Shown: piece by piece, positions 1 to 64,000 of the stretch | Layout of the letters: each line of letters opens with the position of its first letter | How positions within the stretch are numbered: position 1 is the first letter of the stretch | Assembly (NCBI GenBank): GCA_976226885.1 | Contig: OZ320317.1 | Span: 60,202,001 to 60,266,000, forward strand | Direction: 5' to 3' | Length of the DNA stretch: 64,000 nt | Source: Iphione sp. A-MEVVRFRX5 | Lineage: Eukaryota | The notes under the pieces: generated by a model | What the model was told of the DNA's origin: nothing | Databases searched by the model: none | What the model saw: only the letters and a program-made list of their open reading frames with translations | Made by a program: the position numbers and the translations under genes

Positions 1-1
1 G

Positions 2-3000
2 CTAGCCCCGGAGAGGATGGAAGGCGCCGGCGTGTACTATCTTATCATTGATACCCCGGGTAGGCATTCTTAAGCCCCACACGTCCATCTCTGTAATGTG
101 TAACGTTAACGGATACATTAAATATTGACTGGCTGGTAATCTTAATGATAGCATAGTGGTGTGTTTGTGCGCCTGTAAACAGCCAGATTTACGTAAATCT
201 AAAAGTGTATATTATATAAATTGTATTTAAACTCCCAAACCTTTTCATGGTGGCAATCTACGATGCGTAGTCGACAGGAGCATTCATATGAATAAATATA
301 TGTATACATGTTTGCTGAAGTCAGCGCCTAATGTGCATTGGTTCCTGCAGTCCCTCTGCGTCAGAAGCGCTCTCTTGCGGACTCCGAGAACACTACCGAC
401 AGTGGAAACACAACGAACGCCGGCCTTTCCTACTCGGTGACTTTGACAACCTCAGCTTGCCGTACATTAGATACAAGCACGAACACATGGACGACAACTG
501 GTTGCTCCGTACGTACCAATGTATTTTCTTTGAACTTTCGATAAAGGAACCCTCTTCCCTCCCAAAGGAACCTCGGTATGTTTACCTGAATTTCGTTCGT
601 TTGAAATGATTTATGAATGTATGTTTCCGTTTTTCATTGAGTTCTTCTTCATGAACATGTTTATCGAAGTCTTTGTATTAGTATATTCTAACAACCCTTC
701 GATAAAATCGTGCATACATGGGTAATATAAATATTAAGTTCACTCATCAAATGTCAGATCCATAAGTGCATTGGATGCAACCTGAAATCACTTGTGTTAC
801 AAAACGTCTCGTTTTCCTTTCCACGCACATATGTGGATGTGCATGTAATTGTAATTACGTGTACGAGGATGTAATATGTTTTCGATAACATCCTGTAGGT
901 GGGTGCATGATCTACCGTCGACCGCATCAGTGTTCCTCCTAGCCAGCAGCCGACCGGAAGTCGTTTGGCGTTACCTTCATCATACCACAACAACAGTTCA
1001 TTGTCGCTTGCACTCATATCTGTGCATGTATTTGTAATTAGTTTACCAGGATGTAACGTGTTTTCTATAACATCCCGCAGGTGGGTGCAGGATCTACCAT
1101 CGACCACACCGAGTGCTCCTGTCAACCCACCGCCGATCGCAAGTCGTTCGGCGTGAGCTTCATCGCGCCACCAAATCTAATCGACTTCTCCACCGTCTTC
1201 GCCAAGTTCGCGCAGCTCGCCGACAATGCAGCCGTCTTCTCTACGGTAGCTGCTTTGCTGGGGGTATACGTCCTGCTGGCAGTCTGGGCGCATAGGCAAG
1301 ACACCAAGGACCGGTTGTGGGTAGGTCTCGCTCTCAGGCAAATCGTGTGTTCTCTACATCATCGTGTGCTATACATGCATGACCACTGCTTCTAGGCATG
1401 CTAAATGTCGGTCATTTCCTATATCCGATACATTGGGACGTTCGCACAGTCATACATTTGACGCTATCAGTGACCCATGCATATTTCAGAAGTGATGAAA
1501 GTTGTTACTATAAAATTGTCTGGAAATACTCAAGCAATCTAAGATTTAGTCATCTTCTATAACCTGAGGCTTTGGTAAAACCTCTTCATCAATTTACCTA
1601 CATCGTCATCCTGACATTTACTACATGCACTTGGCGTAGTTACATCGTCACTAACGATTAATATTTAATATATTCATGTCGAGAGATTTTCTTAATCACT
1701 TATGGCCAGTTTCCCATTCGAGCGAGCTTATCTATTGACACCCCGCCTTGGCTGAGGGGTCGTCTTGCAGGGTGGTGATCATTCCAAACCTTATCTTCAG
1801 AGACTCGAGATTAGGGGAGGAACACTTGAGGCGTAGTAGTATACAAAAATACCATTTGAAGCATGGGTTAATAAGAATAAGATATTAAATAAACTGGTTA
1901 ATACTTAAATTTCAGAAAAAAAGAATGACACAAGTAAAGCATAAATCAATTTTCTATAACAATTAAAATAAGTACCTCACAATCTTATGATCTCTCGAAT
2001 ATATCATAGTTGTACTTTAATGATAGATGTCTAGTAATACAGTACAAATTCATTTGTTTATCCCTAGAGAAGTAAGGGATATATTGTAGTAAGGCTAAGA
2101 GAGATTAAGATGACTACATACCAATTATATACTGTAATTATTATGTTGTTATGGCCTGGCAATATTTTTTAGCCTGGGAAAATAAAAGTATAAAAAAAAA
2201 ATTAATTAATTTCTTTACTCCCACACCCCTGAGAAGGTTACTGCGTGACACTCACAGGTTTATGTAATAGGTTTAGCTACATGCATATAGTTGTCATGCT
2301 GGAGGTGGTGTACTTGGAGGGTCCTTTTATGAATAATCACTCTCTGGAGCATTATCCACCTGCCTTGGCCAATTCTACCCCTTCCATGTTCCTCCAGCTC
2401 CACAAATAGTCCAAAATCGTCCATGAATAATATCAAAATGAACACCTAACAGGTACTACTGATTCCCCCAAGACACCTCTAGACCATGCTCAGCATTCGC
2501 AGGCTTATCTATGACACGGACTGAATGGGAAACCCTCTGTCTTGGCATTGAGATTGGCGTCTACCTCAGAAAGATAAGGCTGCGCGAATGGGAACCACTC
2601 CAACCAAGCCAGGGATCTTTCCGATCACCTGAGCCCACACGCAGGTGAATGGGAAACCGGCCATTAAACCCACAATTTCTTACACAGGCTGAAATGAAGC
2701 CTCTCTCGGACAACCACCCTGCTGACCATGCAGTCTACATCGTCACAGTAGAAACAGGATACAAGATCTCTGCTGGTACATCTGCCAATGTCGCCTTCGT
2801 TATAGCCGGCAGTTACGGAGACACGGGCATGCGTAGTTTATCAGCCGAGGGAGAAATGGTAAATGTCCAGCTGATACATTTTGGACTTGCCTTACGATAG
2901 CATACCAAAGCGGCCTCTACTGCTTCTCTCAGTGTAGTGGCTTCATGTTTTAAATCATCTCCTCGATCGTGTAGAGATTTCAGCAATCAAACGCTGCACT

Positions 3001-6000
3001 TTTGAACTTTAGTGTCCTTTTGCTATACATCTATCCTGAAGTGTAGGCATTTAGGTCTGAAGGCAAATAGTAATACATGTCAAACAGTAATACAGGACAA
3101 TGTATTATGAAAAGATACTTCATTGATATTCACACGTTTTGATAGCCTTTCAACATGAGAATAATTGGTAAGTTCGTGTTAAATTTAAAGCAGGTATTCC
3201 CCCGTGGAAAGTCGCTAACCTTCTACGTTACCACGCCTGTCCACCTCGGGCAGGTGAAAACACTCCGGATTTGGCACGACGGGCTAAAAGGTGGCCGTAG
3301 CAACGCTTGGTACCTCAATAAGATCACTGTAGAGGACCCACAGGAGAATAAAACGTAAGCTTTTCTTTGTTTGAATTGGCCTTTTATTCAGTATATTAGG
3401 AAAAGATAATATTATGGCCATATTATTGACAGTTCAATCCCCATTATGTAGTTGGCAAATCAGGTAAGAGTCCATGAAATAGAAGAGATCTTAAATGAGA
3501 GAATTTGAATTATATAACAGAAAGATATGACTCGGAACATCTCTTCAATGCCTACATTTTCAATAAGATTTAAAGGTGTTCATTGTATGTCCATTGATAG
3601 TTTAAGTTTCAATAAGCATATGGGCATTTGAATTAGAGTGTTCTTAATACCAGCCACACTTTTACATGGGAACAATAGCATTATAGTTACGAATTTAGAA
3701 GTACAGTGTATATGTATATCCTGTGTGTTACATTATCGTATACCCTATTGCTGTAAGATATTCAAAGTTTCTTTTAACTAATTTGACTGCACCTTTCCAT
3801 TTTTCTCCTCAAATGTGAATAACATATCTGCTAATGTAAGCCCCCCCCCCAAAAAAAATAGGTGTGTTTCAGGTAACAGCCACCCAAAAACTTAGGTAGG
3901 GAGGGAGGTATCTTTTTTTATTTTTTCTTCCCACTTTCATCCTCTGGATTTCAATAATAAAGATAACATGAATAATTTTGTCCAATTTGCAGTTTTTTGC
4001 TGAATTTCCATGGATTTGCTTGTTTTTCTATTGAATTTACCAAAAACATATTCCGTGAAAACATGTATCTAATGAAATTCAGCCTTGGAAACTCAAAAAA
4101 ATTTAGGTAGGGTGAAGTTATCAGAAACACACCTAGTTTTTTGGCCTAACATGAAAGCATCTCTATTCCTTTGTGTTTCAACCAAATGACATAGATTAGG
4201 TGCCTTTTTTATTACCTGTACAGGTACACCTTCCTTTGTAACCAGTGGTTGGCCATTGATCGTGGAGATGGGCACCTGGAGCGGATCCTGTCGGCAGCCT
4301 CGCACCAAGAGACGACACGCTTCTCTTACTTGTTTGGACAAAATTCGCGCATCAAGTTGGCAGAGCACCATATGTGGGCCTCCGTCTTCTATATGCCTAT
4401 TAGGTATGGTCAAAGTATAGGCGTGGACACCCGTGTATATATAAGTGGCACGAACTGAGAGGTTGTGTTATACACGCCCTAAGAACAATGTTGGAGCAGT
4501 TGGCAGTAATTGCACGAGGAAGCTGGTCTTAGATATAGGCATCCTTGTAGAACAATTAGTTGGTCTCTCAAATAACAAAGCGGAAAACGAACATGTATAC
4601 GCATCTGAAGTGGCCATTTGCAGCACGAACAGATAAGATGCCAGGGCATTGCACAGTTTGAATTATCCAAAAATCATTCATTGCACATGTATATTATCTA
4701 CAGATGTATTATGTCAACACGAACAAGCCTGCCTGTTCTGAACTTCATCTCCTTTTTTCTATTGCAGGACTAACTTCACGCGGGTGCAGCGGCTGTCCTG
4801 TTGTCTCTGCTTCCTCTTCCTGTCGATGATCACATCCGCCATGTTTTACAGGACGGAGGACAATGTAGAGCGACCTCAAGTAGTTAGGCTGGGTCCCTTC
4901 TCCTTCTCCACCCAGGAGCTGTTTGTCAGCATCATAACTATGCTGATAGTCTTTCCCGTCAATATCCTCATAATACAAATTTTCAGGAAGACTCGCACCG
5001 TTGATCAACCCTGCCAGCGGAAGGACAAGATCGCAGGGCAGGATGCGTGGGCCAACGTAACCTCCACCACGTCCCTCTCCCTCTTGACGTCCGACTCCGC
5101 TAGCCAGAGTACAGGTAAGGTGGACATTTTAAGATGCATGTCAATTGTAGTTGTTTGCTCTTTCTTTATTAATAATGGTCTGCAATTTTTGAAAGGCCTG
5201 CTTCATATGTGTACATGTGTACAGAAAGGTCCATATATACATGAGATAGTTATGTACATATTTATGTGGTTATATAGATATAAATTTACCTGTACGTCTA
5301 CATGTATTATAATGCATGTATGTATATTCAATGTATCTATGTTGCGTGCACGAATTTAAATTATATACACAATAGTCAAAATTGTTCATGGTACTCTGAG
5401 GCATGATAGAGAAGGAGGATCCTTACCAATCACATTCGCCTATTCAGTACTGTTCAGTATTCAGTACCAGAGAAGAGCTACACATGGTATGCAGTACTTC
5501 CTGTTGCACCTAAACCCTATGTATAAGTGTGATTTTTGATCTTTTGAAACGTTCACATAATAGGAAATAGATTTTATTTTATATGACAGAATAATGATAA
5601 AGAAGTAGGTGCAACTACCTTTAGATCAAGTACTTACATCTAAACTTTTCTTAGTTTCTTTAAAGCAAGCCTGAGATTCTCAAAGGAATATGTGCTGACT
5701 CCCAGCCTATCACCCATTCTTTACTTCTATAGCACAATATATTTTTGCAAAAAAAACATAACTTTAAAGGGGATTTGGATTTTCTTCTTAATTATTTTTC
5801 ATTTATTAATTGATTCATAAATGAAATAAAGATAAGAGATTTAATTGATTTTTTTGATACACACAAAATCAGCTTTGATAACCCTTTGTTTGACCTAGAA
5901 ACAGAAGTGTACTGCTGCCTGCTGGGATAGTGCTGATTGGGTCTATAAAGAATCTTTCACCATGTGCAACTGTGTCCGGGTCTACGTATTTATCCATACT

Positions 6001-9000
6001 TACCCTTACAGAGGCTAAGGGGGACAAGCTATGGCCAAGTTGGCTCCGAGTCGTCGCCTGGATGCTACTCGCTCTGTCTGTGGTGACCTCTGCCTTCTTC
6101 GTCATCCTGTACAGTCTGGACTGGGGGGCAGAGAAAGCCAACCAATGGTTAACCGCCTTCGTGCTGTCGTTCATTGAACAAGTATTCTTTATGGATCCTA
6201 TTAAAGTAAGAGCAGTCTACGTGTACCTCGCCTGTTCTAAAATAATTCTATAGAATAGTAAATATCAAAGAAAAGGTGAACTGCATCACATACAATGAAA
6301 CCCCTCTACTAAGGACACCCTTTATAAAGGACACCTCTCTTTATGGATACTTGTCGGTCAGTCACTTTGCTGTCCATAGTAGAGACCTTCCACTGTATAC
6401 ATAGGTTAGAAAAGAAAAGACAACCAGGAAATACAATAACAAAGTATGTGGTTGCTCTGAAAATGTAAATGTATTGCTTTTCCACCGCTGTAAACGTTTC
6501 GTACCAGGAGTAATCTGTTGTTTGTTTCTTTTGTTTTCTTTTAGGTGTTTGCCATTGCTCTTTTTGTTACATTCTTACTTCGTAAAACTGCCGTGGAGAA
6601 AAATGACGAGACTACACCGGTAGATGATTTCAACGAGCTTGAAACAGGTAAGCAGTTTTCATTATCATCTTGTATGGAAAATTAGGTCTTGAGTAGTCAA
6701 TGACAACGAAATAATCACATAGGATTTGATCGTAAATTATCTACTACATGTCCTTCCTTTCTTTCTCCAAGTTGGATTAGGAAGATGAAGGCAGTATTGG
6801 TACGTATACAAAATGCACATAGTAACCTAAGCTAGGAAAAAGAGCGATTAAGCATTCCGTGCTGTAATATTCTAATCGCCCCCATTATCGCCTCCAGTAA
6901 TCCTGACTCAGGAGGAGATACTGGAGAGACGCCGCCAGGAGGAGCTGACGCGGACTGCCGCGCGTTCGTTGGCACGTGACACTGTGATGGTATGCCTCCT
7001 GGGCGTGCTCGTCTTCAGCTTGAGTTACATCACCGCCGACACCAACAGTTTTAATGTCCGTACATCTATCAAGTCCGCCATGTTGGACGGTAGCAGCGGT
7101 TTTCTCAACGGCGTAAGTTCATTTAGACCGTTACATCAAGAGGCTGCGAAGAATTTCCCGACACTTCTTACAGCCAACTATTCGCATCGGTATAAATACA
7201 TGTATCTGTGTAGCAAACATAGTTAAATGTAAATGTTGCAGTATTCCTCTTCTACAGCGAAATATATGTGATTAGTTAATCTGTCATGGTTAACTGGCGA
7301 GAGTGATTCATAGTATTTGTCATAGAAATTCAGGACGCTAAATCACCCTCTGCAGCAATATGTGTACACAAATACACGTACATTTACATGTACATGTATA
7401 CATGTGTACCTCTCCACACAGGGTGTTTGATTGGCGCATTCGGATTTCTATGTGCCTTCATGGAGAATTAAGCTTAGGAACAGGATCCACTATGCTTTGA
7501 ATATCTTTAAGAAGAGGAAATTACAACATTTGTTAAAACAATTCCTATGATATAATTGCAATATCCAAAACATATTTATGTTTAATACTGACAGTTGAAT
7601 ATATCATATCTCAGCCACCCATGTCTACTTGATGACCTGCAGGTCTACGACCAAAAGTCGTACTTCACGTGGCTGCAGACCGTCTTCCTGCCCAACTTCT
7701 TCGTCGAGACAGACGTAAACGGAGCTCGTCTCTCATGGCGTGAGCGTCGTTTTCTGTCAGACCGCGCTTCGCATCGTCTGGGCCCGGCTCGTCTGCGCCA
7801 GCTGCGGTGGAGCACTGGTAAGTGCGTCCGGCATTGTGAATAGACAGGCAGTCCGACACACAATGGAGTGGACCACCTGGATAATACAAACTTAAAATAT
7901 TTAGTCTCTACGATATTTAGATTTGGACCAAAAACGGTGATTATGAAAAAATATGTAAAATAAAATCCCTGTCTGACGGATGTACTTCACTTCATTTTTT
8001 TGTGCAGAATTGTCAAGATCACTGTAGACTTTCCTTCCTTTTTTACCTGGATAAACTTTTTTTTCGATTTGAGTAAATTTTCTCTTTAGTCCAAGAATTA
8101 TAAGTGCATGTATTGACAACAGAGTGGAGTCTATGCATTCATTTTTCCCCACAGTTAATTGCACTCAAGCGCTCAAGCCTTGCCTCTCGGACCTCCCGAA
8201 CCACGCCCCATTCGGTCAAGCCATCGATTCAAGCACATCTGCGAGTCAGACGTCCACAGCCTGGAAATACAGCCCCCCTGACAGCGGCGTGAGGACCTCC
8301 GGCCGCTTGGCCGACTACCCGGCCGGCGGCTACATCTGCCAGCTGGGCGTGAGCAGTGCGGCGTCGCAGGCGCGCATAGACGAGCTGCTCGCTGGAATCT
8401 GGCTCGACCGATGGACGCGAGCCGTAATACTGGAGTTCAACATCTACAACGCCAATGTCAACCTCCTGGCGCGCACCGCGCTTGTCGCTGAGTTTCCGTC
8501 CACAGGGGGCGCCCTGACGTCGGGTAATATTGACGTCTTCCGGGTGCATGCCGTCGGCTTGAACGGCATCTACACACGGGTGTGCGAGGTGCTCTTCGCT
8601 CTCATGACACTTTACAACTTGATCATGCTGCTCATTACCGTCATCCGTGAGAAATGCCGGCCCGAGCTTGGCTTCCTATTGCTCATGGACGTCAGTATTA
8701 TGTTCACGTCGCTCTACATGGTGGTTATTTTCGCCGTGCGTTTTGTCACCATGGCCGAGGTGATGGAGCAGTATCGCGCCCAGCCGCTCGTCTTCGTCGA
8801 CTTTGGCGCCAGCGCGTGGTACGACCGGCTCTACCGCGACGGCTGGGGCTTCATGACGCTCTTCGTCACGCTCAAACTATGCGCCTTACTGCGCCTCAAC
8901 CAGCGTTTCGCCCGGCTGGGTTACATCCTGCGCCACATGGTGCGGCCCATGCTGCACTACGTGTGCCAGTCGTCCATCCTGTTCGTCGCCTTCCTCACCA

Positions 9001-9335
9001 CTGCCTACCTGTGGTATGGCCGCAGCGTCTACGATCTCTCCAACCCCACGCGCGTGGCCACCTCGCTGCTGTTGGTGGCGCTCGGCTCCTTCGATGTGCT
9101 CGACGAGATGCTGGCCGTCGACCGACTCTTCACCTACTTCTTCTTCTCCATGCTCGTCATCATGGTCAACCTGGTACTCGCCAACACGCTCGTCTCCGTC
9201 GTCCTCGACAGCCACGATACCTTCGTCGATGCCGATCTTTTGTGTAGCAAGGACTACGAACTCATCAGGTTCCTGAAAAACGACGTGCATTCGTTCATTA
9301 GCAAGCATATCAGGCCGAAGGAGGACTCGGATTAA
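2..9335 (+). CDS. Polycystin-1-like (PKD1L family) gene, 3' portion, spliced; 5' end lies outside the window
   Basis: Manually joined GT-AG exons with compatible phases: <1-59, 351-508, 1081-1320, 2688-2858, 3194-3354, 4224-4403, 4768-5114, 6012-6205, 6545-6647, 6898-7112, 7643-7817, 8155-9335(TAA). The joined protein has a GPS-like segment (C..W...GC-V...CSC...F), TM1, a PLAT domain (YIVTVETG..AGTSANV; LRIWHDG; WYLNKITV; CNQWLAIDRGDG), FTRVQRLSCC, RLGPARLRQLR and a polycystin channel domain (Y..GGY; WLDRWTRAVILEF). Confidence 0.93.
835..990 (+). repeat. Decayed tandem duplicate (182-bp period) of the intron end and 5' part of PKD1L exon 1081-1320
   Basis: The copy reads tcctgtag|GTGGGTGCATGATCTACCGTCGACC..AAGTCGTTTGGCGTTACCTTCATC at 899. 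The real exon reads cccgcag|GTGGGTGCAGGATCTACCATCGACC..AAGTCGTTCGGCGTGAGCTTCATC at 1081. The copy has TGA at codon 4. Confidence 0.85.
1702..2664. mobile_element. Candidate non-autonomous TIR element in a PKD1L intron
   Basis: ATGGCCAGTTTCCCATTC (1702-1719) is an inverted repeat of GAATGGGAAACCGGCCAT (2647-2664) with 1 mismatch. There is no clean TSD and no transposase. Confidence 0.45.
3838..4150. mobile_element. Member of a dispersed MITE-like family (TAAGGCC / GTGTTTC..GGTAAC / GGTAGGGT motifs); related copies near 9540-9824, 52000-52080 and 55150-55266
   Basis: The terminal motifs AAAAAATAGGTGTGTTTC..GGTAAC..AGGTAGG and the inverted AGGTAGGGT..AGAAACACACCTA.TTTTTTGGCC recur at several loci in the window. 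Confidence 0.6.
6291..6397. mobile_element. Short TA-flanked Tc1/mariner-type MITE
   Basis: TA|CAATGAAACCCCTCTACT ... AGTAGAGACCTTCCACTG|TA: imperfect TIRs with TA on both sides. Confidence 0.55.
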
Positions 9336-12300
9336 CGTTCCCCAATGTGGGCAAGTGCCTGTGAGACCTGCAGGGTGTTACAGAGCGTTTTCCAGGAGCG
9401 GACGTTTGTTTTGCTGGATAGTGAATAAATCTTGTAGGAATTATATATATATATTTACTCGAGATGATTATAAGCGCTCCTACCTTACGGACATGTTTGT
9501 ACATGTCGGAAACAGTCGTGCATATTGGACACAACTAGGCGTAAACAAAAAATATCTGTGTTTCGGTAACCTGACCGACCCTTCATTAGAGCTAATCATG
9601 ACTTTTTTCTTCTTTTCTGAATAACTTTAGAAAGAATGATGATAGAAACATGCTAAACGGCAGTTTCCCCTTAGGTAATTAGGTTTGATTTGATATACGT
9701 TTCATTCAAATTGAAGCAGTATAGAAGTGAAATAACCATACACATTTCTTCCTGTTGCTATGAATTAGCATACCGACCGACCCTATATATTTTGAACATG
9801 ATACCGGAAGATTTCTTTAGGCCTTAGCATTGCATGATGAGAATATATTTACATTCATGTGATATTCTTATGCACAGGCCTTTGTTGATTTTTAGTATAT
9901 TACAAGTCACATGATCTGAATGGCCACTAGTCTAAATCGACTGGTGCTGGTCACTAGGGAACATTAGCATTGGTCACAGGATTGTGTAAAGTTGCATTTA
10001 TAACTTAAAGGGAAGTCGGATTTGTGCCGATGAACATAGAGAAAACTCTTGAGTATAATTAATTGGTCGAGATATATGTAGCCGCTACAGGCTTCAAATT
10101 TTACTTTTGGGATTACTGACCATCAGGGTCAGTCGGAAATTATTCTAAACCACGCCATTTTTTCTTGGGAAAATTAGTTGACCCATACAATAAAGTTTAC
10201 TAATCACTGGGTGAGTACACAGTTCGAATCCTGTACATGTAGTTTGCTATGGTAAATGGACTGCCATGATGATACATGTGTCTGCTTCGATAATCGGGAT
10301 TACTGTAGCGTTCTTCAAGAGTCGTTAGTACGAAGTGGTTACGTTTGACACCGTTCTTTATTTTGGAGTCATTGTCTATTAGTCAAAACTGTTATCTCTT
10401 AATACTCGTTGTTGTCTTTTATTATAGTTGTACGTTATTGAAATAGTTGTTTACATAAGTTAAACAATCTTTAGCTCACGATTGGAAAAGAAAAGACAAT
10501 GTATTTTCTCTTGGGTATAATTTATTTATTGATATAGCATCGTGCATTATGAAAGATGACATTTAAACACAAACTATAAGTTTTTCTTGCATACATAAAA
10601 ACCTGTAATGCATTTCAAAGTTGAGTCAATTTCAATTGAGCGTACTCTGCTATACACGGTCAGAAAACATTTATACTGATAATGAAGAATAAGAGATACA
10701 GTCAGCAGAAAACAACAGTACCTGATTGACACGTCAGTAACCATACATGCTGGTTAACAGCAGGATTCTATACCGAACTTCTAGGATTGAGGTGGGAAAT
10801 GGAAGAGATAGTGTTACATGACTAACAAAGGACATCTTTCCGCCTACGATGACACAATACGTAACGGGAAAGAAAAAAATCATCTGGCAAAGTTGGCATA
10901 CAGAATACAACGCCGCCCTTGAGGTATATAGAGATATGCATCAGATATCCTGTTGAGTATATAAAGGAACCATAACCACAAACGCACGCGAAACTGGGAT
11001 GGATGATTACATCAGCAAGATAGTTTCCAAGGTAAATGACTTGACAACATGCTATCATTTATATCGTGTAAAGATATACAGTTCACAAGCCGAGGTGGAT
11101 AACGAGACAAGGGAATCGGTTAAACTGTTCTATTTCGTCTACTTTACTACATGTATCTATTGATGGTGAATAGTGTGTGGCGAATCCAGGAGACCGTCAG
11201 TGGCTGGTTTCACTTAGGGCGAAACAAGTGCAGATTCTCATTGTGACGGGTTCTTGAACCCCTTTTCCAAAAGGAGACAGATACGTCTAATGTGAATATG
11301 TACATGCATATCGACTTATGCTTCTCATATTGAGTCTCTACTGCGAAATTTCTTTGACATTTCTCTAAAGATATAGCTCTGTGGAAGTCAGCCATCCTAT
11401 CTCTGGATTTGACCACGAATGCATCTCATCGACATATGTTTATAGGTGGGTACATGTATTTGGTGCCTTGATATAACCAAGGGATGCGTATATCATTCCA
11501 GGATGCTTTAGACAGCCTTGAAATTATGCAAACACTCTCTTCTTTGACGAGTAGGTTCTGCAGTGTACATAAATCTCGATGAACCCACACAATGTTCACC
11601 TAGTTAAACATTTCTCTTGGCCATGAATATTCGTTATTAACTATTGTGTTAATACATTTGTTTTGTAGATTATACAGTGTGATAAAAACCCATATTGAGC
11701 ACGAGCATTTATGTAGAATAAGAAATGTTGGGTTGAACAACAAATCATGAAAATTTAGGTCTTTCAAACTCGTTTTGTTGATTTAGTATCGTAAGGAAAC
11801 CTGCATGCTTTCTCGAGCTTTGCTCAACATGCACGTATTGATCGCTATGTATCTGTGATATGAAGACCGTTTTCTTGAATGTATTGGTAGACCAATAAAC
11901 TCTTTTACTCGTTACGTGTCTGCTGGTTGTTGGTAGAGATACTGAAAATCTTATAAATTATTACAATTTGCAATGGGTTGTATAATTGGTTATACCAACT
12001 GGTCCACTCCCCTAAGATATCTTAATACACACTTCTGGGGCGGGTCAAGAAGCATCAGAGGTAGATAAAAATCTGCATTCTGAGAAGTCTGGTCTCCTCC
12101 GTCCAGGTATTATTCTACTCGGGGACCTTTTGCAGATTTCTCGGAAGGTGGCATTAAAAGCAATAAGAAACGAGTTGGCATCCCACCTTGTGGGCGGCGT
12201 ACATCTATGTATTACTTAATTATTACGATGCTCAACGAATTTTACCCACTAATTCCCGCCTTAATAAAACAAGATAGCAGCACGAAGCCGTGAAATGACA

Positions 12301-14448
12301 GGATATTAGAGACGGACTCTTTAACAGTATCAACGCCGAGAGATTAGCAAACGCAAAATGTGTTAACGTAGTTTGTGCAGCTCTTCACCAGGCGGCATGA
12401 CAGTCAGTCGCTCCAATTTGTACGCGAGTGACATTTTGATCTTGATTCTTTCTAATGAAAGATTGGCTCGCATTTCACTCTAGAGGTTAAGAGTGAATAT
12501 GAACATATTTCAGGCAGTGTTACACTCAAATGCAACTATATGGACTACATTACCTCAACTGTCACCTAGGCCCTCAATCGAAAAAGTAACGTTACTAAAG
12601 TGGACATTGTGCATGTATACACAGTCTACGTTCAATGCCCATTATTCAGTACGATAAAATATGTTCTCAGAAACCTAAACAGCATTTAGTAAAATAATCA
12701 TGGCTATTTGAAGTTAATGAGGGATTAAAACATTCATATACATAGGCCTACGTATAGGTAGTTGAGGGATATATAAACGTCACGACCATGTTCTGACAGA
12801 GCAAGCGGTATATTTGCTCACACTGCAGCTATTGGATATTCTACCAAGAAAGACTGACGCTGGACGAATATATCCACTTATCATCAAAACACATGGCAAG
12901 TGGGTGTTGCAATATAGATAAACTACGTTTCTTACAAAAGAGTATATTCTAACAAAATATGTTCACAACATTGTATCACTTCTTTTCTGTAGAAAGTTCC
13001 CCTGTGTTTCTGTCATTTTCTTGCCAGAAAATACGTTGAGGCATTTTTTTCAACAGATTCAGGATAGCCTTTTTCAATCTCCTTGTAGTTTAAGCACAGT
13101 TTCAGCATTCATTTTTCAAGGCATCTGCTAATTTGCGTAAGTTGAGTATATGTATAGCACGACAAGCTATACAGATGTGGCTTCAAGTTTTTAATTCTAG
13201 GAATGCTTGATAGTATCATCTGTCAAGATCTTTATCGAAGGGGAAGCAGTCCCGCTTATTTAAAACAGATTTAGACGAATGCAAGAAACTTTTCTAGAAC
13301 ACACGTCAGATGGGAATCGATATCCAAATTGCTTTGAGTTCATTTGCTCTTAAATAGGCAAACAAGTGCATGGTCGAAATGTATAACTCTATCTGAAAAT
13401 GAATTTATGGACCCTGGTACCGAAAAATAAACCATCGTACAATCTGTATTGAAACAAAATCAAATATGAAGCTTTCTGATAGGTTGTATTAAGTGGACGA
13501 TGCACGTAATCACGGCACTCTGGCATGTTTACAGCAGTAGGCCTCCGGTCTAATCTCCATGTACCCATGTTTTCATGTCCATGTCTGGGTCCTCCATGAC
13601 CTGTTTTTTTTTAAATATATGATTATCAACACCAGTGCCTCCATATACATATATACGTGGCCATACCCAATGTTTCACATCGGGACATGTCCCAATTTCC
13701 ATAGAGCATGGATCCGTGTTTAGCAAAGCTGTATATGAAACAGGATCCAGATAGAGGCCCACATGTTAAAAGTATACCTAATTTGCATATCACTTGAATA
13801 GGAACCACACAATTCAGGAGATTTCTTGAGTTATTTGCACGGTTGCACAGTGTTCAATGACTCGTTTTCTCTGTTGTGCAGTTTTCTCATGAATTTACTC
13901 TGTTGTACGGGCAGGGCAGGAGGGGGAGAGATTGAGAGAAAGAGAGAACCAGAGGGGGACAGAGAGACAGTTTGAGAAGTAACAAGGGGGGCAGAGGGAT
14001 GGAGAAATTCTAAATAAAGACCTGGAAAAACGGTTACATTAATTGAAGTACACCTGTCAAGGTTTCCCCCCAACCTCCGTACAAACAGAAATACGGGTTC
14101 ATGGAGATATGATCGAAGTCCCGATTCCAGCACTTTCCTTCGTATCACGTTCTCTTAAGTGTCTGACAATATCTGTTTCTAACCCTTTTCTGTATTTTTC
14201 AACCCTATCAGACAATGTCTTGACGTGGATCATATTGCACTGATTCGTGTTCACGGTCTTGTGTACATACATGTATACACATATACTTGTGGAATACAAA
14301 AGATTCACGAAAATCGCCCGGCACATACGTGCCTTTTGAATACAGAGTTCTTTCATCACGTAGACAAAACCTTATGAATGTTGGACCAAGCCCACCTCTC
14401 AGATACAGCACCTAGTGAGATGCATTACATAGGTTTCATCTAATAGCA

Positions 14449-16251
14449 CTAAGCAGCCGAGACGGTGCGTTGCATGAGCAGTGAAGCCAATGAGCACAAA
14501 CAGAGTAACGCCCTCATGGGCACAGTCCCCGATGGCCCGGCACTGGTACCCTGCCTCACTTTTGCCCAGTCACTCATCGGCAAGGCCCTGCTTGAGCGCC
14601 ACCCTGCCCGCAGTAGGTCCTTGAGGTCTTTTATGAGGATTCGGGTAGTCATTTCCTTGTCCTTCGCTAGGTTGGTGTTCTCTTGCGGGTCAGACATGTG
14701 GTCATAGAGCTCGCTGCCCAGCAGAGGCTGGTCCCACAATGCCTCCTGCGTTTCCATGTTGTAGCGCACCCACTCGGTGTACCTGTATCTGGAGGTACGC
14801 ACGCTGTAGCCCATCGACTGATAGGGTGAGCGGTAGATCTGTGAAAAAGCAGCCCCCTTTGCACCGGGTAAATTGGGGTCGTCCACCAGGCCTGCAAAAC
14901 TCGAACCCTCTCGGCAGACATTCGTGTTTCGAGTCACGGTCGCGTTCTCTGGGCAGAGCTCGATCTCTGGCAGCCCAGCTAGTTCGACCAGGGTCGGAAA
15001 GAGGTCGACCAACTCGACCAGACGGGTACTGACCGCTGGGCGAACGGAGGTGCGTCCGGGCACATGGACGATAAGCGGCACCTGAAGGGCCACCTCGAAG
15101 TTAGTGTTTTTAGTCCACAGGCCATGCTCGCCAAGCTGATAGCCGTGATCACCTAACAGAACAACGACAGTGTCCTTGTCCATCCCCAAGTCCTCCAATG
15201 CTTTCAGCACTCGTCCGATCTGGTAATCAACATAGCTAACAGAAGCATAATAGTGTCGCCGAAGGTTCTTTACAACCCTCGGCGGCAGGTTGGACCTCTC
15301 AGCACCATTCCAGGCGAGTTCGCTGATGTCGTCGTAGCCACGTAGCTCCGAGCCCGTGAACCAGGCCACGTTGGGCATATTACTCGGAGGATCGGGATTC
15401 TCGGGTTGGGGTACCTGATTACTGGGATACACATCCAGGTAGCGGCTCGGCACAATGAACGGCAAGTGTGGCAGGCGGAAACCCACTGCCATGAAGAAGC
15501 GGCTGCCATCGTCGACTACTTCCGGTGCTATCTGGCGGAGCGTATCGACGGCCTTAGTGGCGATCTCCTCGTCTCGGAGGGGGTAGTCAAAAGAGGTGTT
15601 GTATGAGCGGTAGCTGTTCTTCTTCCGAAACATGTTCCAGTAGCCCTCACTTTCGGCATGGTAGTAAGGGAAACGATTTAATGTCCACGACTGTGGGTCG
15701 TCGTTGTCGGATGCGCGGCGGCCGGGGTGGAACACTTTGCCCATGCCAATCGACAGGTAGCCCTCGTTCTTGAAGTACTGGGGGATGGAGTAGAAGTCGC
15801 CTGCAGCACGTCGCCAAAACGTCGTACTGTCGTGTACTCGGGTGGTGTCAGGCCTTCGACCTGTCAGAAACGACGTCCGACTAGGCGAGCACAGAGCCAC
15901 CTGGGCGTAGGCACGACCGAGCACCAGACTCTTGCTGGCCAGCTCGTCAATGTTCGGGGTATACATGAGTGGCATGGTCTCGAGACCAATACCGAGGTCC
16001 GTGTAGACGTCCAACTGTGGCCTTAAGTCATCCGCGATGAGTAGCAGGACGTTCTTTCTCGTGTCCGCTGCCACAACTGGCCCCAAGCACAGAACCAGCG
16101 CTAACCAGCACAGCACGAGAAGCATGTTGAGGGAGGCCATGCTAGATCCACGGCGATCTGACTGGACGGGCGCCCCGATGTAATCCATAGCGAGAGTCCT
16201 GTGGCGGGGATGAAACGTCCCCATGTGCACAGCTAGATGGGCCAGAGCCAT
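14449..16251 (-). CDS. IDS: Iduronate-2-sulfatase-like formylglycine sulfatase, single coding exon (start at 16251 or 16140)
   Basis: Uninterrupted 600-aa ORF. Motifs: NVLLLIADDLRP, formylglycine motif CSPSRTSFLTGRRPDT, GKVFHPG, GF..PHLPF, YYASVSYVD..IG, GDHG..LGEHG.W.K, ELYDH..DP.E..N. A signal-peptide-like segment follows Met at 16140. IDS-like rather than proven orthologue. Confidence 0.88.
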   Translation of the reverse strand: MALAHLAVHMGTFHPRHRTLAMDYIGAPVQSDRRGSSMASLNMLLVLCWLALVLCLGPVVAADTRKNVLLLIADDLRPQLDVYTDLGIGLETMPLMYTPNIDELASKSLVLGRAYAQVALCSPSRTSFLTGRRPDTTRVHDSTTFWRRAAGDFYSIPQYFKNEGYLSIGMGKVFHPGRRASDNDDPQSWTLNRFPYYHAESEGYWNMFRKKNSYRSYNTSFDYPLRDEEIATKAVDTLRQIAPEVVDDGSRFFMAVGFRLPHLPFIVPSRYLDVYPSNQVPQPENPDPPSNMPNVAWFTGSELRGYDDISELAWNGAERSNLPPRVVKNLRRHYYASVSYVDYQIGRVLKALEDLGMDKDTVVVLLGDHGYQLGEHGLWTKNTNFEVALQVPLIVHVPGRTSVRPAVSTRLVELVDLFPTLVELAGLPEIELCPENATVTRNTNVCREGSSFAGLVDDPNLPGAKGAAFSQIYRSPYQSMGYSVRTSRYRYTEWVRYNMETQEALWDQPLLGSELYDHMSDPQENTNLAKDKEMTTRILIKDLKDLLRAGWRSSRALPMSDWAKVRQGTSAGPSGTVPMRALLCLCSLASLLMQRTVSAA

Positions 16252-16369
16252 GGTGCCGACTGCAAGGTAACAGGAGTGTTCATGTTGAGGATATCCTTTG
16301 TTTTTTTAACACTTAATCAAATCAGCAAACCGTATCTTTGCCCTAAATAGCCTCATAGGGATGTGGTCG

Positions 16370-16960
16370 GGAGTGTCGGGGTCGTGCCCACGCCCGCTAT
16401 AAGTAGTGGTGCTGGGTCATGCCTCCCCTGCGCCATGTCTCCTGTCACAGACAAAGCACGCGCTCGCATTCTGCCTCCCCTTCCATAGCGCACCAACCCC
16501 TACCCACCGACCACCCTCGGCATCATGACTCCGCATCACAGAGGGAAGCCGGTAAGCACAAAAAAAATCAAACCTCATGCGTTTCCTCTTGTTGCGATAT
16601 ACTCCAATGCATAAGCGTATGGTCGATACGGTGATCCAGACCGTCTCGATTTAGAGCCGCCGTCTGTTCTGACTGAGTGAATTGGAGCGAGCCCTCCGTT
16701 GTAGCTCTCACAGCCCCCTGGCGTTGTTGGCGCCTAGCTTCTGTGTGCTTGGGCGGCGACCACCACCACCACCACCACTCCCAGCAGCCGTGCAGCCTGT
16801 CTTTGTATGTCAGCCACGTTGCCTGTCTACCCCTCGCGCAACAACCAGCAATACCGGCGCCGGCGAAAGCGCGCCAAAATTTAGCCGAGGCAGATGACTT
16901 TTTCCATATCTCGGGTAGCCATGCCGGCTGTGCGTACGAGACGCCCGTGATTCAACAACG
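16370..16960. promoter_or_regulatory. GC/CpG-rich segment upstream of the sulfatase (possible promoter region)
   Basis: Local CpG enrichment against AT-rich flanks. A minus-strand acceptor (CTTGCAG) lies 8 nt before the strong-Kozak ATG at 16251, implying an upstream 5' UTR exon. Confidence 0.35.
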
Positions 16961-19584
16961 GACACAAAAAAAACATGCTACAATCGCAGTGAGCATGGAC
17001 TTAAAAGACGAGAGATGTGCTACTGTGCTTGATCCTGGAAATATGTAGTCTAATTGTGTGCATGATAAAACAGACACTGTTCGTTACAGTGCAAGGAGTG
17101 AAAATCGTTTGCTGAAGAAACCTCAATTAATAACTCACAGTTGCTGTAGTTAATTAATGACGGATGGAACATTATTTGAATGAATTTCCATTACTTTGTG
17201 ATAAGATTGGGGAGTTAATTCTATCAAAATGTGATTTCGTGAACTTTCAAAAATAGTTGTTGGTCCGGCGTTTGAATTCACTTAAAAAGTGTTAATTCTC
17301 TTCTGCACTTAAACATAATGATTCTATTGATGAATGCTATTTGTTTCCTTTGAATGATTAAATCAGTACACCGAAGGGCTGTTCTAATATGAGACTTACG
17401 CAAGTCATTGTCACAAAAGATTTCAAACTGAGGCTGAGGGGTGTGACGGTGGGTGATGCCGGTGGGTGGGAGCGGAGCTGGGGTGTGGTGGGGGCAAGGC
17501 TTGGGGGTTTGACAGGAATGAAACACATCTGCTGCTGCTGGACCATAGTGAATGGGTTGTGCCGCGCTTATTATCATGTAACTGGGTCACTCGTGGCTAG
17601 CACATGGATACATTAGCGTCCCGCGATCAGTCTTTGTCTGAGCACTTCCTCGTCCTTGCAGTTGTCCTCACACGGGCTATAACGTCTAGGAACTTCCCTC
17701 TAACCTTTGAGGATGAATCATCAGCCTTCAGTCAGCCTGCACGGGCTCCAGACGAAGAACCTCTGGAAAGGTCCTCATTCATGAGTATCATCATTTTATT
17801 CAGAAAACCTATTAACATGTTTGATACCAGCACGGCAGCTTCATTATGAAAACTTTTGTATGTAGCAACCCTTAAAAATCATCATTTCATTTTAAAATTT
17901 TCTTTTAGAAATAAACGTAATGCCCGTAGTTGGGAGCCCACCATCACAAATTATGGCTGTCCCTCAATGGCGTTATCAATGAAATTGTGGCAAGGGCAGG
18001 GCGACGACAAGCACTATTCGCCAGTATCTACTTTAAAACTCACACCCATTGGTGACATGAATAAACGTTTACGAAATGTACACGGAGAACACGACGCAGA
18101 GAGCCCAAGAATAGAATTACGCCAGATGTTACCAAGATATACAGACAATATATGTAGATTTGTATTCCCATCTAGCTTGTTGTGGCTCCGGTGCGCCTCT
18201 ATATCTTAGACACAGATTATTATTCAATCAAGATTCAAGATTTAAGAAATTTTTATTAACCAAGTCTCCACTTTTACATAGAGCTCTTCTTAATTAACGA
18301 ATGAATCTATATGTGCTCAACAGTACATCAGGAATATTGTATGTAGCATGAACGAACTATCCTGTATCAATACACGCGATAAAAATATATGATATATTAG
18401 CAAAAACGTATCTGAGAAAGATTAGTACACGCACCATAAAGCAACGAAATCACAGATAGATGAATTTCCATTCGCAACACTATTCCCAGGAGGACAAGAT
18501 GTTTTGCCCATAGCTAATCTTGTACTTTCAGACATCTAAGCATAGACAGGTATCACAGAAATATATTACCGCTGAATGAAGATTGCAAAAAATTACAATT
18601 GTGGTAGAGAACTGCTGTTCTGTACGACGAGACGTGAATAAGGACATTTGTATTTGTATTTGTAATTTACATAAAGGGATCAAGCCTTTACGTCAGTATT
18701 GCAGGTAGTCTACAAATATATCTTGATCATCTGAAAGTTCACATTGATCACAGGAGGTGTATAAAAAATGTAGTGGGTTACAATAGTCATATACATGTAT
18801 GCTTTTGACTACACTACAAATTGCAAGTTCTAGTATCAGCTTACGACCGAAACAATGTCGCGTTAGTTATACTGACGCACACACCAAACACATAAGGTCC
18901 CCCGGGGAGTGTCAGACCAAGAAATATGACTTTTGTTAAGAACGAGACAGAAAGATTATACACTATGACGCAATGTATGCTCGCAAAAATCCAACAGCCG
19001 GATCATGGGTAGCCAGGCGTCTCTTTATTGCAGTGCAGGAAATAGACGTTTGAAACAGTAAGTTGTCTTGTCGCATGCACTGAGTGCTGAACACATCACG
19101 CCATATTCCAACAACTGCTGACATAAGCCGTGCATGGCTCGGACAGCGGCCAAGCCACAGGACCATGAGAAGCGATGGTCAGCGATATTGCTGCTCCTCC
19201 GCAGCCCTTTTGACCTATCGCTCGGTGGCTTGGATATTGTCCAACACAGGTTGGGTGTGGAGGGGGGGGGGGGTTTCAAGTTGTCGCCGATAACACATCA
19301 CCAAAACTTCAAAATGCCCATGTTGCTGAAAAGAGGAAGCAGATAACGCTTCATCAAGAATTGTTTCTCTGATAGCGCATCACCAGTAAATCCTAAATAA
19401 CATTTGGTGCACAATTTAAAGGGCAAACAATGGTTCGCGGGGAATTAAAAGCCCCATTGCCGCTTCCATAAAATAGTTCATACGCCCTGTTCCAACCTTC
19501 AATTGTCTTTGCATCATGGAGCCACTAAAACCTTGGTAAGTGGAGGTCATGTCTGCTTATAGTACTGTTTAAATTAGAGTGGTG

Positions 19585-19681
19585 AGTAGTAGTAAATAGT
19601 AAGCAGAGAATAGTGTGTTGACTATGCTAATAAGATCAAACATTTTCCCCCCCACCCTAAGCCCCTCCCAGTGGGATCTGT
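19585..19681 (+). repeat. Left terminal inverted repeat (97 bp)
   Basis: Exact reverse complement of 41867-41960 except for one extra terminal AGT unit. Confidence 0.95.
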
Positions 19682-19952
19682 TTATTCGGGAACTGGGCTA
19701 GCCACGACAAGTGTATGCATAGTGTACATAAGTGCTTACCACCATCAGAAAGGTTTGGACGAGAGCTTTCCAAACCAGATGTGAACCGGTGAAGGTTGTT
19801 AACGTAAATGACAGAATGGGGGCTATGACTTGAGTTCACTGGGTGGTGGAATAGTCCATGTGAAGGTGGGGAAGGTAGCGGAACAGACATGTGAATATGG
19901 GAAGGAAGGCTAGCGTGACAGAGCTCCCTTTCTTATGACTCGGAGGATTGTG

Positions 19953-20050
19953 TCCCCACATTCAATCCCCACCTCAAGCTTGAGGTGGGAATTGAATGTG
20001 GGGAAGTGTTTTATCTTTGGTTTTGATTTCAGGAACCCCTAGGGGTTCCT
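19953..20050. repeat. Two subterminal palindromes (52 bp and 20 bp)
   Basis: 19953-20004 is TCCCCACATTCAATCCCCACCTCAAG|CTTGAGGTGGGAATTGAATGTGGGGA (26-bp arms, 1 mismatch, no loop). 20031-20050 is AGGAACCCCT|AGGGGTTCCT (perfect). Confidence 0.9.
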
Positions 20051-20379
20051 TCCAAAAATTGTGATTTGCTTTCCAGTTGTAGTTTCTCCTTATCCTTATT
20101 GAATGTGTGGGTATCGGTTTCACGTCGTTGTCACTAATTTTTTTGTAGCACGCAGGAGGTGTTTTGAAGGGCGAATGCGATGAATTTAACTTACAGTAGT
20201 GCTAGAGAGGTTTAAAATTCCATTCTACCTACCTAAACTTTGTAGAAGTGTTTGTCCTTTAGTTTTCTTGCTTGTAAGATCTTTTAGATATACTTAAAGG
20301 TGTATATATGAGCTTCAGTCTCGCTGACTCTTCCGAAACTGTCCTGCAGCGCCAAAACCTGCTGTAGTAAGTTTGGGAA

Positions 20380-20580
20380 CTAGGAATTTCCCGAGAGAGG
20401 TCGCCTCTGTGCTAGATTGTTTGGCGAAGTAAGCGGTGGTGGTGGTGGCGGCGGCGGCAGGGCTCCGCTAAAGTGTAAGTGACCCCCAACCTTCTCCAAA
20501 GACGACTGGATAAGATATGATGGGTTGAAGGGAAGGACCCATAAGATAAGTACGAATATAAACAACACCCAATTCCACAT
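20380..20580 (-). CDS. Possible small secreted or membrane peptide with a poly-Pro tract
   Basis: 66-aa ATG ORF with a hydrophobic N-terminus (MWNWVLFIFVLILWVLP) and eight prolines, divergent from polB. No recognisable homology. Confidence 0.35.
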   Translation of the reverse strand: MWNWVLFIFVLILWVLPFNPSYLIQSSLEKVGGHLHFSGALPPPPPPPPLTSPNNLAQRRPLSGNS

Positions 20581-20637
20581 ACAAGTAGATGAAATGTTTC
20601 TTAACCCATAACGTGATCTGACTAATTTTTTGGTGAT

Positions 20638-20796
20638 TATTCAGTATACAGAGTAAATATCTGATCCTGCGTGAAAGGACTTCGAGAATGTTTTCTTAAC
20701 CTACAATACGATCTATATTCAGTATACAGAGTAAATATCTGATCCTGCGTGAAAGGACTTCGAGAATGTTTTCTTAACCTACAATACGATCTATAT
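20638..20796. repeat. Perfect 78-bp tandem duplication upstream of polB
   Basis: The unit TCAGTATACAGAGTAAATATCTGATCC...CGATCTATAT starts at 20641 and again at 20719. Confidence 0.92.
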
Positions 20797-20907
20797 AACA
20801 TGATTCAACAGTTATTCAATCCTTTCATTTAGCATTAGTATAGTACTGCTTTCACTTTGAGAGGGATCTTTCAAGACTTCATTTCAATCAATAGAACTTA
20901 AAAGAAG

Positions 20908-23900
20908 ATGGAAAGTAGTTTGAGTGGATGCGCATGGAGTGATATTGCTCTGGAGAATTATGTTGAATCCTGTTACGACGCTGACAGATTGCGCTCGTGG
21001 GCAAGATCTGAAGGATTATTGGATCACCCAATTGTTATATCTAGACTTCAGGAACTGGACAATAATGTGGTAAGTAATAGTCAATTAAGATTTTTAATAA
21101 TAATAATAATAATAATAATGATGTTCATAATAATTTCTTTTTTCAATTGTAGATCTCTCAACCTAGTGATCAATTTTGTTTCTCAATGGAGGAGTGGAAG
21201 GAATTACTGTCTAGCTTTGACGATATGGAGGAACTGAATGACTTTATAGTTAGCAACAATCTCCATATAGATGGAGAGGTCCAGAAACGGAGACAAGAAC
21301 TGAAGGAGGTAAGTATTGATTTAGATAAAGTTAAAAGTTCTTTCGCTCTATATATTTGCTTTAGTCTATTGTTGATTCATTTCTCTTCTTTTTTCTTTTT
21401 ATAGCAAAGCCAAGATCGCAACGGAGAGACAAGGCATGAGAGAAATAAGCCTGAAGAATTTACATGTAGAAGCTGTCACTCACATTTTAGTTCAAGACGT
21501 GAGCTTTATTTACATCAGGGACTTCAACATGGAGGAGGAGGGTCTAATGAATTTCAAGACGTTCCATGGCAAACCAAAGCTCCTTGGGTGAATGATAATG
21601 GTGATATTGATGATGACTTGAAGCGAACCTATGATGCTAATCGAAAACATATTTTAAGTTCTCATGAGCATGGTATTATAAATAGCGTGTATAATTTTCC
21701 TACCAATGATTTGGAGAACGGGGTGGGTGAATTAATGCAACATTTTGATGAAGTATACGTACAACAAACAGAAACATTTAAAATGGATATCGCCTTTGGA
21801 ATGATTTTACAGCATGCTGAAACGGAACAGTATCGTTATTTTATCCCATACCATAATATAACTTTATTTGGAGCTCCTGTTAGCTTATCTTCAATTAGAG
21901 ATTTGGATTTGATAAGACAGAGGATTAGAAATTTGGATTTGGAACTCTATTTTAAGCAACAGAGACCGGACACTAAGTGGAAGCTTGTTTTAGTAACCAA
22001 CATTGTCTATTATGTTACTAAAACAGGGCATTTGTTGGGGAAGGGTGTTCTACCAGACTATGTTAAACGTAAGCATTGTATTGAAGGGCTTGAACATCCT
22101 CCAAATAATAGGAAGCATTATTATAATGATTCTCTTTGCATATTTCTCTGCCTAGCTCTCCACAGAGGACAGAATCATAATATTGCAAGTTCTGTAAGGG
22201 TATATTATGATCAATGGCGAACATTTTTGGGTGGTTCTATTCCTCGCAATGCTAAACTTTATAAAGGTATCCAGTATGAAGAACTAACAGATTTTGAGCG
22301 CTGTTTCAATGTCTCTCTCTATATCTATGAATTACAACCCGATGATGTTGCTGTTTTACGCTATAAACCTTCAACCAGATTTAAATCTATTATGTACCTT
22401 AATCAGTATGCCTCTCATTTATCTTTTATAATAAACTTTAATGTATATGCTTCAAAATTTCAGTGTGAATCATGCAAGAAGCATTTCAGTCGTCATTTTA
22501 ATTTTAAACGTCATATAGTTTCCTGCGAACATAGGACCAAATATAATTTTCCAGGAGGCTTTTTCACACCTCCTCAAACAGTATTTGAAGAGTTGGAACA
22601 ATTTGGTATAAATGTTAGTGCTGAAGACAGGTTCTTTCCATGGTTCGCAGTTTTTGATTTTGAAGCGATTTTAGAAAGGATCGAGGAGCAAAGTTCCCAA
22701 AAATTATGTTGGAGTCAAAAACATCAGCCTGTATCAGTATCATTATGCAGCAATGTTGATGGTTTTGAAGCAGCTCATTGCATTATAAATTCAGATTTAG
22801 ATGAGATCTTGCAACAAATGTTCAATTATCTTGAAGATATACAAAGAACTGTTCACCATTTAGCCAAAATGAAATGGGGTAGATATTTAGACGAGCTGCT
22901 TTCAATGATGAAAGCTTGGGCTCCTGATCAAGGAGAGGAGGAGGAGGAGGAGGAGGAGGAGGAGACAGAAGAGGAGGAGGAGGAGGAGGAGGAGGAGGAG
23001 GAGGGCTTAACTCATGAGGGTAATTTGTTCATGTTCCGTCAACTAAAGATGTTGAAGCAAAAATTCATTAACTATATGGAACAGTTACCAGTAATTGGTT
23101 TTAACTCATCGAATTATGATATTAACTTGATTAAGTCTAAGTTATTTGGATATTTTGAGTTTGAGCAAGAAGGTAACCATGGATATGTAATAAAGAAAAA
23201 TAATTCATATTTAAACATATCTAATGATAAGTTCAGATTCCTTGATATATCTCAATTTTTAGCACCTGGCTGCTCGTATGCAAAATTTTTGAAGGCGTAC
23301 GAAGTAGAAGAGACCAAAGGCTTTTTTCCATATGAATACTTTGATTCATTTGATCGACTAGCTGAAACTTCTTTACCACCTCATGATGCTTTTTATTCAA
23401 ATTTAAAGGGTTGTAATATTTCTGTTGAAGAGTATTCATGCCTTCAAAAGGTTTGGCGAGAGGAGAATATGCAAACATTTAAAGATTTTCTAGTCTGGTA
23501 CAACAACAAAGATGTACTACCATTTATAACTGCTTTACACAAACTTCAAAATTTTTATTTTGAAAGAGAGTTGGATGTATTTAAAATAGCGATATCTGTT
23601 CCAGGAATAGCAAGGCGACTCTTATTTCAATGCTGTAAAGATTCAAAGGCATATTTCCAAATTTTTGGTTCTGAAGATGAAGATTTATACAGAACTTTTA
23701 AAAAGAATATTGTAGGGGGTCCTTCTGTCATTTTCAAGAGATATCACAAAAGAAATGAAACATTAATACGGGGAAGAAAAATATGCAAAAAGATTCTCGG
23801 ATTTGATGCAAATGCATTATATCTCTGGGCGATAGGTCAGGACATGCCTACAGGGATTTATGTCAGACGATTGGAAACAACAAGCTTTTGTCCAGAAAGA

Positions 23901-26517
23901 CAGACACGTTACATCAAAATGTTTCAGTGGTTGGACTGGAGAGCTAGCTATGATGGAGTGACTATTGCTCATAAACTCAATAGAGGATATGAGAAAAGGA
24001 TTGGGCCATATTGTGTGGATGGATTTTGTTCTGAAACAAATACTGTATATGAGGTGAATATGATACACAGGTCTTACATATATTATTTTTTCTGAATATT
24101 TTAGTTAGTAATGAAATGATTGTTAAAACTACATAAATTCATATATTTCTTTATTCAGTTTCAGGGTTGCTATTTTCATGGTTGTGAGAAATGTCAAAAA
24201 GACAGAATGACTGAAGTGGAACGTCTTAAACGCTTCGAACGCACTAAACAGAGGAGTGCTTATATCACTGCATTGGGTTATAACTTAGTTGAGATCTGGG
24301 AGTGTGATTTTGATCTGTTATGCCTTTCTGAACCTGCGCTGAGAGCTGTGGATGTCTTACCACCCTTTTCGAGGATTCACTCTGGAGAATTAACGAAGGA
24401 GGATATCATTCAGGCTGTAATCAGCAGAGAATTATTTGGTGTTGTGGAAGTAGATATTCAGGTTCCTGAGCAATGGCCAGTGGGATTTGAAAGAACCTGT
24501 GGTCCTAAAGAATATTTTGAGGAAATGTCTCCTCTGTTTTGTACATCAGAGATTCCCTTTGAGAAGATGGGAGAACATATGCAGACTCATGTGAGAGAAC
24601 ATGATCTATCCCAGGTATGAATATTACATAGTTATATAATTAATCTTGAAGAAATTATATGCTGGCTGAAAGCTTTCAATATGTGGTTCTTTTTTCAGAA
24701 ACCTAGGAAACTTTTGCTCAATGGAATGAAAGCTGAGAAAATTCTGTTAGCCACTCCTTTATTGCAATGGTATTTACAACACGGTATGGAGGTAACTCGC
24801 GTCTACCAGCTGATTGAATTTTCCAGGAAGAAATGTTTTGCTTCATTCAAGGATGAAGTTACAGATGCTAGAAGAATGGGGGATATAGATTCCTCCAAAG
24901 CCATTATAGCGGATACTATGAAGCTAATCGGTATGTGTGGGAAAGGTTTTAGAGTTCAGTTAGAGAGTTATATTTAATATAGATATAGAAGTTTAGAGAT
25001 ATTTGGTTTTGACAGTATTTCTTTTTTTATCAAATTACTGAAGAGCACTCATTCCTTATTTCAGGAAATAGCGCCTATGGTTCACTTATAATGGACAAAG
25101 AAAAACATCAGAATGTTAGCTATATTACTGGAAAGAGGAAGGCTTGTTTGGCTGCCAATGAGATATATTATCGTAAAATGAGTGAACTGGATGGTGATCT
25201 ATTTGAGGTGGAATCCGTCAAAAGGAAGATAATTTTAAATCTTCCTATTTACCTGGGCTACTTTATTCTTCAATATGCCAAGCTGCATATGTTGAGATGG
25301 TATTATGATTGTTTGGATGTTCTGGTGGATCGCTCAGACTTCGAATATATTGAAATGGATACAGGTATGTAGCATAGATCTAATAAAACCATAGCTGAGG
25401 AAGATATATTTTGTTGTATTTACATCTTTATTACTTTATTCTTTCAGATTCTGCATATTTTGCTATTTCCGGGGATAATTTTGAATCTGTGATAAAAGAA
25501 GACAAGAGGGAGCACTATTTCAGTGAGGTGAATGGTTCGTGCTCTTCATCATTATCATCTCTGCTAGAGGCTGGTAGATGGTTTCCACGTGATTGTTGCA
25601 ATGAACATCGTATCTATGATAAGAGAACTCCTGGACTCTTCAAATTAGAAGCCTCAGGTAGCGAAATGATTGCTTTGTGTAGTAAAACTTACATTCTTAA
25701 AACAAATGATGATTACAAACTGAGTTGTAAAGGTATTAACAAGAACAGCTTAGAAGATCCAATGGAAAAGTTCTGCTCTGTACTGAAAACAGGTCAGTCA
25801 GCATCTAGCCTTAATAGAGGGTTTCGTGCAAGAGGTAATACCATATTTACATATCAGCAGAGTAGAGCTGGATTATCTTACTTTTATTGTAAGAGGGAAG
25901 TGTTAGCTGATGGGATTTCCACAAAACCGTTAGATGTAGTATTAAGCCCTTGGCATATTCCACAGTATTTTATTTTCAAGGGAAAAGCAAATCCATTATC
26001 ACCTGATTTTCCATCGAGAATGTATATCTTCAATCAGGTCTTTGATAGTGCACGTGATGCTTACAATCATCAGCTGAAAATAATGAATCATGTAACAGGG
26101 GCTTTTATAAATGAAAAGAGACTGAAACTAACAGAAGTGTGGTTGGAAAAGCGTATTTCCTTAATGAGGGAAATTATTCTGGAAAAAATGAGGATCAGTG
26201 AAGAGGTTCGGCGATCATTAAGGAGAAGCGAGGACTTGGTTCTAGTATATTCTGTTTCAGATAACTATTGGGGAGCAGGCATGAATCAGCGGTTAGTTTC
26301 ACTATCGACCAGCTTTCGCGGGAGTAATATGTTGGGAAAATTGTGGGAAGAAGTACGAGAATTGCATGTAGAGGAAATACACAAGTCCTATCTGTTACGC
26401 TGTTACCACTGTAATTCTAAGAAACCTGATGTTAGGTTCCGAAGGGAATCTGAGAAAGATTTATGTGAGCAGTGCAATAAAAAAAATGAAATGTACCTCT
26501 TTTTGATTTTCTTCTAA
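20908..26517 (+). CDS. polB: Protein-primed family B DNA polymerase, 7 exons, ~1674 aa, with C-terminal NADAR-like domain and C4 zinc ribbon
   Basis: Exons 20908-21069, 21153-21308, 21405-24053, 24159-24614, 24699-24930, 25065-25364, 25448-26517 total 5025 nt; all junctions are GT-AG and in phase. Motifs: ExoI VFDFEA, ExoII GFNSSNYD, ExoIII YNNKDV, PolA FDANALY, PolB KLIG|NSAYG, PolC EMDT|DS. Two zinc fingers and a YE|FQGCYFHGC nuclease-like insert are also present. Confidence 0.93.
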
Positions 26518-26572
26518 TGTATAAATTGCTCAGCCGAAGGATTTCTTTTCAGTTTGAAATATATTTTGAAAG

Positions 26573-27197
26573 ATGTATGAACTTCCTGAGTATGTATTTC
26601 AATGTCCTACAACAATCACTATTAGTGGTTCAACAGGATCTGGTAAAACTTCATGGGTAAAAAAGCTATTATGTAATCCTAGTCTGTTTAGCTTACCACC
26701 CAGTAGAATAATATACTGCTATGGAACCTGGCAGGATGCTTTTGATGATATGAAGAATGTTGAATTTCGAGAGGGGTTGGATATTCCTATGGACACAAAT
26801 GGAGAACATATTGTTCTCATTTTGGATGATCTGATGAATGAAGTTATCAAGTCTCCATCAGCTGAATTGTTGTTTACTAGAGGATCTCATCATAAGAATA
26901 TAACTGTAATTTTTATCGTTCAAAACTTATTTCAGCAGGGAAAGTCTGCACGGAGTATAATGCTTAATACACATTACATGGTTCTCATGCAGAACCCACG
27001 TGATATTCAACAAATCAGAGTGCTTGCCAGACAGTTGGGGATGGAAAACTGTCTCGATCTTTCTTATAAGTTCTTATATGTTAGTGCCCTATGGTTATTT
27101 ATTGGTTGATCTTTCACCGCATAACATCAGAGATTTGAAACTCAAAACTGCAATATTTCCTGGAGAGACTACCATTGTCTATCTACCCAAGTACTGA
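26573..27197 (+). CDS. A32/FtsK-like packaging ATPase with an apparent +1 frameshift near 27086
   Basis: Walker A GSTGSGKT, Walker B LILDDL, GSHHKN, VQNLF..G..ARSI.LN. The conserved C-terminus PYGYLLVDL...IFPGE is in the next frame. Confidence 0.88.
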
Positions 27198-27199
27198 GA

Positions 27200-27622
27200 A
27201 TGAGATTTCCGAAATTCGTAGATGAAGATGTACGTCAGCAGACCTTTGCAGGCTGGAAGCATAGCTTGGACTCAAAGCAAATGGTTGATTGTGGATTCTT
27301 CTATTTAGGAGGACTTGATTCAGTGCAATGCTTTCACTGCGGTGTGCAACTACATTCATGGGATGAAAAAGACAATCCTCTCATAGAACATTTGAAATTT
27401 GCTCCTCACTGTGAATATATATGCAAGAAAGCTCATGTAATTTCATCACTATCAATGGAAATTATGCTAGAAGTCTTGCAACAATCTAAGAAATTACAAC
27501 TGAGAATAGCTGAATTAGAGCAAAAAGTTCATATGAACAATACAGCTGTAGATGAAGTGGATAATACTTTCAGTCTTTTTTCCAACAATAAGAGTAATGT
27601 AGCCAGAGCTGCTGTGCTTTGA
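27200..27622 (+). CDS. Single-BIR inhibitor-of-apoptosis-like protein with a C-terminal coiled coil
   Basis: R..TF..W, GFFY.G..DSVQCFHC...L.SW...DNP..EH.KF.P.C, giving the C-x2-C-x16-H-x6-C zinc ligands. No RING domain. Confidence 0.9.
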   Translation: MRFPKFVDEDVRQQTFAGWKHSLDSKQMVDCGFFYLGGLDSVQCFHCGVQLHSWDEKDNPLIEHLKFAPHCEYICKKAHVISSLSMEIMLEVLQQSKKLQLRIAELEQKVHMNNTAVDEVDNTFSLFSNNKSNVARAAVL

Positions 27623-27721
27623 GGTTAGTTCAACATTATCCTAAGTTGGTTATGAATACCTCAGCAGTCGAAATAGCTGAGCATTTACACTTTAGATACC
27701 GATAGAGATGGAGCTAAGTTT

Positions 27722-28048
27722 GTGGAAAAAATGTCACAGAAACTTAGATCTTCAGCAGACTTTTTCCGGTTATTAATGAATACTGAAAAGGAACAAGCAC
27801 TACAGCTATTGAATTCTATTACTGCTCTACAGACGCTTGCTCTGAGTGAAATAGCTTTGAACCTTACTATTTTACCTCTTTCTCAGAAAACCAAGAAACT
27901 TTTAACTCGATACAAGAGGTTGGTTTCTCTTCTGAGTAAGAAGACTAAATCCATCACAGCTAAAAGAAGTGCTATAAAGAAAAACCGTCGTACTATTCTC
28001 AATATTTTACAAAGTATTAAGCCTGAATTATTGGAATTGGTAAAATGA
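27722..28048 (+). CDS. Basic helical protein resembling a small gene commonly found in Maverick core blocks
   Basis: 108 aa, Lys/Leu-rich (LSEIALN, KKLL..YK.LV.LL.KK). Its stop overlaps the next start (ATGA). Confidence 0.7.
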   Translation: MEKMSQKLRSSADFFRLLMNTEKEQALQLLNSITALQTLALSEIALNLTILPLSQKTKKLLTRYKRLVSLLSKKTKSITAKRSAIKKNRRTILNILQSIKPELLELVK

Positions 28049-28512
28049 AAAAGATGGTACTAATTCCATTTGATCAGTTCTCTCGAAATAAGTTAAATTC
28101 ATCTCAAGAACCAACTGTTTCAATTAACAAGCTCGACACTGATCTAGTGTTACTTCCTTTTGGAAAACAACAAAGGAAAGCAGCTGAGGCTCTTTTAGGA
28201 TATGTGGAAAGGAACATGGACTGGAATAGGAATGGTGAAATCATCATTGATGGTGTGGTTGTTACTGGTAGCCATATCACAGATCTGTTGAAGGATGCCC
28301 TATTCAACTATAGGAACTTTGAACCTGTGGGCTATAAGGAATTTTATCAACATCTTCGTGAAATCCCACTTACATTGATCAGGAATCCCAAACGTCGAGT
28401 TCTGATAGGACGTGGACAATTACCACCGCCTGGAATACCAGTTGAGCAAACTCCTATTGACATCACAAAAGACAACAAAAAAGACTGGAAAACTAACTGG
28501 AAAACATTATGA
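28045..28512 (+). CDS. Maverick hypothetical protein upstream of the integrase
   Basis: 155 aa with W...GE..IDG..V.GSHI.DL and P.G..EF...L..IP..LI.N, recalled as typical of the Maverick gene preceding the integrase. Confidence 0.75.
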   Translation: MKKMVLIPFDQFSRNKLNSSQEPTVSINKLDTDLVLLPFGKQQRKAAEALLGYVERNMDWNRNGEIIIDGVVVTGSHITDLLKDALFNYRNFEPVGYKEFYQHLREIPLTLIRNPKRRVLIGRGQLPPPGIPVEQTPIDITKDNKKDWKTNWKTL

Positions 28513-29606
28513 GTAAAGAGTTAAGTAATATATATTTTGATCCCTCACGATCATCTTCATTCGGTGGGATTAATAAACTATATCAGGAGGCCAAGACTCT
28601 GGGATATAAGAAGAAGGATGTAGAGAACTGGCTTCAACAACAAGATGTCTACACCTTACATAGACGACTTAATCGGAACGTTAAAAGACCGAGGGTAGTA
28701 GTATCCTCAAAAGATCAACAGTGGGATGCGGATACTATGAACATGGTCTCTTTTGCTGAAGAAAATGATGGTTATAGTTATGTTCTAGTATTAATTGATA
28801 TATTTACTCGCTTTGTTTGGACTGTTCCTCTAAAAAAGCTGACAGGTAAAGAAATGGTCGATGCTTTAAAGCAGGTTTTTCCTCAGCACAAACCTAAAAA
28901 ATTAAGAACGGATTCAGGCTCCGAATTTGTTAATAAGGTTGTGAAAAAATATTTGCAGGAAGAAAATGTGTATCATTTTACTACAACTAATCTTGTGAAA
29001 GCTAATTACGCTGAAAGGGTAATTAAGTCTTTGAAAACAAAATTGGTTCGATATATGCATCAGACTCAATCCCATCATTGGCTTGATGTTTTAGCTAAAA
29101 TAACTGATGCATATAACATCACAAAACATAGCTCAATTAAAATGACACCTACACAGGCTAGATCTGTGAATCCTATTATCCTCTGGAAAAATCAATTTAA
29201 AGAGAAAAACCCTAGGATAAGGAAATCTAAACCTAAATCAAAACCAAAACCTGTGTATAAATTTAATATTGATGACCGTGTTCGTCTTGCACGCTATAGA
29301 ACCCCCTTTGAACGAGCTTATGATGAGAAATGGACACATGAAATATTTACTGTTACTAATAGAGCATTACAGCAAGGGATTTCACAATATACTATAAAAT
29401 CCTGGGATAATGAACCTGTGATAGGAAAGTTTTATGAAGAAGAGCTAGAGAAGGTTATTGTTAATGAGGATACTGAGTTTAAAATAGAACGTATTGTAAA
29501 GAAAAAGAAGATGAATGGACAAAATGGTTACGTTGTAAAGTGGTATGGTTGGCCGGAGAAGTATAATTCCTGGGTTCCTATTAGTGATGTCAAAAAGCTT
29601 AAATAG
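28509..29606 (+). CDS. int: Retroviral-like DDE integrase with C-terminal chromodomain
   Basis: QQWDAD (D), LRTDSGSEF (D), NYAERVIK (E). The C-terminal FKIERIVKKKK...YVVKWYGWPEKYNSWVP is a chromodomain. Confidence 0.95.
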   Translation: MSKELSNIYFDPSRSSSFGGINKLYQEAKTLGYKKKDVENWLQQQDVYTLHRRLNRNVKRPRVVVSSKDQQWDADTMNMVSFAEENDGYSYVLVLIDIFTRFVWTVPLKKLTGKEMVDALKQVFPQHKPKKLRTDSGSEFVNKVVKKYLQEENVYHFTTTNLVKANYAERVIKSLKTKLVRYMHQTQSHHWLDVLAKITDAYNITKHSSIKMTPTQARSVNPIILWKNQFKEKNPRIRKSKPKSKPKPVYKFNIDDRVRLARYRTPFERAYDEKWTHEIFTVTNRALQQGISQYTIKSWDNEPVIGKFYEEELEKVIVNEDTEFKIERIVKKKKMNGQNGYVVKWYGWPEKYNSWVPISDVKKLK

Positions 29607-29666
29607 TTCAACTCTTCTCATGTTCATCATTCTGTGTTTTGATTTCAAGCTGTAACAACAAGTAGG

Positions 29667-30050
29667 ATGTATCTCTTTATTAAGCAGAATGATTCTGAGC
29701 TGTTCTATCCTAAAAACACCAGTAGTGATTTCATAGTTGAACTACCACATTCATTAAAATTAAAAGGGGATTGGAGCTGTGCTCTTGTAGAATGTAATAT
29801 AGATAATCCTTCTTCTAAGGAATTATATATTTATTCCGATTTAATAGCATCAAGTGTTGTAAAAGGGAAAACAGCTCCCATTCTCAGAGTAACCAGTGAG
29901 AATGGTGAATTTGTGAATCCATATTACATACCAGTGATTAAGGATTATGTCTTTAGGTTCCGTGTTTGGATTAGAACAGTGGATGGAAAGCTATTTGAAC
30001 AAGATCTTGAAAATTGTCGCCTTGTCTTACATCTTAAAAAGGAGAGCTAA
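29667..30050 (+). CDS. Minor capsid protein (penton, single jelly roll), very compact
   Basis: 127 aa with F.VELP..L.L.G.W.CALVE, LYIYSD.I...V.G...PILR and NPYYIPV. Confidence 0.8.
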   Translation: MYLFIKQNDSELFYPKNTSSDFIVELPHSLKLKGDWSCALVECNIDNPSSKELYIYSDLIASSVVKGKTAPILRVTSENGEFVNPYYIPVIKDYVFRFRVWIRTVDGKLFEQDLENCRLVLHLKKES

Positions 30051-30099
30051 CTCCACTTAGAGTCATTTCAAATCAGACAAGCTAAGAGTCACAAGCAGC

Positions 30100-30471
30100 A
30101 TGAGCTTCATTCCCTATGTTCCAGACTTAGAAGCTTGGAAACAAGTTCCTAACCAAAAGGATAGTAAACCTTTCTATGTTCTTCAGAAGGGAAAGGGAAG
30201 TGATATTAAATTGGTTAGTCCTCAAGAGGGAGTCATTGAGAGAGCAAAGTATAAACTAAGTCGTCAGATAAAAACAACACAACCAAGAACACGTACTCAG
30301 TCGAGATCTAGGAAACGAAGGAGAGGGAACAAGAAGAAATCTATATCTGTATCTCATAAGAAGGTAAAGAGAAAGACAAAGACAAAGACAAAGACAAAGA
30401 AAACCAGTCTGAAAAGAAAACCAACCAAAACATCTAAAAGGAAATCTGGTAGTAAGAGAAGAGGACGATGA
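30100..30471 (+). CDS. Highly basic putative DNA-condensing core protein
   Basis: The C-terminal half is very K/R/S/T-rich, including a KTKTKTK repeat. An LQKGKG motif resembles an adenain cleavage site. The gene sits directly before the major capsid gene. Confidence 0.75.
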   Translation: MSFIPYVPDLEAWKQVPNQKDSKPFYVLQKGKGSDIKLVSPQEGVIERAKYKLSRQIKTTQPRTRTQSRSRKRRRGNKKKSISVSHKKVKRKTKTKTKTKKTSLKRKPTKTSKRKSGSKRRGR

Positions 30472-31799
30472 GTTATATACTGAGTAATGCACAAGAGGGT
30501 TTTGATGATCGCTTAGCCCTCTTCAATATTCCACCTGTAGAAACCGCAGTTCAAGAAATATATTATAAGGATTATCGTCCCATTGGTCAGATTGCTTCTG
30601 ATTCTACTTTGGAATTTGATGTGAGCAATAATTCACCTGATTATATTGTTTTGAATGAAATTTCATTGATAACAACGATTCAATTACACACTGACCAAGA
30701 TAAGCCAATCACCACAGCTCATGATGTGACTCTCATTAATTTTGCCGCTGCTACAATGTTCAGACAACAAGATTTTTATATTCAACAACAGCTAGTTACT
30801 AGCACTATAGGTGCTAACTTTCCTTATAAGGTAATGATAGATGGTTTGCTTGGACAAGGTTTAAATGATCAACTTAGTTGGATGTCTGTAGCCGGCTATA
30901 TGAAAGACACCGCCCTGCTTATGGACGATCATGAAGGAAAATCTAGTGGAAATACAGGTTTAACAGACAGATTTGATAAGACTAAAGCAGGAAAAAAGCC
31001 TGTATTCAAAACAAGACTCTTTATGGATATCTGTCAGCAGAAAAAAATGTTGTTAAACGGCTTACCTTTAAGTATTAAACTATATCCGAGCACAGAGAAA
31101 TTTAGACTGCTCTACAAAACTCAACCAACTACTGCACCTGCTACTACACCAAAGTCCTATAAAGTAAAATTACTAGATGCAAAATTACTTGTTCCTTTTG
31201 CCCGAATTCATCCTGGAATGATCATGGCACAGGGTGACATGTTGAAAAAGGAAATGGCATTGTATCCTTTTACTAGAAGCGAGATAAAGTCCTATAATAT
31301 TCCTAAAGGTAGTTTAAACTGGAGTATGGATAATCTTTTTCAAGATATAATTCCCAAGCGTTTGGTTATGGGTTTCGTTTTAGCAAGTGCTTATACTGGT
31401 GAAAACGAAAAAAATCCTTTTAATTTTCAACACTTTGATGTATACTATCTCGACTTCCAAGTTAATGGGCAGAGTAGTGGAGGTCAAATCCTACAACCAG
31501 ACTACAAAAATCATAATTATGTTTCTGCTTTTGTCAGACTATTTGAGAGTATGCCTCCTGATCAGACAGAACCACCAAATATTACCTATTTAGATTTTAG
31601 AGGGGGATATTGTTTATATGTCTTTGATTTAGAAAAGGGAAAGGATTCTACATATTCAATCCCATTACGAAAGGGTCAAACAAGGCTCTCTGTGAAATTT
31701 GCTAAAGCTCTACCCGAACCCGTTTCAATAATTGTGTATGGAAGTTTTGAGGCTCTTATGAAAGTAGATCAAGCAAGAAATGTTATAATCGAGACCTGA
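30468..31799 (+). CDS. Major capsid protein (double jelly roll)
   Basis: 443 aa with L.LF..PPV...V.E, YIVLN...L, P.R...GFV...AY.G....NPFNFQHF, F..GYCLY.FDL and L.VD..RNV. Confidence 0.92.
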   Translation: MSYILSNAQEGFDDRLALFNIPPVETAVQEIYYKDYRPIGQIASDSTLEFDVSNNSPDYIVLNEISLITTIQLHTDQDKPITTAHDVTLINFAAATMFRQQDFYIQQQLVTSTIGANFPYKVMIDGLLGQGLNDQLSWMSVAGYMKDTALLMDDHEGKSSGNTGLTDRFDKTKAGKKPVFKTRLFMDICQQKKMLLNGLPLSIKLYPSTEKFRLLYKTQPTTAPATTPKSYKVKLLDAKLLVPFARIHPGMIMAQGDMLKKEMALYPFTRSEIKSYNIPKGSLNWSMDNLFQDIIPKRLVMGFVLASAYTGENEKNPFNFQHFDVYYLDFQVNGQSSGGQILQPDYKNHNYVSAFVRLFESMPPDQTEPPNITYLDFRGGYCLYVFDLEKGKDSTYSIPLRKGQTRLSVKFAKALPEPVSIIVYGSFEALMKVDQARNVIIET

Positions 31800-32260
31800 T
31801 GCTCATAAAAATGGTTGTACAGGTACAAAACTCACATTCAGCAATGAACAGTGAACAGATAACTAAATATCTTCTATCAGATACCCATACTTCTAAATAT
31901 TTTAAGGGTGTATTAGCCTATGATGAGATGCCTGAAGAAATTACCTATCCATGTTTGTTCGTTGTTAACACAGATCCATCATTCCGACCAGGAAATCATT
32001 GGGTCTGTGTCTTCTGCGCGGATGTTAATGAATACTTTGATTCTTTAGGGTTTCCACCACTAGAGTTAGAACATTTCCTTTCAAAACAAAGAAAAAATTA
32101 TAAATATAATACTAAAATATTACAGGGTAGCAAAAGTGATGTCTGTGGAGATTATTGTGTTCTCTTTGCTTATTTTCGCTGTAGAGGTTATAGCATGGAA
32201 TATTTTTTATCCCTATTTAGCTCGGATTTAGATTACAATGATAAAATAGTTGAATTATGA
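31799..32260 (+). CDS. Adenain-like cysteine maturation protease
   Basis: VVNTDP...PGNHW (His), EYFDSLG (Asp), LQ.....VCG.YC (Gln, Cys). The real start may be MNSEQI at 31844. Confidence 0.92.
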   Translation: MLIKMVVQVQNSHSAMNSEQITKYLLSDTHTSKYFKGVLAYDEMPEEITYPCLFVVNTDPSFRPGNHWVCVFCADVNEYFDSLGFPPLELEHFLSKQRKNYKYNTKILQGSKSDVCGDYCVLFAYFRCRGYSMEYFLSLFSSDLDYNDKIVEL

Positions 32261-32478
32261 TAAACTTAGAATGAATAGTATCATTATACAACATGTATTC
32301 ATTAGAAATAAAAAAGAAATGTATCCAGCAAAATACTTGTTTATTATATATTCTGTTGAAATCTCTTGAATTCTCACAACCTTTATATGAGGCAAAAAAA
32401 AGTAAAAGAAGCTTTTTGAATGAAATACGCAGGTGATATATATATATATACCTGTGCTCAAAGCAACTGAACGATAAA

Positions 32479-33600
32479 TAATCTTGACTCAGCAAGAGGT
32501 AAATATACTATGGTTATCTTAAACACTCTTTGACTTCAACATAGCTTCATCATGGATCTCGCCTTATTTTTTGTTACGTCTGTGTCATACATTTTAAAAT
32601 GGAATCAAACCAACTACACGAGAGATAATCTTAACTCAGCAAAATGCAAACATACTATGGTTAATATTAAACAGTCTTTGACTTCAACATAGCTTCATCA
32701 TATAACTCACAAAAGAAAACTATATGAGTTTATTCCCCACTTACACATCTCTTTTCAAGAGATAAATATTTATGTAATGAACCTGGCTAACTAGCTGGTT
32801 TTTAACAAGAGAACACATTGTATGAGCCCCATACTTCAAGCTCTACTACTCCTTGGAGGATAATCTACAAGTAAATATTAAAAAAGGGAACACACACTTA
32901 GCAATATATCCACGCTTAACTAGCGAGCCCTGAACCCAACTAACTAGCTAGGTTCTAACAAGAGAACATACGATATGACTGTCACGCTTTAAGCTTGTCT
33001 ACTCCTTTGAGTAGTACAGTAAATTCTTTTTTAAAAGTCTAGGACAGTAATAATAATAGCTGTGCCCAGCTAGCTAGTAGATTATAAAAGGTCTACACGA
33101 GTTCCTTGAGTAAATATCTTGAAAAAGAGAAGACACTCGACATTATCATCACGCTTAACTAGTGAGCCCAGAACCCATCTAACTAGATGGATTCTAACAA
33201 GAGAACATACTGTATGACTGTCACGCTTTAAGGTCTACTCCTTTGAGGAGTACCTCTTTTGATATAAAATATATGTGTGAGCACCACGCTTTAAGGTTTA
33301 CTCAGCTGAGACCCAGCTAGCCAGCTAGCAAACTAATTGCTAGATCTATGTATGTATGTATGACTAACATGCTTCAAGGTCTGTTTAGTTGTCCTTGAGC
33401 AATATTTTCTATATAAGAATGAGCACCACGGTTTAAGGTCGACTCCTTTGAGCAATATCTCTTTTGATATAAAATATATGTGTGAGCACCACGCTTTAAG
33501 TTTTACTCAGCTGAGCCCAGCCAGCCAGCCAGCCAGCTAGCTAGTTAGCTAAAACCTTATAAAAAGTCTACAGCAGTTCTTTAAGTAAATATCTTGAACA
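32479..33600. repeat. Non-coding mosaic of nested imperfect direct repeats inside the Maverick
   Basis: Paired blocks: ~32479-32551 with ~32626-32701, ~32911-32992 with ~33149-33232, and ~33255-33310 with ~33458-33513. CACGCTT(T)AAG and (A)GCTAGCT motifs recur. Confidence 0.85.
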
Positions 33601-33648
33601 TGAGAAGATGGATTCTCCTATGCAAACCTGTAAAGGTTTCGAGCTAAA

Positions 33649-33885
33649 TTAAATGTCCTGAGGAGCTCGATTCCGTAAATTATACCTGTGAGTTCTATTA
33701 CGTAAATTATATCCATTTTTGTGAGGAGTATTATCTGCTCCTGATAGGCGTCGTTGCCGTCGTCTTCTAAGTCCTCTCATATGTTCGTTGTCCGCATCAT
33801 TTACAGCAGCTATTACACGGTGATTTTCTACGTCTTGATATCTCATTCGCGCCGCCATCTCCTCCCTCATTCTGACTGAAAACAT
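33649..33885 (-). CDS. Small basic peptide with tandem YNLR.R chromatin-binding-like motifs
   Basis: 78-aa ORF ending RRRRQRR...NGYNLRNRTHRYNLRNRAPQ. A TTTTCAG acceptor at its 5' end suggests an upstream exon, or a start at Met 33870. Confidence 0.65.
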   Translation of the reverse strand: MFSVRMREEMAARMRYQDVENHRVIAAVNDADNEHMRGLRRRRQRRLSGADNTPHKNGYNLRNRTHRYNLRNRAPQDI

Positions 33886-34523
33886 ATATTCAAAGATAAT
33901 AAATTATATGAATCAAGTCAAATTGTTAACAAGCACCAAAAGAATTGAGTACAGGAGATAATATTTATTGTGAGCCAAAAGAATTGGTTACAGGATATAA
34001 TATTTATTGCTAAATCAAATATATTTCATCTTAGGAATTTTTTATTTAAATAAGTTAAACTGATAACAGCTATTGATAAATTTTGGACTAATTTATAGAA
34101 GTTAGATACATAATAAGAAACTGAGAGTTCAAGAAATTCAGATATAAAAAAGATTTAAGTGTATGAAAATTAAGATGGGAAAAAAAAAGAAAATTCGTGC
34201 CTTACACCTATGTCTCGCATTTATGTCAGGAAGCAGATCGATCTCGTCATCTACTCCGTTGTAAACACTACATGAAATATAATTAATCTCTTGTGAATTT
34301 TGTGTGAATTCACACTACATAGAGATCATAGACGGAAGCAAATCGTTTACTCCAAATAAAGTTACTTTAAACAAAGAAACAATACTGATAAGTTATGTAA
34401 CCTTTAAAATGGAAGCAAATCAACTACTTCAGACAGAAGTTATATTAAATGACCCTAGTACACTTTTTTGCTAAGTTAAGTAGATATTTACGTTTATTAT
34501 TAATATTTGGTATTCATCAATCT

Positions 34524-35330
34524 TTATGAAGATACATACTGATTCTGATATGCATGTCCATGTTCGGGCGCTCCATCAAGAGGTAGCTCCATCGCGCCCA
34601 ATCCTTCAATCTGCCCATTCAACGCACCCAGCATCATCGCCTCCTGGATATTTCTTCTATTTTTTTTACAATAGCGATGGACATAAACTAGAGCTGCAAT
34701 AATCATGATGAAAATCACAGCCAGTCCAACATATAACAAAATCCATACTTTGTTTTCAATTGGACCCATTCCATTATCCGCATGCTCTGATGTCGTAGTT
34801 CTTGACTTAGCTGGACTCAATCGAGGGTTAATATCATCTGTATCAAGCTCATCAGTATTACGATGAATACTTTCCACCAAACTGCCCTCGCCGTCTGGAG
34901 CTGGGCCAACAGTGTCATAATATTCAGTGTCATGATCATCATCATCAGTAAAGTCATTCGGAACAAGCTCCCTCTCACTAGAGGAGGAAGAGGACTCGCA
35001 ATCTGATTTGATTGCAAGTTGCTCGTGGCTTTGAATTCTGCTGCAGGGAATATCCGTATTTCGTACATCAATGAGCAGAGTTTGAGGAAATAATTTGTAA
35101 ACCAGTGTCAAGTTCAATGTGTCCAGTTTCGAATAGCGGAAATCCAAATACCTGAATCCGTAAAACTCCTTTCCCGCTACAAGCAGCGAGCGAATCAAGC
35201 TAGTTATAGGAATACTCCGGCAAAGTAGTCGTGAACCCTTGCATCTGCATCTTTCACACAAGTCATTAGACTGAACAGATGAAATTAAAATAACACAAAC
35301 TAAAGAAGAGAAAACGAAAAATTTTGCCAT
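34524..35330 (-). CDS. Type I membrane protein 1: signal peptide, short LRR module, acidic Ser/Thr stalk, TM, Tyr-containing tail
   Basis: LRRNT-like CERCRC.GSRLLC, LRR-like LDFRYSKLDTL and LIDVRNT.IPC, TM VWILLYVGLAVIFIMIIAALVYV followed by a basic stop-transfer segment. Confidence 0.85.
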   Translation of the reverse strand: MAKFFVFSSLVCVILISSVQSNDLCERCRCKGSRLLCRSIPITSLIRSLLVAGKEFYGFRYLDFRYSKLDTLNLTLVYKLFPQTLLIDVRNTDIPCSRIQSHEQLAIKSDCESSSSSSERELVPNDFTDDDDHDTEYYDTVGPAPDGEGSLVESIHRNTDELDTDDINPRLSPAKSRTTTSEHADNGMGPIENKVWILLYVGLAVIFIMIIAALVYVHRYCKKNRRNIQEAMMLGALNGQIEGLGAMELPLDGAPEHGHAYQNQYVSS

Positions 35331-35747
35331 AATGGCTGCGTTGCAAAGTCACTGTAAAGGGATCAGGTTAGTTTCCCATTTTTTTCGCTAGCGAGCTAGC
35401 GAGCGAATATACTGTTTCAGTGGTGATGATCAGTTCTATATTATACATAAATAATGATATGATATGATATGATAAGATAAGTGAGGGGTTAAATAGTAAA
35501 ACAGTGATTTGTTTTCGTATTTGTTATTGATTCAATTCACTAGATGGCGCCCTAGTTCATAAAAAACTGATTTAGTTTTGTATCTCAGTAGATGGCATGC
35601 TAGTACATAAAACGCTGCCCTGAGCTATGTTTTAAAGGACTAGCACTGGCTTATTTAACTTTTTTGAGGACAGAGTCCCTTCCTGTATACGTCTCGTTGT
35701 AAACACTAGTCTCTATAATGACTAGAAAAAAAAAATCATAAGAGAAA

Positions 35748-36404
35748 ATGGTCACTTCTCCCGAAAGAATCAAAACTCCTAATATAATATCATATTATTG
35801 GTTGAGGGAATTTGAAGACGAATCTAAACACGGTGTTCGCTTTCTACATGAATCAGTAGGAGAGAGAAATGAATTTCCACCTAATTCCATAATATTACAA
35901 TATTATCGTTGGTGTTTAAGAGACTATGAAATGAATATTATATATGTTAGTGAGGATGTTTTCCTTTTAAGAGAGTTGTGTGATATCATTGGAAAAAGAG
36001 CTTATAATTCAGCTATGTTCAGGGGCTTCATCTGTGAAAGTGATAAGATATACTTTATTCAACAGAAACCACATATTTATGGAATTATTACTGAAATAGC
36101 TAATCGACCAGATAGGGTGGATGTTATGAAGAAGGTATACACTTATTTGTTGCATCTTGAATTCAGCAAATTAATTAGCTTAGACTTCATCATAGAAAAT
36201 CTATTTGAGGAATATGCAATATACTGTCATCTTCAAATAAACTACAAACGACTGGCGAATGCTAGTTCCTATATGGCTAATTTCTTCCAAGTTGAAAGCT
36301 ATTTCAGTTTTAAAGAAACTACAGATTTCCTCAATAATCAAAATCCTGCGTCCACACTGCGTGACGTAGCATCACAAAAAATTTATGAATTTACATTCAT
36401 CTAA
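35748..36404 (+). CDS. Unknown family, paralogue P1 (218 aa)
   Basis: Shares YYRWCLRD...IYVS.D.FLLR.LC...G.RAYN, MK.VY.Y.L, RLA....Y and Q.P...IYEF with P2 and P3. Confidence 0.85.
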   Translation: MVTSPERIKTPNIISYYWLREFEDESKHGVRFLHESVGERNEFPPNSIILQYYRWCLRDYEMNIIYVSEDVFLLRELCDIIGKRAYNSAMFRGFICESDKIYFIQQKPHIYGIITEIANRPDRVDVMKKVYTYLLHLEFSKLISLDFIIENLFEEYAIYCHLQINYKRLANASSYMANFFQVESYFSFKETTDFLNNQNPASTLRDVASQKIYEFTFI

Positions 36405-36728
36405 ATACAACTCTTTGAGTATGTTATCTTAGGAATGTATTTATGCAATATCATGCAGGCAATGACCTAGCAACGAATAGATTCGTGAGGATGAACACGA
36501 TGAATTACTTGAACCACTAGAACAGTACGATTAACCTGATTTTATAAATTCCATATTGCGCAAATGTTGACGTATCTGAATATATTAGCCTTGTAAATAT
36601 CTAGAACCAATGGTTGAAGCGAACTCATCCTTTTAAATAACTGCTATGGACGTTTTCTCTCTCAGAGGCGCAGCTGACTTCTGAGAGCATTTTCCCGATA
36701 CCTATTTTTTCCCCAAATTTTAAACGAG

Positions 36729-37791
36729 ATGGAGAGGTTAAGTTCAAAAGTACAGGTTAAGGAAGAGGACGGATTCTTGAAAATTGTACGCCGAAAATAT
36801 GATAAAGTCCGCAATGTTGCGGTTCCCATGGAGGTTATTTCATGGGCATTAGAAAACCAGAAATTTATCCTGGAAGCAAAGCTGTCGTACGCAGGAGACA
36901 AGATGATGGAAACAATAGTTCCAGATTGGAAGGTGATGGTCTCGTTCTTCCTAAACGAATTTTACATTGGTTTCAACAAATATATCAATGGAGAAAGAAG
37001 CGGGTAAGTTAATTATATTTATATATTAATATTATTATTTATCTATACATCAACTTTAAATCTAATTAAATGCCTCACGTTAACCACAATATCTTCATCA
37101 TCATTAAATCTTATATCATCATTTCCTCCATTTCAGAATGGATTCCATAAATCTTCATGTTGATGAATTCAAAAAATTGGTTGAAATTAATGAAATAGAG
37201 AAGGGAATGCCCCCACAGAAGAAAATGCGACGAACATATCAACGTTGGCAGTATGAAGTTGTCGACTACAAGGGCGTCAGTTTGATCAAATCTAATTCAT
37301 GGTTCCTATCGCAAAAAAGAGCAAGAGAAGAGGCTATGGTTGTAAAGGCTAGCTTTGAAGAAAAAAGTGATATCAAAGATGATACCACACTTAAGGCAGA
37401 CATAGAAATGTTTTGTCAAGAACTACTTTTACCCTCTGCTAGTCAGATCGCTGAGAAAGTTTATAGCTATATTTTGAGGAAGGAATTTGAAAGCAGAGTC
37501 AATCAGCTATATAGCGGTTCTAACTATACTGTTCTACAAATAGATGAAAGTAGCTCAGGTGAATTAGTCAAGTATCCGGAACATCTATTCAGAGAACATG
37601 CAAAGCCCTGTCATTTGAGAATTTCACTACCAAGATTAATGGAAGGTTGTAATATAATTACTCGTTATTACGGATTTGATACACTTGTTACACATATGGA
37701 AGCATTGCAGGTGCTCAAAAGAGCACAACCTTTTGAAGTGTTGAAAGCAAATAAGCCTGATTTTGAAAATGAATATGCACAGCTTGATTAA
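36729..37791 (+). CDS. Spliced PC4-like ssDNA-binding domain fused to divergent paralogue P4 (~309 aa)
   Basis: Exons 36729-37003 and 37137-37791; the intron 37004-37136 is GTAAGT...TTTCAG, phase 2, and joins in frame. The join creates VMVSFFLNEFYIGFNKYINGERSG|MDSINLHVDEFKKL, which is PC4-like. The C-terminal part has KVYSYIL..EF and RLMEGC..I..YYG. Confidence 0.72.
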
Positions 37792-38118
37792 CTTTGAGTA
37801 TGATGATGTAATACTTTTTATTATCTATAAAACTTATTACAATGCAACATTAACTAGCTTATAGTTTTGGAATCTAATTCATATCAATTAGCCACTACTA
37901 CAATATATACTTATAATAATGATAGATTTAATTGTAGCATATTATACACTGCTTCAAAGCTCGGTAAAATTGTAGCTGTTCTTTGTTCACTTATTCATAT
38001 AGTTATACTTCTGTTTCAAGCGTATAACATAGACTTATAATGATAAACTTGACTTGTAGTATATACTGATTTAAAGCTCAATAAAAAAAAATTGTTCTTT
38101 CTTCACTTATTCTTGTGG

Positions 38119-39051
38119 TTATACTTCTGTTTCAAGCATATTTGTTTCAATCATATTATATATGTCATTATAAAATCCATAATAATCAACTACTGCAACT
38201 CTCTTCTTACGAAATTTTCTCACAAGAATAACCGCTATTAAAACTATTATTATTATAAACAATAATGGACATAACACCCAAAGAACAATATTCACAATCG
38301 GAATCCTATTGGTTCCATCTGTACTTCTTCCAGTTGAGTTCATAAAAGTTGTACCGACGCCCTCTTCAGTGATAGTAGTCGCAGTTGAGTTGAAATACGG
38401 TTTACTACCACCCTCCTCAGTGATAGTAAAAGTTGTGAACGACCCAGTTGACCTTGTTGTAGTTGTGTCACGCTCAGTCAGATAACTGAACGTTGAAGAA
38501 GCGCTCGAAGATACAATAGTAGCAGTAGTAGTGGGTTTAATAGAAGATGAGTTAGTACGTAATGTAATATTAGCAAAAGAAGAAGTGATGAATGCTGTGG
38601 TTGTGGACTTCGTAGTAGATCTGCTTTCTGAAGTAGTAGTAGTAGAAAGTAAATCTGTACTAGGTTGACTATATCCATATGGAGAAGAAGAAGAAGAAGA
38701 AGAGGAGAAATATGTTGAGGCCGTAGATGCTGACTCACGCTCACAGTTCCATAGCAAAGTAAAGTTCACTGTTAATGGAATAGATTCGCAGGCAAAGTTA
38801 CTCCACTGATTCCGTATATCGAGTAGTTGCAATACCTGGAACTTTTCAATTATATCCATTCGTAGTTGTGACATTTTACACCAGCGCCAATCGAGATGAG
38901 TGTACTGGCGGTTAATTGGGATGAAAAGTGACTGCGGATCCACTCTTCTGCATGTAATAGTGTCCCATACACACGAACAGATTTGGCAAATACTGTTTTG
39001 TGCATATCCATGTGATATGAGTATAAGCAGGAGAATAATGCATTTTTCCAT
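38119..39051 (-). CDS. Type I membrane protein 2: signal peptide, short LRR module, mucin-like Ser/Thr stalk, TM, tail ending ETEV
   Basis: CQICSC.WDTITC, LDWRWC.MSQL, LLDIRNQ..NFAC, ~140-aa S/T-rich stalk, TM IVLWVLCPLLFIIIIVLIAVILV followed by RKFRKKR. Confidence 0.87.
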   Translation of the reverse strand: MEKCIILLLILISHGYAQNSICQICSCVWDTITCRRVDPQSLFIPINRQYTHLDWRWCKMSQLRMDIIEKFQVLQLLDIRNQWSNFACESIPLTVNFTLLWNCERESASTASTYFSSSSSSSSPYGYSQPSTDLLSTTTTSESRSTTKSTTTAFITSSFANITLRTNSSSIKPTTTATIVSSSASSTFSYLTERDTTTTRSTGSFTTFTITEEGGSKPYFNSTATTITEEGVGTTFMNSTGRSTDGTNRIPIVNIVLWVLCPLLFIIIIVLIAVILVRKFRKKRVAVVDYYGFYNDIYNMIETNMLETEV

Positions 39052-39323
39052 ATCTAAGTAAAATATTCAGAACAGGAGACACGAAGTGTGCACGACGAGT
39101 CCCGGCAGACAAATAAGAAGGGTCACAAGTCAGGTTCGCGATCAGTCAGCTCACTTAATGAGAGTCATAAATCATTGAGAAAAGGGGGTCAGTAAATAAA
39201 GGGTTAGAAGTCGGGTTTAGACTTGATGCTCTAAGAAACGCGCGGAACAGCGAACAAGATAGGGATAGACCTAAAATATGGATAAATAACTAACACAAAA
39301 TCTTTAATAGAAACTCTTTATTT

Positions 39324-40106
39324 TCACATAGTAATTAGTTCATATATTGTTGTACTACTTTCATTTAGACCTGCAGAATATATAGGATCCTGTGCTTTAA
39401 GAAATTCCTCAACTTCTGTAAAAGTGAAAGTTTCACTCAATCCATAAAGCATAGAGATATATGCACAACCACTAGCCAATCGATTAACAGTTATGCGAGT
39501 ATGAGAAGACATAAGACAAATTTTATAATTCTTACTATTTATAACCATTCTAGTTCTTGTTCTCTGATACTCATCATCCAACATATAATAATAAACCATT
39601 TTCATAATACTCTCCTTAGTTACTGTTGGAGGATATTCAGTGATGACTCCAAAGTCTTCAATCTTGTCAGCTGTAAGTCGTGAACTAGGCTTTGATTGCT
39701 CATATACCCTCCCCAAAACCTTAACACAATTATATGCTCTTCTACCCATAATGGTACATAAATCTTTCAAGAGAAATATGTCATTACTAATGTAAACAAC
39801 ATTATGATTCCGATCCCGCAGATACCAGCGATAGTGAGCTGGAGGTGAAACTTTTGGGTATACATTTTGCACTCCACCAAAACCAGCTCTTAAATTCATA
39901 TGATGTTTATCTTCTTCAATTTCCTTTATATAACACTTAGTGAAATAGTCTATTTCATCAGTACTATCATGAGATCCATCCAGGTCACCGTCAGCTTGAT
40001 GATCCGCAGGCAAACTTGATTCATAGGCAATATGATCGAGCTCCATGTTATGTTCAAAACCTGGCGATGTTGACTGTACCCACTCCACTCGTAAACTAAG
40101 CTTCAT
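39324..40106 (-). CDS. Unknown family, paralogue P2 (260 aa)
   Basis: HYRWYLRD...VYISNDIFLLKDLC.IMGRRAYN, IMKMVYYYML, RLASGCAY, QDP...IYEL. Confidence 0.85.
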   Translation of the reverse strand: MKLSLRVEWVQSTSPGFEHNMELDHIAYESSLPADHQADGDLDGSHDSTDEIDYFTKCYIKEIEEDKHHMNLRAGFGGVQNVYPKVSPPAHYRWYLRDRNHNVVYISNDIFLLKDLCTIMGRRAYNCVKVLGRVYEQSKPSSRLTADKIEDFGVITEYPPTVTKESIMKMVYYYMLDDEYQRTRTRMVINSKNYKICLMSSHTRITVNRLASGCAYISMLYGLSETFTFTEVEEFLKAQDPIYSAGLNESSTTIYELITM

Positions 40107-40141
40107 ATAGTCAGACAGAGTTATATATTCCTGAAAGATAT

Positions 40142-40792
40142 TTATAACATTCTAAATTCATAAATGTTACTTAATACCTCTACTGAATGCGTCACAATTG
40201 GATTTTGAGCAGTTAGAAACGCACACACCTTCTCACAATCATAGTATGAATCTAAACAATATAATGTTGCCACATATGCACATGCATTTGCTAAGCGTCT
40301 AGGAGTTATTTTAGAATGAATCTTCGATAACAAAAAATCAATATTTTGCAGATCTACAAGCACTCTCTCTTTAAGTCTTTCAAAATCATTATTCAAAATG
40401 TAAATGTAAACCTCTTTCATAATTTGTTCTTTAGTCGGTATTTCTTTGAAAGACGTTATTATATCATAAAAATGTGGAACTCCTTCTAATACCTCCTGCT
40501 TAAATCTATCATGAACCCAGCCATTAAAACAGGCGGTATTAAATGCTCTCCGCCCCATAGCATTACATAGATCCCGCATCAGAAATATTTCATCACTAAC
40601 ATATATAGTTTTCAAGTTAACATCTTTTAGACACCAATGATAATATTTCACCATCTCATCTTCATTTGAATATTCATCTATCACCCCCGAGCTGCCATCA
40701 TCATCATTCCCCATATCATACCTATCCTCCTCCACTTCCCTATAATAATATTCCATATAATAATTGAATTCATTTTCTTCTTCTTCCTCCAT
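40142..40792 (-). CDS. Unknown family, paralogue P3 (first ATG at 40792; the ORF track starts at TTG 40828)
   Basis: YYHWCLKD...IYVSDEIFLMRDLC.AMGRRAFN, IMKEVYIYIL, RLANACAY, QNP...IYEF; acidic N-terminus. Confidence 0.85.
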   Translation of the reverse strand: MEEEEENEFNYYMEYYYREVEEDRYDMGNDDDGSSGVIDEYSNEDEMVKYYHWCLKDVNLKTIYVSDEIFLMRDLCNAMGRRAFNTACFNGWVHDRFKQEVLEGVPHFYDIITSFKEIPTKEQIMKEVYIYILNNDFERLKERVLVDLQNIDFLLSKIHSKITPRRLANACAYVATLYCLDSYYDCEKVCAFLTAQNPIVTHSVEVLSNIYEFRML

Positions 40793-40826
40793 CACACTTT
40801 TATATTTACCAAATGATACATTATAC

Positions 40827-41120
40827 AAAAAGTCGGCCCCCGTGGTTCAATGTCCTTTCTATACTAGCTTCCACCTGTTCTCCTCCCATCTTCAACATTG
40901 AAGTCAACGTCATAACTCCATGTTGGATATCCTAGCTGTCCAACATGAACGACAATCGTCTCAGCCTGCTCTGTCAGGATGCACAACCAGACGGCTGAGC
41001 CAGGATAAACACCGCTACCTATTTTCTTCACGTTGGCCGGTGAGGGAGTCGAACCCTGCTCATCACTGTCTCGTATCTGTTGGACGGAGCGCCCTGCGCT
41101 CCGAACCACGGGGACCGGCT
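40827..41120 (-). ncRNA. Candidate RNA polymerase III transcript (~290 nt), VA-RNA/EBER-like
   Basis: A-box-like GTGGTTCGGAGCG at about +12 and a B box GGTTCGACTCC at 41055-41045. The 5' end (41119-41103) pairs with the 3' end (40848-40832) over 17 bp, with one mismatch and one G-U, immediately before TTTTT. Confidence 0.65.
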
Positions 41121-41560
41121 GAAAGTGCAGTAACAAATCACTTGGTGGTTGCTATGCAGAGACACTAACCCCATCTGGTGTTTCTCCCTGGTAGTTAGAG
41201 GGATTTCTACCCTTCGTAAACAATAGATGGCGGTAAAAACGATACAGGTAAGAAAATTATACATACTTGCAAAGATATGGAAAATTAATCAATTTCTTTC
41301 ATCTTCAAGATATTAATCTATTCTCATGGGAAAAACTACAGTAGAATTAATACATACCACAATCAAACGGCGATTTCACAGCCCCATTCACTTGAATTGA
41401 GCCTTGTATTCAGGAAACACCATTTCAAGCTATGTCCAGGGTTTATGAGATTTCATCTTCATCACCGATAAAAAATAACTCTTGCCTAAAACATGGCAAA
41501 CAGAGTATACAATAACCGCATCAGGCTGAAAGAGCTCAGCTTGGTCGGATCCTAGCCGTC

Positions 41561-41764
41561 ACTGTCTCGTATCTGTTGTACGAGACAGTTGGATCCAGAT
41601 CTCTTTACAGAGGTCACCTACTTAACCAAAATTAACTTCTTTCACTCTGTTCTTCACGTAGGCTAGTCTAAAGTCATGTCTGCCTTCCCTCCCTTACGTC
41701 TCATTTATAAATCATTCCACCTCTTTCCTTCCCTTAATTCCATACTTGGACTCGTCCAAGTATG
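41561..41764. repeat. Right subterminal hairpins
   Basis: 41561-41589 is ACTGTCTCGTA-7-TACGAGACAGT (11-bp stem). 41741-41764 is CATACTTGGAC-2-GTCCAAGTATG (11-bp stem). Confidence 0.85.
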
Positions 41765-41866
41765 TCACTTTCACGCAACGTATGAGCTACGTACATTCGG
41801 TTCAAGCTATGGCTCGCGTTCACAACCAGGGGTGGGCTCACTCTCTCAGAGTCAATATATGCAAAG

Positions 41867-41960
41867 ACAGATCCCACTGGGAGGGGCTTAGGGTGGGGGG
41901 GAAAATGTTTGATCTTATTAGCATAGTCAACACACTATTCTCTGCTTACTATTTACTACT
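41867..41960 (-). repeat. Right terminal inverted repeat (94 bp)
   Basis: Reverse complement of the left TIR. It ends ...TATTTACTACT, followed by the TSD GTGGTG. Confidence 0.95.
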
Positions 41961-43699
41961 GTGGTGACACATGGCTCTCACTGCTAGAAGAAGTAGTAAG
42001 GGTGTGGTGTTTCTTTTTAAAGACTGAGCTGGCAAAAGGAGCTGTTACATCACAGTAGCAGAGGATTCTGGGGGAATTCGAGGCTACTGGGGGTTTTGCC
42101 CAGCTGCCAGTCAGGAGGCAGGGCCAGGGCAACCATTCACTTGTGGGTGGCTTGCAGGGCGGTGCTCATCACTCGAGCTTGGTTAGTCTGGCTGCTTCCT
42201 CCCTGCTGCAGCATGGTTGGTAGGGTGGGAGGGGGCTCTGACATATACTCAGCCAGTCTGACCGCTAACTGACTGCTGGAGGGTGCGTCTAGGGTGGGAG
42301 GGGGCTCTGACACATGGGTGTGCATGGATACATGTGCTGTCATTACCCCTAGCAGTGAGTCCCAGTGTATGCGCGGAGGTCTCTTGAAGTGACTAAATCT
42401 ACTCTACTGCCTCTGCTACCACCACTGGCCTCTATCAAGTATGGCATCGAACCAGACCACACCGCTACAAGCTCCACAGGCCCTGGTGCCAGAGCCTCTG
42501 ACACCCCTAGCACCGGCATCCCCACAGCTAACTCCAGTGCCACCGGTAGGCCCTGAGGCCCCTGAGCCAGCTCCAGTTGGGCCGCCACCAGCCTTTTCAC
42601 AAGGGGTTCCCCAGGAACTCCTTAACAGCATCGTTGCGGACATTCAGAGGTCAGACATTATGTCCAAAAGGCTGGATGGCATCGAATATATGATGGTCAA
42701 GATGATGGCCTTGGTGGAGGACCTGAAACAGCAGGCCAAGAACCTATCACATACACAGCCCCAGCTGACCTCTGTGCAACCACCAGCCCCACAGCCCCAA
42801 GCAGTGCTGGCTTCAGTCCCACAGATGGCAGGTCCTTCACCGTCCAACCAGCCTCTGTCTGGAAGACCTCCAGAATCAATGCCACGACCCAGGAGGTCCC
42901 GCTACAGGGACTTGCTGACCACCCAGTCTCCCTCCTTCAGGATCCCCTCCTCACTGTCGTTGACCTCCAGACAGCCTACAGGCTCTTTCCAGTGTGTTCC
43001 ATGGACTGAAACCTCGTGGCCATCCAGCTCCCAGTAGACACCTACGTGTACCTGGCCCTCCTATTCGGGCTGAGAAAGAGTGCCTACTACATGCAAAAGA
43101 TCACAGAATTCATATAGTTAGGGATCTAGGGGCAGACGGTGTGAAGGCCCTCATGTACTTGATGACATCATCCTCCAGGCCTCCACTGCGACCGTGGCCC
43201 AGCAGGCCGTACAGGCCACCCTTACCCTCCTGTCCTCACTAGAGTTTAAGGTGGCCAAGGATCAGTGCCAGCATCTGGCTACCAGGGCCACTTGGCTTGG
43301 CATCTAGGTGGACACAACAGATAGGACTCTCTCCCTCCCAGAGGAGAAGCTCCGTGTCTACCGCTTCCAGTTCACTGAGGCATCTGTGCTCGCCTCTATG
43401 TCTCTTCGGGCCTTCCAGTCACTCATTGGGAAGATGAACCATGTTGGTCATCCGGCTGGCACGGCTGTACATGGCCCACCTCCCGGAGTTTCTCCATGTG
43501 GCCCCTTGGGGTCCCATCCCCCCTGGACTACACAGTGCGAGCTGACCTCTGCTGGCTCTCCTACCTCTCAAAACACTTCAGTGGGGTCTCCTATGTATAG
43601 GTTAGAGACCAGTTGGGGCTGTCTATCTGAGTTAGAAAGCGAGGCCATTAGGCCGAGACTTCTAATTCAGATAGAACCAGCCGGTATCTAACCAACTTA

Positions 43700-44631
43700 G
43701 AACTGACCACCCAAGGTCCCCTGATGGCCTGAACATTTGCAAAGCATTTGGAATGCGAGGCCGAGACGAACACAGGACTTTGGAGAGGAGTCAATTTATG
43801 GTTGGATGTGATGTCCACAGTGGTCTTCGATATGTACATTTCCTGGGTAGGGCCTCAAAAAATGTTCAAGATGGTCTTAACCAAAGGAAAGTGAGCATGA
43901 AGGACTTGGTGTATCTACAACATATATGAAAAATACCTCCAGCATATTCCAGAGGAGGGACCTTTCTATTGGCTACCATTAGATGGAGCACATATCAAAT
44001 TTTCCTCACAAGTACAGTGTAGTCTCTATTATTTTACGACCACCACTTGAGACCAAGCTCAAATGGTCTTATTGGTGAATTGGTCGTAAATAGAGTATCA
44101 AATGTATAGAAATTAACATTTTGGTACCCATCTCAGCTGGTCTGAAATAGAGAATGGTTGCAAAATGATGTAGTCATAAATAGAGACTCTACTGTAATAG
44201 GGAAAAATACATTGCACAGCTACATCCCCAAGATGTTTGAACTTGCCGGTATTGACACCACTAGCTGACGTATCACAAATCACTCTGGCAAAGTGACCTG
44301 CTGCACTATGCTCTACAATGTGCATTTCGATGATAAAGCAGTGACATCACGAAGTGGTCATAGCAGCAACTCAGTGCAGCTATACAAACGATTTTGGCAA
44401 AATAAACTCAGAGACATCAGTAATGCTCTGGAACCACCAGCCCCAAAAGTGCAAAAAGTAGAGAGCAAGGCAAAAGTGGAATCAGTGGTGACTGCTCCAT
44501 CACCTCCAGTGCAAAATGAAGAGAATGAAGATCATGAAGGGACACTCACAATCACAATTCCTTCATCAGTCAAAAAAGTTGTACTGATGAGGAAGGGAAC
44601 GGTTGTAGCAGTCAATAACTTTGTCATCTAA
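43700..44631 (+). pseudogene. Crypton-type (DUF3504-like) tyrosine recombinase relic inserted in the DIRS relic
   Basis: Reconstructed as FGMRGRDEHR..SKNVQDGL.QRK..YEKYL..P..GPFY..P..IGKNTL..ITNHSGKVT..SRSGH....VQLYKR. It has a stop at ~44266 and a frameshift near 43915. Confidence 0.78.
44015..44194. mobile_element. 180-bp TA-flanked MITE inside the Crypton relic
   Basis: TA|CAGTGTAGTCTCTA ... TAGAGACTCTACTG|TA. Removing the MITE and one TA restores the reading frame (KFSSQV-IGKNTL). Confidence 0.82.
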
Positions 44632-47144
44632 TATGACTATGACAGATACAGACACTGTAAATATCTGTAAATACATATGGACATTTTACTTACATGGATA
44701 TGCACTCTACTCATTAGGACTTATATTATAGATGATGTGGACTTTATTGTATTGACATGGATCTGCATTATACTCCTTTATGACTTGTACTATGCAATAT
44801 ATACAACACTCTTAACAAGTGAGTTACTTCATCTTTTCTGTGTGTAAGGGAATATGCACATATATACATGTATAAAGTTTTTTAATTGTGTCCTCTATTT
44901 CTGTTTTTTTCATATATAACACATGTAAAGCAAGTACAATAAGTTCTTTTTCCTCATTTATGTGTCAGTTAGAGACAGGATGGAGCCTCTTATCTTAATA
45001 ATATCTTGACATATGTTTGGACAGTCTTCCTTATCTGTTCACCTGAGTTTACTGTCACTTTATCTGACTACATGCAGTGTGTTGACCTTGTTAGACAGCC
45101 CTGGTCTAACAGTTTTAGATGCCCTCAACTACAAAGGGACCGCGAGTGCGTCAGGTTCTAATTCAGCCCTCATCCCCGGACATCACCACTGAAGCATACT
45201 CTTGTCTGGCTGGAGCCATGGGCTCCGAGGGGGCCTCTTGTTACTCCTGCCCCTGTCGTCATGATATTGCCAGGAGCATGGCATATTCCAGCTGGAGGTC
45301 CTCAATTGCCTAGTCACCATCTGGACATTTCTCCCCAGGCTCCCCACAAGAAGCAAGGCGAGGATGGTCTGTGACAGCAGTATTCCACTGGGAGGGGCTG
45401 GGACCCCATTCTTCTGGGATGCACCTGTGCCATGTGGCTGGAAGCCAAGCTCCCACAGGGGGAGGGGGGGGGTCAGGGTCCTCTTTAAGCACGAGCCCTC
45501 AGCCATGCCCCTCTGTCCCTGGCCACCCATGCTGCCGCTGCCCACCTAGTTGCCTTTCAGAATCTCAATGCTACCGCTACAGATCCTTTGGAACATGACT
45601 AATCCTCCTTTCTGTAATCACCAGATCAAGCCTTCAACTCCCTCCTCCATCAGGCAGAGAACACCATAGCCTTGGCCATCCAGACATGTGTAACACAGAT
45701 AGAGAATGTGTCATTATGAATAATGTTCTCAAAGTACTGTTATAATGTAGAGTGTACAGTTATAAGATGTTAAGCAAAGCTTTGTATGAAGTATTAAGTA
45801 TGCAATAAAGTTTTTCACTTAAGTACTCTTCATGGAATGAGCTCTTATCTTCTTCATCTTACAAGTCACCCTGGATACTTGGCACTATGAGGTCACCTTC
45901 ATAAAATATTTTGTCAACTATTCTTCGAGCTACCTTGAATTAATGACTATATCTGAATCACATGATGTTTGTGCACAGTGTTTATCATAGGGACTTGAGT
46001 ATATAAGAGAGTTGCCCTGACACTGTCGTCTGACTCACCCAGTGGACGCTGAAGATGTGCTGTGACCTGGGAAGAATAAAGGCTGATAGCAAACCTACTG
46101 GTATGGTGTATGCTTTGTTGTTACATGGGCACCAGGAAGAACAGCACTGAGGAGATTCCTGGACTTCATCCAGCATCTGTAAAATCCCTCATGCCCCACT
46201 CCAGCACAAGTTTGTGCACTTCTGGCCTTCTGCAGCTCCTCCATGGGCCCCGAGTCGGTTGGCAACACCCTCTTTGCCATCAAACCCAGCCCCCCAGGCC
46301 GGGTGTCCCACTGGATGTCCTCGACTGGGCAGCTGACATCATCAGGGCCACTCCAGGGGGAAAGGAGTCATGGCAGGCCTTCTTCTCCAATTCTGGACCC
46401 TGCTCCAACAGTCCCACTTCTATACCTGTGGGGCTAAATTTGACCTGCTACTCTATCCCGGGTGAAGATGGTACAAAATGCATCAGCAAGCATGGAGCAC
46501 CTACAAGCTCATCGTCCCAGACCAGCCTGGCTCCAAACTCTGGGAAGCCATCGTGAACCTTCTCCAGTATGCTCCCACTGGCTAGGAGGACCAGCCCGTT
46601 GTCTTATCCCAGGAAGGGAGCTCCCCCACTCCCGGCCTCCCTGGTGGCAAAGTGCTGGTCGAGAGCACTCCAGGAGCTGGGCCTTGAGCACAGCGCATAC
46701 ACCCTCTACAGCTTCCACGATGGAGGGGCAAGACATGCCCTAGCCTTCAGGTACACCCTGGATCGGGTCATCAAATGTGGGGACTTGAGGTCAATGGCAG
46801 TGGTTAGGTATCTCCCACGGTGCTGCAGGGCGGGGGGGGGGGTAGGGTAGGAGGGGGTTCTCACTCAAGTTGGTCTGGCTGCTAATCTAGCTGAGAGAGA
46901 GAGAGGGATAGAGGCAAATAGAGGGAGGAAAGAGAGACAGAGAGAAATATATCCCAAAGAATTATATGAAGGTAAAACCTGAGTTGTGGTGAGTTTGAGG
47001 AGTAAAAACCTGAGTTGTAGTCAGTTTAAGGAGAAGAAAGCTCAGCTATAGTGAGTTTGAAAGTAAAAATCTGAGTTGTGAGTTTGAGGATGAAATACAT
47101 GAGAGTTGGTGAGCTTGAGGAGTTCGTATCTGAGTTGCAGAGAG

Positions 47145-47154
47145 AGCAAGAGAC

Positions 47155-47195
<41 letters not shown>

Positions 47196-47250
47196 GAGGT
47201 AAGGAGAGAGAGTGAAAGGGAGGGAGGAAGGGAGAGAGCGAGAGAGAGAG
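47145..47250. repeat. (AGAC)n/(AG)n microsatellite; similar tracts at ~51640-51690, 59100-59150 and 59993-60018
   Basis: Direct reading of the simple repeats. Confidence 0.95.
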
Positions 47251-50200
47251 GCCATTTTTTGTGGCCTTTACCTGCAGCATACACTGCAACCATTCCTCTG
47301 TAGGGTTTGTAGCTGAGAAATGGTTCAATGGCTCTTAGGTTCCACGTACACATATTCACATACAAGGGTGTATAGTCAGGAAGTCCGGGACAACCCAGTA
47401 TAGAGTTAGGTACTGGTGTATTTCATTGTGTGCATAAATCACACACATATGAAACTTGGAAAACCTATCCCGACTTGATGGATTATCCTGCTGACAGAAG
47501 AAGAAAAGCCATAGATTCTATCAACCTGGACATCTGGTGGCCATCTGCTGATCATCTAGTGGTCATTAATGTCATGCAAGCTCATCCATTCCTGACAAAC
47601 GGATATATTTCCATGTGTGTGAAATACATGTGCATGGAAAAACAGCCAAACGCTGAAAGACAAGTGAAGGTGGACAATGTCAAAACCTCTCAGCAATTAT
47701 AACAGCCTCCACTAACCCAGTTGCTTTAGCCTCATAAGGCTTAACAATTGCAAATATTTCTGTTCTAAGCTCATATGGTCACATTAATGGTTTTGGTCAC
47801 TAATGAGAGTATGGTCGCAAACAGGCATTTGATTGTGCATGTATACAAACATGCATGCCCCAAAACTAAAAATCCAAATCAGGATATGTGATGGCCTCTT
47901 CTTTTTTTACCTGAGGTGGAGGAAAAGCAGTAGATAGTATTCTTCACTATTGTTTGTTTTGTTATTAGCTGGGATAATATATACAACATATTATATTACA
48001 TTCAACTGTTTCCTTCATAGGATGATTAAGTACTGGGAATTCAATATTCAAATCGTTATCCACGGTATTTTATTGGGCTGCAATGGAGAATGTTCTCATA
48101 CGTCTGTCATATAATGCCACTCCAAACAAAGAAGTATTTTTTTTCAGTAAGGCTTCCTGCTTTACCCGTCACCCTGAGTCCACATCTGCCATAGCCAAAT
48201 ACCATTTCCACCATAAAAAAGAAATAAGCATTATTAAAATGAATAGGCCTGTCATAGTTTGTATCGTTGTTTTTGCGTGTAAAAAAAGAGAACCACTGAA
48301 AGGCCTATTTAATTTCTCACATAATGCAACATCCATATGTTGCCACATTACCTATCGTTTGATTTTTTACCTGGCGCCCACGCCAAACGTGCTCATTAAT
48401 GACAAGTCATAGTAGCTCAATATCTCCGAAGTTTCCATTGTTCGTCGGCATAATGCGTCGAGATTATTCAGCTTTCAACGATTAAGGCATTTTTTCTGGT
48501 TTATTTTGACTTAGCAATTGGTTTGCTTTCCATTTCTACATTAATAATTAAGTATGCTGATGAAATGGCAATTCCATTGTCACCACCTGTCCCTCTAATA
48601 TTATCGATGCTGGTCAGACTTCGGTTGCCATGGTGACCCGATGACCTCCGTGGTCTGCCTGGGGCAGTTTCTATCTGACGTCAGTTTGGGGTGGTATATA
48701 AAGGGGAAAATACAGGCTCGGTTTTGTCCTGTCTGTTGTCTGACAGCATACATTTTTAATTTAATTTGACTCAAGATTTAAATCCAGTCACGCCATATAT
48801 CAATACCTATCGCATGAATAGGACATGACATATTTCTGGGAGAGGTTTTTTGTTTGTGAATGATACAACTGTAGCTGCATGAGGCAATCGTGTATTATTT
48901 GAAAGAACGAATATCAAGCACCTTTCAAATATTAGGCTCGTTACGTTTTATAGAGTGGGGAATTTCTGCCACCCGTAAGGGATCTCCGCCAGAAAAAAAT
49001 CTATGCAAGCTGCAAACTGAAAAAACTAAACCACTGCAGCATTGACAGTAGGTGAGTGAGTAAAACATCCAGAATCAGTCTCAGTGTATGTTGATGGGAG
49101 CCACGCTGCTCAAGCGCGCCGGCCAGGCTGACATCAGCCTTGCTTCGTGTCTGGCTGCTGATGTCATACTATTGATCGCCTGCTGACCAAAGATCTCGAA
49201 TTAGAAAAACATTGAAATGTGTATAAATGTCAGAAGCTAAATAATTGATGTAGACTTTAATAGAAACGAAAGCCAATTTCTAGTGTTGTTATCTTGGCAC
49301 TGCTTGTGATTAATAGTTTCTCGAATCCACCTCTCAGAAAGACTAAATACTAGAATGAGGTGCTGCTACTGTTTGCTGGCCTTGTGGTATGTTTGTCTTG
49401 ACTTTAAAGGTCTTACTCATACAATACATACATTTACATCTCCATGTTATATACACCCAGGTTTATTTTGTAGAGAACAGAATTCTGATGATGAATAAAT
49501 ATTGGAGATACACGCTGGAGGAGAAGATTAATCCCGAGACTTCAGAGGAACAATAAATCATTCTCAGCTGCGTGGGAGGCTGCCGTCCAACGTCCAGTCC
49601 TTGCTGATAGTATTAAATCCGCCATAAATAGGAGCAGCAGCATCTCCTCATGTCGAGCCTCCCCTTGCCATACCCTAAATTCTATTTTAAATAAAAATAA
49701 TACATTTTTCCTTTTTGATTTTTTTGGGCCAAGGCAAAAATGCCAGCTCGTCTATCCATAAAAAAATAAAAACCAAACTGTCGATCACGCCATAAAAGCT
49801 GTAAAATTGAAGTCCACAGAGAATATATAAGAATGCTTCTTCCTCAAACTTGATTTTATGGTCAACGTTGAGGGCTATCTCTAACATGATCATATTTAGC
49901 TAGTCGTATTCGTCGAACCAGACATTTCTTCTTTATTATTAACTGTGCTCTTCTTTAAACGCAGTTGCACTGTGCGAACCTTTCAGAATAAGTATTTTAA
50001 ATGGTCGGGTATACCAATGTTCACAAAATTGCACGCCTTCATGACAAACATTCGCTTACGTTGCTCTTACTTGCCAATTATTAACGACCACTGACATTTT
50101 CCTACCGGCACAAGCTTCTCAAAAAGTCAGGAACATTCGCTATTCAACTCGTCTGTAGTGGTGCGAACCGGTCGTTTCGTTCTGCTGAAATATGAATTGT

Positions 50201-52659
50201 CATTCCGGCGTCGTTCCACGATTTCAATGATAGGTTGTCTAAAAAGGCAAACAGTGCTACTTCATCGTTTGGTGCAAAAAGGTGGTTGTCATTATCTTAA
50301 CTGAAACCTGTTTGTGGCCAGTTTCCCAACTGTAGAGAGAGCCTGTGAGGGCAACGCCTGGCCCTGGAACGCACTGGCGCCACCTATTGATCACCCTGTA
50401 AATTGGGAAACACCCATTCTTGCTTCTGAGGAATGCAGTCTGGTACAGACGAGCAAAATATCACTTCACAGTCCGCTAGAGAATGCTATGCAGCCATGCT
50501 AGTGAAGCGAATCCACTGCTAAATATTTAACAATCAGTTTGACGAATAAGTCCTCAAAAGTACCTCTGCCCTATACACTGTATTCAGTTAGAACTATTAA
50601 TAGTTCAGTGCGCACACACCGCGTACTCATCAATAGATTGGAATGACAAGTTTCTATTCTGGCATCTACAGTAGATTGCAGTAGTGTGGTATGTACGCAC
50701 TAACCTTACAGAGTGACATCAAGTCTTCTGTAAAATCGATCAAGCAGTCTAGCTGTACAGACATATGATTGTTCATTCAGCGTTCAGCGGTATTTAAAGA
50801 GTGGCAATCGCAGGACAGAATAATACCAGGTATGGATATCTTGTCATTGGGATAGCATAATACTATTTACATAATATTCATGGCTGCCACGTCATCTGCG
50901 AATTTTGGGTGACACCCGCATTTTTACCCACTCACCTGAAAATTTTATATTAAGTAGCCTTCACAGTATGAATACTATTGTTATTACACTACCTATTAAA
51001 AACGTCTCCCGAAAGTAGTTCATCCCCATGAAGTCTCATCTCATAGGGATGTTACTTAAAGAAAGTACCCTATTTATTTTACTGAAGTATTCCTAAGCAT
51101 ACTTAATTAAAAAGAAGAATATCTATCTATATTTTGAACCTGGAAAGAGATAATCATTAGTTTATCAGTGAGAGGAACTGCACTACTTTTTCAGTTGGTG
51201 TAGAGATATTGTCTTCCTTTGGTTTGACATTGACACACTTAGGGGAACAGCCAATGACAGATCAGCCTGGTGTGGCCTAATCAGGTCACCAGGTTGTGGT
51301 AGTTCTTGGTGAAGCATTACGCTATGGTTGCACTACTGTTGGCGCTATGGTCACATTATGACAGGGGGAGTCACCTAGCTGTTGAAGCGTTATTGGGTAT
51401 TTTAATTTAGCGCAAAACATAATTTGCCCTTACAAATAAGAGTGAAGCATTATGAACCATTTACTGGTGAAACACTATCAAAGAATTTATTCTGGTGAAG
51501 CGTTATCAGCTGTATATTTAAGCGCTATGACTGCTCCGAACTGTTGGTGAAGCGTTATTCAGTACCCCCTGACCCCCCGTATTATGGTCGGCGCTATAGT
51601 CAGCGCTACATGTGTGCTTCCCCTCCCTTCCTTCCTCCCTCCCTCCCTCCCTCCCGAGAGAGAGAGAGAGATAGAGAGAGAGAGAAAGAAAATCACTCAC
51701 ACTCAAACCAGGGTAAGTGCCGAAGGCGCTTGTTTTATAAAAAAAATAGATCGTGTACTTAGCATATGCCTTTGAGTACTTTAAATAACAACAGTTTAAT
51801 GTAGATGTATAAATCAATATTTATCTGTGACCCAACAATAATGTGGTCACCCTCAATTCCATTCAAATCATCCGAGAACTAAGCACTAGATCAGACTTCC
51901 GAGAGGACACTGCACTACCGACGAGTCAGTCATCACTTTAACATTGTTGGTACAGTAGAACCTCAATTAACGTGCACCAGCCCACCGTGAACAACCCTTA
52001 GGGCCCCCAAAAAGATATGTGTGTTTCTGGTTATAACCAGCCAAAAACCTAGGTAGGGTAAGGGGAATCTTTTATTTATTTTCTTTTTTTCTTCCTCTAG
52101 TTTTCAACAGTACTAAAAACAATATGAAGAAGGCTTTGCATGGGTCAGTTTCATCACTGCATGGCTTGTACATAGGGGATACAGGTTAACACTTCACCAA
52201 AAGAGATTTGCTTCTTTTTGCATTTTAGCCAGCACAATAACAATAAATATCATATCAGCCATTGGAAGGGCTATCACATGGGGTTACTATGGGGCCCTGA
52301 CAGGTCATCTCCCAAAGGTTAGCTAAAAGAAATTACTTGTACTCTATACAAATAATTCACATTGCTTTACTAAATTTCAAGTTTCCAAGGCTATTTCATA
52401 TTGGTCTTACATATTTCCCAACTCCTCTGTCTCTTACCTAAATTATGAATTTCCTTAGACATGTCTTTTTATAGCTGTAACAGTCTGTATTTTGGGGAAC
52501 TCTGGATGAAATCAAGACTTTCCTTATACATGTACTGTGTAGTGTATACATAGTACTTACATGTAGTATATTTTCATGTACCTGCTAGTGTTTTTTGAAT
52601 TTGAAAGGTTCTCATTTTTCATGGTCATGTATGCATGTTTTACACAGGGAAACCAGAGT

Positions 52660-54600
52660 AACTGCAGAGTCACTGGGGCCTCCCTAGAAGTATTTTGGTT
52701 CAAGTCCCGTCCTTCTATGTGGAATAGTTTCCAAGTTATCAGAGTTTTTCTCTTTACCCTCCATGCGACTGGGTCACCCAGTGCGACTTCTATCACCTGC
52801 ATGATTTGGTTGGTAGCATTTTGGTTCAATTCCTGTCCTTCTATGTGCAATAGTTGCCAAGTTATCACAGTTTATCTCTTTGCCCGCCACTCAACGGAGT
52901 CGCCTGATCCCGCCTCTATTACCTGAGCCATTTGGTCAGTATCATTTTTGTTCAAGTCCTGTCCTTCTACATGCAATAGTTGTTAAGTTACCACAATTTT
53001 TCTCTTTACCAGCCACTAGACTGGGTCATTCTGTGCCACTTCTATCACCTGCATCATTTGGTTGGTAGTATTTGGTCCAAGTCCTGTCCTTCTATGTGCA
53101 ATAATTTCCAAGGTATCACAGTTCTTCTCTTTACCGAACTCTTGACTAGGTCACTTGATGCCACCTCTATCACCTGTGTTATTTGGGTTGGAAGCATTTT
53201 GGTTCAAGTCCTGTCTTTCTATGTGCAATAGTTTCCCAGTTATGACAGTTTTTCTCTTTACCCACCTCTTGACTAGGTCACCTGATGCCGCCTCTATCAG
53301 CTGCATCATTTGGTCGGTAGCATTTTGGTTCCAGTCCTGTGCCTCTATGTGCAATAGTTTCCCATTCATCACATTTTTTTTACCTACCTTTTGACTAGGT
53401 CATCTGATGCTGCCTCTATCACCTATGCCATTTGGTGTGTAGCATTTTAGTTCAAGTCCTGTCTTTCAATGTGCACAACTTGCCAAGTTATAACAGTTTT
53501 TCTCTTTAGCAACACTCAGCTGGGTCACCCCGTGTCGCTTCTATCACCTGTGTCATTTGGTCAGTAGCATTTCAGTTCAAGTCCTGTCCTTCTATGTGGA
53601 ATTATTTCCTAGTTATCATAGCTTTTCTCTTTACCTACCTCTTGGTTAGGTCACCTGATGCTGCCTCTATCACCTGCTTCATTTGGTCAGTAGCATTTTA
53701 GTGCAAGTCCTTTCCTTCTATGTGCAATAATTTCCAAGGTATTACATTTTTTTCCTTTGCCCACCTCTTGACTAGGTCACTTGATGCCACCTCTATCACC
53801 TGTGTCATTTGGTCAGAAGTATTTTGGTTCAAGTCCTGTCTTTCTATGTGCAATAGTTTCCCAGTTATGACAGTTTTTCTCTTTACCCACCTCTTGACTA
53901 GGTCACCTGATGCCACCTCTATCACTTGCATCATTTAGTCAGTAGCATTTTGGTTCAAGCCTTGTCCTTCTATGTGCAATAGTTTCCTATTCATCACAGT
54001 TTTTTTCTTTACCTACCTCTTGATTAGGTCACCTGATGCTGCCTCCATCACCTCCACCATTTGGTCCGTAGCATTTTAGGTCATCCTGTCTTTCTATATG
54101 CAATAGTTGCCAAGTTAAAAGCTTTTCTCTTTACCTGCCACTCAACTGGGTCACCCCATGCCACTTCTGTCAACTGTATCATTTGGTCGGTAGCATTTTG
54201 GTTCAAATCCTGTCCTTCTATGTGTAATAGTTTCCTAGTTATCACAGTTTTTCTCTTTACTCACCTTTTGACTAGGTCACCAGTTGCCACCTCTTTCACC
54301 TGCATCATTTGATCGGTAGCATTTTGGTTCAAGTCCTGTCCTTCTATGTGCAATAGTTGCCAAGTTATCACAGTTTTTCTCGTTACCCACCACTCAACTG
54401 TCTCACCCAGTGCCACTTCTATCACCTGCGTCATTTAGTCAGTAGCATTTTGGTTCAAGTCCTGTCCTTCTATGTGCAATAATTGCCAAGTTATAACTTT
54501 TTTTCTCTTTACCCACCACTCGACTGGGTCAGCCTGTGCCACTGCTATCACCTGCATCATTTGGTCAGTAGTAATTTGGTTTGGTCGAAGTGCCATCCTT
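52660..54600. repeat. ~126-bp minisatellite, about 15 copies, with a ~626-bp higher-order duplication
   Basis: TCTATCACC recurs at 52789, 52915, 53041, 53166, 53293 and 53415. The variant TGCAATAATTTCCAAGG recurs at 53097 and 53723. Confidence 0.93.
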
Positions 54601-55399
54601 CTATGTACAATAATTTCCACTCATGTTCTTACTCTTATTCTTAGTTATGTTCTCACTCACACTCATACTTTCACACACATACTCTGTTATATTCTAATTC
54701 ACATTCATTCTTTCATTCATACTTGTGCTCTCTTCATGAACATAAGTAGGAGTATGAGTGAGAACATGACTATCAGTAAGAACATGAGTAAGAGTATAAA
54801 TGAGACCATAAGTGTCAGTGAGAACATAAAGAGAGTACGGTTATTAATGAGAGCATGAATATCAGTGGGACTTGGACCAAAAATGCTACAGAACAAAAAT
54901 GCTCCAGGGCAATGGATGCAGGTGATAGGGTTGGTCAGGTTGACCTGGTTTATGCATATGTAAAGAGAAAAACGACGATATCTTTGCAACTATTAATTCA
55001 CATGTACCATTTTAACATTATAGAGGAAGAATATGACCTCCATTTGCAGCCCTACCTGCAGCTGTTACTTGTTTCTTCTTTTTTTTAACAATTTAGATGA
55101 CTTTTGTGGTATTTTTACTGATTTTACTAAAAATATATGCTGTGAAAACACATCTCTAAGGCAATTCAGCCTTGGGAACTCGTTGAGGCAAAAAATATTT
55201 GAGGTAGGGTGAGGTTTTACTAGGTAGGGTTGGGTAACCAGAAACACACCTATTTTTTGGCCTTACTGGGCAGAAATACTACAGAATCATACAGAAACTT
55301 ATATATGAGTCCTCCCTGGGAATGCAGACATTCAGCTAGTGCTGACACGTGCATGTGGACACGAATTTTACAGTCCCAAACACTGATTCTTGGACAGTA

Positions 55400-56000
55400 C
55401 AGTGGACACCCCTGAGGACAGTATGAGGAAGGGCTGGTACAGGACAGGAGGGCTGCCAAGAACAATGCCAGGCTACTCCTTAGATCTATCAGCACCTGAG
55501 GACAATATGAGGGAAGGGCTGGGAGAAGTTGGGAGGACTGTTGCAGACAGTGCCAGGCTCCTCCTGAGATCTACCAACACCTATGGATGTACAAGGGAGT
55601 GGATGAGAGAATTTAGGAGGACTGTTGCACACAGTGCCAGGCTCTTTCTTAGATCTACCAGCACCTGAGGCCAATATGAGTTCAGGGTTTGGAAAAGTCA
55701 AGAGGACTGGCATGACAATGCCAGATTCCTCCTTTAATCTACCAACACCTCAGGATGGTACAAGGGAATGGCTGAAAGAAGTCAGAATGACTCATGGACA
55801 ATGCCAGGCTCCTCCTGAGATCTACCAACACCTATGGATGTACAAGGGAAGGGATGAGAGAAGTTGGGAGGCCTGTTGCAGACAATGCCAGGCTCCTTCT
55901 TAGATCTACCAACACCTTAGGATGTTATGAGGTAAGGGCTTGGAGAAGTCAGGAGGGCCAGCATGACAATACCAGGCTCCTCCTTAGGCCCACCAACTAC
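55400..56000. repeat. ~84-bp minisatellite, about 7 copies; inverted related copies at ~57050-57290
   Basis: ACA(G/A)TGCCAG-type anchor at 55462, 55547, 55631, 55715, 55798, 55882 and 55966. The reverse complement AGCACCTGAGGA..GAGGGA.GGGCT.GGAGA.GT occurs near 57230-57285. Confidence 0.88.
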
Positions 56001-59000
56001 TAAAATACATTATTACTATCTAGAACAGTGCTATATTGGCTTTATACTGTATTTCTGCGACCTTGTCGGCTAATACAGATACGCTCTACTGCAGACACAT
56101 TGGCAAAAGTTTCCTCAGCTTCTGCAGTGGAGAGCTTCCGCTGTAATATTGTACTGTATTAATACTCCAGCGTGTAGAGGAGTCAGTAGAATGTTAACTA
56201 AAAATTTGTTTCAGAGAAGAACACATGTAGTTTGATAGTTCTCCTTCTTAACAGCCGCAAACACAAAAAATGTCTCTCAAATGTGTGATGCGCAAATACT
56301 GTTAAGTAATGCAGTAACAGTGGCTTCTCTGATGTGTTCAAGTATATCCCTTTACACCACTAAGAAGCCAAGGTTTGCACCAATATTAAATCAAACCAAT
56401 TTACTAGATTTCAAAGTATATGTAAGAATTTCTCTATCTATCAGTTCAACCTTCCTTCCTACCTTTTTGTCTGCACTGCTTATCGCTCGTCTTGTGCTTG
56501 ATGATTGCAGTGTTTGAGAGTGTGGTAGGTTGGTGATAGAGGAAACCATGGGTCCCTATATACACTTGGAGATAATTGGTTATTAAGGGACAAAACTATT
56601 CTGGATGTATAGTCGATATTACATCTATGTGCAAGATATCTGTAGCCTCTTAGAAGTCTCCTTGGCAAAGGTTGAACACCTGGCATAACTCCGTCGTTTA
56701 TACATTTGATAGGTACTGCCATTTTTACATATGGCTGACGTTGAGGTTGCTGCTATGTAGTTTTTTTTAGTTAAGTTAACTTATCAAATGGTGTTTTTTT
56801 CTGCCACACATGTAATATGATACATCTGTGTTGCTACTATAGAGATAGAGTTTAAATAACACCCTTCTGCACTACAACTGGTTGTAATACAGTGAAGCCT
56901 TTGTACAACAGACATCAATGGGACTGTACTAAAAGCGTCCGTAGTGAGGGTTGTCCGCTGTATCCGATTTGCCACCTCTCCCTGCCTCTCTCCAAAGTAT
57001 AGACATTGTATTACTTAGACAGTAGAGGCACTCCACAGTACTGAATAAAGACAATAATCAAGGTTTTGTGCCTGGCTCCTCCCGAACTCTTCCAGCCCTT
57101 ACAACACACCTTTCTCAGGTGTTGGTAGGTATCTCTCACTGTTGCCCTGCTCCGCCCGACCTCTCCTGGCCTTTCCCTCACACCTCCCTCAGGTGTGAGC
57201 GCATCTGAGGATATGGTCAGTATTGTTGCACAGGTGCTCCTGACCTCTCCTAGCCCCTCCCTCACACCTTCCTCAGGTGCTGTCTGCTGTAAACCGTGTA
57301 AAATAACCCTTTGGGGCAGAGTAGAGTGTGTCCAGAAGTGGATGTCCAATGTAGTTGAGTGTCCGCAGTGGCCGAGCAAGGTTAAACATGATATATAGGC
57401 TTTTTGTTTGGGACTGGAGTAAATGTTTCCCTTGCAAGAGTTGTCCAGAATGGCAATGTGTCCGTAGTGAGGGTTTCAATGTATTCACATCAGTAAGTAG
57501 TATCAGATATATTAGGGTAAGGAAAAATTGATAAGAGGACATCCATGCCAAATACAGTGCTTCCAAGTAACCTCCACTTTAGCGCCAGTGGTGATATGAG
57601 TATTTCATTTGATCTCATTTCATTGTATCTTTAACCACGAATATATTCACCTATCATCAAGACAGGGCTCTTCCATATCCTCCTGGGGTAGCATACTAGC
57701 ATCTATTATTCAAAATTGAGATGAGACTGGTATGTCAGCTGATGTTTTGATGATCTTACTGAAGTTAACCGAAGGTGCTACAATGGCATATTTATGTATG
57801 TATGTACGCATATGGTTTTTGTATGCATTTCAGAGAAAATGTCCTTGGATTTCATACAACCTTAGGTGAATCTCCTTGAGCATGCTCATCTACTGCAGGT
57901 TGCCAACAGACTCCAGCTGGCATATCCCTGACCATGCTACTCCGGGGAGGACTGCAAACAATTTTGAAGTTGACCTCGACTTCACTCTTACACGTAAACC
58001 ATGAAGTATTGGTACATTACTGCTTGTTCCCAATGTATTACCATTATTTACAGCAGTAGAAACATACAAATATGCATATCTAAATATGCATGTGTATACA
58101 AAAAACACTATAAATAGTATCAGAATGTGATCACTCAAATAACACCTAGATTTCATGAACTCATATGTTCATTTCCATGTAACTGATGAAAAAACTCCTA
58201 CAGGATCATACTATCATCGACGTTGTGACCTTATTTCATTAATATATCAATGTTCTAAATTCATTTATCTATAAACAGTAAAACTGGAGTCGCACTCTAC
58301 TATTGCACAAAAGAATTAAATCTTGCAAGGATGAATTTAGAATAACAAATTGATGAAAAGTTAATTAGATTGAATCTAGTTTTCAAATAATCAGAGGAAT
58401 AAGATAAGTTCACAAACTTGAACATCCCTAAATTTAGGGTGTCTGCAGAAGCAACGAAAACTTATTGCTTGACATACTGTAACTAGTCAATAAATTTTTC
58501 AGAGGGTTTATTATGTCGCCTATACGGTATCATCAAATATAAAATTACCCCAAAATTGATATATGCCATCAACTTTTCATTGAGGATCTCAGTCGGTTTT
58601 TGCGGCGGCGGGGGTTTGCCTGTTGTAAAGTCAAACTATATTTTAAGAAGTTTACACATAATTTTACATCAGATTAAAGTAGCATGGTTGAAATGGCTAG
58701 TACTCATGAAAAAGCCAAATACGAAAACACTAGAATGAACAGGGTCACTGATCAAAATGATAAAAACCATTGTATCAAAGCTCCCCACGCTGACTTATGC
58801 CCTATGTTTAAAAGATTTGCCCTGTTTTGTATACACTCCCTATATAAAACGTTGCCTGAAAGTAGTACCAGCCATGGAGAGGAGGTCTCATGATTACAAG
58901 ACATTTCTCAAGTCTTGTAATTTGCATTATTTCATATGTAAATGTGAATAGTTTTTAGATCCATGGACAACTGCATATATTTTCTGTCACAAAAGAGAAT

Positions 59001-59100
59001 ACAAAGGAAAACACAACAAAAACACGGCCCTAATTTTTCAGAGCTGAGTAGGGATATCACTTTGCTACAAAATGCACACCCCCAGAGACTGTGTGTGGCC

Positions 59101-59147
<47 letters not shown>

Positions 59148-59523
59148 GACGCCTCTGTATGTCCAGTCAAGCAAAACCGAGGGTTGTAAAATACACTCTC
59201 TTCACCACTACTTCTCTGCTGGAGAGAGAGAGAGATGTATACAACCAGTGCAGACGCCGAAGGCACTTATTTCATATAAATTGGCTGGAAAGAATCAGCG
59301 GCTGCACCAAATATAACGATGTGGATCATGAGAGTTCAGCTTTCAAGGATCTTCTCATTTCATTAGAAGTCATCAGCAACTTGAAGTATTGTTAGCTTCG
59401 GCCATTGTGAAGAATAAACCTCCAGTCAGAGTACAATTAACAAGTGGTTTTATTTCTGAGGAACATCCAGCCAGCAATGGTACAATCCAACAACTGCCAA
59501 TAATCCCTCCGTGATCCCCCTTA

Positions 59524-60127
59524 GGCTGGCTTTCCATGCATGCAGATACGCACCTGCGGAAATGCACCTGCGGGTGTGTGAAATAACGATTCTATGACTT
59601 TCAACATGATTGTTTCCAAGTCTGCGTTGTGCGTGGTGCATGTGCGTGGTGCGGAAAAGTGCATGGGCAGAAAACAGACCTGGGCCGTAAATTTCCGCAC
59701 TACGCATGTGCACGCACCAGTAGGATAGATAAATGAACCTTTTCAGCAGGATAGACATTGTCTATCACTTGATAGATGTTGTGAATTATTTTCTAATTTG
59801 CATGTCATTTGGATAAAAACTGCACAGTTTCCACCAATATGCTTCAAATCCGTGAAAAACTGCACAATTTCCACTGATATGCTTCAAACTCCATGAAAAA
59901 CTGTGCAATTTCCACCAATATGCTTCAAACTCCATGAAAAACTGCACAATTTCCACTGATATGCTTCAAACTCCATGAAAAGTTGCACCATTTCTCTCTC
60001 TCTCTCTCTCTCTCTCTGTGTACACACATACATGGAAAGCACCAGTGCGGAGGGGTGCGGAAACAGGGCCGATTTTCCGGACAACCACGCAGTGCATAGA
60101 AATCTCCGCATGCATGGAAAGCTGGCC
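59524..60127. mobile_element. PIF/Harbinger-type MITE with an internal ~41-bp tandem repeat
   Basis: TTA TSD at 59521-59523 and 60128-60130. The 20-bp TIR GGCTGGCTTTCCATGCATGC has 2 mismatches. Four ~41-bp units occupy 59816-59990. Confidence 0.8.
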
Positions 60128-61124
60128 TTAAATACAAGAAACGTTCCCTCCGCCCCTCCACCTGAAAACCCTCCGCAAAATATGCACTAGCCCTCCCTCC
60201 ACCGCTCCTCTACAACAGTATCTTTATCCTATCACCTATATTATGTGCTACAAGAATAATATGCATTTCAATTTAAACACATGAAATCAGACTTTTGCTT
60301 ATCTTGACTACTCCATCCATAACCCCCCCCCCCCATCTAAATCATTATCCACCTGATTCGCCTGTGGGTATTAATAGCATGTAATGTAAATGTGCTGAAC
60401 AGTGTACATTTGACGCCAGCCTTAGTTAAACCCAGCCACGAAAATATTCGGTCACCTGAGTTGACGTTGGTGCTACCTTTGATAAGGTATCAAACTTTAG
60501 TTATATAAATGTATGCCCCAAGTGTTGATGCAGAGCAGCTGGGGGGATATCAGGAGGTGTAACACTCTCACCTTCATCTGACTGACGAGGTGCGCTAGTA
60601 GCAGTGAGAGGAGGGAGTCTGCCGTATGTAGAATGAGAGTGACAAATTGGGTGGGGCAGTCATTGATACCACAGGACCGGTGACCACACGCTCAGGTTAC
60701 TGACTACCGACACTGCTGGCAGGCTCACAGTGGCATGTACTGGGGCAACATGTCCGAGCACGGGTACACAACTTACGAGTGCCTACATCATGACAGCCTT
60801 ACTTGTCATATACTCATGCCTCTTAAACCACGAATGGGACTGGAATATATTGCCCTTATCTATGAGTTGCGTTGCTAGACGAATCAGTTTTATAAGAAAT
60901 ATTACATTACAAAATGTGCGGATCTGTGCTTGTTCGCACATAGTGAACATGATTATGAATTGTTATAGGCCATTGTGAAACAGTTCACTCTGAGATGCAT
61001 GAATTAAGTACATACATGTATATGGTTTTGCATGATATTCATAGAAAAACAGGACACAGTGTGTGCCTATTTTCTGTTAATATCCAAGAATTGTGTCTCA
61101 TATATGACAATTTTTGAAAATATT

Positions 61125-61400
61125 TAGAATAGAATAGAATAGAATAAAGTTTATTGATCCAAATCTTCATGAATCCACAAAGTTCTCCTTGGACAATGTA
61201 CTTAACATATATACAAATGACGAACAGGACACATAACGGCACAAGACAATGACAGGACATTCACAATACGGTTATAGGTACAGATTAGGTAGGGGAACAA
61301 TCAGCTACTGTGATTAATGACATATACCAGTATGCTCTGGACAGCAACACAGAGAAGCACGGTTAACATAAGTGAAGCATTATCAATGTAAGCTCAAAGC
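61125..61400 (-). mobile_element. 3' tail of a CR1/L2-like LINE or related SINE; the 5' extent is uncertain
   Basis: On the minus strand, AATAAA is followed by an (ATTCT)n tail. Confidence 0.45.
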
Positions 61401-62689
61401 GGCCTCGGCCTCAGTAGTCTAATGTGTTGGACCTACTACAGAGAAGTTTGTATAGAGTAAGAATAGATACATGCAGCAGGGAAGTAATGCAAAGTTAATA
61501 TGCGAGTAAACCTCTCTCGGTGAAGCAGCGGTATGTCACATCTATACCAATATGCCTTGGACTACAGAATAGATATGCGCGGTTACACAGATGAAGCATT
61601 ATCTCTGTCAGCAAAAGTGGAAGTTTAATATGTTAGACAAACAAAAGAACATGCATACAGACAGAGACACTTAGTCGGTCAGCGGATACAACTCTTTATG
61701 TGAAGCAGCGGTACGTCAAATCTAAAACTAACATTGCAGCAGTAGGACGGCACACATGCAATTAGCGGTTAATCTATCTAATTATGGCAGCACAAGCACA
61801 CGAAACGATCACTAATAAGCGGTTGACATCCGTCCAGTTAGCATTTTACACGTCAGACCTCACCTCGCAAGATCCTACCCTCCCACCCCTTCTATTGTCG
61901 GCCAGTATACCATGCCCCCTTCGGCCCCATCGATTATGTCGAGGTTTTGTTACAGTGATACGGTAGTATGCACATATTCGTTCGTCCCTGTGGATTACAG
62001 TCTAAATCCGATGACAAGTGTTAAATAAGTGGGTGATATGGTAGTATACACATATGCGTTCGCACTTCACTGTTTTACCACCTCTTACCCCACTACCTCC
62101 CCTGCAGCATAGTCTCAGCTCTCCTTTTGCCAGACCCCAAGGATGAGCTTACCCAGTTCCTGATGTTAGGCTTCCTCACATCCTTGAGGCACTTGGGAAT
62201 TTTGTTATTTCAACCACAGGGCAGATTTTGTAAACATTGAAAAATTGTTAAATGAATAATAAACTATTTATTTCCATTTATTGTCTATAAATAGGTGATG
62301 ATGGGTTGTTTACAATCCAACAGATGTATATATTTGATAAAAGAGTCATTAAAAAACGTAAGGTAGACGACACTAGTTATGGAATGGAAGGTCGTGTAAA
62401 TAAATAGAATTCCTCTCTGTCTTCGATAAATCAAAGTTACATTGCACGCTTTCTATTCACAGTTTGATTATGTAGCCATGTGATAGATGTTGTATATATT
62501 TTAAATATAAAGCATCCCTAGTATTAAGCTATGTATATACAAGCATGTACATATAGTACTCATCGTAAGAGACAATTTTGTAGCAGAATTCGATGGCACC
62601 GCTGGATTGCCAGGGTAAATAAAATTTGAAAAATAAAATCAGTCGATAAATTGATAGTCCCATACTTCTAAGAGGTATTCTCAAGTTTG

Positions 62690-63831
62690 TCAACTAGCCT
62701 CTGGCCTAGTGGAACAAAGAATGTATGTTGTAATGATATATTCAACAACCAATACAAAAGCGTTTGAAAGGGTGGATTTTTCAATATTAATACACAAATT
62801 AGTTGGTCCAGGGTTGGGTGCGGGTCAATTAAAGCTGATTCAATCATATTTCTGTGACAGATATACGTCACATGCAATGGTGGTAAGTCTACAAGCAGGC
62901 AAGTAGTTCTGGGGGTGCCCCAAGGAAGTATCTTTGGGCCCCTCCTGTTTGCCATTTTGATAAACGACATTTCAGACCATATCAGCATGACCAATAGTAT
63001 TCTTTATGAATATGATGGATGATGTGACCATTTATACAGCAGCTAGTAATTTAATGATGTTACGGCTAAAATTGCAAAAGAGTTTAAAGGGTGTTTCAGC
63101 ATGGGCTAAAGCAAATGGGTTACAAATAAATGAGGATAACACGGTATACACAGGTTTGGGAAAGGGAGGAGAATGTGATCTAGATCTATACTTGAATGGC
63201 AAAAAGATAAAGGTCGACTGTAGTCCCAAATTGCTGGGCTACAGATTAGATGCAAAGCTATCTTGGATTAACCATATTAATGATGTTAGGAAAACGGTTA
63301 GGAAATGCAGCCTTTTGTTGTCTAAGTAGGGACATGTTCTACCATTTGGGGTGAAATTACAAACCTTTAGTCATTGTCAATAATACGAAGCATTTTGTTA
63401 ATTCATAGAATGCACCAATGGGGGTACTGCAAGAAGAAAAGAAAAAGAAGACAAGACGTGGAGTTGGGACCCACATCAAACAAATAAGGCCTAAAGGTTT
63501 CCTAATAAAGAATAGTTTTTATTATATTAGTTTTAGGTGTTTCCACCAGGGTGACCGTATATGAGTTCATAAAATCTCCACTTGGCACCTGCCACTCTCG
63601 CCCTTAAATAGGATCTCCTACCGGAACATATGAAGAGAAGGCACCGGATTACAATCGAGAACATTCTATCCGTAGATGCAATATCTAAATATCTTCCTAG
63701 TTAAACCTTCATACATATTATCATGTAAAATCCTTCTAGTTAGACTTTTTCTTACTCCTTATCACGTTAATACCTCATTTTTGTGTAACTGAGATGTGAT
63801 AATAAACTCAACTCAACTCAACTCAACTCAA
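62690..63831 (+). mobile_element. 5'-truncated, frameshifted CR1/L2-type LINE (RT relic)
   Basis: [25 protein letters not shown]...[11 protein letters not shown] (YADD-like), LLG...D.KLSW..HI. It ends in AATAAA plus a (CTCAA)n tail at 63801-63831. Confidence 0.85.
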
Positions 63832-64000
63832 TATTGTTCTACTCCAAACGAAAATCTTGCAGACGATGAGGTATGATGAGTCACACATGCAAGTCAACTC
63901 AGAAGTCAACACAGTGCTGCCACCTGTAATTGTATGCACATATCCACCCTCTGACGAGAGATAATTAGGACAATGCAACCCAGGTGCATCCCCAAGGGGA

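Follow-up and report, generated by a model that had tools for sequence, protein, structure and literature searches.

In a Maverick element of Iphione sp. A-MEVVRFRX5, the DNA polymerase gene is predicted to consist of seven exons, separated by six AT-rich introns with GT-AG ends, and not of a single open reading frame (ORF). These introns are the main feature of the element; its size, its accessory region and its IAP gene are of kinds already known for Mavericks. All coordinates are positions in the window, the 64,000-nt stretch of contig OZ320317.1 that we analyzed. We consider it likely that the element is a recently integrated, nucleus-adapted Maverick (polintovirus) of the pPolB2 type, with a polymerase transcript spliced by the host and an accessory arm that grew by duplication.

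The polymerase gene and its predicted introns

The gene (20908–26517, + strand) encodes a pPolB2-type DNA polymerase that is protein-primed, with a VSR-like insert and a NADAR domain at its C-terminal end; the seven predicted exons hold 5,025 coding nt and would yield 1,674 aa if spliced. Read without splicing, it is split across six ATG-initiated ORFs of at least 80 aa, and the longest stop-free stretch is 896 aa (786 aa from an ATG). An initial annotation had described all core ORFs as open except for one ATPase indel; the indel was borne out, but the polymerase is open only once the six introns are removed. Of the 7,999 candidates that we scored, 431 qualified as relatives at E ≤ 0.001, several of them carrying PF03175, and named homologues came from Solemya, Mytilus, Pinctada, Tegillarca, sea cucumber, sea urchin and amphioxus. 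A Pfam search of single polymerase exons gave zero direct matches. Within the VSR insert, exons 3 and 4 align with P0057, named a very-short-patch-repair endonuclease by its source; this stretch is absent from one group of related loci.

All seven exons are stop-free and one frame is kept through the introns, which total 585 nt and have a GC content of 0.14–0.28 compared with 0.37 in the exons. In sequence, the predicted introns have the features of U2-type spliceosomal introns: GT-AG ends, a pyrimidine tract and a preserved frame. Introns 1 (21070–21152, 83 nt, GC 0.14) and 2 (21309–21404, 96 nt, GC 0.24), like the others on the + strand, are predicted from splice signals and frame, without homology; of 120 proteins, two matched exon 1 weakly and none matched exon 2. 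Intron 3 (24054–24158, 105 nt) lies in the VSR-like motif and is common to the three nearest relatives; the three nearest proteins (57–66% identity) stop or read through at this point. A second acceptor that keeps the frame, at 24164, has the higher score but agrees less well with the homologues. Intron 4 (24615–24698, 84 nt) is followed by intron 5 (24931–25064; phase 1, 134 nt), which interrupts motif B of the polymerase, and by intron 6 (25365–25447; phase 1, 83 nt), which separates the catalytic residues of motif C.

Homologues crossed junctions 3–6 within 2 residues in 86/102, 94/94, 75/75 and 66/66 cases, respectively. The 16 exceptions at junction 3 comprise 15 proteins with a 5-residue insert and P0001, in which 30 intron-like residues are read through. 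Introns 3–6 were found again, at exactly these positions, by a homology-guided search run blind. We also scored all sites with a splice model whose training set was 23 introns from other loci. Among 1,533 AGs, it placed five of the polymerase acceptors at rank 9 or better and the remaining, weakest one (intron 5) at rank 64; among 1,125 GTs, the six donors took ranks 1, 3, 5, 14, 21 and 34.

The element, its core genes and its accessory arm

The element spans 19585–41960 (22,376 bp). Comparison of both ends confirmed the perfect target-site duplication (TSD) and identical terminal inverted repeats (TIRs) reported earlier: GTGGTG lies at 19579–19584 and 41961–41966, and the arms at 19588–19681 and 41867–41960 are complementary at 94/94 nt. 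The left end (19585–19681) carries one extra AGT triplet before its 94-bp TIR, so the termini read (AGT)3 on the left and (ACT)2 on the right, a motif that matches the AGT-repeat termini of Barreat and Katzourakis (PMC8097293). The 6-bp TSD and AGT-repeat TIRs, together with genes for a family B polymerase, integrase, packaging ATPase, major capsid protein and adenain-type protease, place it among Mavericks/Polintons. Inside the left end lie a subterminal palindrome (19953–20004; 26-nt arms, 96% complementary, z −7.8) and, upstream of the polymerase start, a perfect 78-bp tandem duplication (20638–20793).

The proposal that the element is young held up. TIR identity alone bounds neutral decay only at 3.1%; however, the 15,087 coding nt, with 828 nonsense target sites, contain zero premature stops, which bounds it at ∼0.4% and supports a recently integrated Maverick copy. 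Its 22.4-kb length had also been set against a usual Maverick length of about 15–20 kb. The length was right, but intact vertebrate Mavericks span 12.7–24.6 kb and mostly have accessory regions (PMC8097293), and size and arm by themselves are ordinary for the family.

Downstream of the polymerase, the core continues on the + strand with an A32-type packaging ATPase (26573–27196; Pox_A32, E 1.8e-5), frameshifted near 27,070–27,090, and a 140-aa single-BIR, IAP-like protein (27200–27622; BIR, E 1e-18). Two small ORFs of 105 and 155 aa (27731–28512), with weak matches in related elements, occupy the place of pm/pz, before a 365-aa retroviral-type integrase with a chromodomain (28509–29606; rve, E 3e-12; Chromo, E 6e-9). 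The 127-aa product of 29667–30050, 27–40% identical to same-place ORFs in related loci, is presumably the minor capsid protein (penton), judging from position and motif; the basic 123-aa protein at 30100–30471 sits in the place of pw. The 443-aa double jelly-roll major capsid protein (30468–31799) has an atlas score of 0.98 (229/256 features) to clusters in which 14–30% of members carry PF21738 (DJR-like), and is 24–35% identical to capsid-position ORFs in related loci; its own structure model was unusable (pLDDT 30). The 153-aa adenain-type protease (31799–32260) matches Peptidase_C5 at E 0.034, below the cut-off, and has His, Asp and Cys motifs in order and 30–44% matches in related loci. 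An LxCxE motif was found in none of 20 ORF pieces tested.

From the protease stop to the right TIR, the arm measures 9,606 bp, in line with the 9.6 kb first given, and sequence to the right of the protease makes up 43% of the element. Its description as accessory genes holds in part: six main genes are present, yet they take up 4,740 of the 9,606 bases (49%), and 32260–34500 is mostly nested repeats (direct repeats of 45–124 nt, 73–92% identical, at 32458–33608, without a long ORF). By composition, the arm appears to be neither host DNA nor a chimera, since it matches the core and not the flanks: GC is 0.359 in the arm, 0.357 in the core and 0.43 in the flanks; GC3 is 0.31 in arm and core and 0.73 in host genes; and the tetranucleotide correlation of the arm is 0.94 with the core and 0.82 and 0.75 with the flanks. 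A blastn comparison of element and flanks gave zero matches. These results support a viral origin for an arm that appears to have been enlarged by duplication.

One family, putatively PC4-like, accounts for four of the six main arm genes, with one full-length form predicted to be spliced and three truncated paralogues. The full-length gene (36729–37791, + strand, 309 aa) has two exons, a predicted intron at 37004–37136 (133 nt, phase 2), a putative PC4-like N-terminal domain and the arm-family domain. Its paralogues lie at 35748–36404 (+ strand, 218 aa, without the PC4-like domain), 39324–40106 (− strand, 260 aa) and 40142–40792 (− strand, 216 aa), and a distant member occurs in L073, a related element of 14.6 kb that has terminal repeats, which also supports a viral arm. 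For the putative PC4/Sub1/PUR-type nucleic-acid-binding fold, a four-strand sheet plus helix, the structure model is that of a relative, P0133 (pLDDT 81), not of the arm protein itself; that model matched Pur-alpha (Z 7.5, rmsd 3.8, 86 aligned), PC4 (Z 5.9, 2.5, 62) and MoSub1 (Z 5.6) within an overall Z range of 5.4–7.5, with a best Foldseek E of 0.083. Exon 1 of the arm gene itself was empty in a Pfam search and reached z 3.5–4.9 to three full-length relatives, with no match to three other proteins. The putative nucleic-acid-binding fold of the full-length form suggests that the family may be a replication or transcription helper.

The two remaining genes, both on the − strand, encode the membrane glycoproteins noted at the outset: a 268-aa type I membrane protein with a cysteine-rich cap and one TM segment (34524–35330), and its 310-aa paralogue (38119–39051; E 7e-8), also type I, with a Ser/Thr-rich stalk (52%), 5 N-glycosylation sequons and one TM segment. 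The arm also contains, as claimed, a predicted Pol III-type unit of ∼288 nt (40827–41119, − strand, z −5.3), with a loose A box and, near +64, the sole consensus B box in the element. A 15-bp stem joins its two ends (pair probability near 1), a T5 run follows directly, and the first T4 comes after this stem. A hairpin cluster at 41520–41610 holds an 82% copy of 39 nt of the unit. Adenovirus VA RNA, a decoy that diverts defences based on double-stranded RNA or RNAi, has internal A and B boxes, a long stem linking its 5′ and 3′ ends, and a T-run terminator. The predicted unit shares the type 2 Pol III promoter, terminal stem and T-run; it differs in length (∼288 vs ∼160 nt). Rfam gave no VA RNA family match, either for 22.5 kb at E ≤ 1 or for 1.1 kb at E ≤ 10, and the VA-like layout occurred in 0/103 related loci.

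The arm had been read as an adenovirus-E3-like host-modulation cassette, which would make it the distinguishing feature of the element. Two paralogous single-TM proteins with signal peptides, one with a mucin-like stalk, the VA-like unit, and a BIR protein elsewhere in the element would all suit such a cassette. However, the BIR gene sits between ATPase and integrase, inside the core and outside the arm; the Pfam matches include no E3-type family; the 310-aa ectodomain has zero homologues at E 0.01 among 249 candidates; most main arm genes are of the PC4-like family; and accessory regions (PMC8097293) and IAPs (in adintoviruses; PMC8502044) are known already. We think this reading unlikely.

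Introns among related loci and their probable repeated gain

Twenty-three introns passed our filter, in 11 of 103 related loci; among the 78 loci holding the VSR insert, 13 have introns (11 by filter and 2 degraded ones by eye). Introns are not required in this virus group, since 54 of the 61 loci covering all four sites lack any. An exonic G precedes 25 of 27 introns, and AG precedes 16 of 27. The positions are clustered (P0003 numbering: 826.0, 828.0, 828.1, 830.2; 1061.0, 1062.1, 1062.2, 1065.2; 1164.0, 1164.1): 14 of the 20 distinct positions have a neighbor within 15 nt, compared with a mean of 4.0 under a uniform null (P 1.3e-4). The clustering persisted under a null confined to the top-half-conserved columns (P 0.003) and was weaker under one confined to the most conserved quarter (P 0.057).

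Monophyly of the 19 intron-bearing rows among 50 was rejected (AU p 1e-50), while a single clade was compatible for the six rows sharing intron 3 (AU p 0.52). The clade of this element had a support of 98 in a 167-row tree, which takes in the Tegillarca proteins and leaves out the Jeong et al. reference sequences, and no starred support in the 50-row tree. Intron-bearing loci that do not form one clade, with the same motifs interrupted at slightly shifted positions, point to repeated gain of the polymerase introns.

Alternatively, a few ancestral introns could have been inherited, slid by 1–14 nt in some lineages and been lost precisely in most, with no repeated gain. Near-identical positions do recur among loci, an unrooted tree does not separate gain from loss, and intron sliding has reportedly been described in Drosophila (PMC2891723). 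However, intron-bearing rows are nested among intron-free ones and amount to 16 changes on the 167-row tree (unrooted, and counted without a shuffled-label control), so that inheritance would need many exact losses in an element that is made of DNA and lacks reverse transcriptase. Nor do introns at adjacent positions have any common sequence (0 same-site pairs among the eight best-scoring). We judge this history improbable and favor repeated gain.

We also considered that the introns form a regulatory switch, in which retention at motif B or C, or the AATAAA of intron 6, gives a dead or truncated polymerase and the provirus stays latent until splicing changes. The catalytic motifs hold three of the four C-terminal introns, in keeping with the clustering of positions; the acceptor of intron 5 is the weakest; and intron 6 has its AATAAA at 25382. 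On the other hand, one AATAAA per 585 nt of AT-rich intron is about chance (12 on the same strand in 22 kb), the splice sites are mostly strong and constitutive-looking, and a retained intron with stops kills the protein at any site, so a switch would not need the motif position. Such a switch seems to us distinctly improbable. A reading of the inserts as random debris in a dead element, or of the arm as host sequence or a product of chimeric assembly, is largely refuted: one ATPase frameshift speaks for decay, against six GT-AG inserts with pyrimidine tracts, a single kept frame, a position common to relatives, an arm composed like the core, and agreement of both ends and the target duplication.

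Relation to known elements and proposed life cycle

Jeong et al. (bioRxiv 10.1101/2023.08.22.554363) described Polintons of the pPolB2 class, found in marine molluscs and in a marine nematode, that have a VSR nuclease insert. These resemble the element in core genes, size range (13–25 kb) and homologues from similar marine animals; the polymerase here differs by ending in NADAR, and spliceosomal introns are unmentioned in the sections of that preprint covered here. Because the survey set a minimum of 900 aa for the polymerase ORF, it would drop this element, since its longest stop-free stretch is 896 aa. Vertebrate (PMC8097293) and nematode (Widen et al., bioRxiv 10.1101/2022.07.12.499685) Mavericks share the 6-bp TSD, (AGT)2//(ACT)2 ends, eight core ORFs and accessory regions. 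Unlike those elements, this one has six polymerase introns and all core genes on one strand; both studies call the core genes intronless, and in nematodes introns are confined to captured cargo genes (Widen et al.). With six polymerase introns and an ATPase frameshift, the element falls outside "intact" as defined in PMC8097293 (eight conserved, intronless ORFs), a criterion of intactness and not of family. Adintoviruses (Starrett et al., PMC8502044) are likewise animal-tropic, with a chromodomain integrase, hexon, penton, adenain, FtsK-type ATPase and IAP homologues; splicing, exons and non-coding elements go without mention in the main text as covered here. Dinoflagellate Maverick-like proviruses bearing introners (bioRxiv 10.1101/2025.03.18.643946) are full-length, Polinton-like and have spliceosomal introns, but those are transposon copies, mostly gained after integration, whereas the introns here lack clear mutual similarity and one position is kept across 35–43% protein divergence.

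We propose that host RNA polymerase II would transcribe the 5.6-kb polymerase gene and that the host spliceosome would remove all six introns before active polymerase is possible, making replication dependent on host splicing. The lineage may have acquired the introns at G|-type exon contexts during residence in animal nuclei. They probably help the longest viral transcript, which is AT-rich, to be exported and to stay stable, and protect it from surveillance of intronless RNA; in human cells, HUSH silencing of long intronless transgenes is countered by intron insertion (PMC8770142). Introns may accumulate in catalytic motifs because only exact splicing or exact loss is tolerated there, so that gains persist. 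Duplication within the virus would have given the PC4-like nucleic-acid-binding helper, its three truncated paralogues and the two surface glycoproteins, and the Pol III RNA would most likely be a decoy for double-stranded-RNA or RNAi defences, as in adenovirus. Given the frameshift, this copy probably relies on a sister-copy ATPase for DNA packaging, unless the frameshift is a sequencing error.

More tentatively, and short of an even expectation, animal pPolB2 Mavericks may have acquired introns on many independent occasions, each time only a few bases away from the same catalytic polymerase motifs, and this lineage may have added a Pol III RNA like VA RNA and a family of PC4-like proteins that bind DNA. 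If so, they would include a hidden, splicing-dependent polintovirus branch that converges on the adenovirus lifestyle, is overlooked by ORF-length filters and offers a natural system in which to study targeted intron gain. Published surveys assume an intronless core and select for long polymerase ORFs, so that elements with introns either count as broken or are missed. If a Maverick does carry a VA-like RNA, this would be relevant to the origin of adenovirus Pol III RNAs. If the introns are spliced, these viruses rely on the host spliceosome, and their repeated, clustered gains would offer a rare, many-fold test of how introns originate and persist.

Predicted introns in the polymerase gene

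Judged from its sequence, the pPolB2-type polymerase gene of the Maverick (20908-26517, plus strand) is predicted to be spliced. The gene appears as six pieces in an ORF listing and resolves into seven stop-free exons in a single frame, 1,674 codons in total, separated by six GT-AG stretches (21070-21152, 21309-21404, 24054-24158, 24615-24698, 24931-25064 and 25365-25447) of 83-134 nt each, with a GC content of 0.14-0.28. When both strands were scanned under strict intron criteria, six candidates emerged across the element: five within the polymerase gene and one within the accessory arm. A splice model trained on other loci only gave the polymerase sites some of the highest ranks in the element. 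Among the 120 relatives listed (of 431), the junctions of the last four introns were spanned within 2 residues by 86 of 102 proteins (intron 3), 94 of 94 (intron 4), 75 of 75 (intron 5) and 66 of 66 (intron 6). The strongest donors belong to introns 1 and 2, for which homology gave no support. Introns 3, 5 and 6 interrupt what we take to be a VSR-like motif, polymerase motif B and motif C, respectively.

Three further features of the gene were observed. An AATAAA at 25382 lies within intron 6, just past where motif C is cut in half; such an occurrence is close to what chance would give in AT-rich DNA. At its end (25950-26517), the polymerase has a CxxC pair along with a NADAR domain (E 8e-12), an extension shared by six relatives among the 120 listed (P0027, P0058, P0062, P0073, P0099 and, judging by how it ends, P0070). 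An AGG repeat at 22931-23004 encodes a poly-glutamate tract, and relatives carry acidic inserts of varied length in the same place.

Candidate introns among related polymerase genes

We followed the introns through 103 related loci, made up of the 80 top-ranking metagenome matches out of 525 and all 23 matches from genome bins. Candidate gaps numbered 99, in 55 loci; 23 gaps in 11 loci passed the filters (a GT donor, a splice score of at least 13 and a GC content of at most 0.36), and of the 76 removed, 72 have lengths divisible by three and resemble coding inserts. An intron with a weak donor (locus L066, 985) was retained by hand, and one further intron was recognized by eye in two degraded loci. 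An intron was present at the VSR motif in 6 of 80 covering loci, at motif B in 5 of 79 and at motif C in 1 of 75, and of the 61 loci whose sequence takes in all four window sites, 54 had no intron across the region. In addition, 15 database proteins stop or read through at intron sites, which, from the protein sequences alone, is compatible with introns. For each of the three nearest proteins (57-66% identity), this happens at intron 3. A quickly built tree of 167 rows, the remainder of 216 after near-duplicates and spare outgroup rows were taken out, grouped them with the window polymerase (support 98); a 50-row tree gave this group no starred support.

On the 167-row tree, the intron-bearing rows required 16 changes. 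A single clade of all of these rows was rejected (p 1e-50); a single clade of the six rows with the intron-3 position was not rejected (p 0.52). The positions themselves were clustered: for 14 of 20 distinct intron positions, a neighbor lay no more than 15 nt away (P 1.3e-4 with a uniform null), and P was 0.003, 0.016 and 0.057 when the null was limited to the best-conserved half, third and quarter of columns, with none of these nulls taking account of shared descent. The exonic base preceding the intron was G in 25 of 27 cases. Comparison of introns with one another gave no clear similarity beyond AT-rich runs, the best pair being two introns of L066 (z 7.4).

Some of the loci were unusual in other ways. 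In L059 the intron at the VSR motif (1478-2814) is 1,337 nt long, ten times the usual length, and may hold a nested element or gene. The VSR stretch of ∼140 residues is missing, and the integrases are very divergent, in L041, L042, L044, L053, L062-L064, L067, L069, L071 and L099. L081-L103 are 23 contigs from bacterial genome bins that carry Maverick polymerase genes; a large share of the bins belong to symbionts of marine invertebrates, and the contigs are most likely host DNA within them.

In the accessible text of earlier surveys, intact Mavericks are described as lacking introns (PMC8097293) and their core genes as intronless (Widen et al., bioRxiv 10.1101/2022.07.12.499685). In the available part of Jeong et al. 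(bioRxiv 10.1101/2023.08.22.554363), the pPolB2 group that carries VSR is delimited by requiring an ORF of at least 900 aa; the element here, whose longest stop-free polymerase stretch is 896 aa, falls short of this length. Starrett et al. (PMC8502044) report IAP homologs, with splicing unmentioned in the portion available, and the accessible portions of Krupovic et al. (10.1101/2024.03.18.585575), bioRxiv 10.64898/2026.10.13.758929 and PMC10175614 contain nothing on polymerase introns. Literature searches on animal Mavericks returned no title on introns, Pol III RNA or PC4; Kapitonov and Jurka 2006, Repbase and supplements may hold spliced Polinton models. The nearest precedent in the text available to us is the introners of dinoflagellate proviruses (bioRxiv 10.1101/2025.03.18.643946).

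The element, its core genes and its age

The element is a genuine young Maverick of 22,376 bp (19585-41960), with a copy of GTGGTG at each side. Its 94-nt terminal arms match at every base, a 17-nt end motif occurs at only two places in the window, both of them element ends, and its GC content is 36% versus 43% for the flanks. The 15,087 coding nt, with their 828 nonsense targets, contain no premature stop, limiting neutral decay to at most 0.36%, a bound that is partly circular for the arm genes because their ends were read from the same copy. The single frameshift gives 0.1-0.2% under assumed indel rates, and the terminal repeats alone give less than 3.1%. Core ORF lengths are consistent with those of 14 long related loci.

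Downstream of the polymerase lie the integrase, ATPase, capsid and protease genes, all on the same strand, and a BIR gene also sits inside the core. The frame of the ATPase shifts near 27,070-27,090, where four homologs match one frame to residue 167-226 and another for their last 34-59 residues. An intron does not account for this break: the intron scan gave no candidate there, and homolog alignments on its two sides overlap or meet. Also rejected was a "major-late" scheme, in which each core gene would be preceded by a splice acceptor: the best acceptors within 120 nt of the nine core starts that follow the polymerase scored -0.4 to 6.6, compared with 3.0 (median) and 6.7 (90th percentile) for the background. 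PHROGs gave nothing beyond weak polymerase and NADAR-region hits, a single-sequence structure model of the capsid protein was unusable, and IMG/VR scans with the capsid protein and with the polymerase alignment found no relative.

The left end has three AGT triplets (the extra one at 19585-19587) and the right end two. Presumably, this uneven count is what the slide-back start of protein-primed replication would leave. A 78-bp perfect tandem duplication (20638-20793) just 5' of the polymerase start is very recent in origin or else an assembly repeat, and strong subterminal hairpins lie at both ends (19953-20004, 41561-41589 and 41741-41764). Left of the insertion are host polycystin-like exons (4742-9335) and a single-ORF sulfatase gene (14449-16305), with a flank-gene GC3 of 0.73. 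These genes mark the host as eukaryotic, and the named polymerase relatives make a marine invertebrate the most likely host. Two host satellites, of 126 nt (15 copies, 52692-54619) and 84 nt (6 copies, 55462-55987), have inverted copies nearby.

The accessory arm and a predicted Pol III unit

The initial annotation had put foremost the size of the element and an adenovirus-E3-like arm. This is mostly ordinary or unproven; Mavericks of 12.7-24.6 kb, most with accessory regions, are described in the accessible part of PMC8097293. The arm to the right of the protease, 9,606 bp in length and half coding, is like the core and unlike the flanks in GC, GC3 and tetranucleotide use; its CpG is less depleted (0.70 versus 0.46 in the core). 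The interval from the protease to the first arm gene contains nested direct repeats (32458-33608) and, next to them, a minus-strand arginine-rich frame of 84 codons (33649-33903) with no Pfam hit.

Four arm genes are paralogs; measured against the first, identity is 21-32%. Searching 1.84 billion proteins with a profile found 36 relatives (E ≤ 0.001), and none of the 24 tested showed a convincing Pfam family; a word-based protein search with one paralog found no match. Four relatives, of 312-344 aa, have an additional N-terminal part, which the ORF at 36729 resembles (z 3.5-4.9 for three, 0.7 for the fourth). A predicted phase-2 intron (37004-37136) links this ORF in frame to 37138, giving a two-exon gene (36729-37791, plus strand), and several shorter relatives start at the matching place, as expected if the intron is shared. 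In a model of the relative P0133 (pLDDT 81), the N-terminal domain matched Pur-alpha, PC4 and Sub1 at Z 5.4-7.5, and Foldseek gave E 0.083; we regard the modeled PC4-like match as moderate. The C-terminal domain had no clear match in fold searches, which also left unsupported a cyclin-like call made for the family by an atlas (score 0.83). A cysteine motif common among the relatives is missing from all four window copies. Weak matches to the family profile (E 6e-6 to 0.008) turned up in 4 of the 103 loci; one is a terminal 312-aa ORF of L073. This 14.6-kb contig (1-14635), with inverted terminal CTA/TAG repeats, a polymerase without introns and the distant 312-aa family member, is probably a whole related element. 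The two arm membrane proteins are also paralogs (E 7e-8), each with one TM segment. Their cap, which we take to resemble a leucine-rich-repeat N-cap, had no Pfam hit, and a word-based protein search with it found no homologs.

The Pol III RNA proposed in the initial annotation was supported, as a prediction. The sole consensus B box of the element lies on the minus strand at 41054, within a putative VA-RNA-like unit (40827-41119), and the first T run follows 288 nt after the start at 41119. Bases directly before the T run pair with positions 3-17 with a probability near 1, and 1 in 10,000 random 20-mers from the element paired equally well with the 5' end. The 291-nt strand folded better than 200 of 200 shuffles (z -5.3), while 33 tiled 291-nt arm windows, none in register with the unit, gave z -2.0 to +2.0. 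A tRNA reading was rejected, as ARAGORN found no tRNA and the first 90 nt fold no better than shuffles (z -0.66); we therefore prefer the 288-nt reading. No Rfam family fits the unit, exact searches gave no match for either the B-box region or the terminal repeat, and a layout scan matched in the window alone and in 0 of the 103 loci, which are distant and mostly partial. An 82% copy of part of the unit, at 41544-41582, is perhaps a second, decayed one. Overall, the specialist interest of this element would lie in its predicted spliced polymerase, in the clustered candidate introns of its relatives, and in its predicted VA-like unit.

Follow-up and report, generated by a model that had tools for sequence, protein, structure and literature searches.

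Old and probably constitutively spliced introns in the polymerase gene of a Polinton clade from Iphione sp.

pPolB2 Polintons with a VSR domain have been described from mollusc and marine nematode (Jeong et al., bioRxiv 10.1101/2023.08.22.554363). Vertebrate Polinton core genes are reported to be intronless (PMC8097293, which also credits Kapitonov and Jurka 2006), and a nematode Maverick has introns in cargo genes only, its core genes being intronless (10.1101/2022.07.12.499685). Polinton core genes are called intronless in the literature; Repbase entries may describe spliced Polintons. Here we analysed a window of 64,000 nt (the whole stretch, to which all positions refer) from Iphione sp. 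A-MEVVRFRX5 (GCA_976226885.1, OZ320317.1:60,202,001-60,266,000, forward strand). It holds a complete Polinton/Maverick element of 22,376 bp (19585..41960) with AGT repeats at its ends, inverted arms of 94 bp (19588-19681 vs 41867-41960, 100% complementary) and, as for Polintons, a 6-bp target site duplication, GTGGTG, on either flank (left copy at 19579..19584, forward strand, repeated at 41961-41966); 11 near-identical copies with both ends are present. Pfam confirmed the integrase (rve, E=3e-12; Chromo, E=6e-9) and packaging ATPase (Pox_A32, E=2e-5). No direct PF03175 match was obtained when single pPolB exons were searched one by one against Pfam; the family-B assignment comes from 1485 homologues, many with PF03175 or named DNA-directed DNA polymerase, and from motifs A, B and C, which align to uninterrupted relatives. 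Judged by its sequence, the element is a Polinton/Maverick with a predicted protein-primed family-B polymerase. It resembles the pPolB2/VSR Polintons in size, inverted ends, 6-bp duplication, integrase, ATPase, polymerase motifs and a putative VSR-like insert, and its nearest named pPolB homologues are from Pecten, Mytilus, Pinctada, Tegillarca and Diadema. Unlike them, the Iphione clade has six or seven polymerase introns and a C-terminal NADAR domain. The intronless core, a reported rather than a defining trait, does not extend to this polymerase with its six introns; the other core genes fit it.

The original prediction placed this gene at 20908..25449; its start stands, and its end does not, as the gene continues to 26517. 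It was right that removal of six short, AT-rich introns yields an ORF of 1674 aa: the seven exons total 5025 nt (1674 codons plus stop), none has an internal stop when translated separately, the frame is restored, and intronless paralogues agree. All six introns are GT...AG with pyrimidine-rich 3' ends, GC is 0.15-0.28 in introns vs 0.36-0.43 in exons, and the phases run 0,0,0,0,1,1. On the forward strand, exon 1 (20908..21069, 54 codons), a conserved helical module (pN<pS) whose identity is 43-83% in 11 of the 12 other loci compared, is followed by intron 1 (21070..21152, 83 nt), read by eye at the same site in 11 other loci. Exon 2 (21153..21308, 52 codons), supported by the same comparisons, precedes intron 2 (21309..21404, 96 nt), whose site in other loci was again read by eye. 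Modules homologous to exon 1 occur N-terminally in pPolBs from the database that are uninterrupted (P0040, P0062 and P0059). That exons 1 and 2 are mutual duplicates was considered and not established (no BLASTP match; profile probability 2.9%). Exon 3 (21405..24053, 883 codons) carries a zinc finger, the exonuclease, motif A, the start of the VSR-like insert and, presumably, the terminal protein/vOTU region; its intron-free length (2649 nt) is only marginally unusual (P=0.04).

Intron 3 (24054..24158, 105 nt) falls within the VSR-like nuclease motif, and the same site is used in four loci from other samples. The insert, searched as the intronless paralogue region, gives weak matches (Pfam Vsr, E=0.086; PDB 1vsr, E=0.89), and some database pPolB homologues are named very-short-patch-repair endonuclease. 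Exon 4 (24159..24614, 152 codons), after whose codon 101 other subfamilies carry a seventh intron that is absent here, is followed by intron 4 (24615..24698, 84 nt), exon 5 (24699..24930), intron 5 (24931..25064, 134 nt) within polymerase motif B, exon 6 (25065..25364), and intron 6 (25365..25447, 83 nt) within motif C. Exon 7 (25448..26517) encodes the rest of the palm/thumb, the NADAR domain and a Cys-rich tail. The NADAR domain scores 45.5 bits against a curated cut-off of 35.1 (Pfam, E=1.3e-11), is also above cut-off in L042 and P0004, and gave no PDB match. In NADAR ADP-ribosylhydrolases the catalytic residues are Glu, Lys and Asp equivalent to E88, K95 and D171 (PMC11543638); by eye, without a structural alignment, the Lys and the Asp before a WG motif look retained and the Glu position is variable.

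A genome search with pPolB exon 6 shows how widely this arrangement is shared. Among the best 150 matches, 101 (71-100% identity) have exon 6 in an open frame of 107-161 aa, giving at least 101 copies with the intron layout; the other 49 form a separate set at 55-59% identity, and 45 of them lie in frames of 1348-1704 aa, that is, intronless. Spliced-type and intronless sister families coexist in this genome at similar abundance. The intron clade forms one branch (SH-aLRT 97), sister to the genome's intronless families (98 together) in a quick tree. These same-genome paralogues fix the positions of introns 3-6 exactly: at introns 3 and 4 the alignment shows inserts of precisely 35 and 28 codons, and at introns 5 and 6 the paralogues run on without a break. 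The comparison across Mavericks that the original prediction had proposed found sites 3-6 common to 37 distinct loci, with GT-AG introns at site 3 in 34, at sites 4 and 5 in all 37 and at site 6 in 36, and with the insert missing from none; 14 loci have the seventh intron and 23 lack it. About a dozen diverged subfamilies retain the intron positions.

The splice signals, read from 55 introns of 12 representative loci, are those of U2-type introns: a GT-R-A-G-T-like donor (A at +3 in 45, G at +5 in 47, T at +6 in 40), a pyrimidine tract and a YAG acceptor (C/T at -3 in 54), with the frame restored by removal and an in-frame stop in 54. Median intron length is 104 nt, compared with ~390 nt for chaperonin genes of the host. 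Purifying selection acts on the exons (dN/dS 0.11-0.14 at dS 0.6-2.1, five comparisons), whereas only 7 of 281 same-site intron pairs align clearly, every one between close relatives. Across eight sister copies, differences affect 8-18 of the 5025 exon bases and no splice site. These observations support the view that the pPolB introns behave as real U2-type spliceosomal introns.

That chance insertions or the decay of a dead copy were misread as introns might be suggested by a packaging ATPase frameshift private to the window copy, but the same sites, GT-AG ends and open exons recur across the 37 loci and in other samples, which refutes decay and leaves this reading a negligible probability. 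Sharing by at least 101 copies, constrained exons and unalignable interiors confirm the point. It had been anticipated that collinear relatives lacking the inserts would mark them as neutral insertions; such relatives exist, and the inserts are nonetheless not neutral damage, as the whole clade, by all appearances active, keeps them.

We consider it probable that the pPolB gene of this clade carries old introns which the host spliceosome excises constitutively, without a switch of their own; the constitutive mode is our inference. The claim that the polymerase depends on intron removal fits the predicted gene: five of the six introns contain an in-frame stop, and intron 1 would instead shift the frame to a stop at 21237. 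The element likely needs host splicing to replicate. The accompanying suggestion of a tissue-specific or latency switch found no support. Regulated retention in the style of the P-element third intron, limiting the polymerase to the germline or an activation state, would have an effective lever, since retention of any one intron would end translation before the active site is complete, and it has a precedent in IVS3, which PMC7776569 describes as retained in soma via an exonic silencer and in germline via piRNA-guided chromatin. We nevertheless think it improbable: neither a conserved intronic element nor a consistently weak donor was found among the 55 introns, whose sites are near consensus and interiors unalignable, and the intronless sister families are equally abundant. 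The reported AATAAA in intron 6 is indeed present at 25382, but 0.86 such hexamers are expected by chance in six introns; it recurs in intron 6 of 1 of 11 other representative loci and occurs in 6 of 55 introns vs 10.2 expected. An alternative polyadenylation switch was rejected on this below-chance occurrence. We note that, according to PMC7776569, no particular sequence is needed for piRNA-guided intron retention in P elements, so the host could regulate splicing even where signals are not conserved.

The original prediction that introns 3, 5 and 6 interrupt the nuclease-like motif, motif B and motif C is upheld, and exceeds chance: protein conservation around the five internal sites is higher (0.77 vs 0.53 by chance, P=0.002), also within the polymerase part alone (P=0.013). 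In other samples, 10 of 83 related loci also carry pPolB introns, at 14 positions (two that the automatic caller scored as weak or overlooked), of which 3 are identical to the Iphione clade's, 5 lie within one base to 4 codons and 6 are elsewhere. The near matches, 5 of 11, have P 0.0002-0.004 depending on the null, for a 4-codon window chosen after looking. Site-3 carriers are dispersed among uninterrupted relatives in a quick tree; a search of viral contigs gave only three distant loci, and proto-splice context at homologous sites of the intronless families is mixed (6 of 12 loci readable). Simple persistence does not explain this clustering at or beside the same motifs. One alternative is that the introns are selected shields, breaking motif DNA that a nuclease would recognise (the VSR-like domain of the element's own or a competing Polinton polymerase, or homing endonucleases), or mark hot spots of repeated gain. 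The conserved, recurrent and scattered sites speak for it, but intron sliding, or ancient shared introns with many losses, yields the same pattern, detection is biased to conserved regions and the VSR assignment is weak here; we regard it as unlikely. A broader speculation, of fairly low probability, is that animal Polintons repeatedly gained polymerase-only introns that converged on the same catalytic and nuclease motifs, splicing being selected because it lets the element pass a host surveillance directed at mobile DNA that lacks introns, or because it protects against rival elements' motif-targeting nucleases, and that a large active spliced branch was missed by ORF-length filters.

Alternatively, introners (intron-generating transposons) might have inserted recently into integrated copies, as PMC11957031 reports for Polinton-like proviruses of dinoflagellates. 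The six introns are mutually dissimilar (15 pairs, lowest P 0.025, others above 0.1) and their positions are older than subfamilies at dS of about 2; on these grounds recent introner gain was rejected as very improbable, while an ancient introner origin is conceivable.

Nine other genes of the element are uninterrupted. A block at 26573..32260 (forward strand) holds the packaging ATPase, a BIR-domain protein (Pfam BIR), two small conserved ORFs, the integrase-chromodomain, a likely minor capsid, a basic core-like protein, a likely major capsid and a likely adenain-like protease, with single-block matches in other subfamilies. The capsid and protease names are ones we presume from position and motifs; these ORFs gave no Pfam match, and are of expected size and order and conserved across families. 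The claim that capsid, integrase and protease genes lack introns was accurate. An accessory region (34524..40846) encodes two predicted type-I membrane proteins and three to four paralogous ORFs. Seven intron sites in 1674 polymerase codons vs none in the 1820 codons of nine other genes has a probability of (0.479)^7 = 0.006.

Under constitutive splicing of old introns, the element would be transcribed in the nucleus by host RNA polymerase II and copied directly from DNA into DNA. Lacking a reverse-transcription step that could remove introns, it would keep those it gained and lose them precisely only on occasion, with selection keeping splice sites intact and introns short. Most likely, although this is the weakest step, splicing would help or be tolerated in the long early transcript (for export, or in passing as host mRNA), and the structural genes, which overlap and have TATA-like promoters of their own, would not accept introns; in the stretches inspected by eye for these genes we saw TATA-like boxes and no conserved spliced-leader acceptor. 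Since intronless families thrive alongside, an element can succeed without introns.

Polintons are screened as intronless, and a polymerase gene with interruptions is taken for a fossil. As predicted, ORF callers would misread this gene, whose longest unspliced frame is 896 aa, just under the 900-aa filter of a published Polinton survey, so surveys likely undercount active elements. The genome has at least 101 spliced-type copies, some belonging to families whose members are nearly identical; the intron-bearing copies have multiplied recently, in a clade that is by this measure active. Spliced and intronless sisters in one host offer a natural comparison for viral intron gain and retention, and for the origin, sliding and loss of intron positions. 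The introns would also imply nuclear transcription of a replication gene by host polymerase II.

The chlorovirus polymerase is RNA/DNA-primed. According to PMC7019647, the DNA polymerase gene of chloroviruses (PBCV-1, NY-2A) is likewise a viral family-B gene with a host-spliceosomal intron; that source describes one intron in a giant algal virus, whereas the Iphione Polinton, an integrating element of an animal, has many, with fast-diverging interiors. The Drosophila P element (IVS3) is likewise mobile DNA whose key enzyme needs host splicing, but there a silencer is defined and one isoform acts as repressor, no such feature being found in the pPolB introns. Dinoflagellate Polinton-like proviruses likewise contain spliceosomal introns, but their introners, as described in PMC11957031, are repeated and mostly post-integration insertions, whereas the pPolB introns are mutually unrelated, old and confined to one gene.

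We note that the polymerase of this Polinton/Maverick is encoded by seven exons free of internal stops, which total 5025 nt (1674 codons plus a stop) and are separated by six GT-AG introns at 21070-21152, 21309-21404, 24054-24158 and 24615-24698 (introns 1 to 4, all phase 0), 24931-25064 (intron 5, phase 1, inside polymerase motif B) and 25365-25447 (intron 6, phase 1, inside motif C). The introns are 83-134 nt long, with a GC content of 0.15-0.28 as compared to 0.36-0.43 in the exons. All six lie where the original prediction had placed them, but the gene, which it had ended at 25449, extends to 26517. Natural uninterrupted polymerases from other families of the same genome serve as an independent ruler for introns 3 to 6: aligned to these, introns 3 and 4 appear as insertions of exactly 35 and 28 codons, nothing is lost across introns 5 and 6, and the predicted positions of the latter two within motifs B and C are borne out. 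Exons 1 and 2 (20908-21308) show at most weak similarity to each other, and three uninterrupted database homologues (P0040, P0062 and P0059) have the exon-1 helical module at their N-terminus, in one to three tandem copies. A perfect 78-bp tandem duplication (20638-20793) lies immediately 5' of the polymerase start.

A genome search with exon 6 returned 1216 candidates, and among the best 150, which were scored, the open frame around exon 6 spans 107-161 aa in 101 (71-100% identity); the other 49 belong to other families (55-59% identity), and for 45 of these the frame is 1348-1704 aa long. The 42 intron-clade loci analysed include five duplicates, leaving 37 distinct loci that are non-independent, 12 being near-identical. 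Site 3 is GT-AG in 34 of the 37 (one other is uncovered and two have a mis-set boundary), sites 4 and 5 in all 37 and site 6 in 36, the exception being non-canonical; no empty site 3, 4, 5 or 6 was found among them. A seventh intron (phase 0, within exon 4) is present in 14 loci and cleanly absent from 23, including the window's branch, and introns 1 and 2 are visible by eye in 11 of the 12 longer loci, the remaining one being truncated. In five comparisons at dS 0.6-2.1 the exon dN/dS is 0.11-0.14, indicating purifying selection, and same-site intron interiors are clearly alignable in only 7 of 281 pairs, all close relatives. U2-type signals mark the 55 introns taken from 12 representative loci (+3 A in 45, +5 G in 47, +6 T in 40, -3 pyrimidine in 54); an in-frame stop occurs in 54, among them all 14 with a length divisible by three. 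Their median length is 104 nt versus roughly 390 nt in 25 introns of host chaperonin genes, a figure estimated from profile-match gaps. Some introns have grown to about 350-820 nt but retain their splice ends (intron 5 in loci L013-L016, intron 4 in L021, intron 3 in L020 and L022). In a further subfamily (L032, L033 and L050) the interval between exons 2 and 3 contains a small intron of about 25-40 nt and another match to the zinc-finger stretch, which suggests an extra small exon, possibly an exon duplication between phase-0 introns.

The polymerase introns are real and old, occur across the clade and are restricted to this one gene. The element (22,376 bp, 19585-41960) is a Polinton/Maverick with 94-bp perfect inverted arms, AGT-repeat termini and a 6-bp target duplication. 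Pfam matches 3' of the polymerase comprise an A32-like ATPase, a gene with a BIR domain and an integrase that carries a chromodomain; from size, order and motifs, further ORFs are probably minor capsid, core, major capsid and protease, none of which has a Pfam match. In nine other spliced subfamilies (one covered for the ATPase alone) the coding regions downstream show no alignment gaps of intron size, frame breaks in single copies aside, in keeping with the earlier view that capsid, integrase and protease are intronless. Seven intron sites in 1674 polymerase codons versus none in 1820 codons of nine genes has a probability of about 0.006 on target size alone. TATA-like boxes, seen by eye about 25-55 nt before the start codons of the ATPase (26518-26526 in the window) and minor capsid genes in many families, spliced and intronless alike, suggest separate promoters within the tightly overlapping gene block. 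Twelve copies are at least 99% identical across the ATPase region, 11 of them with both ends; an ATPase frameshift (~27060-27110, +) is private to the window copy among the twelve. Eight of the near-identical copies differ from the window at 8-18 of the 5025 exon bases with splice sites unchanged, and four of these have an exon frame break or stop. Common to the subfamilies are the BIR gene, which is BIR-only (IAP-like; 27200-27622), and a pair of predicted type-I membrane proteins whose N-termini are Cys-rich (34524-35348 and 38119-39066, both -). A paralogous ORF family (35742-36404 and 37108-37791, +; 39324-40151 and 40142-40846, -) has no Pfam match. The element also holds a near-perfect palindrome of about 50 bp within its left end (~19955-20005, by eye) and a number of degenerate direct repeats in the non-coding sequence 3' of the protease gene (32458-33608); host genes in the window are a polycystin channel exon (8073-9335, +) and a single-exon sulfatase (14449-16305, -).

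The C-terminus of the polymerase, at the end of exon 7, is a NADAR domain (25957-26514, +; Pfam E=1.3e-11), which is also found in an intronless family (L042) and a database protein (P0004), hence in spliced and intronless families alike. NADARs reverse the ADP-ribosylation of guanine in DNA (PMC11543638) and are also present in large DNA and RNA viruses (PMC9503650); a term look-up in the available text of that viral survey gave no mention of Polintons, and a literature search for NADAR with polinton returned only papers unrelated by title. We speculate that the polymerase NADAR might act against host DNA ADP-ribosylation.

Compared across Mavericks, the positions of introns 3 to 6 are shared by the 37 loci of the clade, and those in other samples are identical, near or elsewhere. 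Judged from protein ends, 5 of the 120 listed database homologues end, or enter a non-homologous stretch, exactly at site 3, one of them (P0001) stopping additionally at the seventh site. Clear GT-AG polymerase introns are present in 10 of 83 related loci of other samples, at 14 positions. Three coincide with sites of the window's clade: site 3, occupied in four loci, and both site 4 and the seventh site, occupied in L109. Five more lie between one base and four codons away, such as those of L106 at motifs B and C, which are shifted in phase by one base; the other six are elsewhere. Five near matches among 11 non-identical positions give P 0.0002-0.004 under conservation-weighted nulls, with the four-codon margin picked post hoc and two positions weak or missed by the automatic call; at such positions intron sliding is indistinguishable from fresh gain. 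Conservation around the five internal sites of the clade is also higher than expected by chance (P=0.002 for the core, P=0.013 for the polymerase part by itself). The most intriguing puzzle among our findings is this clustering at motifs, and we think it improbable that it reflects introns selected as shields, or hot spots. In a quick maximum-likelihood tree (part of exon 3; 55 rows, after removal of five redundant genome rows and most distant database rows) the spliced subfamilies group with three database proteins on a single branch (SH-aLRT 97); its sister group comprises the intronless families of the genome and a database protein ending at site 3 (98 for the two groups combined). Within the spliced branch, P0003 continues across site 3 with no insert, and site-3 carriers are interspersed among uninterrupted relatives, which means either an old intron with many losses or repeated gain.

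The concrete point is a detection bias against spliced polymerases. Barreat and Katzourakis, who took intronless ORFs as the definition of an intact element, found intact vertebrate Mavericks to lack introns and refer to Kapitonov and Jurka 2006 as agreeing (PMC8097293); Widen et al. described intronless core genes and intron-bearing cargo (10.1101/2022.07.12.499685). Jeong et al. discarded polymerases with an ORF shorter than 900 aa (bioRxiv 10.1101/2023.08.22.554363). The longest window polymerase frame is 896 aa, stop to stop, below that cut-off, and none of 12 spliced loci reaches 900 aa from the first Met, so such a filter would miss this gene, much as was anticipated for standard ORF callers. 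Term look-ups in the available text of PMC8502044, PMC11161782, PMC12220804, PMC11296320, PMC11131425, PMC5803895 and PMC5753468 gave no spliced Polinton polymerase, nor did the listings of a targeted literature search, though subscription papers, Repbase entries and supplements may contain cases.

Splicing of these introns is, on sequence grounds, probably constitutive. Alternatively, as first proposed, regulated retention might provide a tissue-specific or latency switch: a retained intron would truncate the polymerase, yet this is true of any intron, and piRNA-guided retention of the P-element third intron is independent of a specific target sequence (PMC7776569). However, AATAAA, noted in intron 6, occurs in 6 of 55 introns versus 10.2 expected from shuffles and recurs in intron 6 of one other representative locus only; no conserved interior or consistently weak donor was found in any intron; and intronless families are abundant and intact in the same genome. 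The switch is thus unsupported, and we regard it as unlikely.

With regard to known systems, a spliceosomal intron in a chlorovirus polymerase gene (PMC7019647) and introners in dinoflagellate Polinton-like proviruses (PMC11957031) are precedents for the general idea. The closest named homologues of the window polymerase, from bivalves and a sea urchin, fit the pPolB2 group with a VSR insert as described by Jeong et al. (bioRxiv 10.1101/2023.08.22.554363); our own VSR test was weak (Pfam E=0.086; PDB 1vsr E=0.89).

What the first reader, a model, noticed from the sequence alone, without database searches (positions are those of the whole stretch)
25966..26517. NADAR (YbiA-like) domain and C4 zinc ribbon fused to the C-terminus of pPolB
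Seen: after the polymerase end (LSTKPL-type motif) the frame continues for about 185 aa: F.G..NPLS.DF....VF.SA..AY ... W...R..LMREII.EK....EEVRRSL......LV....DNYWG.G ... GSNMLGKLWEEVRE, then CYHC...CEQC. Established, recalled from the family: NADAR/YbiA proteins have FSNF...EHY.QA.K, W...K..VM...L.AKF.Q...L...L..T....LVE....D..WG.G and G.N.LG..LM..R. They are N-glycosidases, and some remove ADP-ribose from guanine in DNA. Here the usual acidic positions appear replaced (EH to RD, LVE to LVY). Inference: a polymerase-tethered eraser or reader of ADP-ribosylated DNA that counters a host nucleic-acid ADP-ribosylation defence. I do not know of a described pPolB-NADAR fusion.
Basis: partly seen in the sequence, partly recalled or inferred. 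Interest (0 to 1): 0.88.

Follow-up and report, generated by a model that had tools for sequence, protein, structure and literature searches.

The report
Disarmed ADP-ribose eraser on Maverick polymerase
A virus-like jumping element in an animal genome has a NADAR domain (a fold that cuts ADP-ribose tags off DNA and RNA bases) and a predicted zinc finger in the same reading frame as the end of its DNA polymerase; here the domain's three cutting residues are replaced, so it likely serves as a non-cutting polymerase attachment, while a few relatives keep the residues and would still erase such tags.

Summary
Observation confirmed. The last open frame (25399-26517) of the polymerase gene of a young Maverick/Polinton (19585-41960) runs from the polymerase C-end into a NADAR domain (Pfam E 4e-12; model matches 8BAU, Z 14.7) and a four-cysteine tail whose model is a treble-clef finger, not a ribbon. 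The fusion does not depend on splicing: intronless relatives in this genome encode it as one 1594-1693 aa frame, and 41 non-redundant proteins from other assemblies share it. All 61 fused domains in the tree fall on one branch. The eraser reading fails for this copy: E43, K50 and E125 (Phytophthora numbering) read R, L, Y, and a helix is missing. The triad is intact in 0 of 26 host Maverick representatives, 3 of 41 external fusions and 9 of 12 host LINE-ORF1 NADARs. The domain is still under purifying selection (dN/dS 0.08-0.24). Best reading: an active eraser was likely captured once, then turned into a non-catalytic polymerase accessory. One relative carries DUF4326, another predicted ADP-ribose-processing domain, in the same slot. 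No description was found in ten literature searches. Function is untested.

The parts
19585..41960 (+). Maverick/Polinton element, 22.4 kb; AGT...ACT ends, 94-nt terminal inverted repeat (19588-19681 / 41867-41960), 6-bp target duplication GTGGTG
20908..26517 (+). pPolB gene, predicted 7 exons (20908-21069, 21153-21308, 21405-24053, 24159-24614, 24699-24930, 25065-25364, 25448-26517); lengths add up in frame to about 1674 aa; VSR-insert (pPolB2) type
   Evidence: GT-AG sites read; colinear tblastn with an intronless relative, 41-56% identity; VSR insert E 0.0013 to 1VSR; no RNA evidence
25448..25956 (+). polymerase end of palm, thumb and short linker in the last exon
   Evidence: model residues 69-143 align to phi29 polymerase 488-575, Z 3.9; BFVD hits to bidnavirus-like and adintovirus PolB; 150 genome matches
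25957..26385 (+). NADAR-fold domain, predicted catalytically dead: R at 26053 (E43), L at 26074 (K50), Y at 26248 (E125); W89, R93, D130, W133 equivalents kept (26140, 26152, 26260, 26269)
   Evidence: residue roles from PMC11543638, PMC12945103, PMC11257639
26386..26484 (+). CxxC-x17-CxxC tail, predicted treble-clef zinc finger
   Evidence: 13 of 13 intron-bearing family representatives; pLDDT about 95 in the deeper model but under 50 in the first; Z 3-4.6 to treble-clef domains
26570..27197 (+). A32-like packaging ATPase; in this copy the match is spread over two frames
   Evidence: Pox_A32 E 2e-5; frames
27125..27622 (+). BIR (inhibitor of apoptosis) domain gene
   Evidence: Pfam BIR E 1.3e-18
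28497..29606 (+). retroviral-like integrase with chromodomain
   Evidence: rve E 3e-12, Chromo E 6e-9
30456..31799 (+). probable major capsid protein (447 aa)
   Evidence: position and size only (recalled Polinton layout); no Pfam or NCBIfam hit
31751..32260 (+). probable adenain-like maturation protease
   Evidence: Peptidase_C5 E 0.043, below cut-off

Best explanation
The frame encodes a NADAR-fold domain and a four-cysteine tail directly behind the polymerase thumb, and because its three catalytic residues are replaced while the rest is under purifying selection, it is likely a dead hydrolase kept as a non-catalytic, probably DNA-gripping, accessory of the Maverick polymerase. Steps: (1) shown: fusion, fold, residue replacements, purifying selection, spread over many families. 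(2) Inferred: an ancestor of this pPolB2 clade captured once an active NADAR of the kind carried at the end of LINE ORF1 proteins, which would have removed ADP-ribose from template bases at the replication site. (3) Inferred: most lineages lost catalysis stepwise (E125 first, mostly to Y or F, then K50, then E43 and a helix in this window's lineage, which also carries the zinc finger). (4) Inferred: the domain stays attached (linker of about ten residues, no conserved cleavage-like motif) and would use the remaining W/R/D/W phosphate-binding half of the cleft, with the finger, to hold DNA leaving the thumb or the displaced strand.
For: Triad E43/K50/E125 intact in 0 of 13 intron-bearing and 0 of 13 intronless host representatives, 3 of 41 external fusions, against 9 of 12 host LINE NADARs, 1 of 1 host gene and 61 of 124 other NADARs. 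Even E-to-D or E-to-Q at the E125 position abolishes activity in a YbiA-type NADAR (PMC12945103); K95 and D171 are essential in E. coli C7 NADAR (PMC11543638); E36A and K43A disable T4 AdfN (PMC11257639). dN/dS of the domain 0.08-0.24 in 9 of 9 intron-family pairs, close to the polymerase end (0.04-0.16 in 8 measurable pairs). All 61 fused domains lie on one branch (SH-aLRT 97) with the triad-intact ones at its edge; in the polymerase tree P0042 (intact) groups with unfused polymerases at 89. One external clade has also lost much of D130/W133/G134 yet keeps the domain, so ADP-ribose binding is unlikely to be what all lineages keep. Linker: a GG or GxG pattern in only 3 of 38 scored 20-residue stretches, which run into the domain.
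Against: No binding or activity was measured. DNA binding is not supported by charge: median net charge +3 in the window's families and -4 in the intronless ones. The kept W, W, G, N residues may be kept for folding alone. The E125 position is Y in 13 of 13 window-type families and Y or F in 23 of 41 external fusions, which could mean a new chemistry rather than none; phage NADARs are active with His there. Both trees are unrooted quick trees, the outgroup NADARs were found with the fused profile itself, and the branch that separates fused from unfused polymerases has support 0. dS is near saturation in many pairs; the one young intronless pair gave 0.44 (polymerase 0.33).
Confidence: 0.52

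Rival explanations
1. Specific reader: the dead domain still binds ADP-ribosylated bases or poly(ADP-ribose), steering or shielding the polymerase at host-marked DNA.
For: W89, R93, D130, W133 and a basic residue near R79 are kept in 12-13 of 13 window-type families; these contact the pyrophosphate in 8BAU. A related pPolB carries DUF4326, proposed to act on ADP-ribose phosphates (PMC9503650), in the same C-terminal slot. Host LINEs carry intact NADARs.
Against: K50, D86 and the G78 adenine loop are lost or remodelled; another fused clade has eroded the same pocket further. The DUF4326 case is a single metagenomic protein.
Confidence: 0.2
2. Purely structural cap: the domain packs on the thumb or palm and stabilises the polymerase; no ligand.
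For: Invariant columns are mostly core W, G, N, L, M; short conserved linker; the two-part model has pTM 0.71, compatible with a fixed orientation; heavily eroded versions persist (P0186).
Against: Related polymerases without it exist (P0007-P0014, P0187), so it is not needed for the fold; surface R93 and D130 equivalents are conserved; a zinc finger was added.
Confidence: 0.13
3. Still an active eraser or N-glycosidase with rebuilt chemistry (Tyr and Arg in place of the two glutamates), countering host ADP-ribosylation of element DNA.
For: Y is fixed at the E125 position and R/Q at E43 in 13 of 13 families; NADAR subfamilies vary at E125 (E, D, H); E88A had only a minor in vitro effect.
Against: No carboxylate is left at either site and the essential lysine is gone; conservative changes already abolish activity in tested NADARs.
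Confidence: 0.12
4. Not part of the polymerase: a separate or unexpressed frame behind it.
For: No RNA evidence for this element's splicing was obtained.
Against: No stop between polymerase end and domain; the intron before the last exon splits the polymerase's catalytic DTDS motif, so this exon is needed; 15 intronless host frames of 1594-1693 aa hold both parts; 41 external proteins hold both.
Confidence: 0.03

Closest known systems
YbiA-subfamily NADAR hydrolases: Phytophthora nicotianae NADAR (PDB 8BAU), E. coli YbiA (2B3W), S. coelicolor SCO5665 (PMC11543638, PMC12945103)
   Same: Fold (Z 14.7 and 12.9), W89, R93, D130, W133, WG and GxN motifs.
   Different: E43, K50, E125 replaced; a helix missing; fused to a DNA polymerase; zinc finger added.
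T4 AdfN/gp30.3, phage NADAR counter-defence against DarT1 (PMC11257639)
   Same: A virus-borne NADAR; the model for what the triad-intact fused relatives would do.
   Different: AdfN is a free-standing, active enzyme against a known bacterial toxin; here no host transferase is known and this copy lacks the catalytic residues.
NADARs in retrotransposons: Ectocarpus Gypsy Pol and oyster Tx1 LINE ORF1 (PMC12477816); NADARs in RNA-virus replicase polyproteins (PMC9503650)
   Same: NADAR attached to a mobile element's own replication proteins; ORF1-type NADARs are among the nearest unfused relatives found and are abundant in this host.
   Different: Those are RNA-intermediate elements, and the host's LINE copies mostly keep the triad; this is a DNA element's protein-primed polymerase.
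pPolB2 with VSR insert of marine mollusc and nematode Polintons (bioRxiv 10.1101/2023.08.22.554363); TP-vOTU-EXO-PALM pPolB architecture (PMC11161782)
   Same: Element layout, VSR insert, nearest named unfused relatives from Haliotis, Pecten and Argopecten.
   Different: Neither paper's main text names NADAR (0 occurrences); described extras are HNH, VSR or helicase domains.

Membership tests
NADAR superfamily (fold) | Pfam PF08719 above curated cut-off | tested here: met
   47.1 bits vs 35.1; 16 of 16 further host copies also above it
NADAR superfamily (fold) | YbiA fold | tested here: met
   Z 14.4-14.7 to 8BAU, 12.6-12.9 to 2B3W; Foldseek E < 1e-3 only for these two
Active YbiA-type NADAR hydrolase | Catalytic Glu in the last strand (E125) | tested here: not met
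   Tyr
Active YbiA-type NADAR hydrolase | Conserved Glu (E43) and Lys (K50) of helix 1 | tested here: not met
   Arg and Leu
Active YbiA-type NADAR hydrolase | Pyrophosphate contacts W89, R93, D130, W133 | tested here: met
   all four kept
Active YbiA-type NADAR hydrolase | Hydrolysis of base-linked ADP-ribose | not testable with these tools
   needs an assay
DarG1 (Asp) or phage AdfN (His) NADAR subfamilies | Asp or His at the E125 position | tested here: not met
   Tyr; only Z 5.3-5.6 to DarG1-type 8BAT
Maverick/Polinton | Terminal inverted repeats, AG...CT ends, 6-bp target duplication | tested here: met
Maverick/Polinton | pPolB, rve integrase, A32-like ATPase | tested here: met
   DNA_pol_B_2 hits weak, in intronless relatives; structural hits to PolBs
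Maverick/Polinton | Jelly-roll capsid proteins and adenain protease | tested here: inconclusive
   frames of fitting size and place; protease E 0.043; no profile hit for capsids
pPolB2, VSR subgroup | VSR nuclease insert in the palm | tested here: met
   profile of 10 intronless copies plus two window exon pieces hits E. coli Vsr at E 0.0013
Treble-clef zinc finger | Two CxxC pairs, hairpin plus helix | tested here: inconclusive
   pattern in 13 of 13; many treble-clef rows at Z 3-4.6, none clearly best; GATA E 0.033

The most novel reading that the evidence does not exclude
Marine invertebrates have an undescribed defence that ADP-ribosylates the bases of mobile-element DNA and RNA, and their mobile elements counter it by bolting ADP-ribose-handling domains onto their replication proteins: active NADARs on LINE ORF1 and on early-branching Maverick polymerases, DUF4326 on another Maverick polymerase, and a catalytically dead NADAR-zinc-finger reader in this family that lets the polymerase recognise and get past marked templates.
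Probability: 0.27. Interest if true: 0.87.

Novelty: new variant of a known kind. Interest (0 to 1): 0.62.

Why it matters
No pPolB-NADAR fusion was found in print, and this is a whole clade, not a one-off. It supplies a natural series from triad-intact to fully disarmed domains on the same polymerase, which makes two things directly testable: what NADARs do in animals' mobile elements, and how an enzyme becomes a polymerase accessory. With at least 150 NADAR matches in the same genome, 12 of 13 sampled in LINE-like ORF1 frames, and a second ADP-ribose-linked domain in the same polymerase slot, it points to a possible ADP-ribose conflict between invertebrates and their transposons, for which no host enzyme is known.

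Tried and rejected
RNA: no RNA holder listed for 20800-27300; no evidence either way. Complex prediction of polymerase core with NADAR from an intronless copy: no verdict, score 0.20 under the mark of 0.34, alignment not used; not evidence. Single-sequence PDB search found nothing; profiles were needed. ESM Atlas: no usable hit for the tail or the last exon. IMG/VR: 71 loci with NADAR relatives, 0 of 71 with a pPolB C-end in the fetched flanks. Host genome searches for Scabin-like and DarT families: none, controls silent too; DUF4326: none, control rang in 1 of 14; intron-split genes could be missed. Host names for the external fusions: 25 fused-clade proteins looked up, none had a taxon, so the host range is not established. 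The word-seeded homologue searches are incomplete (one search did not return P0002-P0006). The first fold left the tail under pLDDT 50; a deeper alignment resolved it. Rejected: chance frame (profile, fold, selection); 'zinc ribbon' label; need for splicing to make the fusion. Rows dropped: L016 (stop inside the domain) and near-identical copies from the alignments; cluster mates P0015-P0019, P0172, P0173; five domains under 110 aa from the tree; P0184 (two partial NADAR repeats) from the residue count; one dN/dS pair failed and two were saturated; L010 gave no anchor.

Full report
Setting. The finding lies in a 22.4-kb Maverick/Polinton at 19585-41960: a perfect 94-nt terminal inverted repeat, AGT...ACT ends and a 6-bp target duplication. 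It encodes an rve integrase with chromodomain, an A32-like ATPase, a BIR protein and a weak adenain-like match. The family is young: 10 of the 11 other near-identical copies could be anchored and differ from the window at 1-5 of 1033 positions in the last exon. The host is an animal with a 1.18-Gb assembly; it was not identified.

Observation. 25966-26517 is the end of an open frame that starts at 25399 and contains the polymerase C-end. Pfam gives NADAR at E 4.1e-12, above its cut-off. Profiles of host copies find YbiA and the Phytophthora NADAR in the PDB (E 8e-6 and 1e-5). Two AF2 models (mean pLDDT 79.5 and 85.7) match 8BAU at Z 14.4 and 14.7 and 2B3W at 12.6 and 12.9. In the second model, residues 69-143 align with the last 88 residues of phi29 polymerase (Z 3.9), so the NADAR sits behind the thumb. 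The tail (CxxC-x17-CxxC) is confident in that model and its matches are treble-clef fingers (ZAD, ClpX zinc domain, CsfB, FYVE, GATA; Z 3-4.6), which corrects the 'zinc ribbon' label without naming a family.

Is it part of the polymerase? Six short GT-AG introns (83-134 nt) give seven exons whose lengths add up in frame to about 1674 aa (sites; the donor at 24054 was read). The last intron splits the catalytic DTDS motif, so the NADAR-bearing exon is needed for a working polymerase. This is inference; no RNA run was listed. Independent proof comes from a second group of Mavericks in the same genome that have no introns. Nine of the eleven such loci hold single frames of 1594-1693 aa from zinc fingers to NADAR (the other two hold shorter frames ending in NADAR). 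Six of six further loci picked by their polymerase end also finish in NADAR.

Spread. The junction query gave 150 scored matches among 2708 candidates in the host. Outside it, 5 of 13 full-length homologues carry the NADAR. In one search, 34 of 159 proteins with a NADAR hit also held a pPolB C-end directly upstream. One search added 10 more, giving 41 non-redundant external fusions. None carries a taxon name; the nearest named polymerases, from Haliotis, Pecten and Argopecten, lack the domain. The polymerase has a VSR insert (E 0.0013 to E. coli Vsr), the mark of the pPolB2 subgroup of marine mollusc and nematode Polintons (10.1101/2023.08.22.554363, passages). The zinc finger is restricted: 13 of 13 intron-bearing host families, 5 of 41 external fusions by a strict pattern (P0032 has a cysteine-rich tail that the pattern missed), none of the intronless host copies.

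Active site. In 8BAU, E43 and E125 hold the distal ribose; K50, R79, W89, R93, D130 and W133 hold the pyrophosphate (PMC11543638, passages). The E125 equivalent and the lysine are essential in E. coli C7 NADAR, while E88A had a minor effect in vitro (same paper). E167D and E167Q abolish SCO5665 activity (PMC12945103, passages). E36A and K43A disable AdfN (PMC11257639, passages). The window has R, L and Y at E43, K50 and E125, lacks about 11-13 residues of the helix before the G78-R79 loop, and keeps W89, R93, D130, W133. The triad is intact in 0 of 13 intron-bearing and 0 of 13 intronless host representatives, 3 of 41 external fusions (P0042, P0044, and P0078, whose E125 call depends on the alignment), 9 of 12 host LINE NADARs, 1 of 1 host gene and 61 of 124 other NADARs. 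The intronless group keeps E43 in 11 of 13; one external clade has Q or H at E125 and has also lost much of D130/W133/G134.

Selection. Nei-Gojobori dN/dS between families is 0.08-0.24 for the NADAR (9 of 9 intron-family pairs), 0.04-0.16 for the polymerase end (8 measurable) and 0.07-0.57 for the tail. Many dS values are near saturation. The one young intronless pair gave 0.44 against 0.33; two pairs were saturated and one failed. The domain is therefore maintained, a little less strictly than the polymerase.

History. In a 180-row quick tree, all 61 fused domains share one branch (SH-aLRT 97) with six other rows of 142-218 aa. Four of these look like fragments of fusions; two (P0082, P0060) are triad-intact proteins without polymerase. 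The intact forms lie at the edge of the branch. In a tree of polymerase ends, fused versus unfused needs one change, and intact P0042 groups with the unfused set at 89, though the separating branch itself has no support. This fits one capture of an active enzyme and later decay. The trees are unrooted and the comparison set was retrieved with the fused profile, so direction and donor are inferred. Many of the nearest unfused NADARs end proteins that look like LINE ORF1s (coiled coil, knuckle, GDSL esterase; the ORF1 label for these external proteins is my reading). In the host, the family search gave 150 scored matches among 4416 candidates. Twelve of 13 loci taken from that list have the NADAR at the end of a 530-710 aa frame upstream of an RT-motif frame, confirmed as reverse transcriptase by Pfam in 6 of 6 tested; the 13th is a canonical host gene. 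NADARs in oyster Tx1 ORF1 and Ectocarpus Gypsy Pol are in print (PMC12477816, passages).

A second domain in the same slot. P0185, a related pPolB from a metagenome, ends in DUF4326 (E 1.9e-19), which PMC9503650 proposes acts on phosphates of ADP-ribose derivatives and finds fused to NADAR, Macro and SLOG domains (passages). P0184 ends in two partial NADAR repeats and P0186 in what looks like a heavily eroded one. These are single cases, but they suggest that the polymerase C-end of this clade has repeatedly taken ADP-ribose-related domains. Earlier AI notes of this scan report NADARs, some remodelled, on giant-virus capping enzymes and RPB7 and on jumbo-phage polymerase subunits; I did not test them and count them as leads only.

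Mechanism. Shown: fusion, fold, residue loss, constraint, spread. Inferred: loss of hydrolase activity in this copy (about 0.85 likely), single capture of an active eraser, and present use as a tethered non-catalytic accessory. I put 0.52 on a DNA-gripping accessory, 0.20 on an ADP-ribose reader, 0.13 on a structural cap, 0.12 on rebuilt catalysis and 0.03 on a separate frame. Against my choice: the domain is not strongly basic (median net charge +3), and nothing was measured.

Literature. Ten searches. NADAR plus Polinton gave two papers, seen only as listing and abstract start, neither on this topic as far as shown. None of the 40 listed Maverick/pPolB papers contains NADAR (129 matched) or YbiA (239 matched). 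[quoted passage not shown] Read as passages: PMC9503650, PMC11543638, PMC12945103, PMC12477816, PMC11161782, PMC8502044, PMC9303266, PMC11257639, 10.1101/2023.08.22.554363; parts 1-2 of 6 of PMC11125620. No supplements or figures were seen; the extended alignments of the pPolB2 paper, Repbase entries and subscription papers could hold the domain unnamed or named.

Verdict. A real, apparently undescribed domain architecture across a clade of Maverick polymerases; in this window a likely pseudo-enzyme rather than an eraser. New variant of a known kind, interest 0.62.

Noticed in passing
L051-L061, L063 (e.g. G000:C26:42843000-42850500): Abundant host LINE-like elements with three frames: a 530-710 aa ORF1 ending in a mostly triad-intact NADAR, a 220-260 aa middle frame with no Pfam hit, and an endonuclease-reverse transcriptase frame.
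   Followed up: partly
P0185 (JGI metagenome protein): pPolB ending in DUF4326 at the place where this element has NADAR.
   Followed up: partly
P0184, P0186: pPolBs ending in two partial NADAR repeats (P0184) or a strongly eroded NADAR-like tail (P0186).
   Followed up: partly
window 20908-26517 versus L031-L035, L046-L049, L065-L070: Two Maverick groups coexist in the genome: one with six short predicted introns in pPolB, one intronless; intron gain in a Maverick polymerase.
   Followed up: partly
window 26570-27197: The packaging ATPase match is spread over two reading frames in this copy.
   Followed up: no
window 26476-26517: Near-identical copies differ in an A-run after the last cysteine (7 with 8 A, 4 with 9 A, of 11 measured), giving two C-terminal lengths.
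   Followed up: partly
window 27125-27622: BIR-domain (IAP-like) gene inside the element; IAP homologues are mentioned for adintoviruses (PMC8502044).
   Followed up: no
window 34524-35348 (-) and 38119-39066 (-): Two predicted single-pass membrane proteins with signal peptide, a small Cys/leucine-rich-repeat-like N-terminal part and Ser/Thr- or acid-rich stalk; possible receptor mimics.
   Followed up: no
window 35742-36404 (+), 39324-40151 (-), 40142-40846 (-): Three frames that look like paralogues of one unknown family (shared 'YxW.L.D', 'R.LC..MG.RA.N', 'RLA.A..Y' patterns); no meaningful Pfam hit.
   Followed up: no
window 20638-20793 and 32458-33608: A perfect 78-nt tandem duplication upstream of pPolB and a region of degenerate 60-240 nt repeats in the middle of the element.
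   Followed up: no
window 14449-16305 (-) and 8073-9335 (+): Host genes outside the element: a long single-frame sulfatase and a polycystin-channel exon.
   Followed up: no
L062 (G000:C22:27636416-27636865): A canonical host NADAR gene with all catalytic residues.
   Followed up: partly

Follow-up and report, generated by a model that had tools for sequence, protein, structure and literature searches.

A retained pair of predicted mini-LRR type I membrane proteins in Maverick elements and their possible role at the host-cell surface

The locus analysed here is a Maverick that carries, beside its core genes, two genes for predicted stalked membrane proteins, which we call genes A and B. The entry of animal Mavericks, their persistence and the decision to mobilise are poorly understood, and almost no non-core gene of these elements has a function assigned to it. 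The window, by which we mean the whole stretch of 64,000 nucleotides that was analysed, contains a Maverick/Polinton element at 19585..41960 that carries both genes and is defined by its TIRs, TSD and gene content. The TIRs are 94 nt long and 100% identical (19588-19681 and 41867-41960), the termini consist of AGT repeats and a 6-bp TSD, GTGGTG, lies at 19579-84 and 41961-66, as is the hallmark of Mavericks. The Maverick core genes are also present, namely pPolB, an rve integrase, an A32-type ATPase, an adenain protease and a capsid; the rve+chromo integrase and the ATPase lie above the Pfam cut-off, the protease is a weak Pfam match only (E 0.034), and PolB and the capsid, which are without Pfam matches, were named by sequence, order and size. 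The major capsid protein, placed by position and size, and the adenain-like protease occupy 30468..32260 on the + strand. The element has no further long TM frame besides A and B.

Analysis of the open reading frames and their hydropathy agrees in outline with the preliminary description: in each of the two proteins the N-terminus is hydrophobic and the head is Cys-capped, and a stalk of low complexity and a single segment of strong hydrophobicity complete the layout. Gene A (34524-35330, - strand; 268 aa if unspliced) has a predicted signal peptide, a mini-LRR head at ~aa 22-112, an acidic stalk and a predicted TM segment at ~aa 195-217 with a peak mean hydropathy of 3.09. Gene B (38119..39051, - strand) is a single exon of 310 aa with a predicted signal peptide, a head at ~aa 18-104, a Ser/Thr-rich stalk, a predicted TM segment at ~aa 256-278 (peak mean hydropathy 3.59) and a short tail, the signal peptides of both proteins being called by hydropathy alone. 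Both stalks had been described as mucin-like, which is true of gene B (Ser/Thr at 74/146 residues) and not of the window copy of gene A, in which Ser/Thr make up 19/80 residues and Asp/Glu 21/80. The two heads are paralogous, as had been claimed, with a local score of 89, whereas 5000 shuffles averaged 25.4 and reached 53 at most.

Both heads are predicted to fold as minimal extracellular LRRs, which upholds the fold that had been read from the letters. In the AF2 models (pLDDT 93.4 for the B head and 92.0 for that of A) ~90 aa form two LRR strands plus caps, and the CxxCxC...C N-cap, which is of the animal extracellular type, and the LxxLxL strands are modeled as an LRR fold. A structural search matches LRIM1 to the B head at Z 8.8 (rmsd 2.3, 83 aligned) and to the A head at Z 8.4 (rmsd 2.7, 85 aligned), while LRR proteins account for 59 of the 60 PDB sequence matches listed for the family profile, which also matches residues 1-61 of LRRTM2 at E 3e-6. 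LRR modules of ~90 residues are among the smallest of their kind. The head has two invariant C-terminal Cys, versus four in a canonical LRRCT, and its short cap is a partial structural match. Neither A nor B matches Pfam LRR, LRRNT or LRRCT at the curated cut-off, and LRR_8 is weakly matched in 3/35 family members (best E 0.039). Foldseek alone returned no match for the heads at E<=0.001, and a BFVD fold search likewise gave nothing at E<=0.001, its weak matches being only LRR proteins of large DNA viruses. The first ESM Atlas matches, at 0.89, are LRR clusters, which we treat as a lead only. A protein word-index search with B residues 1-110 scored 0/54 candidates, and no relative was found in the scanned viral contigs and metagenome contigs.

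The tail of gene B (38119..38193, - strand) contains three YxxPhi motifs spaced 4 residues apart, an FxNxxY motif and, in the form of a class I PDZ ligand, the C-terminal motif E-[ST]-x-V, all of which are conserved in the subfamily representatives. In the window the sequence YYGFYNDIYNM is followed by a C-terminal ETEV, confirming in the ORF what had been noted before, and E-[ST]-x-V is the C-terminus of gene B in 13/13 subfamily representatives. Across those representatives the tail motifs are under strong constraint (pN 0.065 vs pS 0.86), making this the most constrained part measured, beyond even the capsid (pN 0.124). Among database homologues with a TM segment and a tail, 12/35 have a class I PDZ terminus, [ST]-x-[VIL] (shuffle mean 0.77, maximum 5), and 17/35 have NxxY (shuffle mean 4.2, maximum 12). 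The conservation of the tail supports the view that gene B would be displayed on the host cell and trafficked by its predicted PDZ and tyrosine motifs. Against this stands that the distant B-type genes do not have such a tail in their unspliced frames.

Gene A had, like gene B, been described as intronless, a point that we revise; it is probably spliced, with two further exons, because conserved, phase-compatible splice sites follow the TM segment. Predicted exon 1 (34540..35330, - strand) includes the start of the tail and ends at a phase-2 donor at 34539, with the unspliced frame continuing past it to 34524. Such a donor lies near the end of the frame in 11/13 representatives, and in 7 of those 11 it itself supplies the stop codon of the frame. 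Predicted micro-exon 2 (34206..34267, - strand) is acidic and 62 nt long, and its phase-2 acceptor and phase-1 donor are kept in 11/11 near-identical copies and were recovered by a narrow pattern search in 5/13 representatives. The predicted last exon (33649..33875, - strand) encodes an Arg cluster and two YNLR motifs, shares its frame with a 78-aa ORF (33649-33885) that has its own ATG, and would complete a product of 359 aa. A phase-1 acceptor with Y-x-L-R is present in 8/13 representatives and Y-x-L-R in 9/13 subfamilies overall, the motif being missing from 4/13 close subfamilies. None of the 9 distant A-type tails that were examined has it; these tails are low-complexity and run to hundreds of residues. 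YNLR occurs on the strand of A in 7/13 loci (0.59 on average and at most 3 in shuffles) and on the other strand in 0/13, and in one subfamily Y[NF]LR is found on the opposite strand at 5/20 loci. Cleavage of the A tail by adenain was considered and set aside, as inspection of relatives did not show the one consensus-like site of the window copy.

We tentatively propose, at a confidence somewhat below even, that A and B form a host-cell-surface trafficking and signalling cassette of Mavericks. Both would be type I membrane proteins acting in the surface-endosome system of the host. A conserved molecule on the host surface would be the ligand of B, the most plausible candidates being an immune receptor or the receptor through which the element itself enters. 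B would re-route this ligand by means of the tyrosine/NxxY and PDZ motifs, much as adenovirus E3 RID acts on host receptors, with superinfection exclusion or dampened recognition as the possible outcome. Gene A would relay to chromatin through its predicted spliced tail, in which Y-x-L-R resembles a nucleosome anchor, provided that the tail is released or gains nuclear access. The two proteins may be co-expressed from a shared promoter.

The distribution of the pair speaks for this proposal. Within the same genome, A or B lies within 25 kb of 91/94 related capsid loci, where 0.4% would be expected by chance, and an equivalent pair was found in 10/10 distant Mavericks sampled, whose capsids are 36-41% identical. 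The two genes stand head-to-head within 1.6 kb at 81 of 112 strong B matches, and they adjoin the capsid/protease module in the sampled lineages. The back-to-back arrangement is ancestral. By comparison of gene order with relatives, it was lost in the window subfamily through inversion of a block at 35748..39051 (three ORFs plus gene B) that splits A from B. Since this subfamily keeps both genes without the back-to-back layout, a shared promoter is not essential. The 8-mer CATTAACC is present in 10/11 back-to-back A-B spacers (shuffle maximum 7) and is absent upstream of both window genes.

The same core-like retention, and the fixed place beside the capsid/protease module across lineages so divergent in their capsids, would also fit a Maverick particle with an envelope in which A and B are the membrane proteins; this is the main rival, which we take seriously while holding it to be rather unlikely. 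The preliminary description had taken the virus to be of a non-enveloped type, which is an assumption and not an observation. Attachment to host cells would fall to the heads, whereas the basic Y-x-L-R tail of A would hold the nucleoprotein packaged in the particle or fasten the incoming genome to host chromatin so that it can integrate, in the manner of foamy-virus Gag. Attachment proteins are often built as a small head on an O-glycosylated stalk, and viral envelope proteins also carry endocytic and PDZ tail motifs, so the motifs of the B tail are compatible with a place in the virion. In nematodes, Mavericks have a gene for a predicted type I fusogen and were proposed to form enveloped virions (10.1101/2022.07.12.499685). 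In the window, however, no stretch of the element has room for an 800-aa fusogen, the recycling-type tail of B is more constrained than the capsid, as would suit a protein with a long-term task in the host cell, and the distant A-type tails consist of long low-complexity sequence.

An elaboration of the surface cassette, which we consider unlikely, is a two-part sensor in which B cycles an LRR receptor through endosomes while A is a Notch-like membrane-tethered chromatin binder. Its released tail would dock on nucleosomes by a foamy-Gag-type anchor, and an outside cue, e.g., a superinfecting virus, would activate or silence host genes or the element in its integrated state. Less probable again is that B acts separately at the surface and A remains uncleaved as a nuclear-envelope/ER tether that anchors either chromatin or the excised element to the membrane, or that its last exon serves chiefly to make a short basic peptide on its own. 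The Arg cluster, the Y-x-L-R motifs and the separate ATG of the last exon would allow this, and long disordered tails with basic signals resemble those that target the inner nuclear membrane. Nevertheless, phase conservation at the donor, the micro-exon and the acceptor links the last exon to the frame of A, and the intact LRR head of A, which is under purifying selection, suggests a luminal or extracellular partner.

We give little credence to the view that an arms race with host immunity has made the heads diversify fast, as decoys or as variable receptors of the VLR kind. The preliminary description had named decoy receptors among several possible roles and had suggested a test for positive selection in the ectodomains. 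The heads of A are on average 46% identical between subfamilies vs 77% for the capsid, and the stalks vary freely in length, as such a role might predict, but pairwise NG86 comparison gave the opposite of diversification. Both heads are under purifying selection, with mean pN far below pS (0.36 vs 0.83 for A; 0.22 vs 0.84 for B), and, as most dS values are saturated, omega could be bounded at <=0.26 for the A head and <=0.17 for that of B in the 8 and 6 of 78 pairs with a defined dS. No positive selection on the heads, nor the diversified binding surface that is a trait of VLRs and GPIb-alpha, was seen in these pairwise comparisons with few defined dS values, and Asp-x-Arg on both LRR strands is invariant within each family.

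Among 20 sampled orphan loci, 4 have no other Maverick gene in the surrounding 10 kb and a fifth is ambiguous; in each of these five, either the gene or its partner is split, truncated or broken by a stop, and no intact stand-alone host copy of A or B was found among the 20. The idea that A and B are host genes or recent host captures without a real link to the element, to which these orphan loci and the animal extracellular type of the LRR N-cap might point, is largely refuted by this damage, by the 91/94 capsid loci and by the location of 10/10 distant homologues inside Mavericks.

The mini-LRR type I pair is an unnamed family that deeply separated Maverick lineages retain as they would a core gene. 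No description of an LRR membrane-protein pair in Polintons/Mavericks was found in the literature by title or abstract, and such a pair is not mentioned in the accessible text of PMC8097293, PMC8502044, 10.1101/2024.03.25.586562 or 10.64898/2026.10.13.758929, the supplements of which may annotate accessory ORFs. The ancestral back-to-back layout, the near-universal retention and the predicted spliced, chromatin-type tail of A were likewise absent from the preliminary description. Homologues of the family exist in other public assemblies. The pair offers a surface module for a host-ligand search, a PDZ/endocytic tail and a candidate membrane-to-nucleosome link, and it bears on the question of whether Mavericks form enveloped particles.

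Of known systems, the heads had been likened to the stalked LRRs of GPIb-alpha and VLRs. The stalked LRR architecture stands, while the AF2 models show no multi-repeat solenoid of that type, and the closest likeness is to the one-to-two-repeat module of the small GPIb-IX subunits, GPIb-beta and GPIX, type I membrane proteins with a Cys-capped LRR module of ~90-120 aa. The match to 3rfe_A, which we take to be the beta subunit of GPIb (the database entry reads 'GPIb ectodomain', 119 aa), has Z 7.0 for the B head and 6.6 for the A head, and that to 8wfs has Z 6.3-6.5. This likeness is architectural rather than orthology, as larger LRR proteins such as LRIM1 score as high or higher. A and B differ from these subunits in their 14-19% identity, long stalks, different C-cap, location on a mobile element and sorting/PDZ or chromatin-type tails.

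Adenoviruses are a lineage related to Mavericks (adenain, protein-primed PolB), and their E3 proteins (RID-alpha/beta, CR1 family) are type I membrane proteins with tyrosine sorting tails that re-route host receptors. In contrast to E3, the heads of A and B are predicted LRRs and the retention of the pair is that of core genes; there was no Pfam E3 match and none among the BFVD matches listed. Membrane-related genes of other Mavericks, as given in the accessible parts of the reports, are nematode MFUS-1 and adintovirus PLA2X and GasderminX, which are of fusogen, lipase and pore-former types, unlike the LRR type I pair. For vertebrates, PMC8097293 describes Mavericks without introns, whereas the window element appears spliced. 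The C-terminal ETEV of gene B is identical to the PDZ ligand of HTLV-1 Tax (PMC5882172), although Tax is a soluble transactivator and B a predicted membrane protein. In PFV Gag, according to the accessible sections of PMC9040877 and PMC6042332, the Y-x-L-R anchor lies in a basic disordered region, and Y537, L539 and R540 of the chromatin-binding site engage the H2A-H2B acidic patch (PMC9040877). The Y-x-L-R of gene A would similarly lie in a basic disordered segment of the predicted spliced tail; unlike that of Gag, this candidate nucleosome anchor would end the cytoplasmic tail of a membrane protein, and the likeness spans four residues only.

Genes A and B are a real, previously unnamed pair encoding predicted mini-LRR type I membrane proteins, and both lie inside a Maverick/Polinton of 22.4 kb. 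This element has perfect terminal repeats of 94 nt, ends made of AGT repeats and a TSD of 6 bp; its gene set includes PolB (split), an A32 ATPase and a BIR protein, and further genes encode a chromodomain-bearing integrase, the capsid module and a protease resembling adenain. The genes and introns that flank it suggest an animal host. The ORF listing places A at 34524-35330 and B at 38119-39051, both on the minus strand and of 268 and 310 aa, respectively, in agreement with the preliminary description, and the layout proposed there also stands for both: a head of ~90 residues rich in Cys, a stalk of low complexity, a single strong TM segment and a tail. Their N-termini are hydrophobic, as a signal peptide would be, and this prediction is based on hydropathy only. 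The heads are 28% identical and align at a score of 89 versus 25.4 on average and 53 at most in 5000 shuffles, which bears out their paralogy. A mucin-like stalk had been attributed to both proteins; it is present in B (74/146 residues Ser/Thr) and not in this copy of A, where the stalk is acidic (Asp/Glu 21/80, Ser/Thr 19/80).

Other features of the region were also observed. The PolB gene (21186-26517) comprises several frames with GT-AG-like signals at their edges (for example, donors near 24615 and 25365 and an acceptor near 24698), which points to a putatively spliced Maverick polymerase here; equal reading-frame breaks are suggested in distant lineages, and vertebrate Mavericks are described as intronless in PMC8097293. 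A NADAR domain (25666-26517, E 8e-12) is in frame with the apparent last PolB segment, as it is in distant lineages, and a single-BIR (IAP-type) gene (27200-27622, E 1e-18) lies within the core module, the BIR genes of other lineages being located in the accessory arm. Four paralogous ORFs of 216-260 aa (35748-36404, 37138-37791, 39324-40106 and 40142-40792; mutual identity 23-36%) are kept in most related elements; the Pfam search gave them no family, and Atlas a weak cyclin C-terminal lead (0.83). Beyond the element are a single-ORF sulfatase (14449-16251) and a polycystin-channel exon (8133-9335).

The LRR assignment is supported for both A and B by profile search and structure prediction. 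The Pfam search found no LRR in A or B and matched LRR_8 weakly in 3/35 family heads, and a profile of 35 heads searched against PDB sequences gave LRR proteins as 59 of the 60 listed matches, among them LRRTM2, matched over its N-cap and first repeats (E 3e-6). The AF2 head models are confident (pLDDT 93.4 for B and 92.0 for A; pTM 0.83). With these models no Foldseek match reached E<=0.001; the best-ranked rows, all weaker than this threshold, were TLR, VLR, Slit and GPIb chains. LRIM1 ranked first in VIA-align for both heads, with Z 8.8, rmsd 2.3 and 83 aligned for B (re-examination of 557 Foldseek chains) and Z 8.4, rmsd 2.7 and 85 aligned for A (search of 48,161 chains), while the GPIb chain 3rfe (119 aa) gave Z 7.0 and 6.6, respectively. 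As modelled, the head is a minimal LRR, with two LRR strands between an N-cap and a short C-cap that has two Cys.

The PDZ-type end and repeated Tyr motifs first noted in B's tail are conserved in 13/13 representatives, one per close subfamily of related elements in this genome: each has E-[ST]-x-V at its C-terminus, with nine spellings in total, preceded by a near-invariant motif with three YxxPhi and one FxNxxY. Both YxxPhi and NxxY serve as signals for endocytosis or recycling. A full-library profile search with the heads gave 248 matches at E<=0.001; from the best 150, 51 single-stretch matches spanning the head were taken, 35 with a TM and tail, and the ten looked up were all unnamed Logan assembly proteins. 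Among the 35 database homologues a class I PDZ motif is present in 12 (shuffle mean 0.77) and NxxY in 17 (shuffle mean 4.2). The window B ends in the same four letters, ETEV, as the PDZ ligand of HTLV-1 Tax (PMC5882172). We tentatively propose, at somewhat short of an even chance, that the pair is a host-cell cassette. Judging from motifs, B would cycle between the surface and endosomes and capture and re-route a conserved molecule of the host, for which an entry receptor or an immune receptor is most plausible, and A's cytosolic tail would be long and capable of engaging chromatin.

In own-genome searches with the two proteins, 150 candidates were scored for each (from totals of 691 and 224), and 102 A matches (E<=3e-15) and 112 B matches (E<=1e-20) were retained for counts. 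Head-to-head arrangements with A account for 81 B matches at <=1.6 kb and 5 farther apart, with 14 in tandem and 12 alone; the tandem form is that of the window's subfamily and its sister, where an inverted block holds B and three ORFs. Ten weak-match loci (~25-40% identity) were all Mavericks whose capsids share 36-41% identity with that of the window, and each has an equivalent back-to-back pair (types C and D) adjoining the protease gene. In a quick head tree (95 columns), B, C and 21/30 database heads form one branch (SH-aLRT 99), outside which are A, D and the remaining 9, and from this split the A/B duplication looks older than the sampled lineages. The distant C- and D-type head queries each gave at least 150 scored matches (of 650 and 536 candidates), so there are several hundred such elements in this genome, many with open frames. 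At two loci (L085, L094) genes from two Maverick lineages occur inside one 10-kb stretch, which suggests nested insertion or recombination. Core-like retention adjoining the capsid module would also suit virion envelope proteins, for which the predicted nematode Maverick fusogen offers a precedent (10.1101/2022.07.12.499685), but this element has no room for a fusogen-sized gene, and we consider such a role, the main rival, less likely than the host-cell cassette.

For the proposed host-cell cassette, A's tail depends on splicing. Both genes had been described as intronless; A is probably spliced, as conserved splice signals predict two more exons, giving 35330-34540, 34267-34206 and 33875-33649 on the minus strand and a predicted product of 359 aa. 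A phase-2 donor lies close to the end of A's frame in 11/13 representatives, itself furnishing the stop codon in 7 of these 11; an acidic micro-exon (phase-2 acceptor, phase-1 donor; narrow pattern) is found in 5/13. In 8/13, plus a ninth subfamily via another copy, there is a last exon that has a phase-1 acceptor and carries Y-x-L-R close to its end, the motif being absent from 4/13. YNLR occurs on A's strand in 7/13 loci and on the opposite strand in 0/13, versus a mean of 0.59 loci in 200 shuffles. Among 20 further loci, 6 have Y-x-L-R on A's strand and 5, all of one subfamily, have it on the other strand. Of the 9 D-type genes, 6 show a phase-2 donor where the frame ends or close by, with long low-complexity frames after it, and Y-x-L-R was found in none of the 9. 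Degenerate direct repeats (45-124 nt, spacing 150-240 nt) occupy 32450-33610, with the protease gene on one side and the predicted last exon of A on the other. Downstream of one A-type gene (L061) is a long Ser/Pro-rich frame with repeated LRSGR, reminiscent of the nucleosome anchor of KSHV LANA. According to PMC9040877 and PMC6042332, Y537, L539 and R540 are the residues through which PFV Gag binds the acidic patch of the nucleosome. That A is a nuclear-envelope tether, or that a separate peptide is made, appears improbable.

The check for positive selection on the ectodomains gave purifying selection instead. In pairwise comparisons of the 13 representatives (78 pairs, dS saturated in most), mean pN/pS comes to 0.36/0.83 (A heads), 0.22/0.84 (B heads), 0.065/0.86 (15-codon B tail motif) and 0.124/0.71 (capsid), and omega is <=0.26 in every pair with defined dS. 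With pN far under pS in both heads, we regard diversifying decoys as very improbable.

With the capsid as query, 95 out of 1445 candidates in this genome were scored, leaving 94 once one distant row was dropped, and 91 of these 94 loci have A or B within 25 kb; a scored capsid is near 90/102 A matches and 89/112 B matches, versus 0.4% by chance. Twenty more loci were inspected, 19 of the 24 that lack a scored capsid nearby and one weaker match: 15 have other Maverick genes within 10 kb, 4 have none and 1 is ambiguous, and in each of these last five the gene or its partner is interrupted by a stop, split or truncated. That A and B are host genes residing at non-Maverick loci is scarcely credible given this linkage and the 10/10 distant homologues in Mavericks. 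The pair is a conserved cassette, not a stray capture, and nearly all Mavericks sampled in this genome carry it.

No Pfam model exists for the family, and the literature covered by our search, in which the Polinton papers were represented by passages of their main text, does not describe such a pair in the parts consulted. Adenovirus E3 proteins are trafficking modulators, and A and B would work in a similar way, though they are apparently not members of E3; they are built like the small subunits of GPIb-IX without belonging to that family.

Follow-up and report, generated by a model that had tools for sequence, protein, structure and literature searches.

A probable two-exon accessory gene and its three head-less relatives in a Maverick/Polinton element

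Composition of the element

The window, the whole stretch of 64,000 nucleotides analysed here, contains a Maverick/Polinton element that carries four P open reading frames (ORFs) in its right part (Table 1). Perfect 94-bp terminal inverted repeats (19588-19681 and 41867-41960) delimit the element, whose ends are AGT/ACT trinucleotides of the (AGT)2//(ACT)2 type reported for Mavericks (PMC8097293), with one additional AGT at the left end. It is flanked by a GTGGTG direct repeat, a 6-bp target site duplication (19579-19584 and 41961-41966), and encodes an integrase (rve, Pfam E 3e-12, plus Chromo), a packaging ATPase (Pox_A32, E 2e-5, above the Pfam cut-off) and a candidate cysteine protease (adenain) with a weak match to Peptidase_C5 (E 0.034). 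Two further ORFs of 786 aa and 443 aa matched no Pfam family, so we take them to be the PolB and capsid candidates from position, size and motifs. Within the searched host, an animal genome of 1.18 Gb (G000), 10 other copies match the window at 98.4-99.7% identity across the P-gene region, and the element family is therefore young. The window's gene set and order recur in 12 of 13 close copies, the thirteenth being interrupted by an insertion.

Several features of the element and its surroundings were recorded alongside. At least four apparent GT-AG introns interrupt the PolB-like gene (21735-26517, +), at about 24055-24158, 24616-24699, 24932-25065 and 25366-25448, in contrast to the eight intronless core genes that, with variable accessory regions, are described for vertebrate Mavericks in the available text of PMC8097293. 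The last exon of this gene (25666-26517, +) encodes, at the C-terminus, a NADAR domain (Pfam E 8.3e-12, above cut-off) and then a Cys cluster. A single-BIR IAP-like gene lies within the core block (27200-27622, +; E 1e-18), and one or two BIR genes stand upstream of the parent gene (defined below) in other lineages. Non-coding nested imperfect direct repeats of 59-124 nt separate the protease from the accessory genes (32450-33610), and a 78-bp perfect tandem duplication precedes the element's first ORF (20638-20793). An Arg-rich 78-aa ORF (33649-33885, -), 38% conserved in a second locus (L011), is possibly a DNA-packing peptide. Damage in some close copies (L079, L084, L087 and L090) takes the form of a sequence inserted within P1, a frameshifted L1, 3.5 kb of DNA inserted between P2 and P3, and a large insertion after L2. 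Elsewhere in the window are satellite arrays of 126-bp and 84-bp units (52600-54700 and 55400-57300), with inverted copies nearby, and long single-exon host ORFs for a sulfatase (14449-16251, -; E 3.7e-45) and a polycystin channel region (8133-9335, +; E 9.3e-24).

Table 1. Positions of the element and its accessory genes in the window
Feature	Position	Strand	Description
Maverick/Polinton element	19588..41960	.	Holds all four P ORFs; terminal inverted repeats, end motif, direct repeat, integrase, ATPase
L1	34524..35330	-	Probable type I membrane protein; signal peptide, Cys-rich head with one LRR-like motif, acidic stalk, TM helix
P1	35748..36404	+	Stand-alone P-domain protein, 218 aa; directly upstream of parent gene
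Parent gene, exon 1	36729..37003	+	92-codon ORF; one and a half predicted PC4/Pur-like repeats (three strands, two helices, three strands)
Parent gene, intron	37004..37136	+	133 nt, phase-2, GT-AG, 22% GC; inferred from conservation
Parent gene, exon 2 (P4)	37137..37791	+	Probable last PC4-like helix, basic NLS-like patch, P domain with degenerate zinc insert
L2	38119..39051	-	Probable type I membrane protein; Ser/Thr-rich stalk
P2	39324..40106	-	Stand-alone P-domain protein, 260 aa from first ATG; ORF, tree, dN/dS
P3	40142..40792	-	Stand-alone P-domain protein, 216 aa, pI 4.6; ORF, structure model, tree, dN/dS

The P family and its two-exon parent gene

The initial annotation placed P1-P4 correctly, as open frames, and treated them as four ~220-aa members of one family. 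P1-P3 are clearly homologous by sequence comparison, with 29-36% pairwise identity in aligned columns and local alignment scores at z 39-58, matched by none of 300 shuffles. P4 is weakly but, on the same kind of comparison, truly related to them (19-21% identity, z 5-11, 0/300 shuffles as high); a hidden Markov model of P1-P3 finds it at E 6.6e-8, the next best of 680 window ORFs scoring E 1.1. Significant profile alignment, on which the family had been made to depend, was obtained between P4 and P1-P3 at 98.3% (E 1.3e-14), and at 99.6% (E 2.5e-24) with a deeper alignment. The motifs listed earlier for P1-P3, and in weaker form for P4, are present with small slips: P3 reads YHW, and the first and last motifs have longer spacing than had been written.

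What did not hold is the equal standing of P4. The 92-codon ORF at 36729 ends at a GT donor and P4, whose own ATG is at 37138, follows an AG acceptor in phase, giving a spliced product of 309 aa. Donor and acceptor occupy the identical place in all 16 loci with both parts, several of which are near-identical pairs, and the P4 ATG is kept in four of them; one further locus lacks the P4 start. Because the splice sites are kept across loci while the ATG is not, we infer that P4 is exon 2 of a two-exon gene, hereafter the parent gene. Nine of 10 remote loci found with a related protein (P0005) share the phase-2 intron, and the tenth has a shifted exon-1 frame. A putative zinc motif, C-x-G-C..H..G-C, occurs in 13 of 29 rows of alignment A7 and is absent from the window's P4 and from all 28 P-type rows. 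In this Maverick group the parent is an accessory gene conserved as a single copy; P1-P3, judging from their sequences, are devoid of its putative nucleic-acid-binding head, basic patch and zinc insert.

Orthologues suggest that P2 starts about 20 codons downstream of its first ATG. The acidic N-termini ascribed to P2 and P3 are strongly acidic in P3 (net charge -17 over the first 50 aa) and moderately so in P2 (-9), with P1 not acidic (-2). P1-P3 fit no sequence family in Pfam, PHROG or PDB. A P3 search of the host genome returned at least 150 matches (150/150 scored, from 274 candidates) at identities from 100% down to 34%, and the family is therefore common to many Maverick lineages. Among 1.84 billion protein representatives there were seven matches, all unnamed and from ENA assemblies.

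Gene order, age and selection

L1 and L2 are homologous (z 13). They had been called LRR genes, each paired with a P gene in a module duplicated with inversion; a regular expression finds one LRR-like motif in L1 and none in L2, and no Pfam LRR family matched any of 10 proteins scanned, these two included. Exon 1 is present in 16 other loci. Thirteen of them place one or more P genes first, followed by exon 1, P4 and an adjacent L2-L1 pair; the remaining three show the window's order minus L2, an absence of both L genes, or decay. With the L genes paired downstream and the P genes upstream of the parent, a duplicated module of L and P genes is not supported. A single inversion of the P1-exon 1-P4-L2 block would convert the common order into that of the window.

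In 16/16 loci the parent is immediately preceded by a co-oriented P gene, a sample biased because the loci were picked by P matches. P2- and P3-type genes are also found beside PolB or the capsid block. Copy number varies from one to three per 10-kb stretch; elements retaining the zinc motif (6/6, examined over 30 kb) carry the parent but no stand-alone P gene, and two zinc-less loci not chosen by P matches have no stand-alone P gene within 10 kb.

In a midpoint-rooted tree of 57 rows, the 28 P-type rows form one clade (support 96/98), within which P1, P2 and P3 each cluster with their orthologues in other lineages (2, 8 and 5 rows, respectively; 100/100 each) and not with one another. Because the root is a midpoint, the direction of duplication is taken from gene architecture. 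dN/dS was below 1 in 24/24 pairs: 0.18-0.65 for P pairs (13/13 below 1; P1 against its orthologue 0.18), 0.07-0.23 for parent pairs (n=8, two near saturation) and 0.21-0.38 for L genes (n=3), so that P pairs evolve faster than parent pairs. Sliding-window pN/pS over 12 sister pairs was below 1 in 21 of 22 windows, the exception (1.87) being the ragged extreme N-terminal edge; the C-terminal window gave 0.80. The tree and these gene- and window-level tests show P1-P3 to be old duplicates kept by purifying selection as distinct subfamilies, upholding the proposal of an old, selected expansion.

Predicted folds, possible roles and known systems

The P3 structure model is confident (pLDDT 86.6, pTM 0.81). 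After an acidic N-helix that is poorly defined, it has a module rich in strands (44-114) and then a helical one (118-212). The P domain would combine a strand-strand-helix-strand module with a helical module that has a putative zinc site in remote lineages. Fold-library searches with the P3 model gave no clear match, and the earlier statement that no known domain is present holds for P1-P3; it fails for the gene of P4, whose exon 1 is modelled as two strand sheets joined by helices, with Pur-alpha and other PC4-like proteins as top structural matches. Exon 1 probably has a PC4/Pur-like fold that would form an intramolecular pseudo-dimer. Its model shares the sheet-helix-linked topology of PC4/Sub1 and of type I PC4-like proteins (Pur-alpha repeats I-II, Whirly/P24 and MRP1/2, as described in the available text of PMC7549692), with three strands per modelled repeat against four in type I domains. 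None of 22 exon-1 rows scored above the Pfam cut-off for PC4 (PF02229, 25 bits), which only the related ORFs L032 and P0013 reached (30.3 and 34.5 bits). The parent differs from Pur-alpha, Whirly, MRP and PC4 proteins in joining the predicted head to a P domain not known in them, and P1-P3 differ from type I proteins in missing the whole PC4-like part.

A likeness of the P hairpin and helix to DUF1508/UPF0339 (YegP-like, PDB 6q2z) is a lead only: about 42 residues match by HMM at E 0.0014, and at E 0.033 and 0.042 with other alignments. The corresponding Pfam family (PF07411) matched none of 30 family-related proteins scanned, and DUF1508 was not within the best 50 matches of a whole-protein fold search. 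Its bacterial and archaeal units of 60 aa, reported as dimers or tandem pseudo-dimers (available text of 10.1101/2024.11.21.623966), contrast with a single module of a 200-aa P protein.

The same genome holds a second multi-copy Maverick group (L032-L054, e.g. G000:C15:83.53 Mb) with an intronless ~460-aa protein beside the ATPase, in which PC4-like domains in tandem are accompanied by two helical Cys/His repeats. The majority of the host genome's 34 PF02229 matches come from this group. Proteins of this kind (L032-L050 and P0013) resemble the parent in being Maverick-borne, adjoining ATPase, integrase and capsid genes, in their N-terminal PC4 domain and in a homologous Cys/His helical module (E 1.5e-11). 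Unlike the parent gene they are intronless, carry two helical modules per chain and have no recognisable hairpin module. Exon 1 gave no profile alignment with their PC4 part, and P1-P3 none directly with these proteins (E 0.66).

We read the locus as a two-exon parent accompanied by three old, truncated duplicates of its rear half, which may tune the parent, and not as four equal weapons directed at a changing target in the host. The parent is probably a nuclear protein with a PC4/Pur-like pseudo-dimer head and the P domain behind. Because of that predicted fold, it is fairly probable that it acts for the element as a single-strand DNA binder or coactivator, an activity taken from the fold family; it would bind single-stranded DNA during strand-displacement replication or serve as a PC4-like transcription coactivator. 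P1-P3 would derive from the back part of the parent by old duplication with loss of the head, and would work through P-domain protein contact with the parent or its partners, thereby tuning, titrating or retargeting it. Three points lead us to P-domain contact: the second Maverick group carries a tandem module in cis, DUF1508 proteins are reported to dimerise, and P1-P3 are acidic. As a whole, a nucleic-acid-binding parent with P1-P3 acting through such contact is our best explanation, held tentatively. An extension that we think unlikely is that Mavericks of this group encode their own PC4/Pur-fold single-strand DNA-binding protein and control it through paralogues without a head. These would provide in trans a second P module, which other Mavericks have in cis, and would act as a built-in dominant-negative or switch timing replication of the integrated element.

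P1-P3 might instead be freed from the parent, each binding a different conserved host protein (a chromatin, transcription or cell-death factor) as subfunctionalised, host-modulating accessory proteins under purifying selection. Three subfamilies 29-36% alike yet each conserved, variable acidic N-tails, the shifting position of P genes and their placement among other host-facing genes (BIR and two membrane proteins) speak for this; the P gene upstream of the parent in every locus of the biased sample, and an LxCxE motif that is not conserved (5 of 28 rows), leave it somewhat improbable. That P1-P3 are themselves nucleic-acid-binding regulators, acting through the three-strand/helix module and an HTH-like helical end, we regard as quite doubtful.

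The accordion-like expansion against a diversifying host target that was first proposed draws on the variable copy number, with none in zinc-retaining elements, on the faster evolution of P pairs relative to the parent and on the raised N- and C-terminal pN/pS. Against it stand the other-lineage orthologues of each subfamily, the lack of any near-identical tandem P paralogues, the conserved gene set and order in 12 of 13 close copies, dN/dS below 1 in all 13 P pairs and pN/pS below 1 in 21 of 22 windows, and we hold an arms race of this kind very unlikely. That the P ORFs are chance open frames or neutral remnants, as their having no named relatives in databases might suggest, is scarcely credible given purifying selection, the confident P3 model and relatives in other assemblies.

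The P family is a real domain family that had lacked annotation, in an element type already known, with a match to an Adintoc family possible. It defines a ~170-aa, well-folded domain matching nothing in Pfam or PDB, and selection can evidently maintain three old, truncated paralogues of a single gene within one 22-kb element. Maverick accessory genes are mostly unannotated, and one widespread gene now has a testable job as a putative PC4/Pur-like nucleic-acid binder, the type of helper that protein-primed replicons need. Reading by ORF only overlooks spliced genes in these elements, and host 'PC4 expansions' may contain element genes. In scallop, three of five PC4 genes have two PC4 domains and bivalve PC4 numbers are called a gene expansion, in available text where 'transpos' is absent (PMC9223095); an element origin of the bivalve two-domain genes is a guess. 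If the extended reading is right, these two-domain, multi-copy expansions would largely be Maverick genes, and the single-strand DNA-binding protein would fill the role of adenovirus DBP, for which no equivalent has yet been described in Polintons.

Accessory genes of Mavericks/Polintons (adintoviruses) are likewise diverse and core-flanking (PMC8097293) and include IAP homologues and unnamed 'Adintoc' genes (PMC8502044); the available text of both papers says nothing of PC4, or of an accessory gene that has an intron and truncated paralogues. Our literature search found no paper on PC4-like Maverick genes. Poxvirus-type gene accordions are multi-copy accessory families of variable copy number, as is the P family; poxvirus accordions arise by recent tandem amplification, whereas the P copies are old, divergent and maintained by purifying selection.

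What the first reader, a model, noticed from the sequence alone, without database searches (positions are those of the whole stretch)
40827..41120. Candidate VA-RNA-like Pol III non-coding RNA in a Maverick
Seen, minus strand: the 5' end GCCGGTCCCCGTGGTTC pairs with GAACCACGGGGGCCGAC about 270 nt downstream (17 bp, one mismatch, one G-U), directly followed by TTTTT. There is an A-box-like CCGTGGTTCGG at about +10 and a canonical B box GGTTCGACTCC at +66. Internal hairpins lie at 41086-41102 (GGAGCGC/GCGCTCC), 40960-40999 and 40919-40947. The first ~85 nt can alternatively close a tRNA-like stem (GCCGGT/ACCGGC) with a T-loop. Established: adenovirus VA RNAs and EBV EBERs are Pol III RNAs with internal A/B boxes and a terminal stem ending at an oligo-U terminator, and VA RNAs antagonise PKR and Dicer; MHV68 TMERs are tRNA-like leaders followed by pre-miRNA hairpins. 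Inference: an RNAi or innate-immunity decoy, or a miRNA precursor. I am not aware of such an RNA described in Polintons.
Basis: partly seen in the sequence, partly recalled or inferred. Interest (0 to 1): 0.87.

Follow-up and report, generated by a model that had tools for sequence, protein, structure and literature searches.

The report
tRNA-like Pol III-type module in Maverick
A 294-base GC-rich stretch near one end of a young Maverick (virus-like transposon) really does look like a tRNA-derived RNA polymerase III gene with paired ends, but its nearest relatives lack it and nothing supports a VA-RNA-like immune decoy.

Summary
The quoted features are present. Minus strand 41120-40827 has an 18-position terminal stem (16 Watson-Crick pairs, 1 G-U, 1 mismatch), a perfect B box (41055-41045) inside a T-arm plus acceptor minihelix, and one T5 run at the 3' end. 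It lies in the right subterminal spacer of a 22.4-kb Maverick with perfect 94-nt TIRs and a 6-bp TSD.

The weak points:
- No tRNA or Rfam family is detected.
- The fold signal is the same on both strands (z -5.15 and -5.11).
- Inverted repeats of this size occur about 2 per shuffled window.
- One quoted hairpin is no better than shuffles, and local hairpins (11-13 bp) are too short for pre-miRNAs.
- The four complete copies of the closest family found (63% protein identity) and all other relatives fetched have no homologue, B box, tRNA or structured GC island there.

Covariation could not be tested.

Best reading: a lineage-specific, tRNA-derived (SINE-like) type-2 Pol III module, probably a passenger. 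The VA-like decoy reading is unsupported but not excluded. Interest is moderate to low.

The parts
40827..41120 (-). Candidate unit: GC-rich island (53% GC; first 90 nt 66%) with tRNA-like head, about 200-nt body, terminal stem and T5
41103..41120 (-). 5' arm of the terminal stem. It overlaps the acceptor-like 5' strand and the A-box-like stretch.
40831..40848 (-). 3' arm of the terminal stem
41106..41116 (-). Best A-box-like match (unit positions +5 to +15), 6 of 9 specified positions
   Evidence: consensus from PMC12193147
41045..41055 (-). B box, 9 of 9 specified positions; forms the 5' half and loop of a T-arm-like hairpin
   Evidence: consensus
41035..41120 (-). tRNA-like head: 6-bp acceptor-like stem, 7-bp/3-nt-loop hairpin, T-arm-like hairpin. 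Not a cloverleaf.
40827..40831 (-). T5 run (Pol III terminator-like); the only T run of 4 or more in the unit
40919..40947 (-). Perfect 11-bp hairpin in the body
   Evidence: z -3.4
41544..41582 (-). Partial paralogue of unit positions 35-73 (includes half of the B box, which is degenerate here). In this copy it forms the loop and 3' arm of a perfect 11-bp hairpin.
40793..41866 (-). Right subterminal non-coding spacer between the right TIR and the first inward-facing gene. It is 1,074 bp here and 464 bp in the closest relatives.
40142..40792 (-). 216-aa ORFan gene directly downstream of the unit; one of four paralogues in the right arm
19585..41960 (.). Maverick/Polinton-type element, 22,376 bp, about 35% GC
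19588..19681 (.). Left terminal inverted repeat (100% complementary to the right one)
41867..41960 (.). Right terminal inverted repeat
19579..19584 (.). Target-site duplication GTGGTG, left copy
   Evidence: read
41961..41966 (.). Target-site duplication GTGGTG, right copy
   Evidence: read
21588..26517 (+). Large replication-gene region (polymerase-position ORF through the NADAR domain). It is a single ORF of about 1,700 aa in relatives L019-L021. Here it is in 5 ORF pieces, so 4 interruptions. Whether these are stops, frameshifts or short introns was not resolved.
28509..29606 (+). rve integrase with C-terminal chromodomain
26573..27109 (+). A32-like packaging ATPase

Best explanation
The 294-bp island is a tRNA-derived, SINE-like module with the layout of a type-2 RNA polymerase III transcription unit. 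This particular Maverick lineage carries it in its right subterminal spacer.

Shown:
- A perfect B box sits in a T-arm-like hairpin, followed at once by an acceptor-like 3' strand that pairs with the first bases of the unit.
- A weak A-like box lies near the 5' end.
- There is no internal T4 run, and a T5 follows directly after an 18-position stem that joins the two ends.
- GC content is far above the surrounding element.
- The unit is absent from every relative that could be fetched.

Inferred:
- TFIIIC would bind the B box, and Pol III would start a few bases upstream of 41120 and stop in the T5.
- This would give a structured RNA of about 295-305 nt.
- The head may first fold tRNA-like. The far more stable end-to-end stem (MFE -119 against -87 kcal/mol) would then take over.

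I take it to be a passenger: a host tRNA-like or SINE-like sequence picked up or evolved in situ, rather than a conserved Maverick gene. No immune-decoy function is indicated. Whether it came from a mobile SINE or arose locally is unresolved.
For: - The B box scores 9 of 9 and is expected 0.07 times per window.
- The same 20-mer (T arm plus acceptor 3' strand) is found at the 3' ends of genuine phage tRNA genes, which shows its tRNA character.
- The acceptor-like 6-bp stem is in exact tRNA register.
- The best A-like match, 6 of 9, is at +5. T5 is the only T run of 4 or more.
- The terminal stem has pair probabilities of about 1.0.
- The fold z-score is -5.15.
- The GC island peaks at 0.59 against 0.30-0.41 around it.
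- The spacer is about 600 bp longer than in the sister family, whose spacer is neither GC-rich nor structured (z +0.9).
- The 90-aa ORF across the unit has no homologue among 1.84 billion proteins.
- In the held literature, A-B spacing well beyond the tRNA norm is reported as tolerated.
Against: - Neither ARAGORN nor Rfam (tRNA included) recognises the head. ARAGORN calls it only at 80% threshold, together with spurious calls, and not reproducibly.
- The A box is weak.
- Structure is equally strong on the plus strand (z -5.11). It therefore does not point to an RNA of the minus strand.
- There is no homologue, B box or tRNA in 4 complete sister copies or in 9 other relatives' loci.
- For a SINE there is no target-site duplication and no A-rich or simple-repeat tail. 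There is also no second copy in the 41.6 kb of host flank.
- A 39-nt piece is duplicated 496 bp upstream inside the same spacer, which fits local evolution better than a clean insertion.
- There are no expression data.
Confidence: 0.4

Rival explanations
1. DNA-level cis element. The island is one of several palindrome-rich blocks in the two subterminal spacers of this element. These may be promoter, replication or packaging architecture, or a TFIIIC-bound boundary using the B box. It would act as double-stranded DNA, not as an RNA.
For: - The fold signal is strand-symmetric (-5.15 and -5.11).
- The left subterminal spacer holds an even stronger near-perfect 52-nt palindrome and a 20-nt palindrome.
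- The right spacer has further perfect 11-bp palindromes at 41561-41589 and 41741-41764.
- The stem has only one G-U pair.
Against: - Palindromes do not explain the exact T-arm/acceptor geometry with a 9 of 9 B box, nor the T5 placed directly after the stem.
- The sister family's spacer has no such structure, so it is not a conserved requirement.
Confidence: 0.2
2. One reading: a Maverick-encoded, VA-RNA-like Pol III non-coding RNA that blunts dsRNA sensing or RNAi, or a TMER-like precursor of small RNAs.
For: - The unit has a Pol III-type layout.
- The A-like box lies in the terminal stem, as in VA RNA (PMC7589676).
- The 18-position terminal stem stacks on a 7-bp hairpin and could bind dsRNA-binding proteins.
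- The element is young and carries other host-interaction domains: BIR and NADAR.
Against: - No Rfam match.
- The length is 294 nt, not about 160.
- There is no long apical stem, and the GGGU-ACCC pair is absent.
- Local hairpins are 11-13 bp, too short for about 22-nt duplexes.
- The unit is absent from all relatives.
- No covariation could be tested.
- The held library has no report of such an RNA in Polintons.
Confidence: 0.1
3. Part of a Pol II transcript of the right arm: a leader exon or an intron of the mRNAs for the inward-facing genes. The unit starts exactly at a 3' splice-site-like TTTCAG.
For: - TTTCAG ends at the unit's 5' edge (41124-41119, minus strand) and occurs again at 41531.
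- The same hexamer lies within 27 nt upstream of 4 of 22 ORF starts, where about 0.9 is expected.
- A GTATGT donor-like site lies about 145 nt upstream (read).
Against: - These are splice signals only; no transcript evidence exists.
- A leader of -119 kcal/mol would hinder scanning.
- This reading does not explain the B box and acceptor geometry.
- Most genes of the element are packed and intronless.
Confidence: 0.1
4. A chance constellation picked out of 64 kb by eye, or a nested MITE.
For: - Inverted repeats of this size are expected 2.2 times per shuffled window.
- T runs are common in this AT-rich element.
- An 18-bp inverted repeat at both ends is what a MITE has.
Against: - The joint occurrence of the B box (0.07 per window), an acceptor complement in register, the GC island and an overall z of -5 is very unlikely by chance.
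- For a MITE, no target-site duplication of any usual kind flanks the repeat (read), and no other copy was seen.
Confidence: 0.1

Closest known systems
tRNA-derived SINEs (type-2 Pol III retroposons)
   Same: - A tRNA-related head with internal A and B boxes, followed by an unrelated body.
- A total length of about 300 bp.
- Presence in one lineage and absence in relatives.
- A GC contrast with the surrounding sequence.
   Different: - No target-site duplication, and no A-rich or simple-repeat tail.
- The two ends are complementary over 18 positions.
- The T5 terminator is part of the unit.
- No second copy was seen in the sequence available.
- The head is too degenerate for tRNA detectors.
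Adenovirus VA RNA I/II
   Same: - Carried by a virus-like element of the adenovirus-Polinton kinship.
- Internal box A in a terminal stem, and a box B.
- An oligo-T terminator.
- The 5' and 3' ends are paired (features from PMC7589676).
   Different: - Almost twice the length.
- No apical stem or central domain.
- No GGGU-ACCC pair.
- No covariance-model match.
- Not conserved among relatives.
- No functional evidence.
Murid gammaherpesvirus 68 TMERs (tRNA-like leader plus pre-miRNA hairpins)
   Same: A tRNA-like Pol III head followed by hairpins and a T run (architecture as summarised in PMC12498455).
   Different: - Hairpin arms are only 11-13 bp.
- The head is not a cloverleaf.
- The ends pair with each other, which TMERs are not described as doing.
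Isolated B-box / extra-TFIIIC sites acting as chromatin boundaries (from my own knowledge, not tested)
   Same: A perfect B box in non-coding DNA next to genes, in an element whose integrase carries a chromodomain.
   Different: Such sites need no A box, terminator or RNA structure. Nothing here shows TFIIIC binding.

Membership tests
Adenovirus VA RNA | Sequence and structure homology to the family (covariance model) | tested here: not met
   No Rfam family matches at gathering score. None does at E up to 10 over 40500-41500.
Adenovirus VA RNA | Intragenic box A and box B | tested here: inconclusive
   Box B scores 9 of 9. Box A scores at best 6 of 9, at +5. Sequence only; promoter activity was not tested.
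Adenovirus VA RNA | About 160 nt, with terminal stem, central domain and long apical stem | tested here: not met
   The unit is 294 nt. A terminal stem is present, but the interior is a multi-branch of short hairpins.
Adenovirus VA RNA | Conserved complementary GGGU-ACCC tetranucleotides in the central domain (PMC7589676) | tested here: not met
   GGGT occurs once (position 65). ACCC is absent.
Adenovirus VA RNA | Run of four or more U at the 3' end | tested here: met
   T5 at 40831-40827.
Adenovirus VA RNA | Binds and blocks PKR; substrate and competitor of Dicer and Exportin 5 | not testable with these tools
   Needs biochemical or expression data.
tRNA | Cloverleaf with D, anticodon and T arms | tested here: not met
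   ARAGORN finds 0 genes. There is no Rfam tRNA hit even at E up to 10. Relaxed ARAGORN calls are not reproducible. Only the acceptor and T arm are tRNA-like.
TMER-like tRNA-miRNA precursor | Pre-miRNA hairpins with about two helical turns after the tRNA-like head | tested here: not met
   The longest local hairpin arms are 11-13 bp. The hairpin at 40960-40999 is no better than shuffles.
tRNA-derived SINE | tRNA-related head with A and B boxes | tested here: inconclusive
   The B box and the acceptor/T-arm are convincing. The A box and the rest of the head are degenerate.
tRNA-derived SINE | Target-site duplication and an A-rich or simple-repeat 3' tail | tested here: not met
   There is no flanking direct repeat better than a 7 of 8 AT-rich match that is offset from both ends. 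The unit ends in T5 with no tail (read).
tRNA-derived SINE | Many dispersed copies in the host genome | not testable with these tools
   The host genome is not in any searchable collection. There is no second copy in the window, in the relatives' loci, or in IMG/VR and JGI metagenomes beyond chance 20-mers.
MITE | Terminal inverted repeats flanked by a target-site duplication | tested here: not met
   An 18-bp inverted repeat is present. No TA, TTA/TAA, TTAA or 8-bp duplication flanks it (read).
Maverick/Polinton (the context) | Long element with terminal inverted repeats and a 5-6-bp target-site duplication | tested here: met
   The element is 22,376 bp. The 94-nt TIRs are 100% complementary. 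GTGGTG lies on both sides.
Maverick/Polinton (the context) | Retrovirus-like (rve) integrase | tested here: met
   PF00665 plus a chromodomain, at 28509-29606.
Maverick/Polinton (the context) | [quoted passage not shown] | tested here: inconclusive
   - Pfam and PDB sequence searches give no polymerase hit.
- The ORF is syntenic with, and 41-59% identical to, the large ORFs of the relatives.
- It is weakly similar (E 5e-6, 116 aa) to the PF03175-positive polymerase of the distant relative L028.
Maverick/Polinton (the context) | Packaging ATPase, adenovirus-type protease, capsid proteins | tested here: inconclusive
   - The A32-like ATPase has E 2e-5.
- The adenovirus endoprotease match has only E 0.034.
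- The conserved 443-aa protein has 83 homologues in marine invertebrate assemblies, but I did not show a capsid fold.

The most novel reading that the evidence does not exclude
A Maverick/Polinton carries its own RNA polymerase III gene for an RNA of about 300 nt with a double-stranded terminal stem. The RNA would act on host dsRNA-sensing or small-RNA pathways, as the VA RNAs of the related adenoviruses do. This would be an independent, tRNA-derived invention in an invertebrate virus-like element.
Probability: 0.1. Interest if true: 0.8.

Novelty: new member of a known kind. Interest (0 to 1): 0.35.

Why it matters
Mavericks/Polintons are viewed as kin of adenoviruses (PMC4028283). In the held literature I found no report of a Pol III-transcribed RNA in any of them. 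If this unit is transcribed and kept by selection, it would be the first such RNA. It would also be a natural case of a virus-like element recruiting a tRNA-type promoter for a structured RNA, as adenoviruses, gammaherpesviruses and BLV have done.

On present evidence it is a single, unconserved copy. It may be only a tRNA-derived passenger or a DNA palindrome. Its value is as a cheap, well-defined target for existing or new RNA sequencing data from the host.

Tried and rejected
- **Known RNA family.** Rfam gave nothing at gathering score on the window, at E up to 10 on the region, or at gathering score on 7 relatives' loci. I considered SRP, RNase P and Y-like RNAs because of the size and paired ends. 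I dropped them for lack of any model hit.
- **True tRNA or intron-bearing tRNA.** ARAGORN at default and relaxed settings gives no stable call.
- **Homologues by neighbouring gene.** The 216-aa ORF is not on record and has no homologues.
- **Homologues by DNA.** BLAST against 13 relatives' loci found nothing. The 20-mer and 17-mer scans of IMG/VR and JGI metagenomes returned only phage tRNA 3' ends or matches limited to the seed. Strings from the unit searched in papers matched only unrelated primers.
- **Covariation.** Not possible. No second copy exists in any accessible data, so no covariance model was built.
- **Coding exon.** The 90-aa ORF across the unit has no hit among 1.84 billion representatives.
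- **GTCCAA/TTGGAC as a repeated binding motif.** Not enriched.
- **Short direct repeats D2-D10 in the spacer.** At chance level; only the 39-nt D1 is significant.
- **Fold scans.** Two sliding-window fold scans timed out. A coarser one ran.
- **Polymerase identity.** Pfam and PDB sequence or profile searches returned only zinc fingers from the relatives' N-termini.

Full report
**Context**

The window holds a 22,376-bp element at 19585-41960.
- It has 94-nt terminal inverted repeats that are 100% complementary.
- It has a 6-bp target-site duplication, GTGGTG, at 19579-19584 and 41961-41966 (read).
- Its GC content is about 35%, against 40-54% in the flanks.
- It encodes an rve integrase with a chromodomain and a NADAR domain. 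It also encodes an A32-like ATPase, a BIR domain and a weak adenovirus-protease match.
- The 443-aa ORF at 30468-31799 has 83 homologues, unnamed or 'hypothetical', from marine invertebrate assemblies and metagenomes.
- The contigs that encode these homologues show the same gene order. One distant relative carries a Pfam-recognised protein-primed polymerase at the same position. That polymerase is weakly similar to the window's 835-aa ORF.
- I accept 'Maverick/Polinton'. The perfect TIRs suggest a recent insertion.
- The large replication gene is one ORF in L019-L021. Here it is in five ORF pieces, so four interruptions, whose nature I did not resolve.
- The host is an invertebrate. A flanking iduronate-2-sulfatase-like gene has its best named hits in sponges, molluscs and annelids at about 45-50% identity.

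**The observation**

On the minus strand the unit runs from 41120 to 40827.
- The two ends pair over 18 positions: 16 Watson-Crick pairs, one G-U and one mismatch. Pair probabilities are 0.985-1.0.
- T5 follows directly and is the only T run of four or more in the unit.
- GGTTCGACTCC at 41055-41045 meets the published B-box consensus at all nine specified positions. It is the only such site in the element. It is expected 0.07 times per window.
- The B box forms a T-arm-like hairpin that is followed at once by ACCGGC, which pairs with positions 2-7 of the unit. This is the tRNA register.
- The same 20-mer occurs at the 3' ends of real tRNA genes in phage contigs.
- The rest of the head is not a cloverleaf. 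ARAGORN and Rfam find nothing. Relaxed ARAGORN calls are unstable.
- Of the quoted internal hairpins, 41102-41086 (7 bp) and 40947-40919 (11 bp, z -3.4) are real. The hairpin at 40960-40999 is no better than shuffles.

**Is it more than chance?**

- The whole unit folds at -119.1 kcal/mol, z -5.15. The plus strand gives z -5.11. The signal therefore comes from DNA-level inverted repeats and does not identify an RNA strand.
- Inverted repeats of 17 nt with up to two mismatches within 40-400 nt occur 12 times in the window and 2.2 times in shuffles. The terminal stem by itself proves nothing.
- In a coarse scan the unit is the second most structured 294-nt block of the element. The first is the left subterminal spacer, which holds a near-perfect 52-nt palindrome.
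- What is not chance is the tRNA-type minihelix with a perfect B box, set in a GC island. The island is 53% GC overall, 66% in the head, with a peak of 0.59, against 0.30-0.41 around it.

**Relatives**

- The gene next to the unit has no homologues. I therefore anchored on the 443-aa ORF.
- The closest family, at 63% identity, is present as four copies more than 99.8% alike in one assembly (L011-L014). Their right ends are fully covered.
- In that family the spacer between the last inward-facing gene and the TIR is 464 bp. It is not GC-rich and not structured, with z +0.9.
- The L011-L014 copies and L015-L021 have no BLAST similarity to 40700-42000 and no strict B box. Those loci plus L027 and L028 have no tRNA. 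L011, L016, L019-L021, L027 and L028 have no Rfam family.
- The right-arm gene block is inverted here relative to that family. The window also has two extra paralogues of an ORFan family.
- The unit is therefore lineage-specific. At 63% protein identity, non-coding homology would be lost anyway. Covariation could not be tested and the boundaries of an insertion could not be defined.
- The host genome itself is not in any searchable collection.

**Inside the spacer**

Positions 35-73 of the unit, including the first half of the B box, have a paralogue 496 bp upstream at 41582-41544. The local alignment scores 46, against 19.4 +/- 2.0 in shuffles. There the B-box part is degenerate, and the segment is the loop and 3' arm of a perfect 11-bp hairpin. 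This points to local duplication and reshuffling within the spacer rather than one clean foreign insertion.

**What it most likely is**

I read it as a tRNA-derived, SINE-like module with the layout of a type-2 Pol III unit, carried by this Maverick lineage (confidence 0.4).
- Shown: the motifs, their geometry, the GC island and the absence from relatives.
- Inferred: TFIIIC and Pol III use, a product of about 300 nt, and a switch from a tRNA-like head to the end-to-end stem (-87 against -119 kcal/mol).

**Rivals**

- A DNA-level palindromic cis element or TFIIIC boundary (0.2).
- A leader exon or intron of right-arm mRNAs (0.1). The unit starts at a TTTCAG, a hexamer mildly enriched just upstream of ORF starts.
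- Chance, or a MITE (0.1).

The features that define VA RNA, taken from PMC7589676, are mostly not met: size, apical stem and central domain, the GGGU-ACCC pair and a model match. Local hairpins of 11-13 bp cannot give about 22-nt duplexes. Only the terminal stem could.

**Literature**

In the held library I found no report of Pol III transcripts, VA-like RNAs or tRNA-like genes in Polintons or Mavericks.

  - The IUPAC B-box patterns were typed before I had a source. The consensus forms were later taken from PMC12193147 and PMC12498455.

Noticed in passing
window 52692-54619: A 126-bp tandem repeat of about 15 copies lies in the host flank. Many of its copies carry a B-box-like 10-mer, e.g. 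GGTTCAAGTC, on the plus strand. It may be a tRNA- or SINE-derived satellite. It has no similarity to the candidate.
   Followed up: partly
window 19953-20050 and 20638-20796: The left subterminal spacer holds a near-perfect 52-nt palindrome, a perfect 20-nt palindrome and a perfect 78-bp x2 tandem repeat. It gives the strongest fold z-score in the element on both strands.
   Followed up: partly
window 41124-41119, 41531-41526 and 40136-40131 (minus strand); also upstream of 25091, 26573 and 37138 (plus strand): TTTCAG, a 3' splice-site-like hexamer, lies within 27 nt upstream of 4 of 22 ORF starts, where about 0.9 is expected. It also sits exactly at the 5' edge of the candidate. This might reflect leader splicing or trans-splicing of the element's mRNAs.
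   Followed up: partly
window 35748-40792: Four paralogues of one ORFan family lie at 35748-36404, 37138-37791, 39324-40106 and 40142-40792. The block from 35748 to 39051 is inverted relative to the closest family, L011-L014.
   Followed up: partly
window 38119-39051 (minus strand): A 310-aa protein with a signal-like N-terminus, a Ser/Thr-rich stalk and a C-terminal membrane span; it looks like a surface glycoprotein. It has a weak TMEM154 match. Its N-terminal domain is conserved in relatives.
   Followed up: no
window 27200-27622 and 25411-26517: The element carries a BIR (inhibitor-of-apoptosis) domain protein and a NADAR domain. Both are shared with relatives.
   Followed up: no
L028 11831-12325; L027 18717-19748: A distant relative locus (L028) holds a TATA-binding-protein domain gene just downstream of the conserved core genes. 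Another locus (L027) holds a deoxynucleoside-kinase domain gene about 7 kb further on; I did not check that it lies inside the element.
   Followed up: no
window 32261-34523: About 2.2 kb in the middle of the element has no ORF of 80 aa or more on the plus strand; the only one listed is a 92-aa minus-strand ORF at its left edge. The relatives show a similar gap. It could hold a spliced or very divergent gene.
   Followed up: no
L014 19670-21326: In one sister copy a Ty3/gypsy-type retrotransposon polyprotein lies about 900 bp beyond the right end of the element.
   Followed up: no
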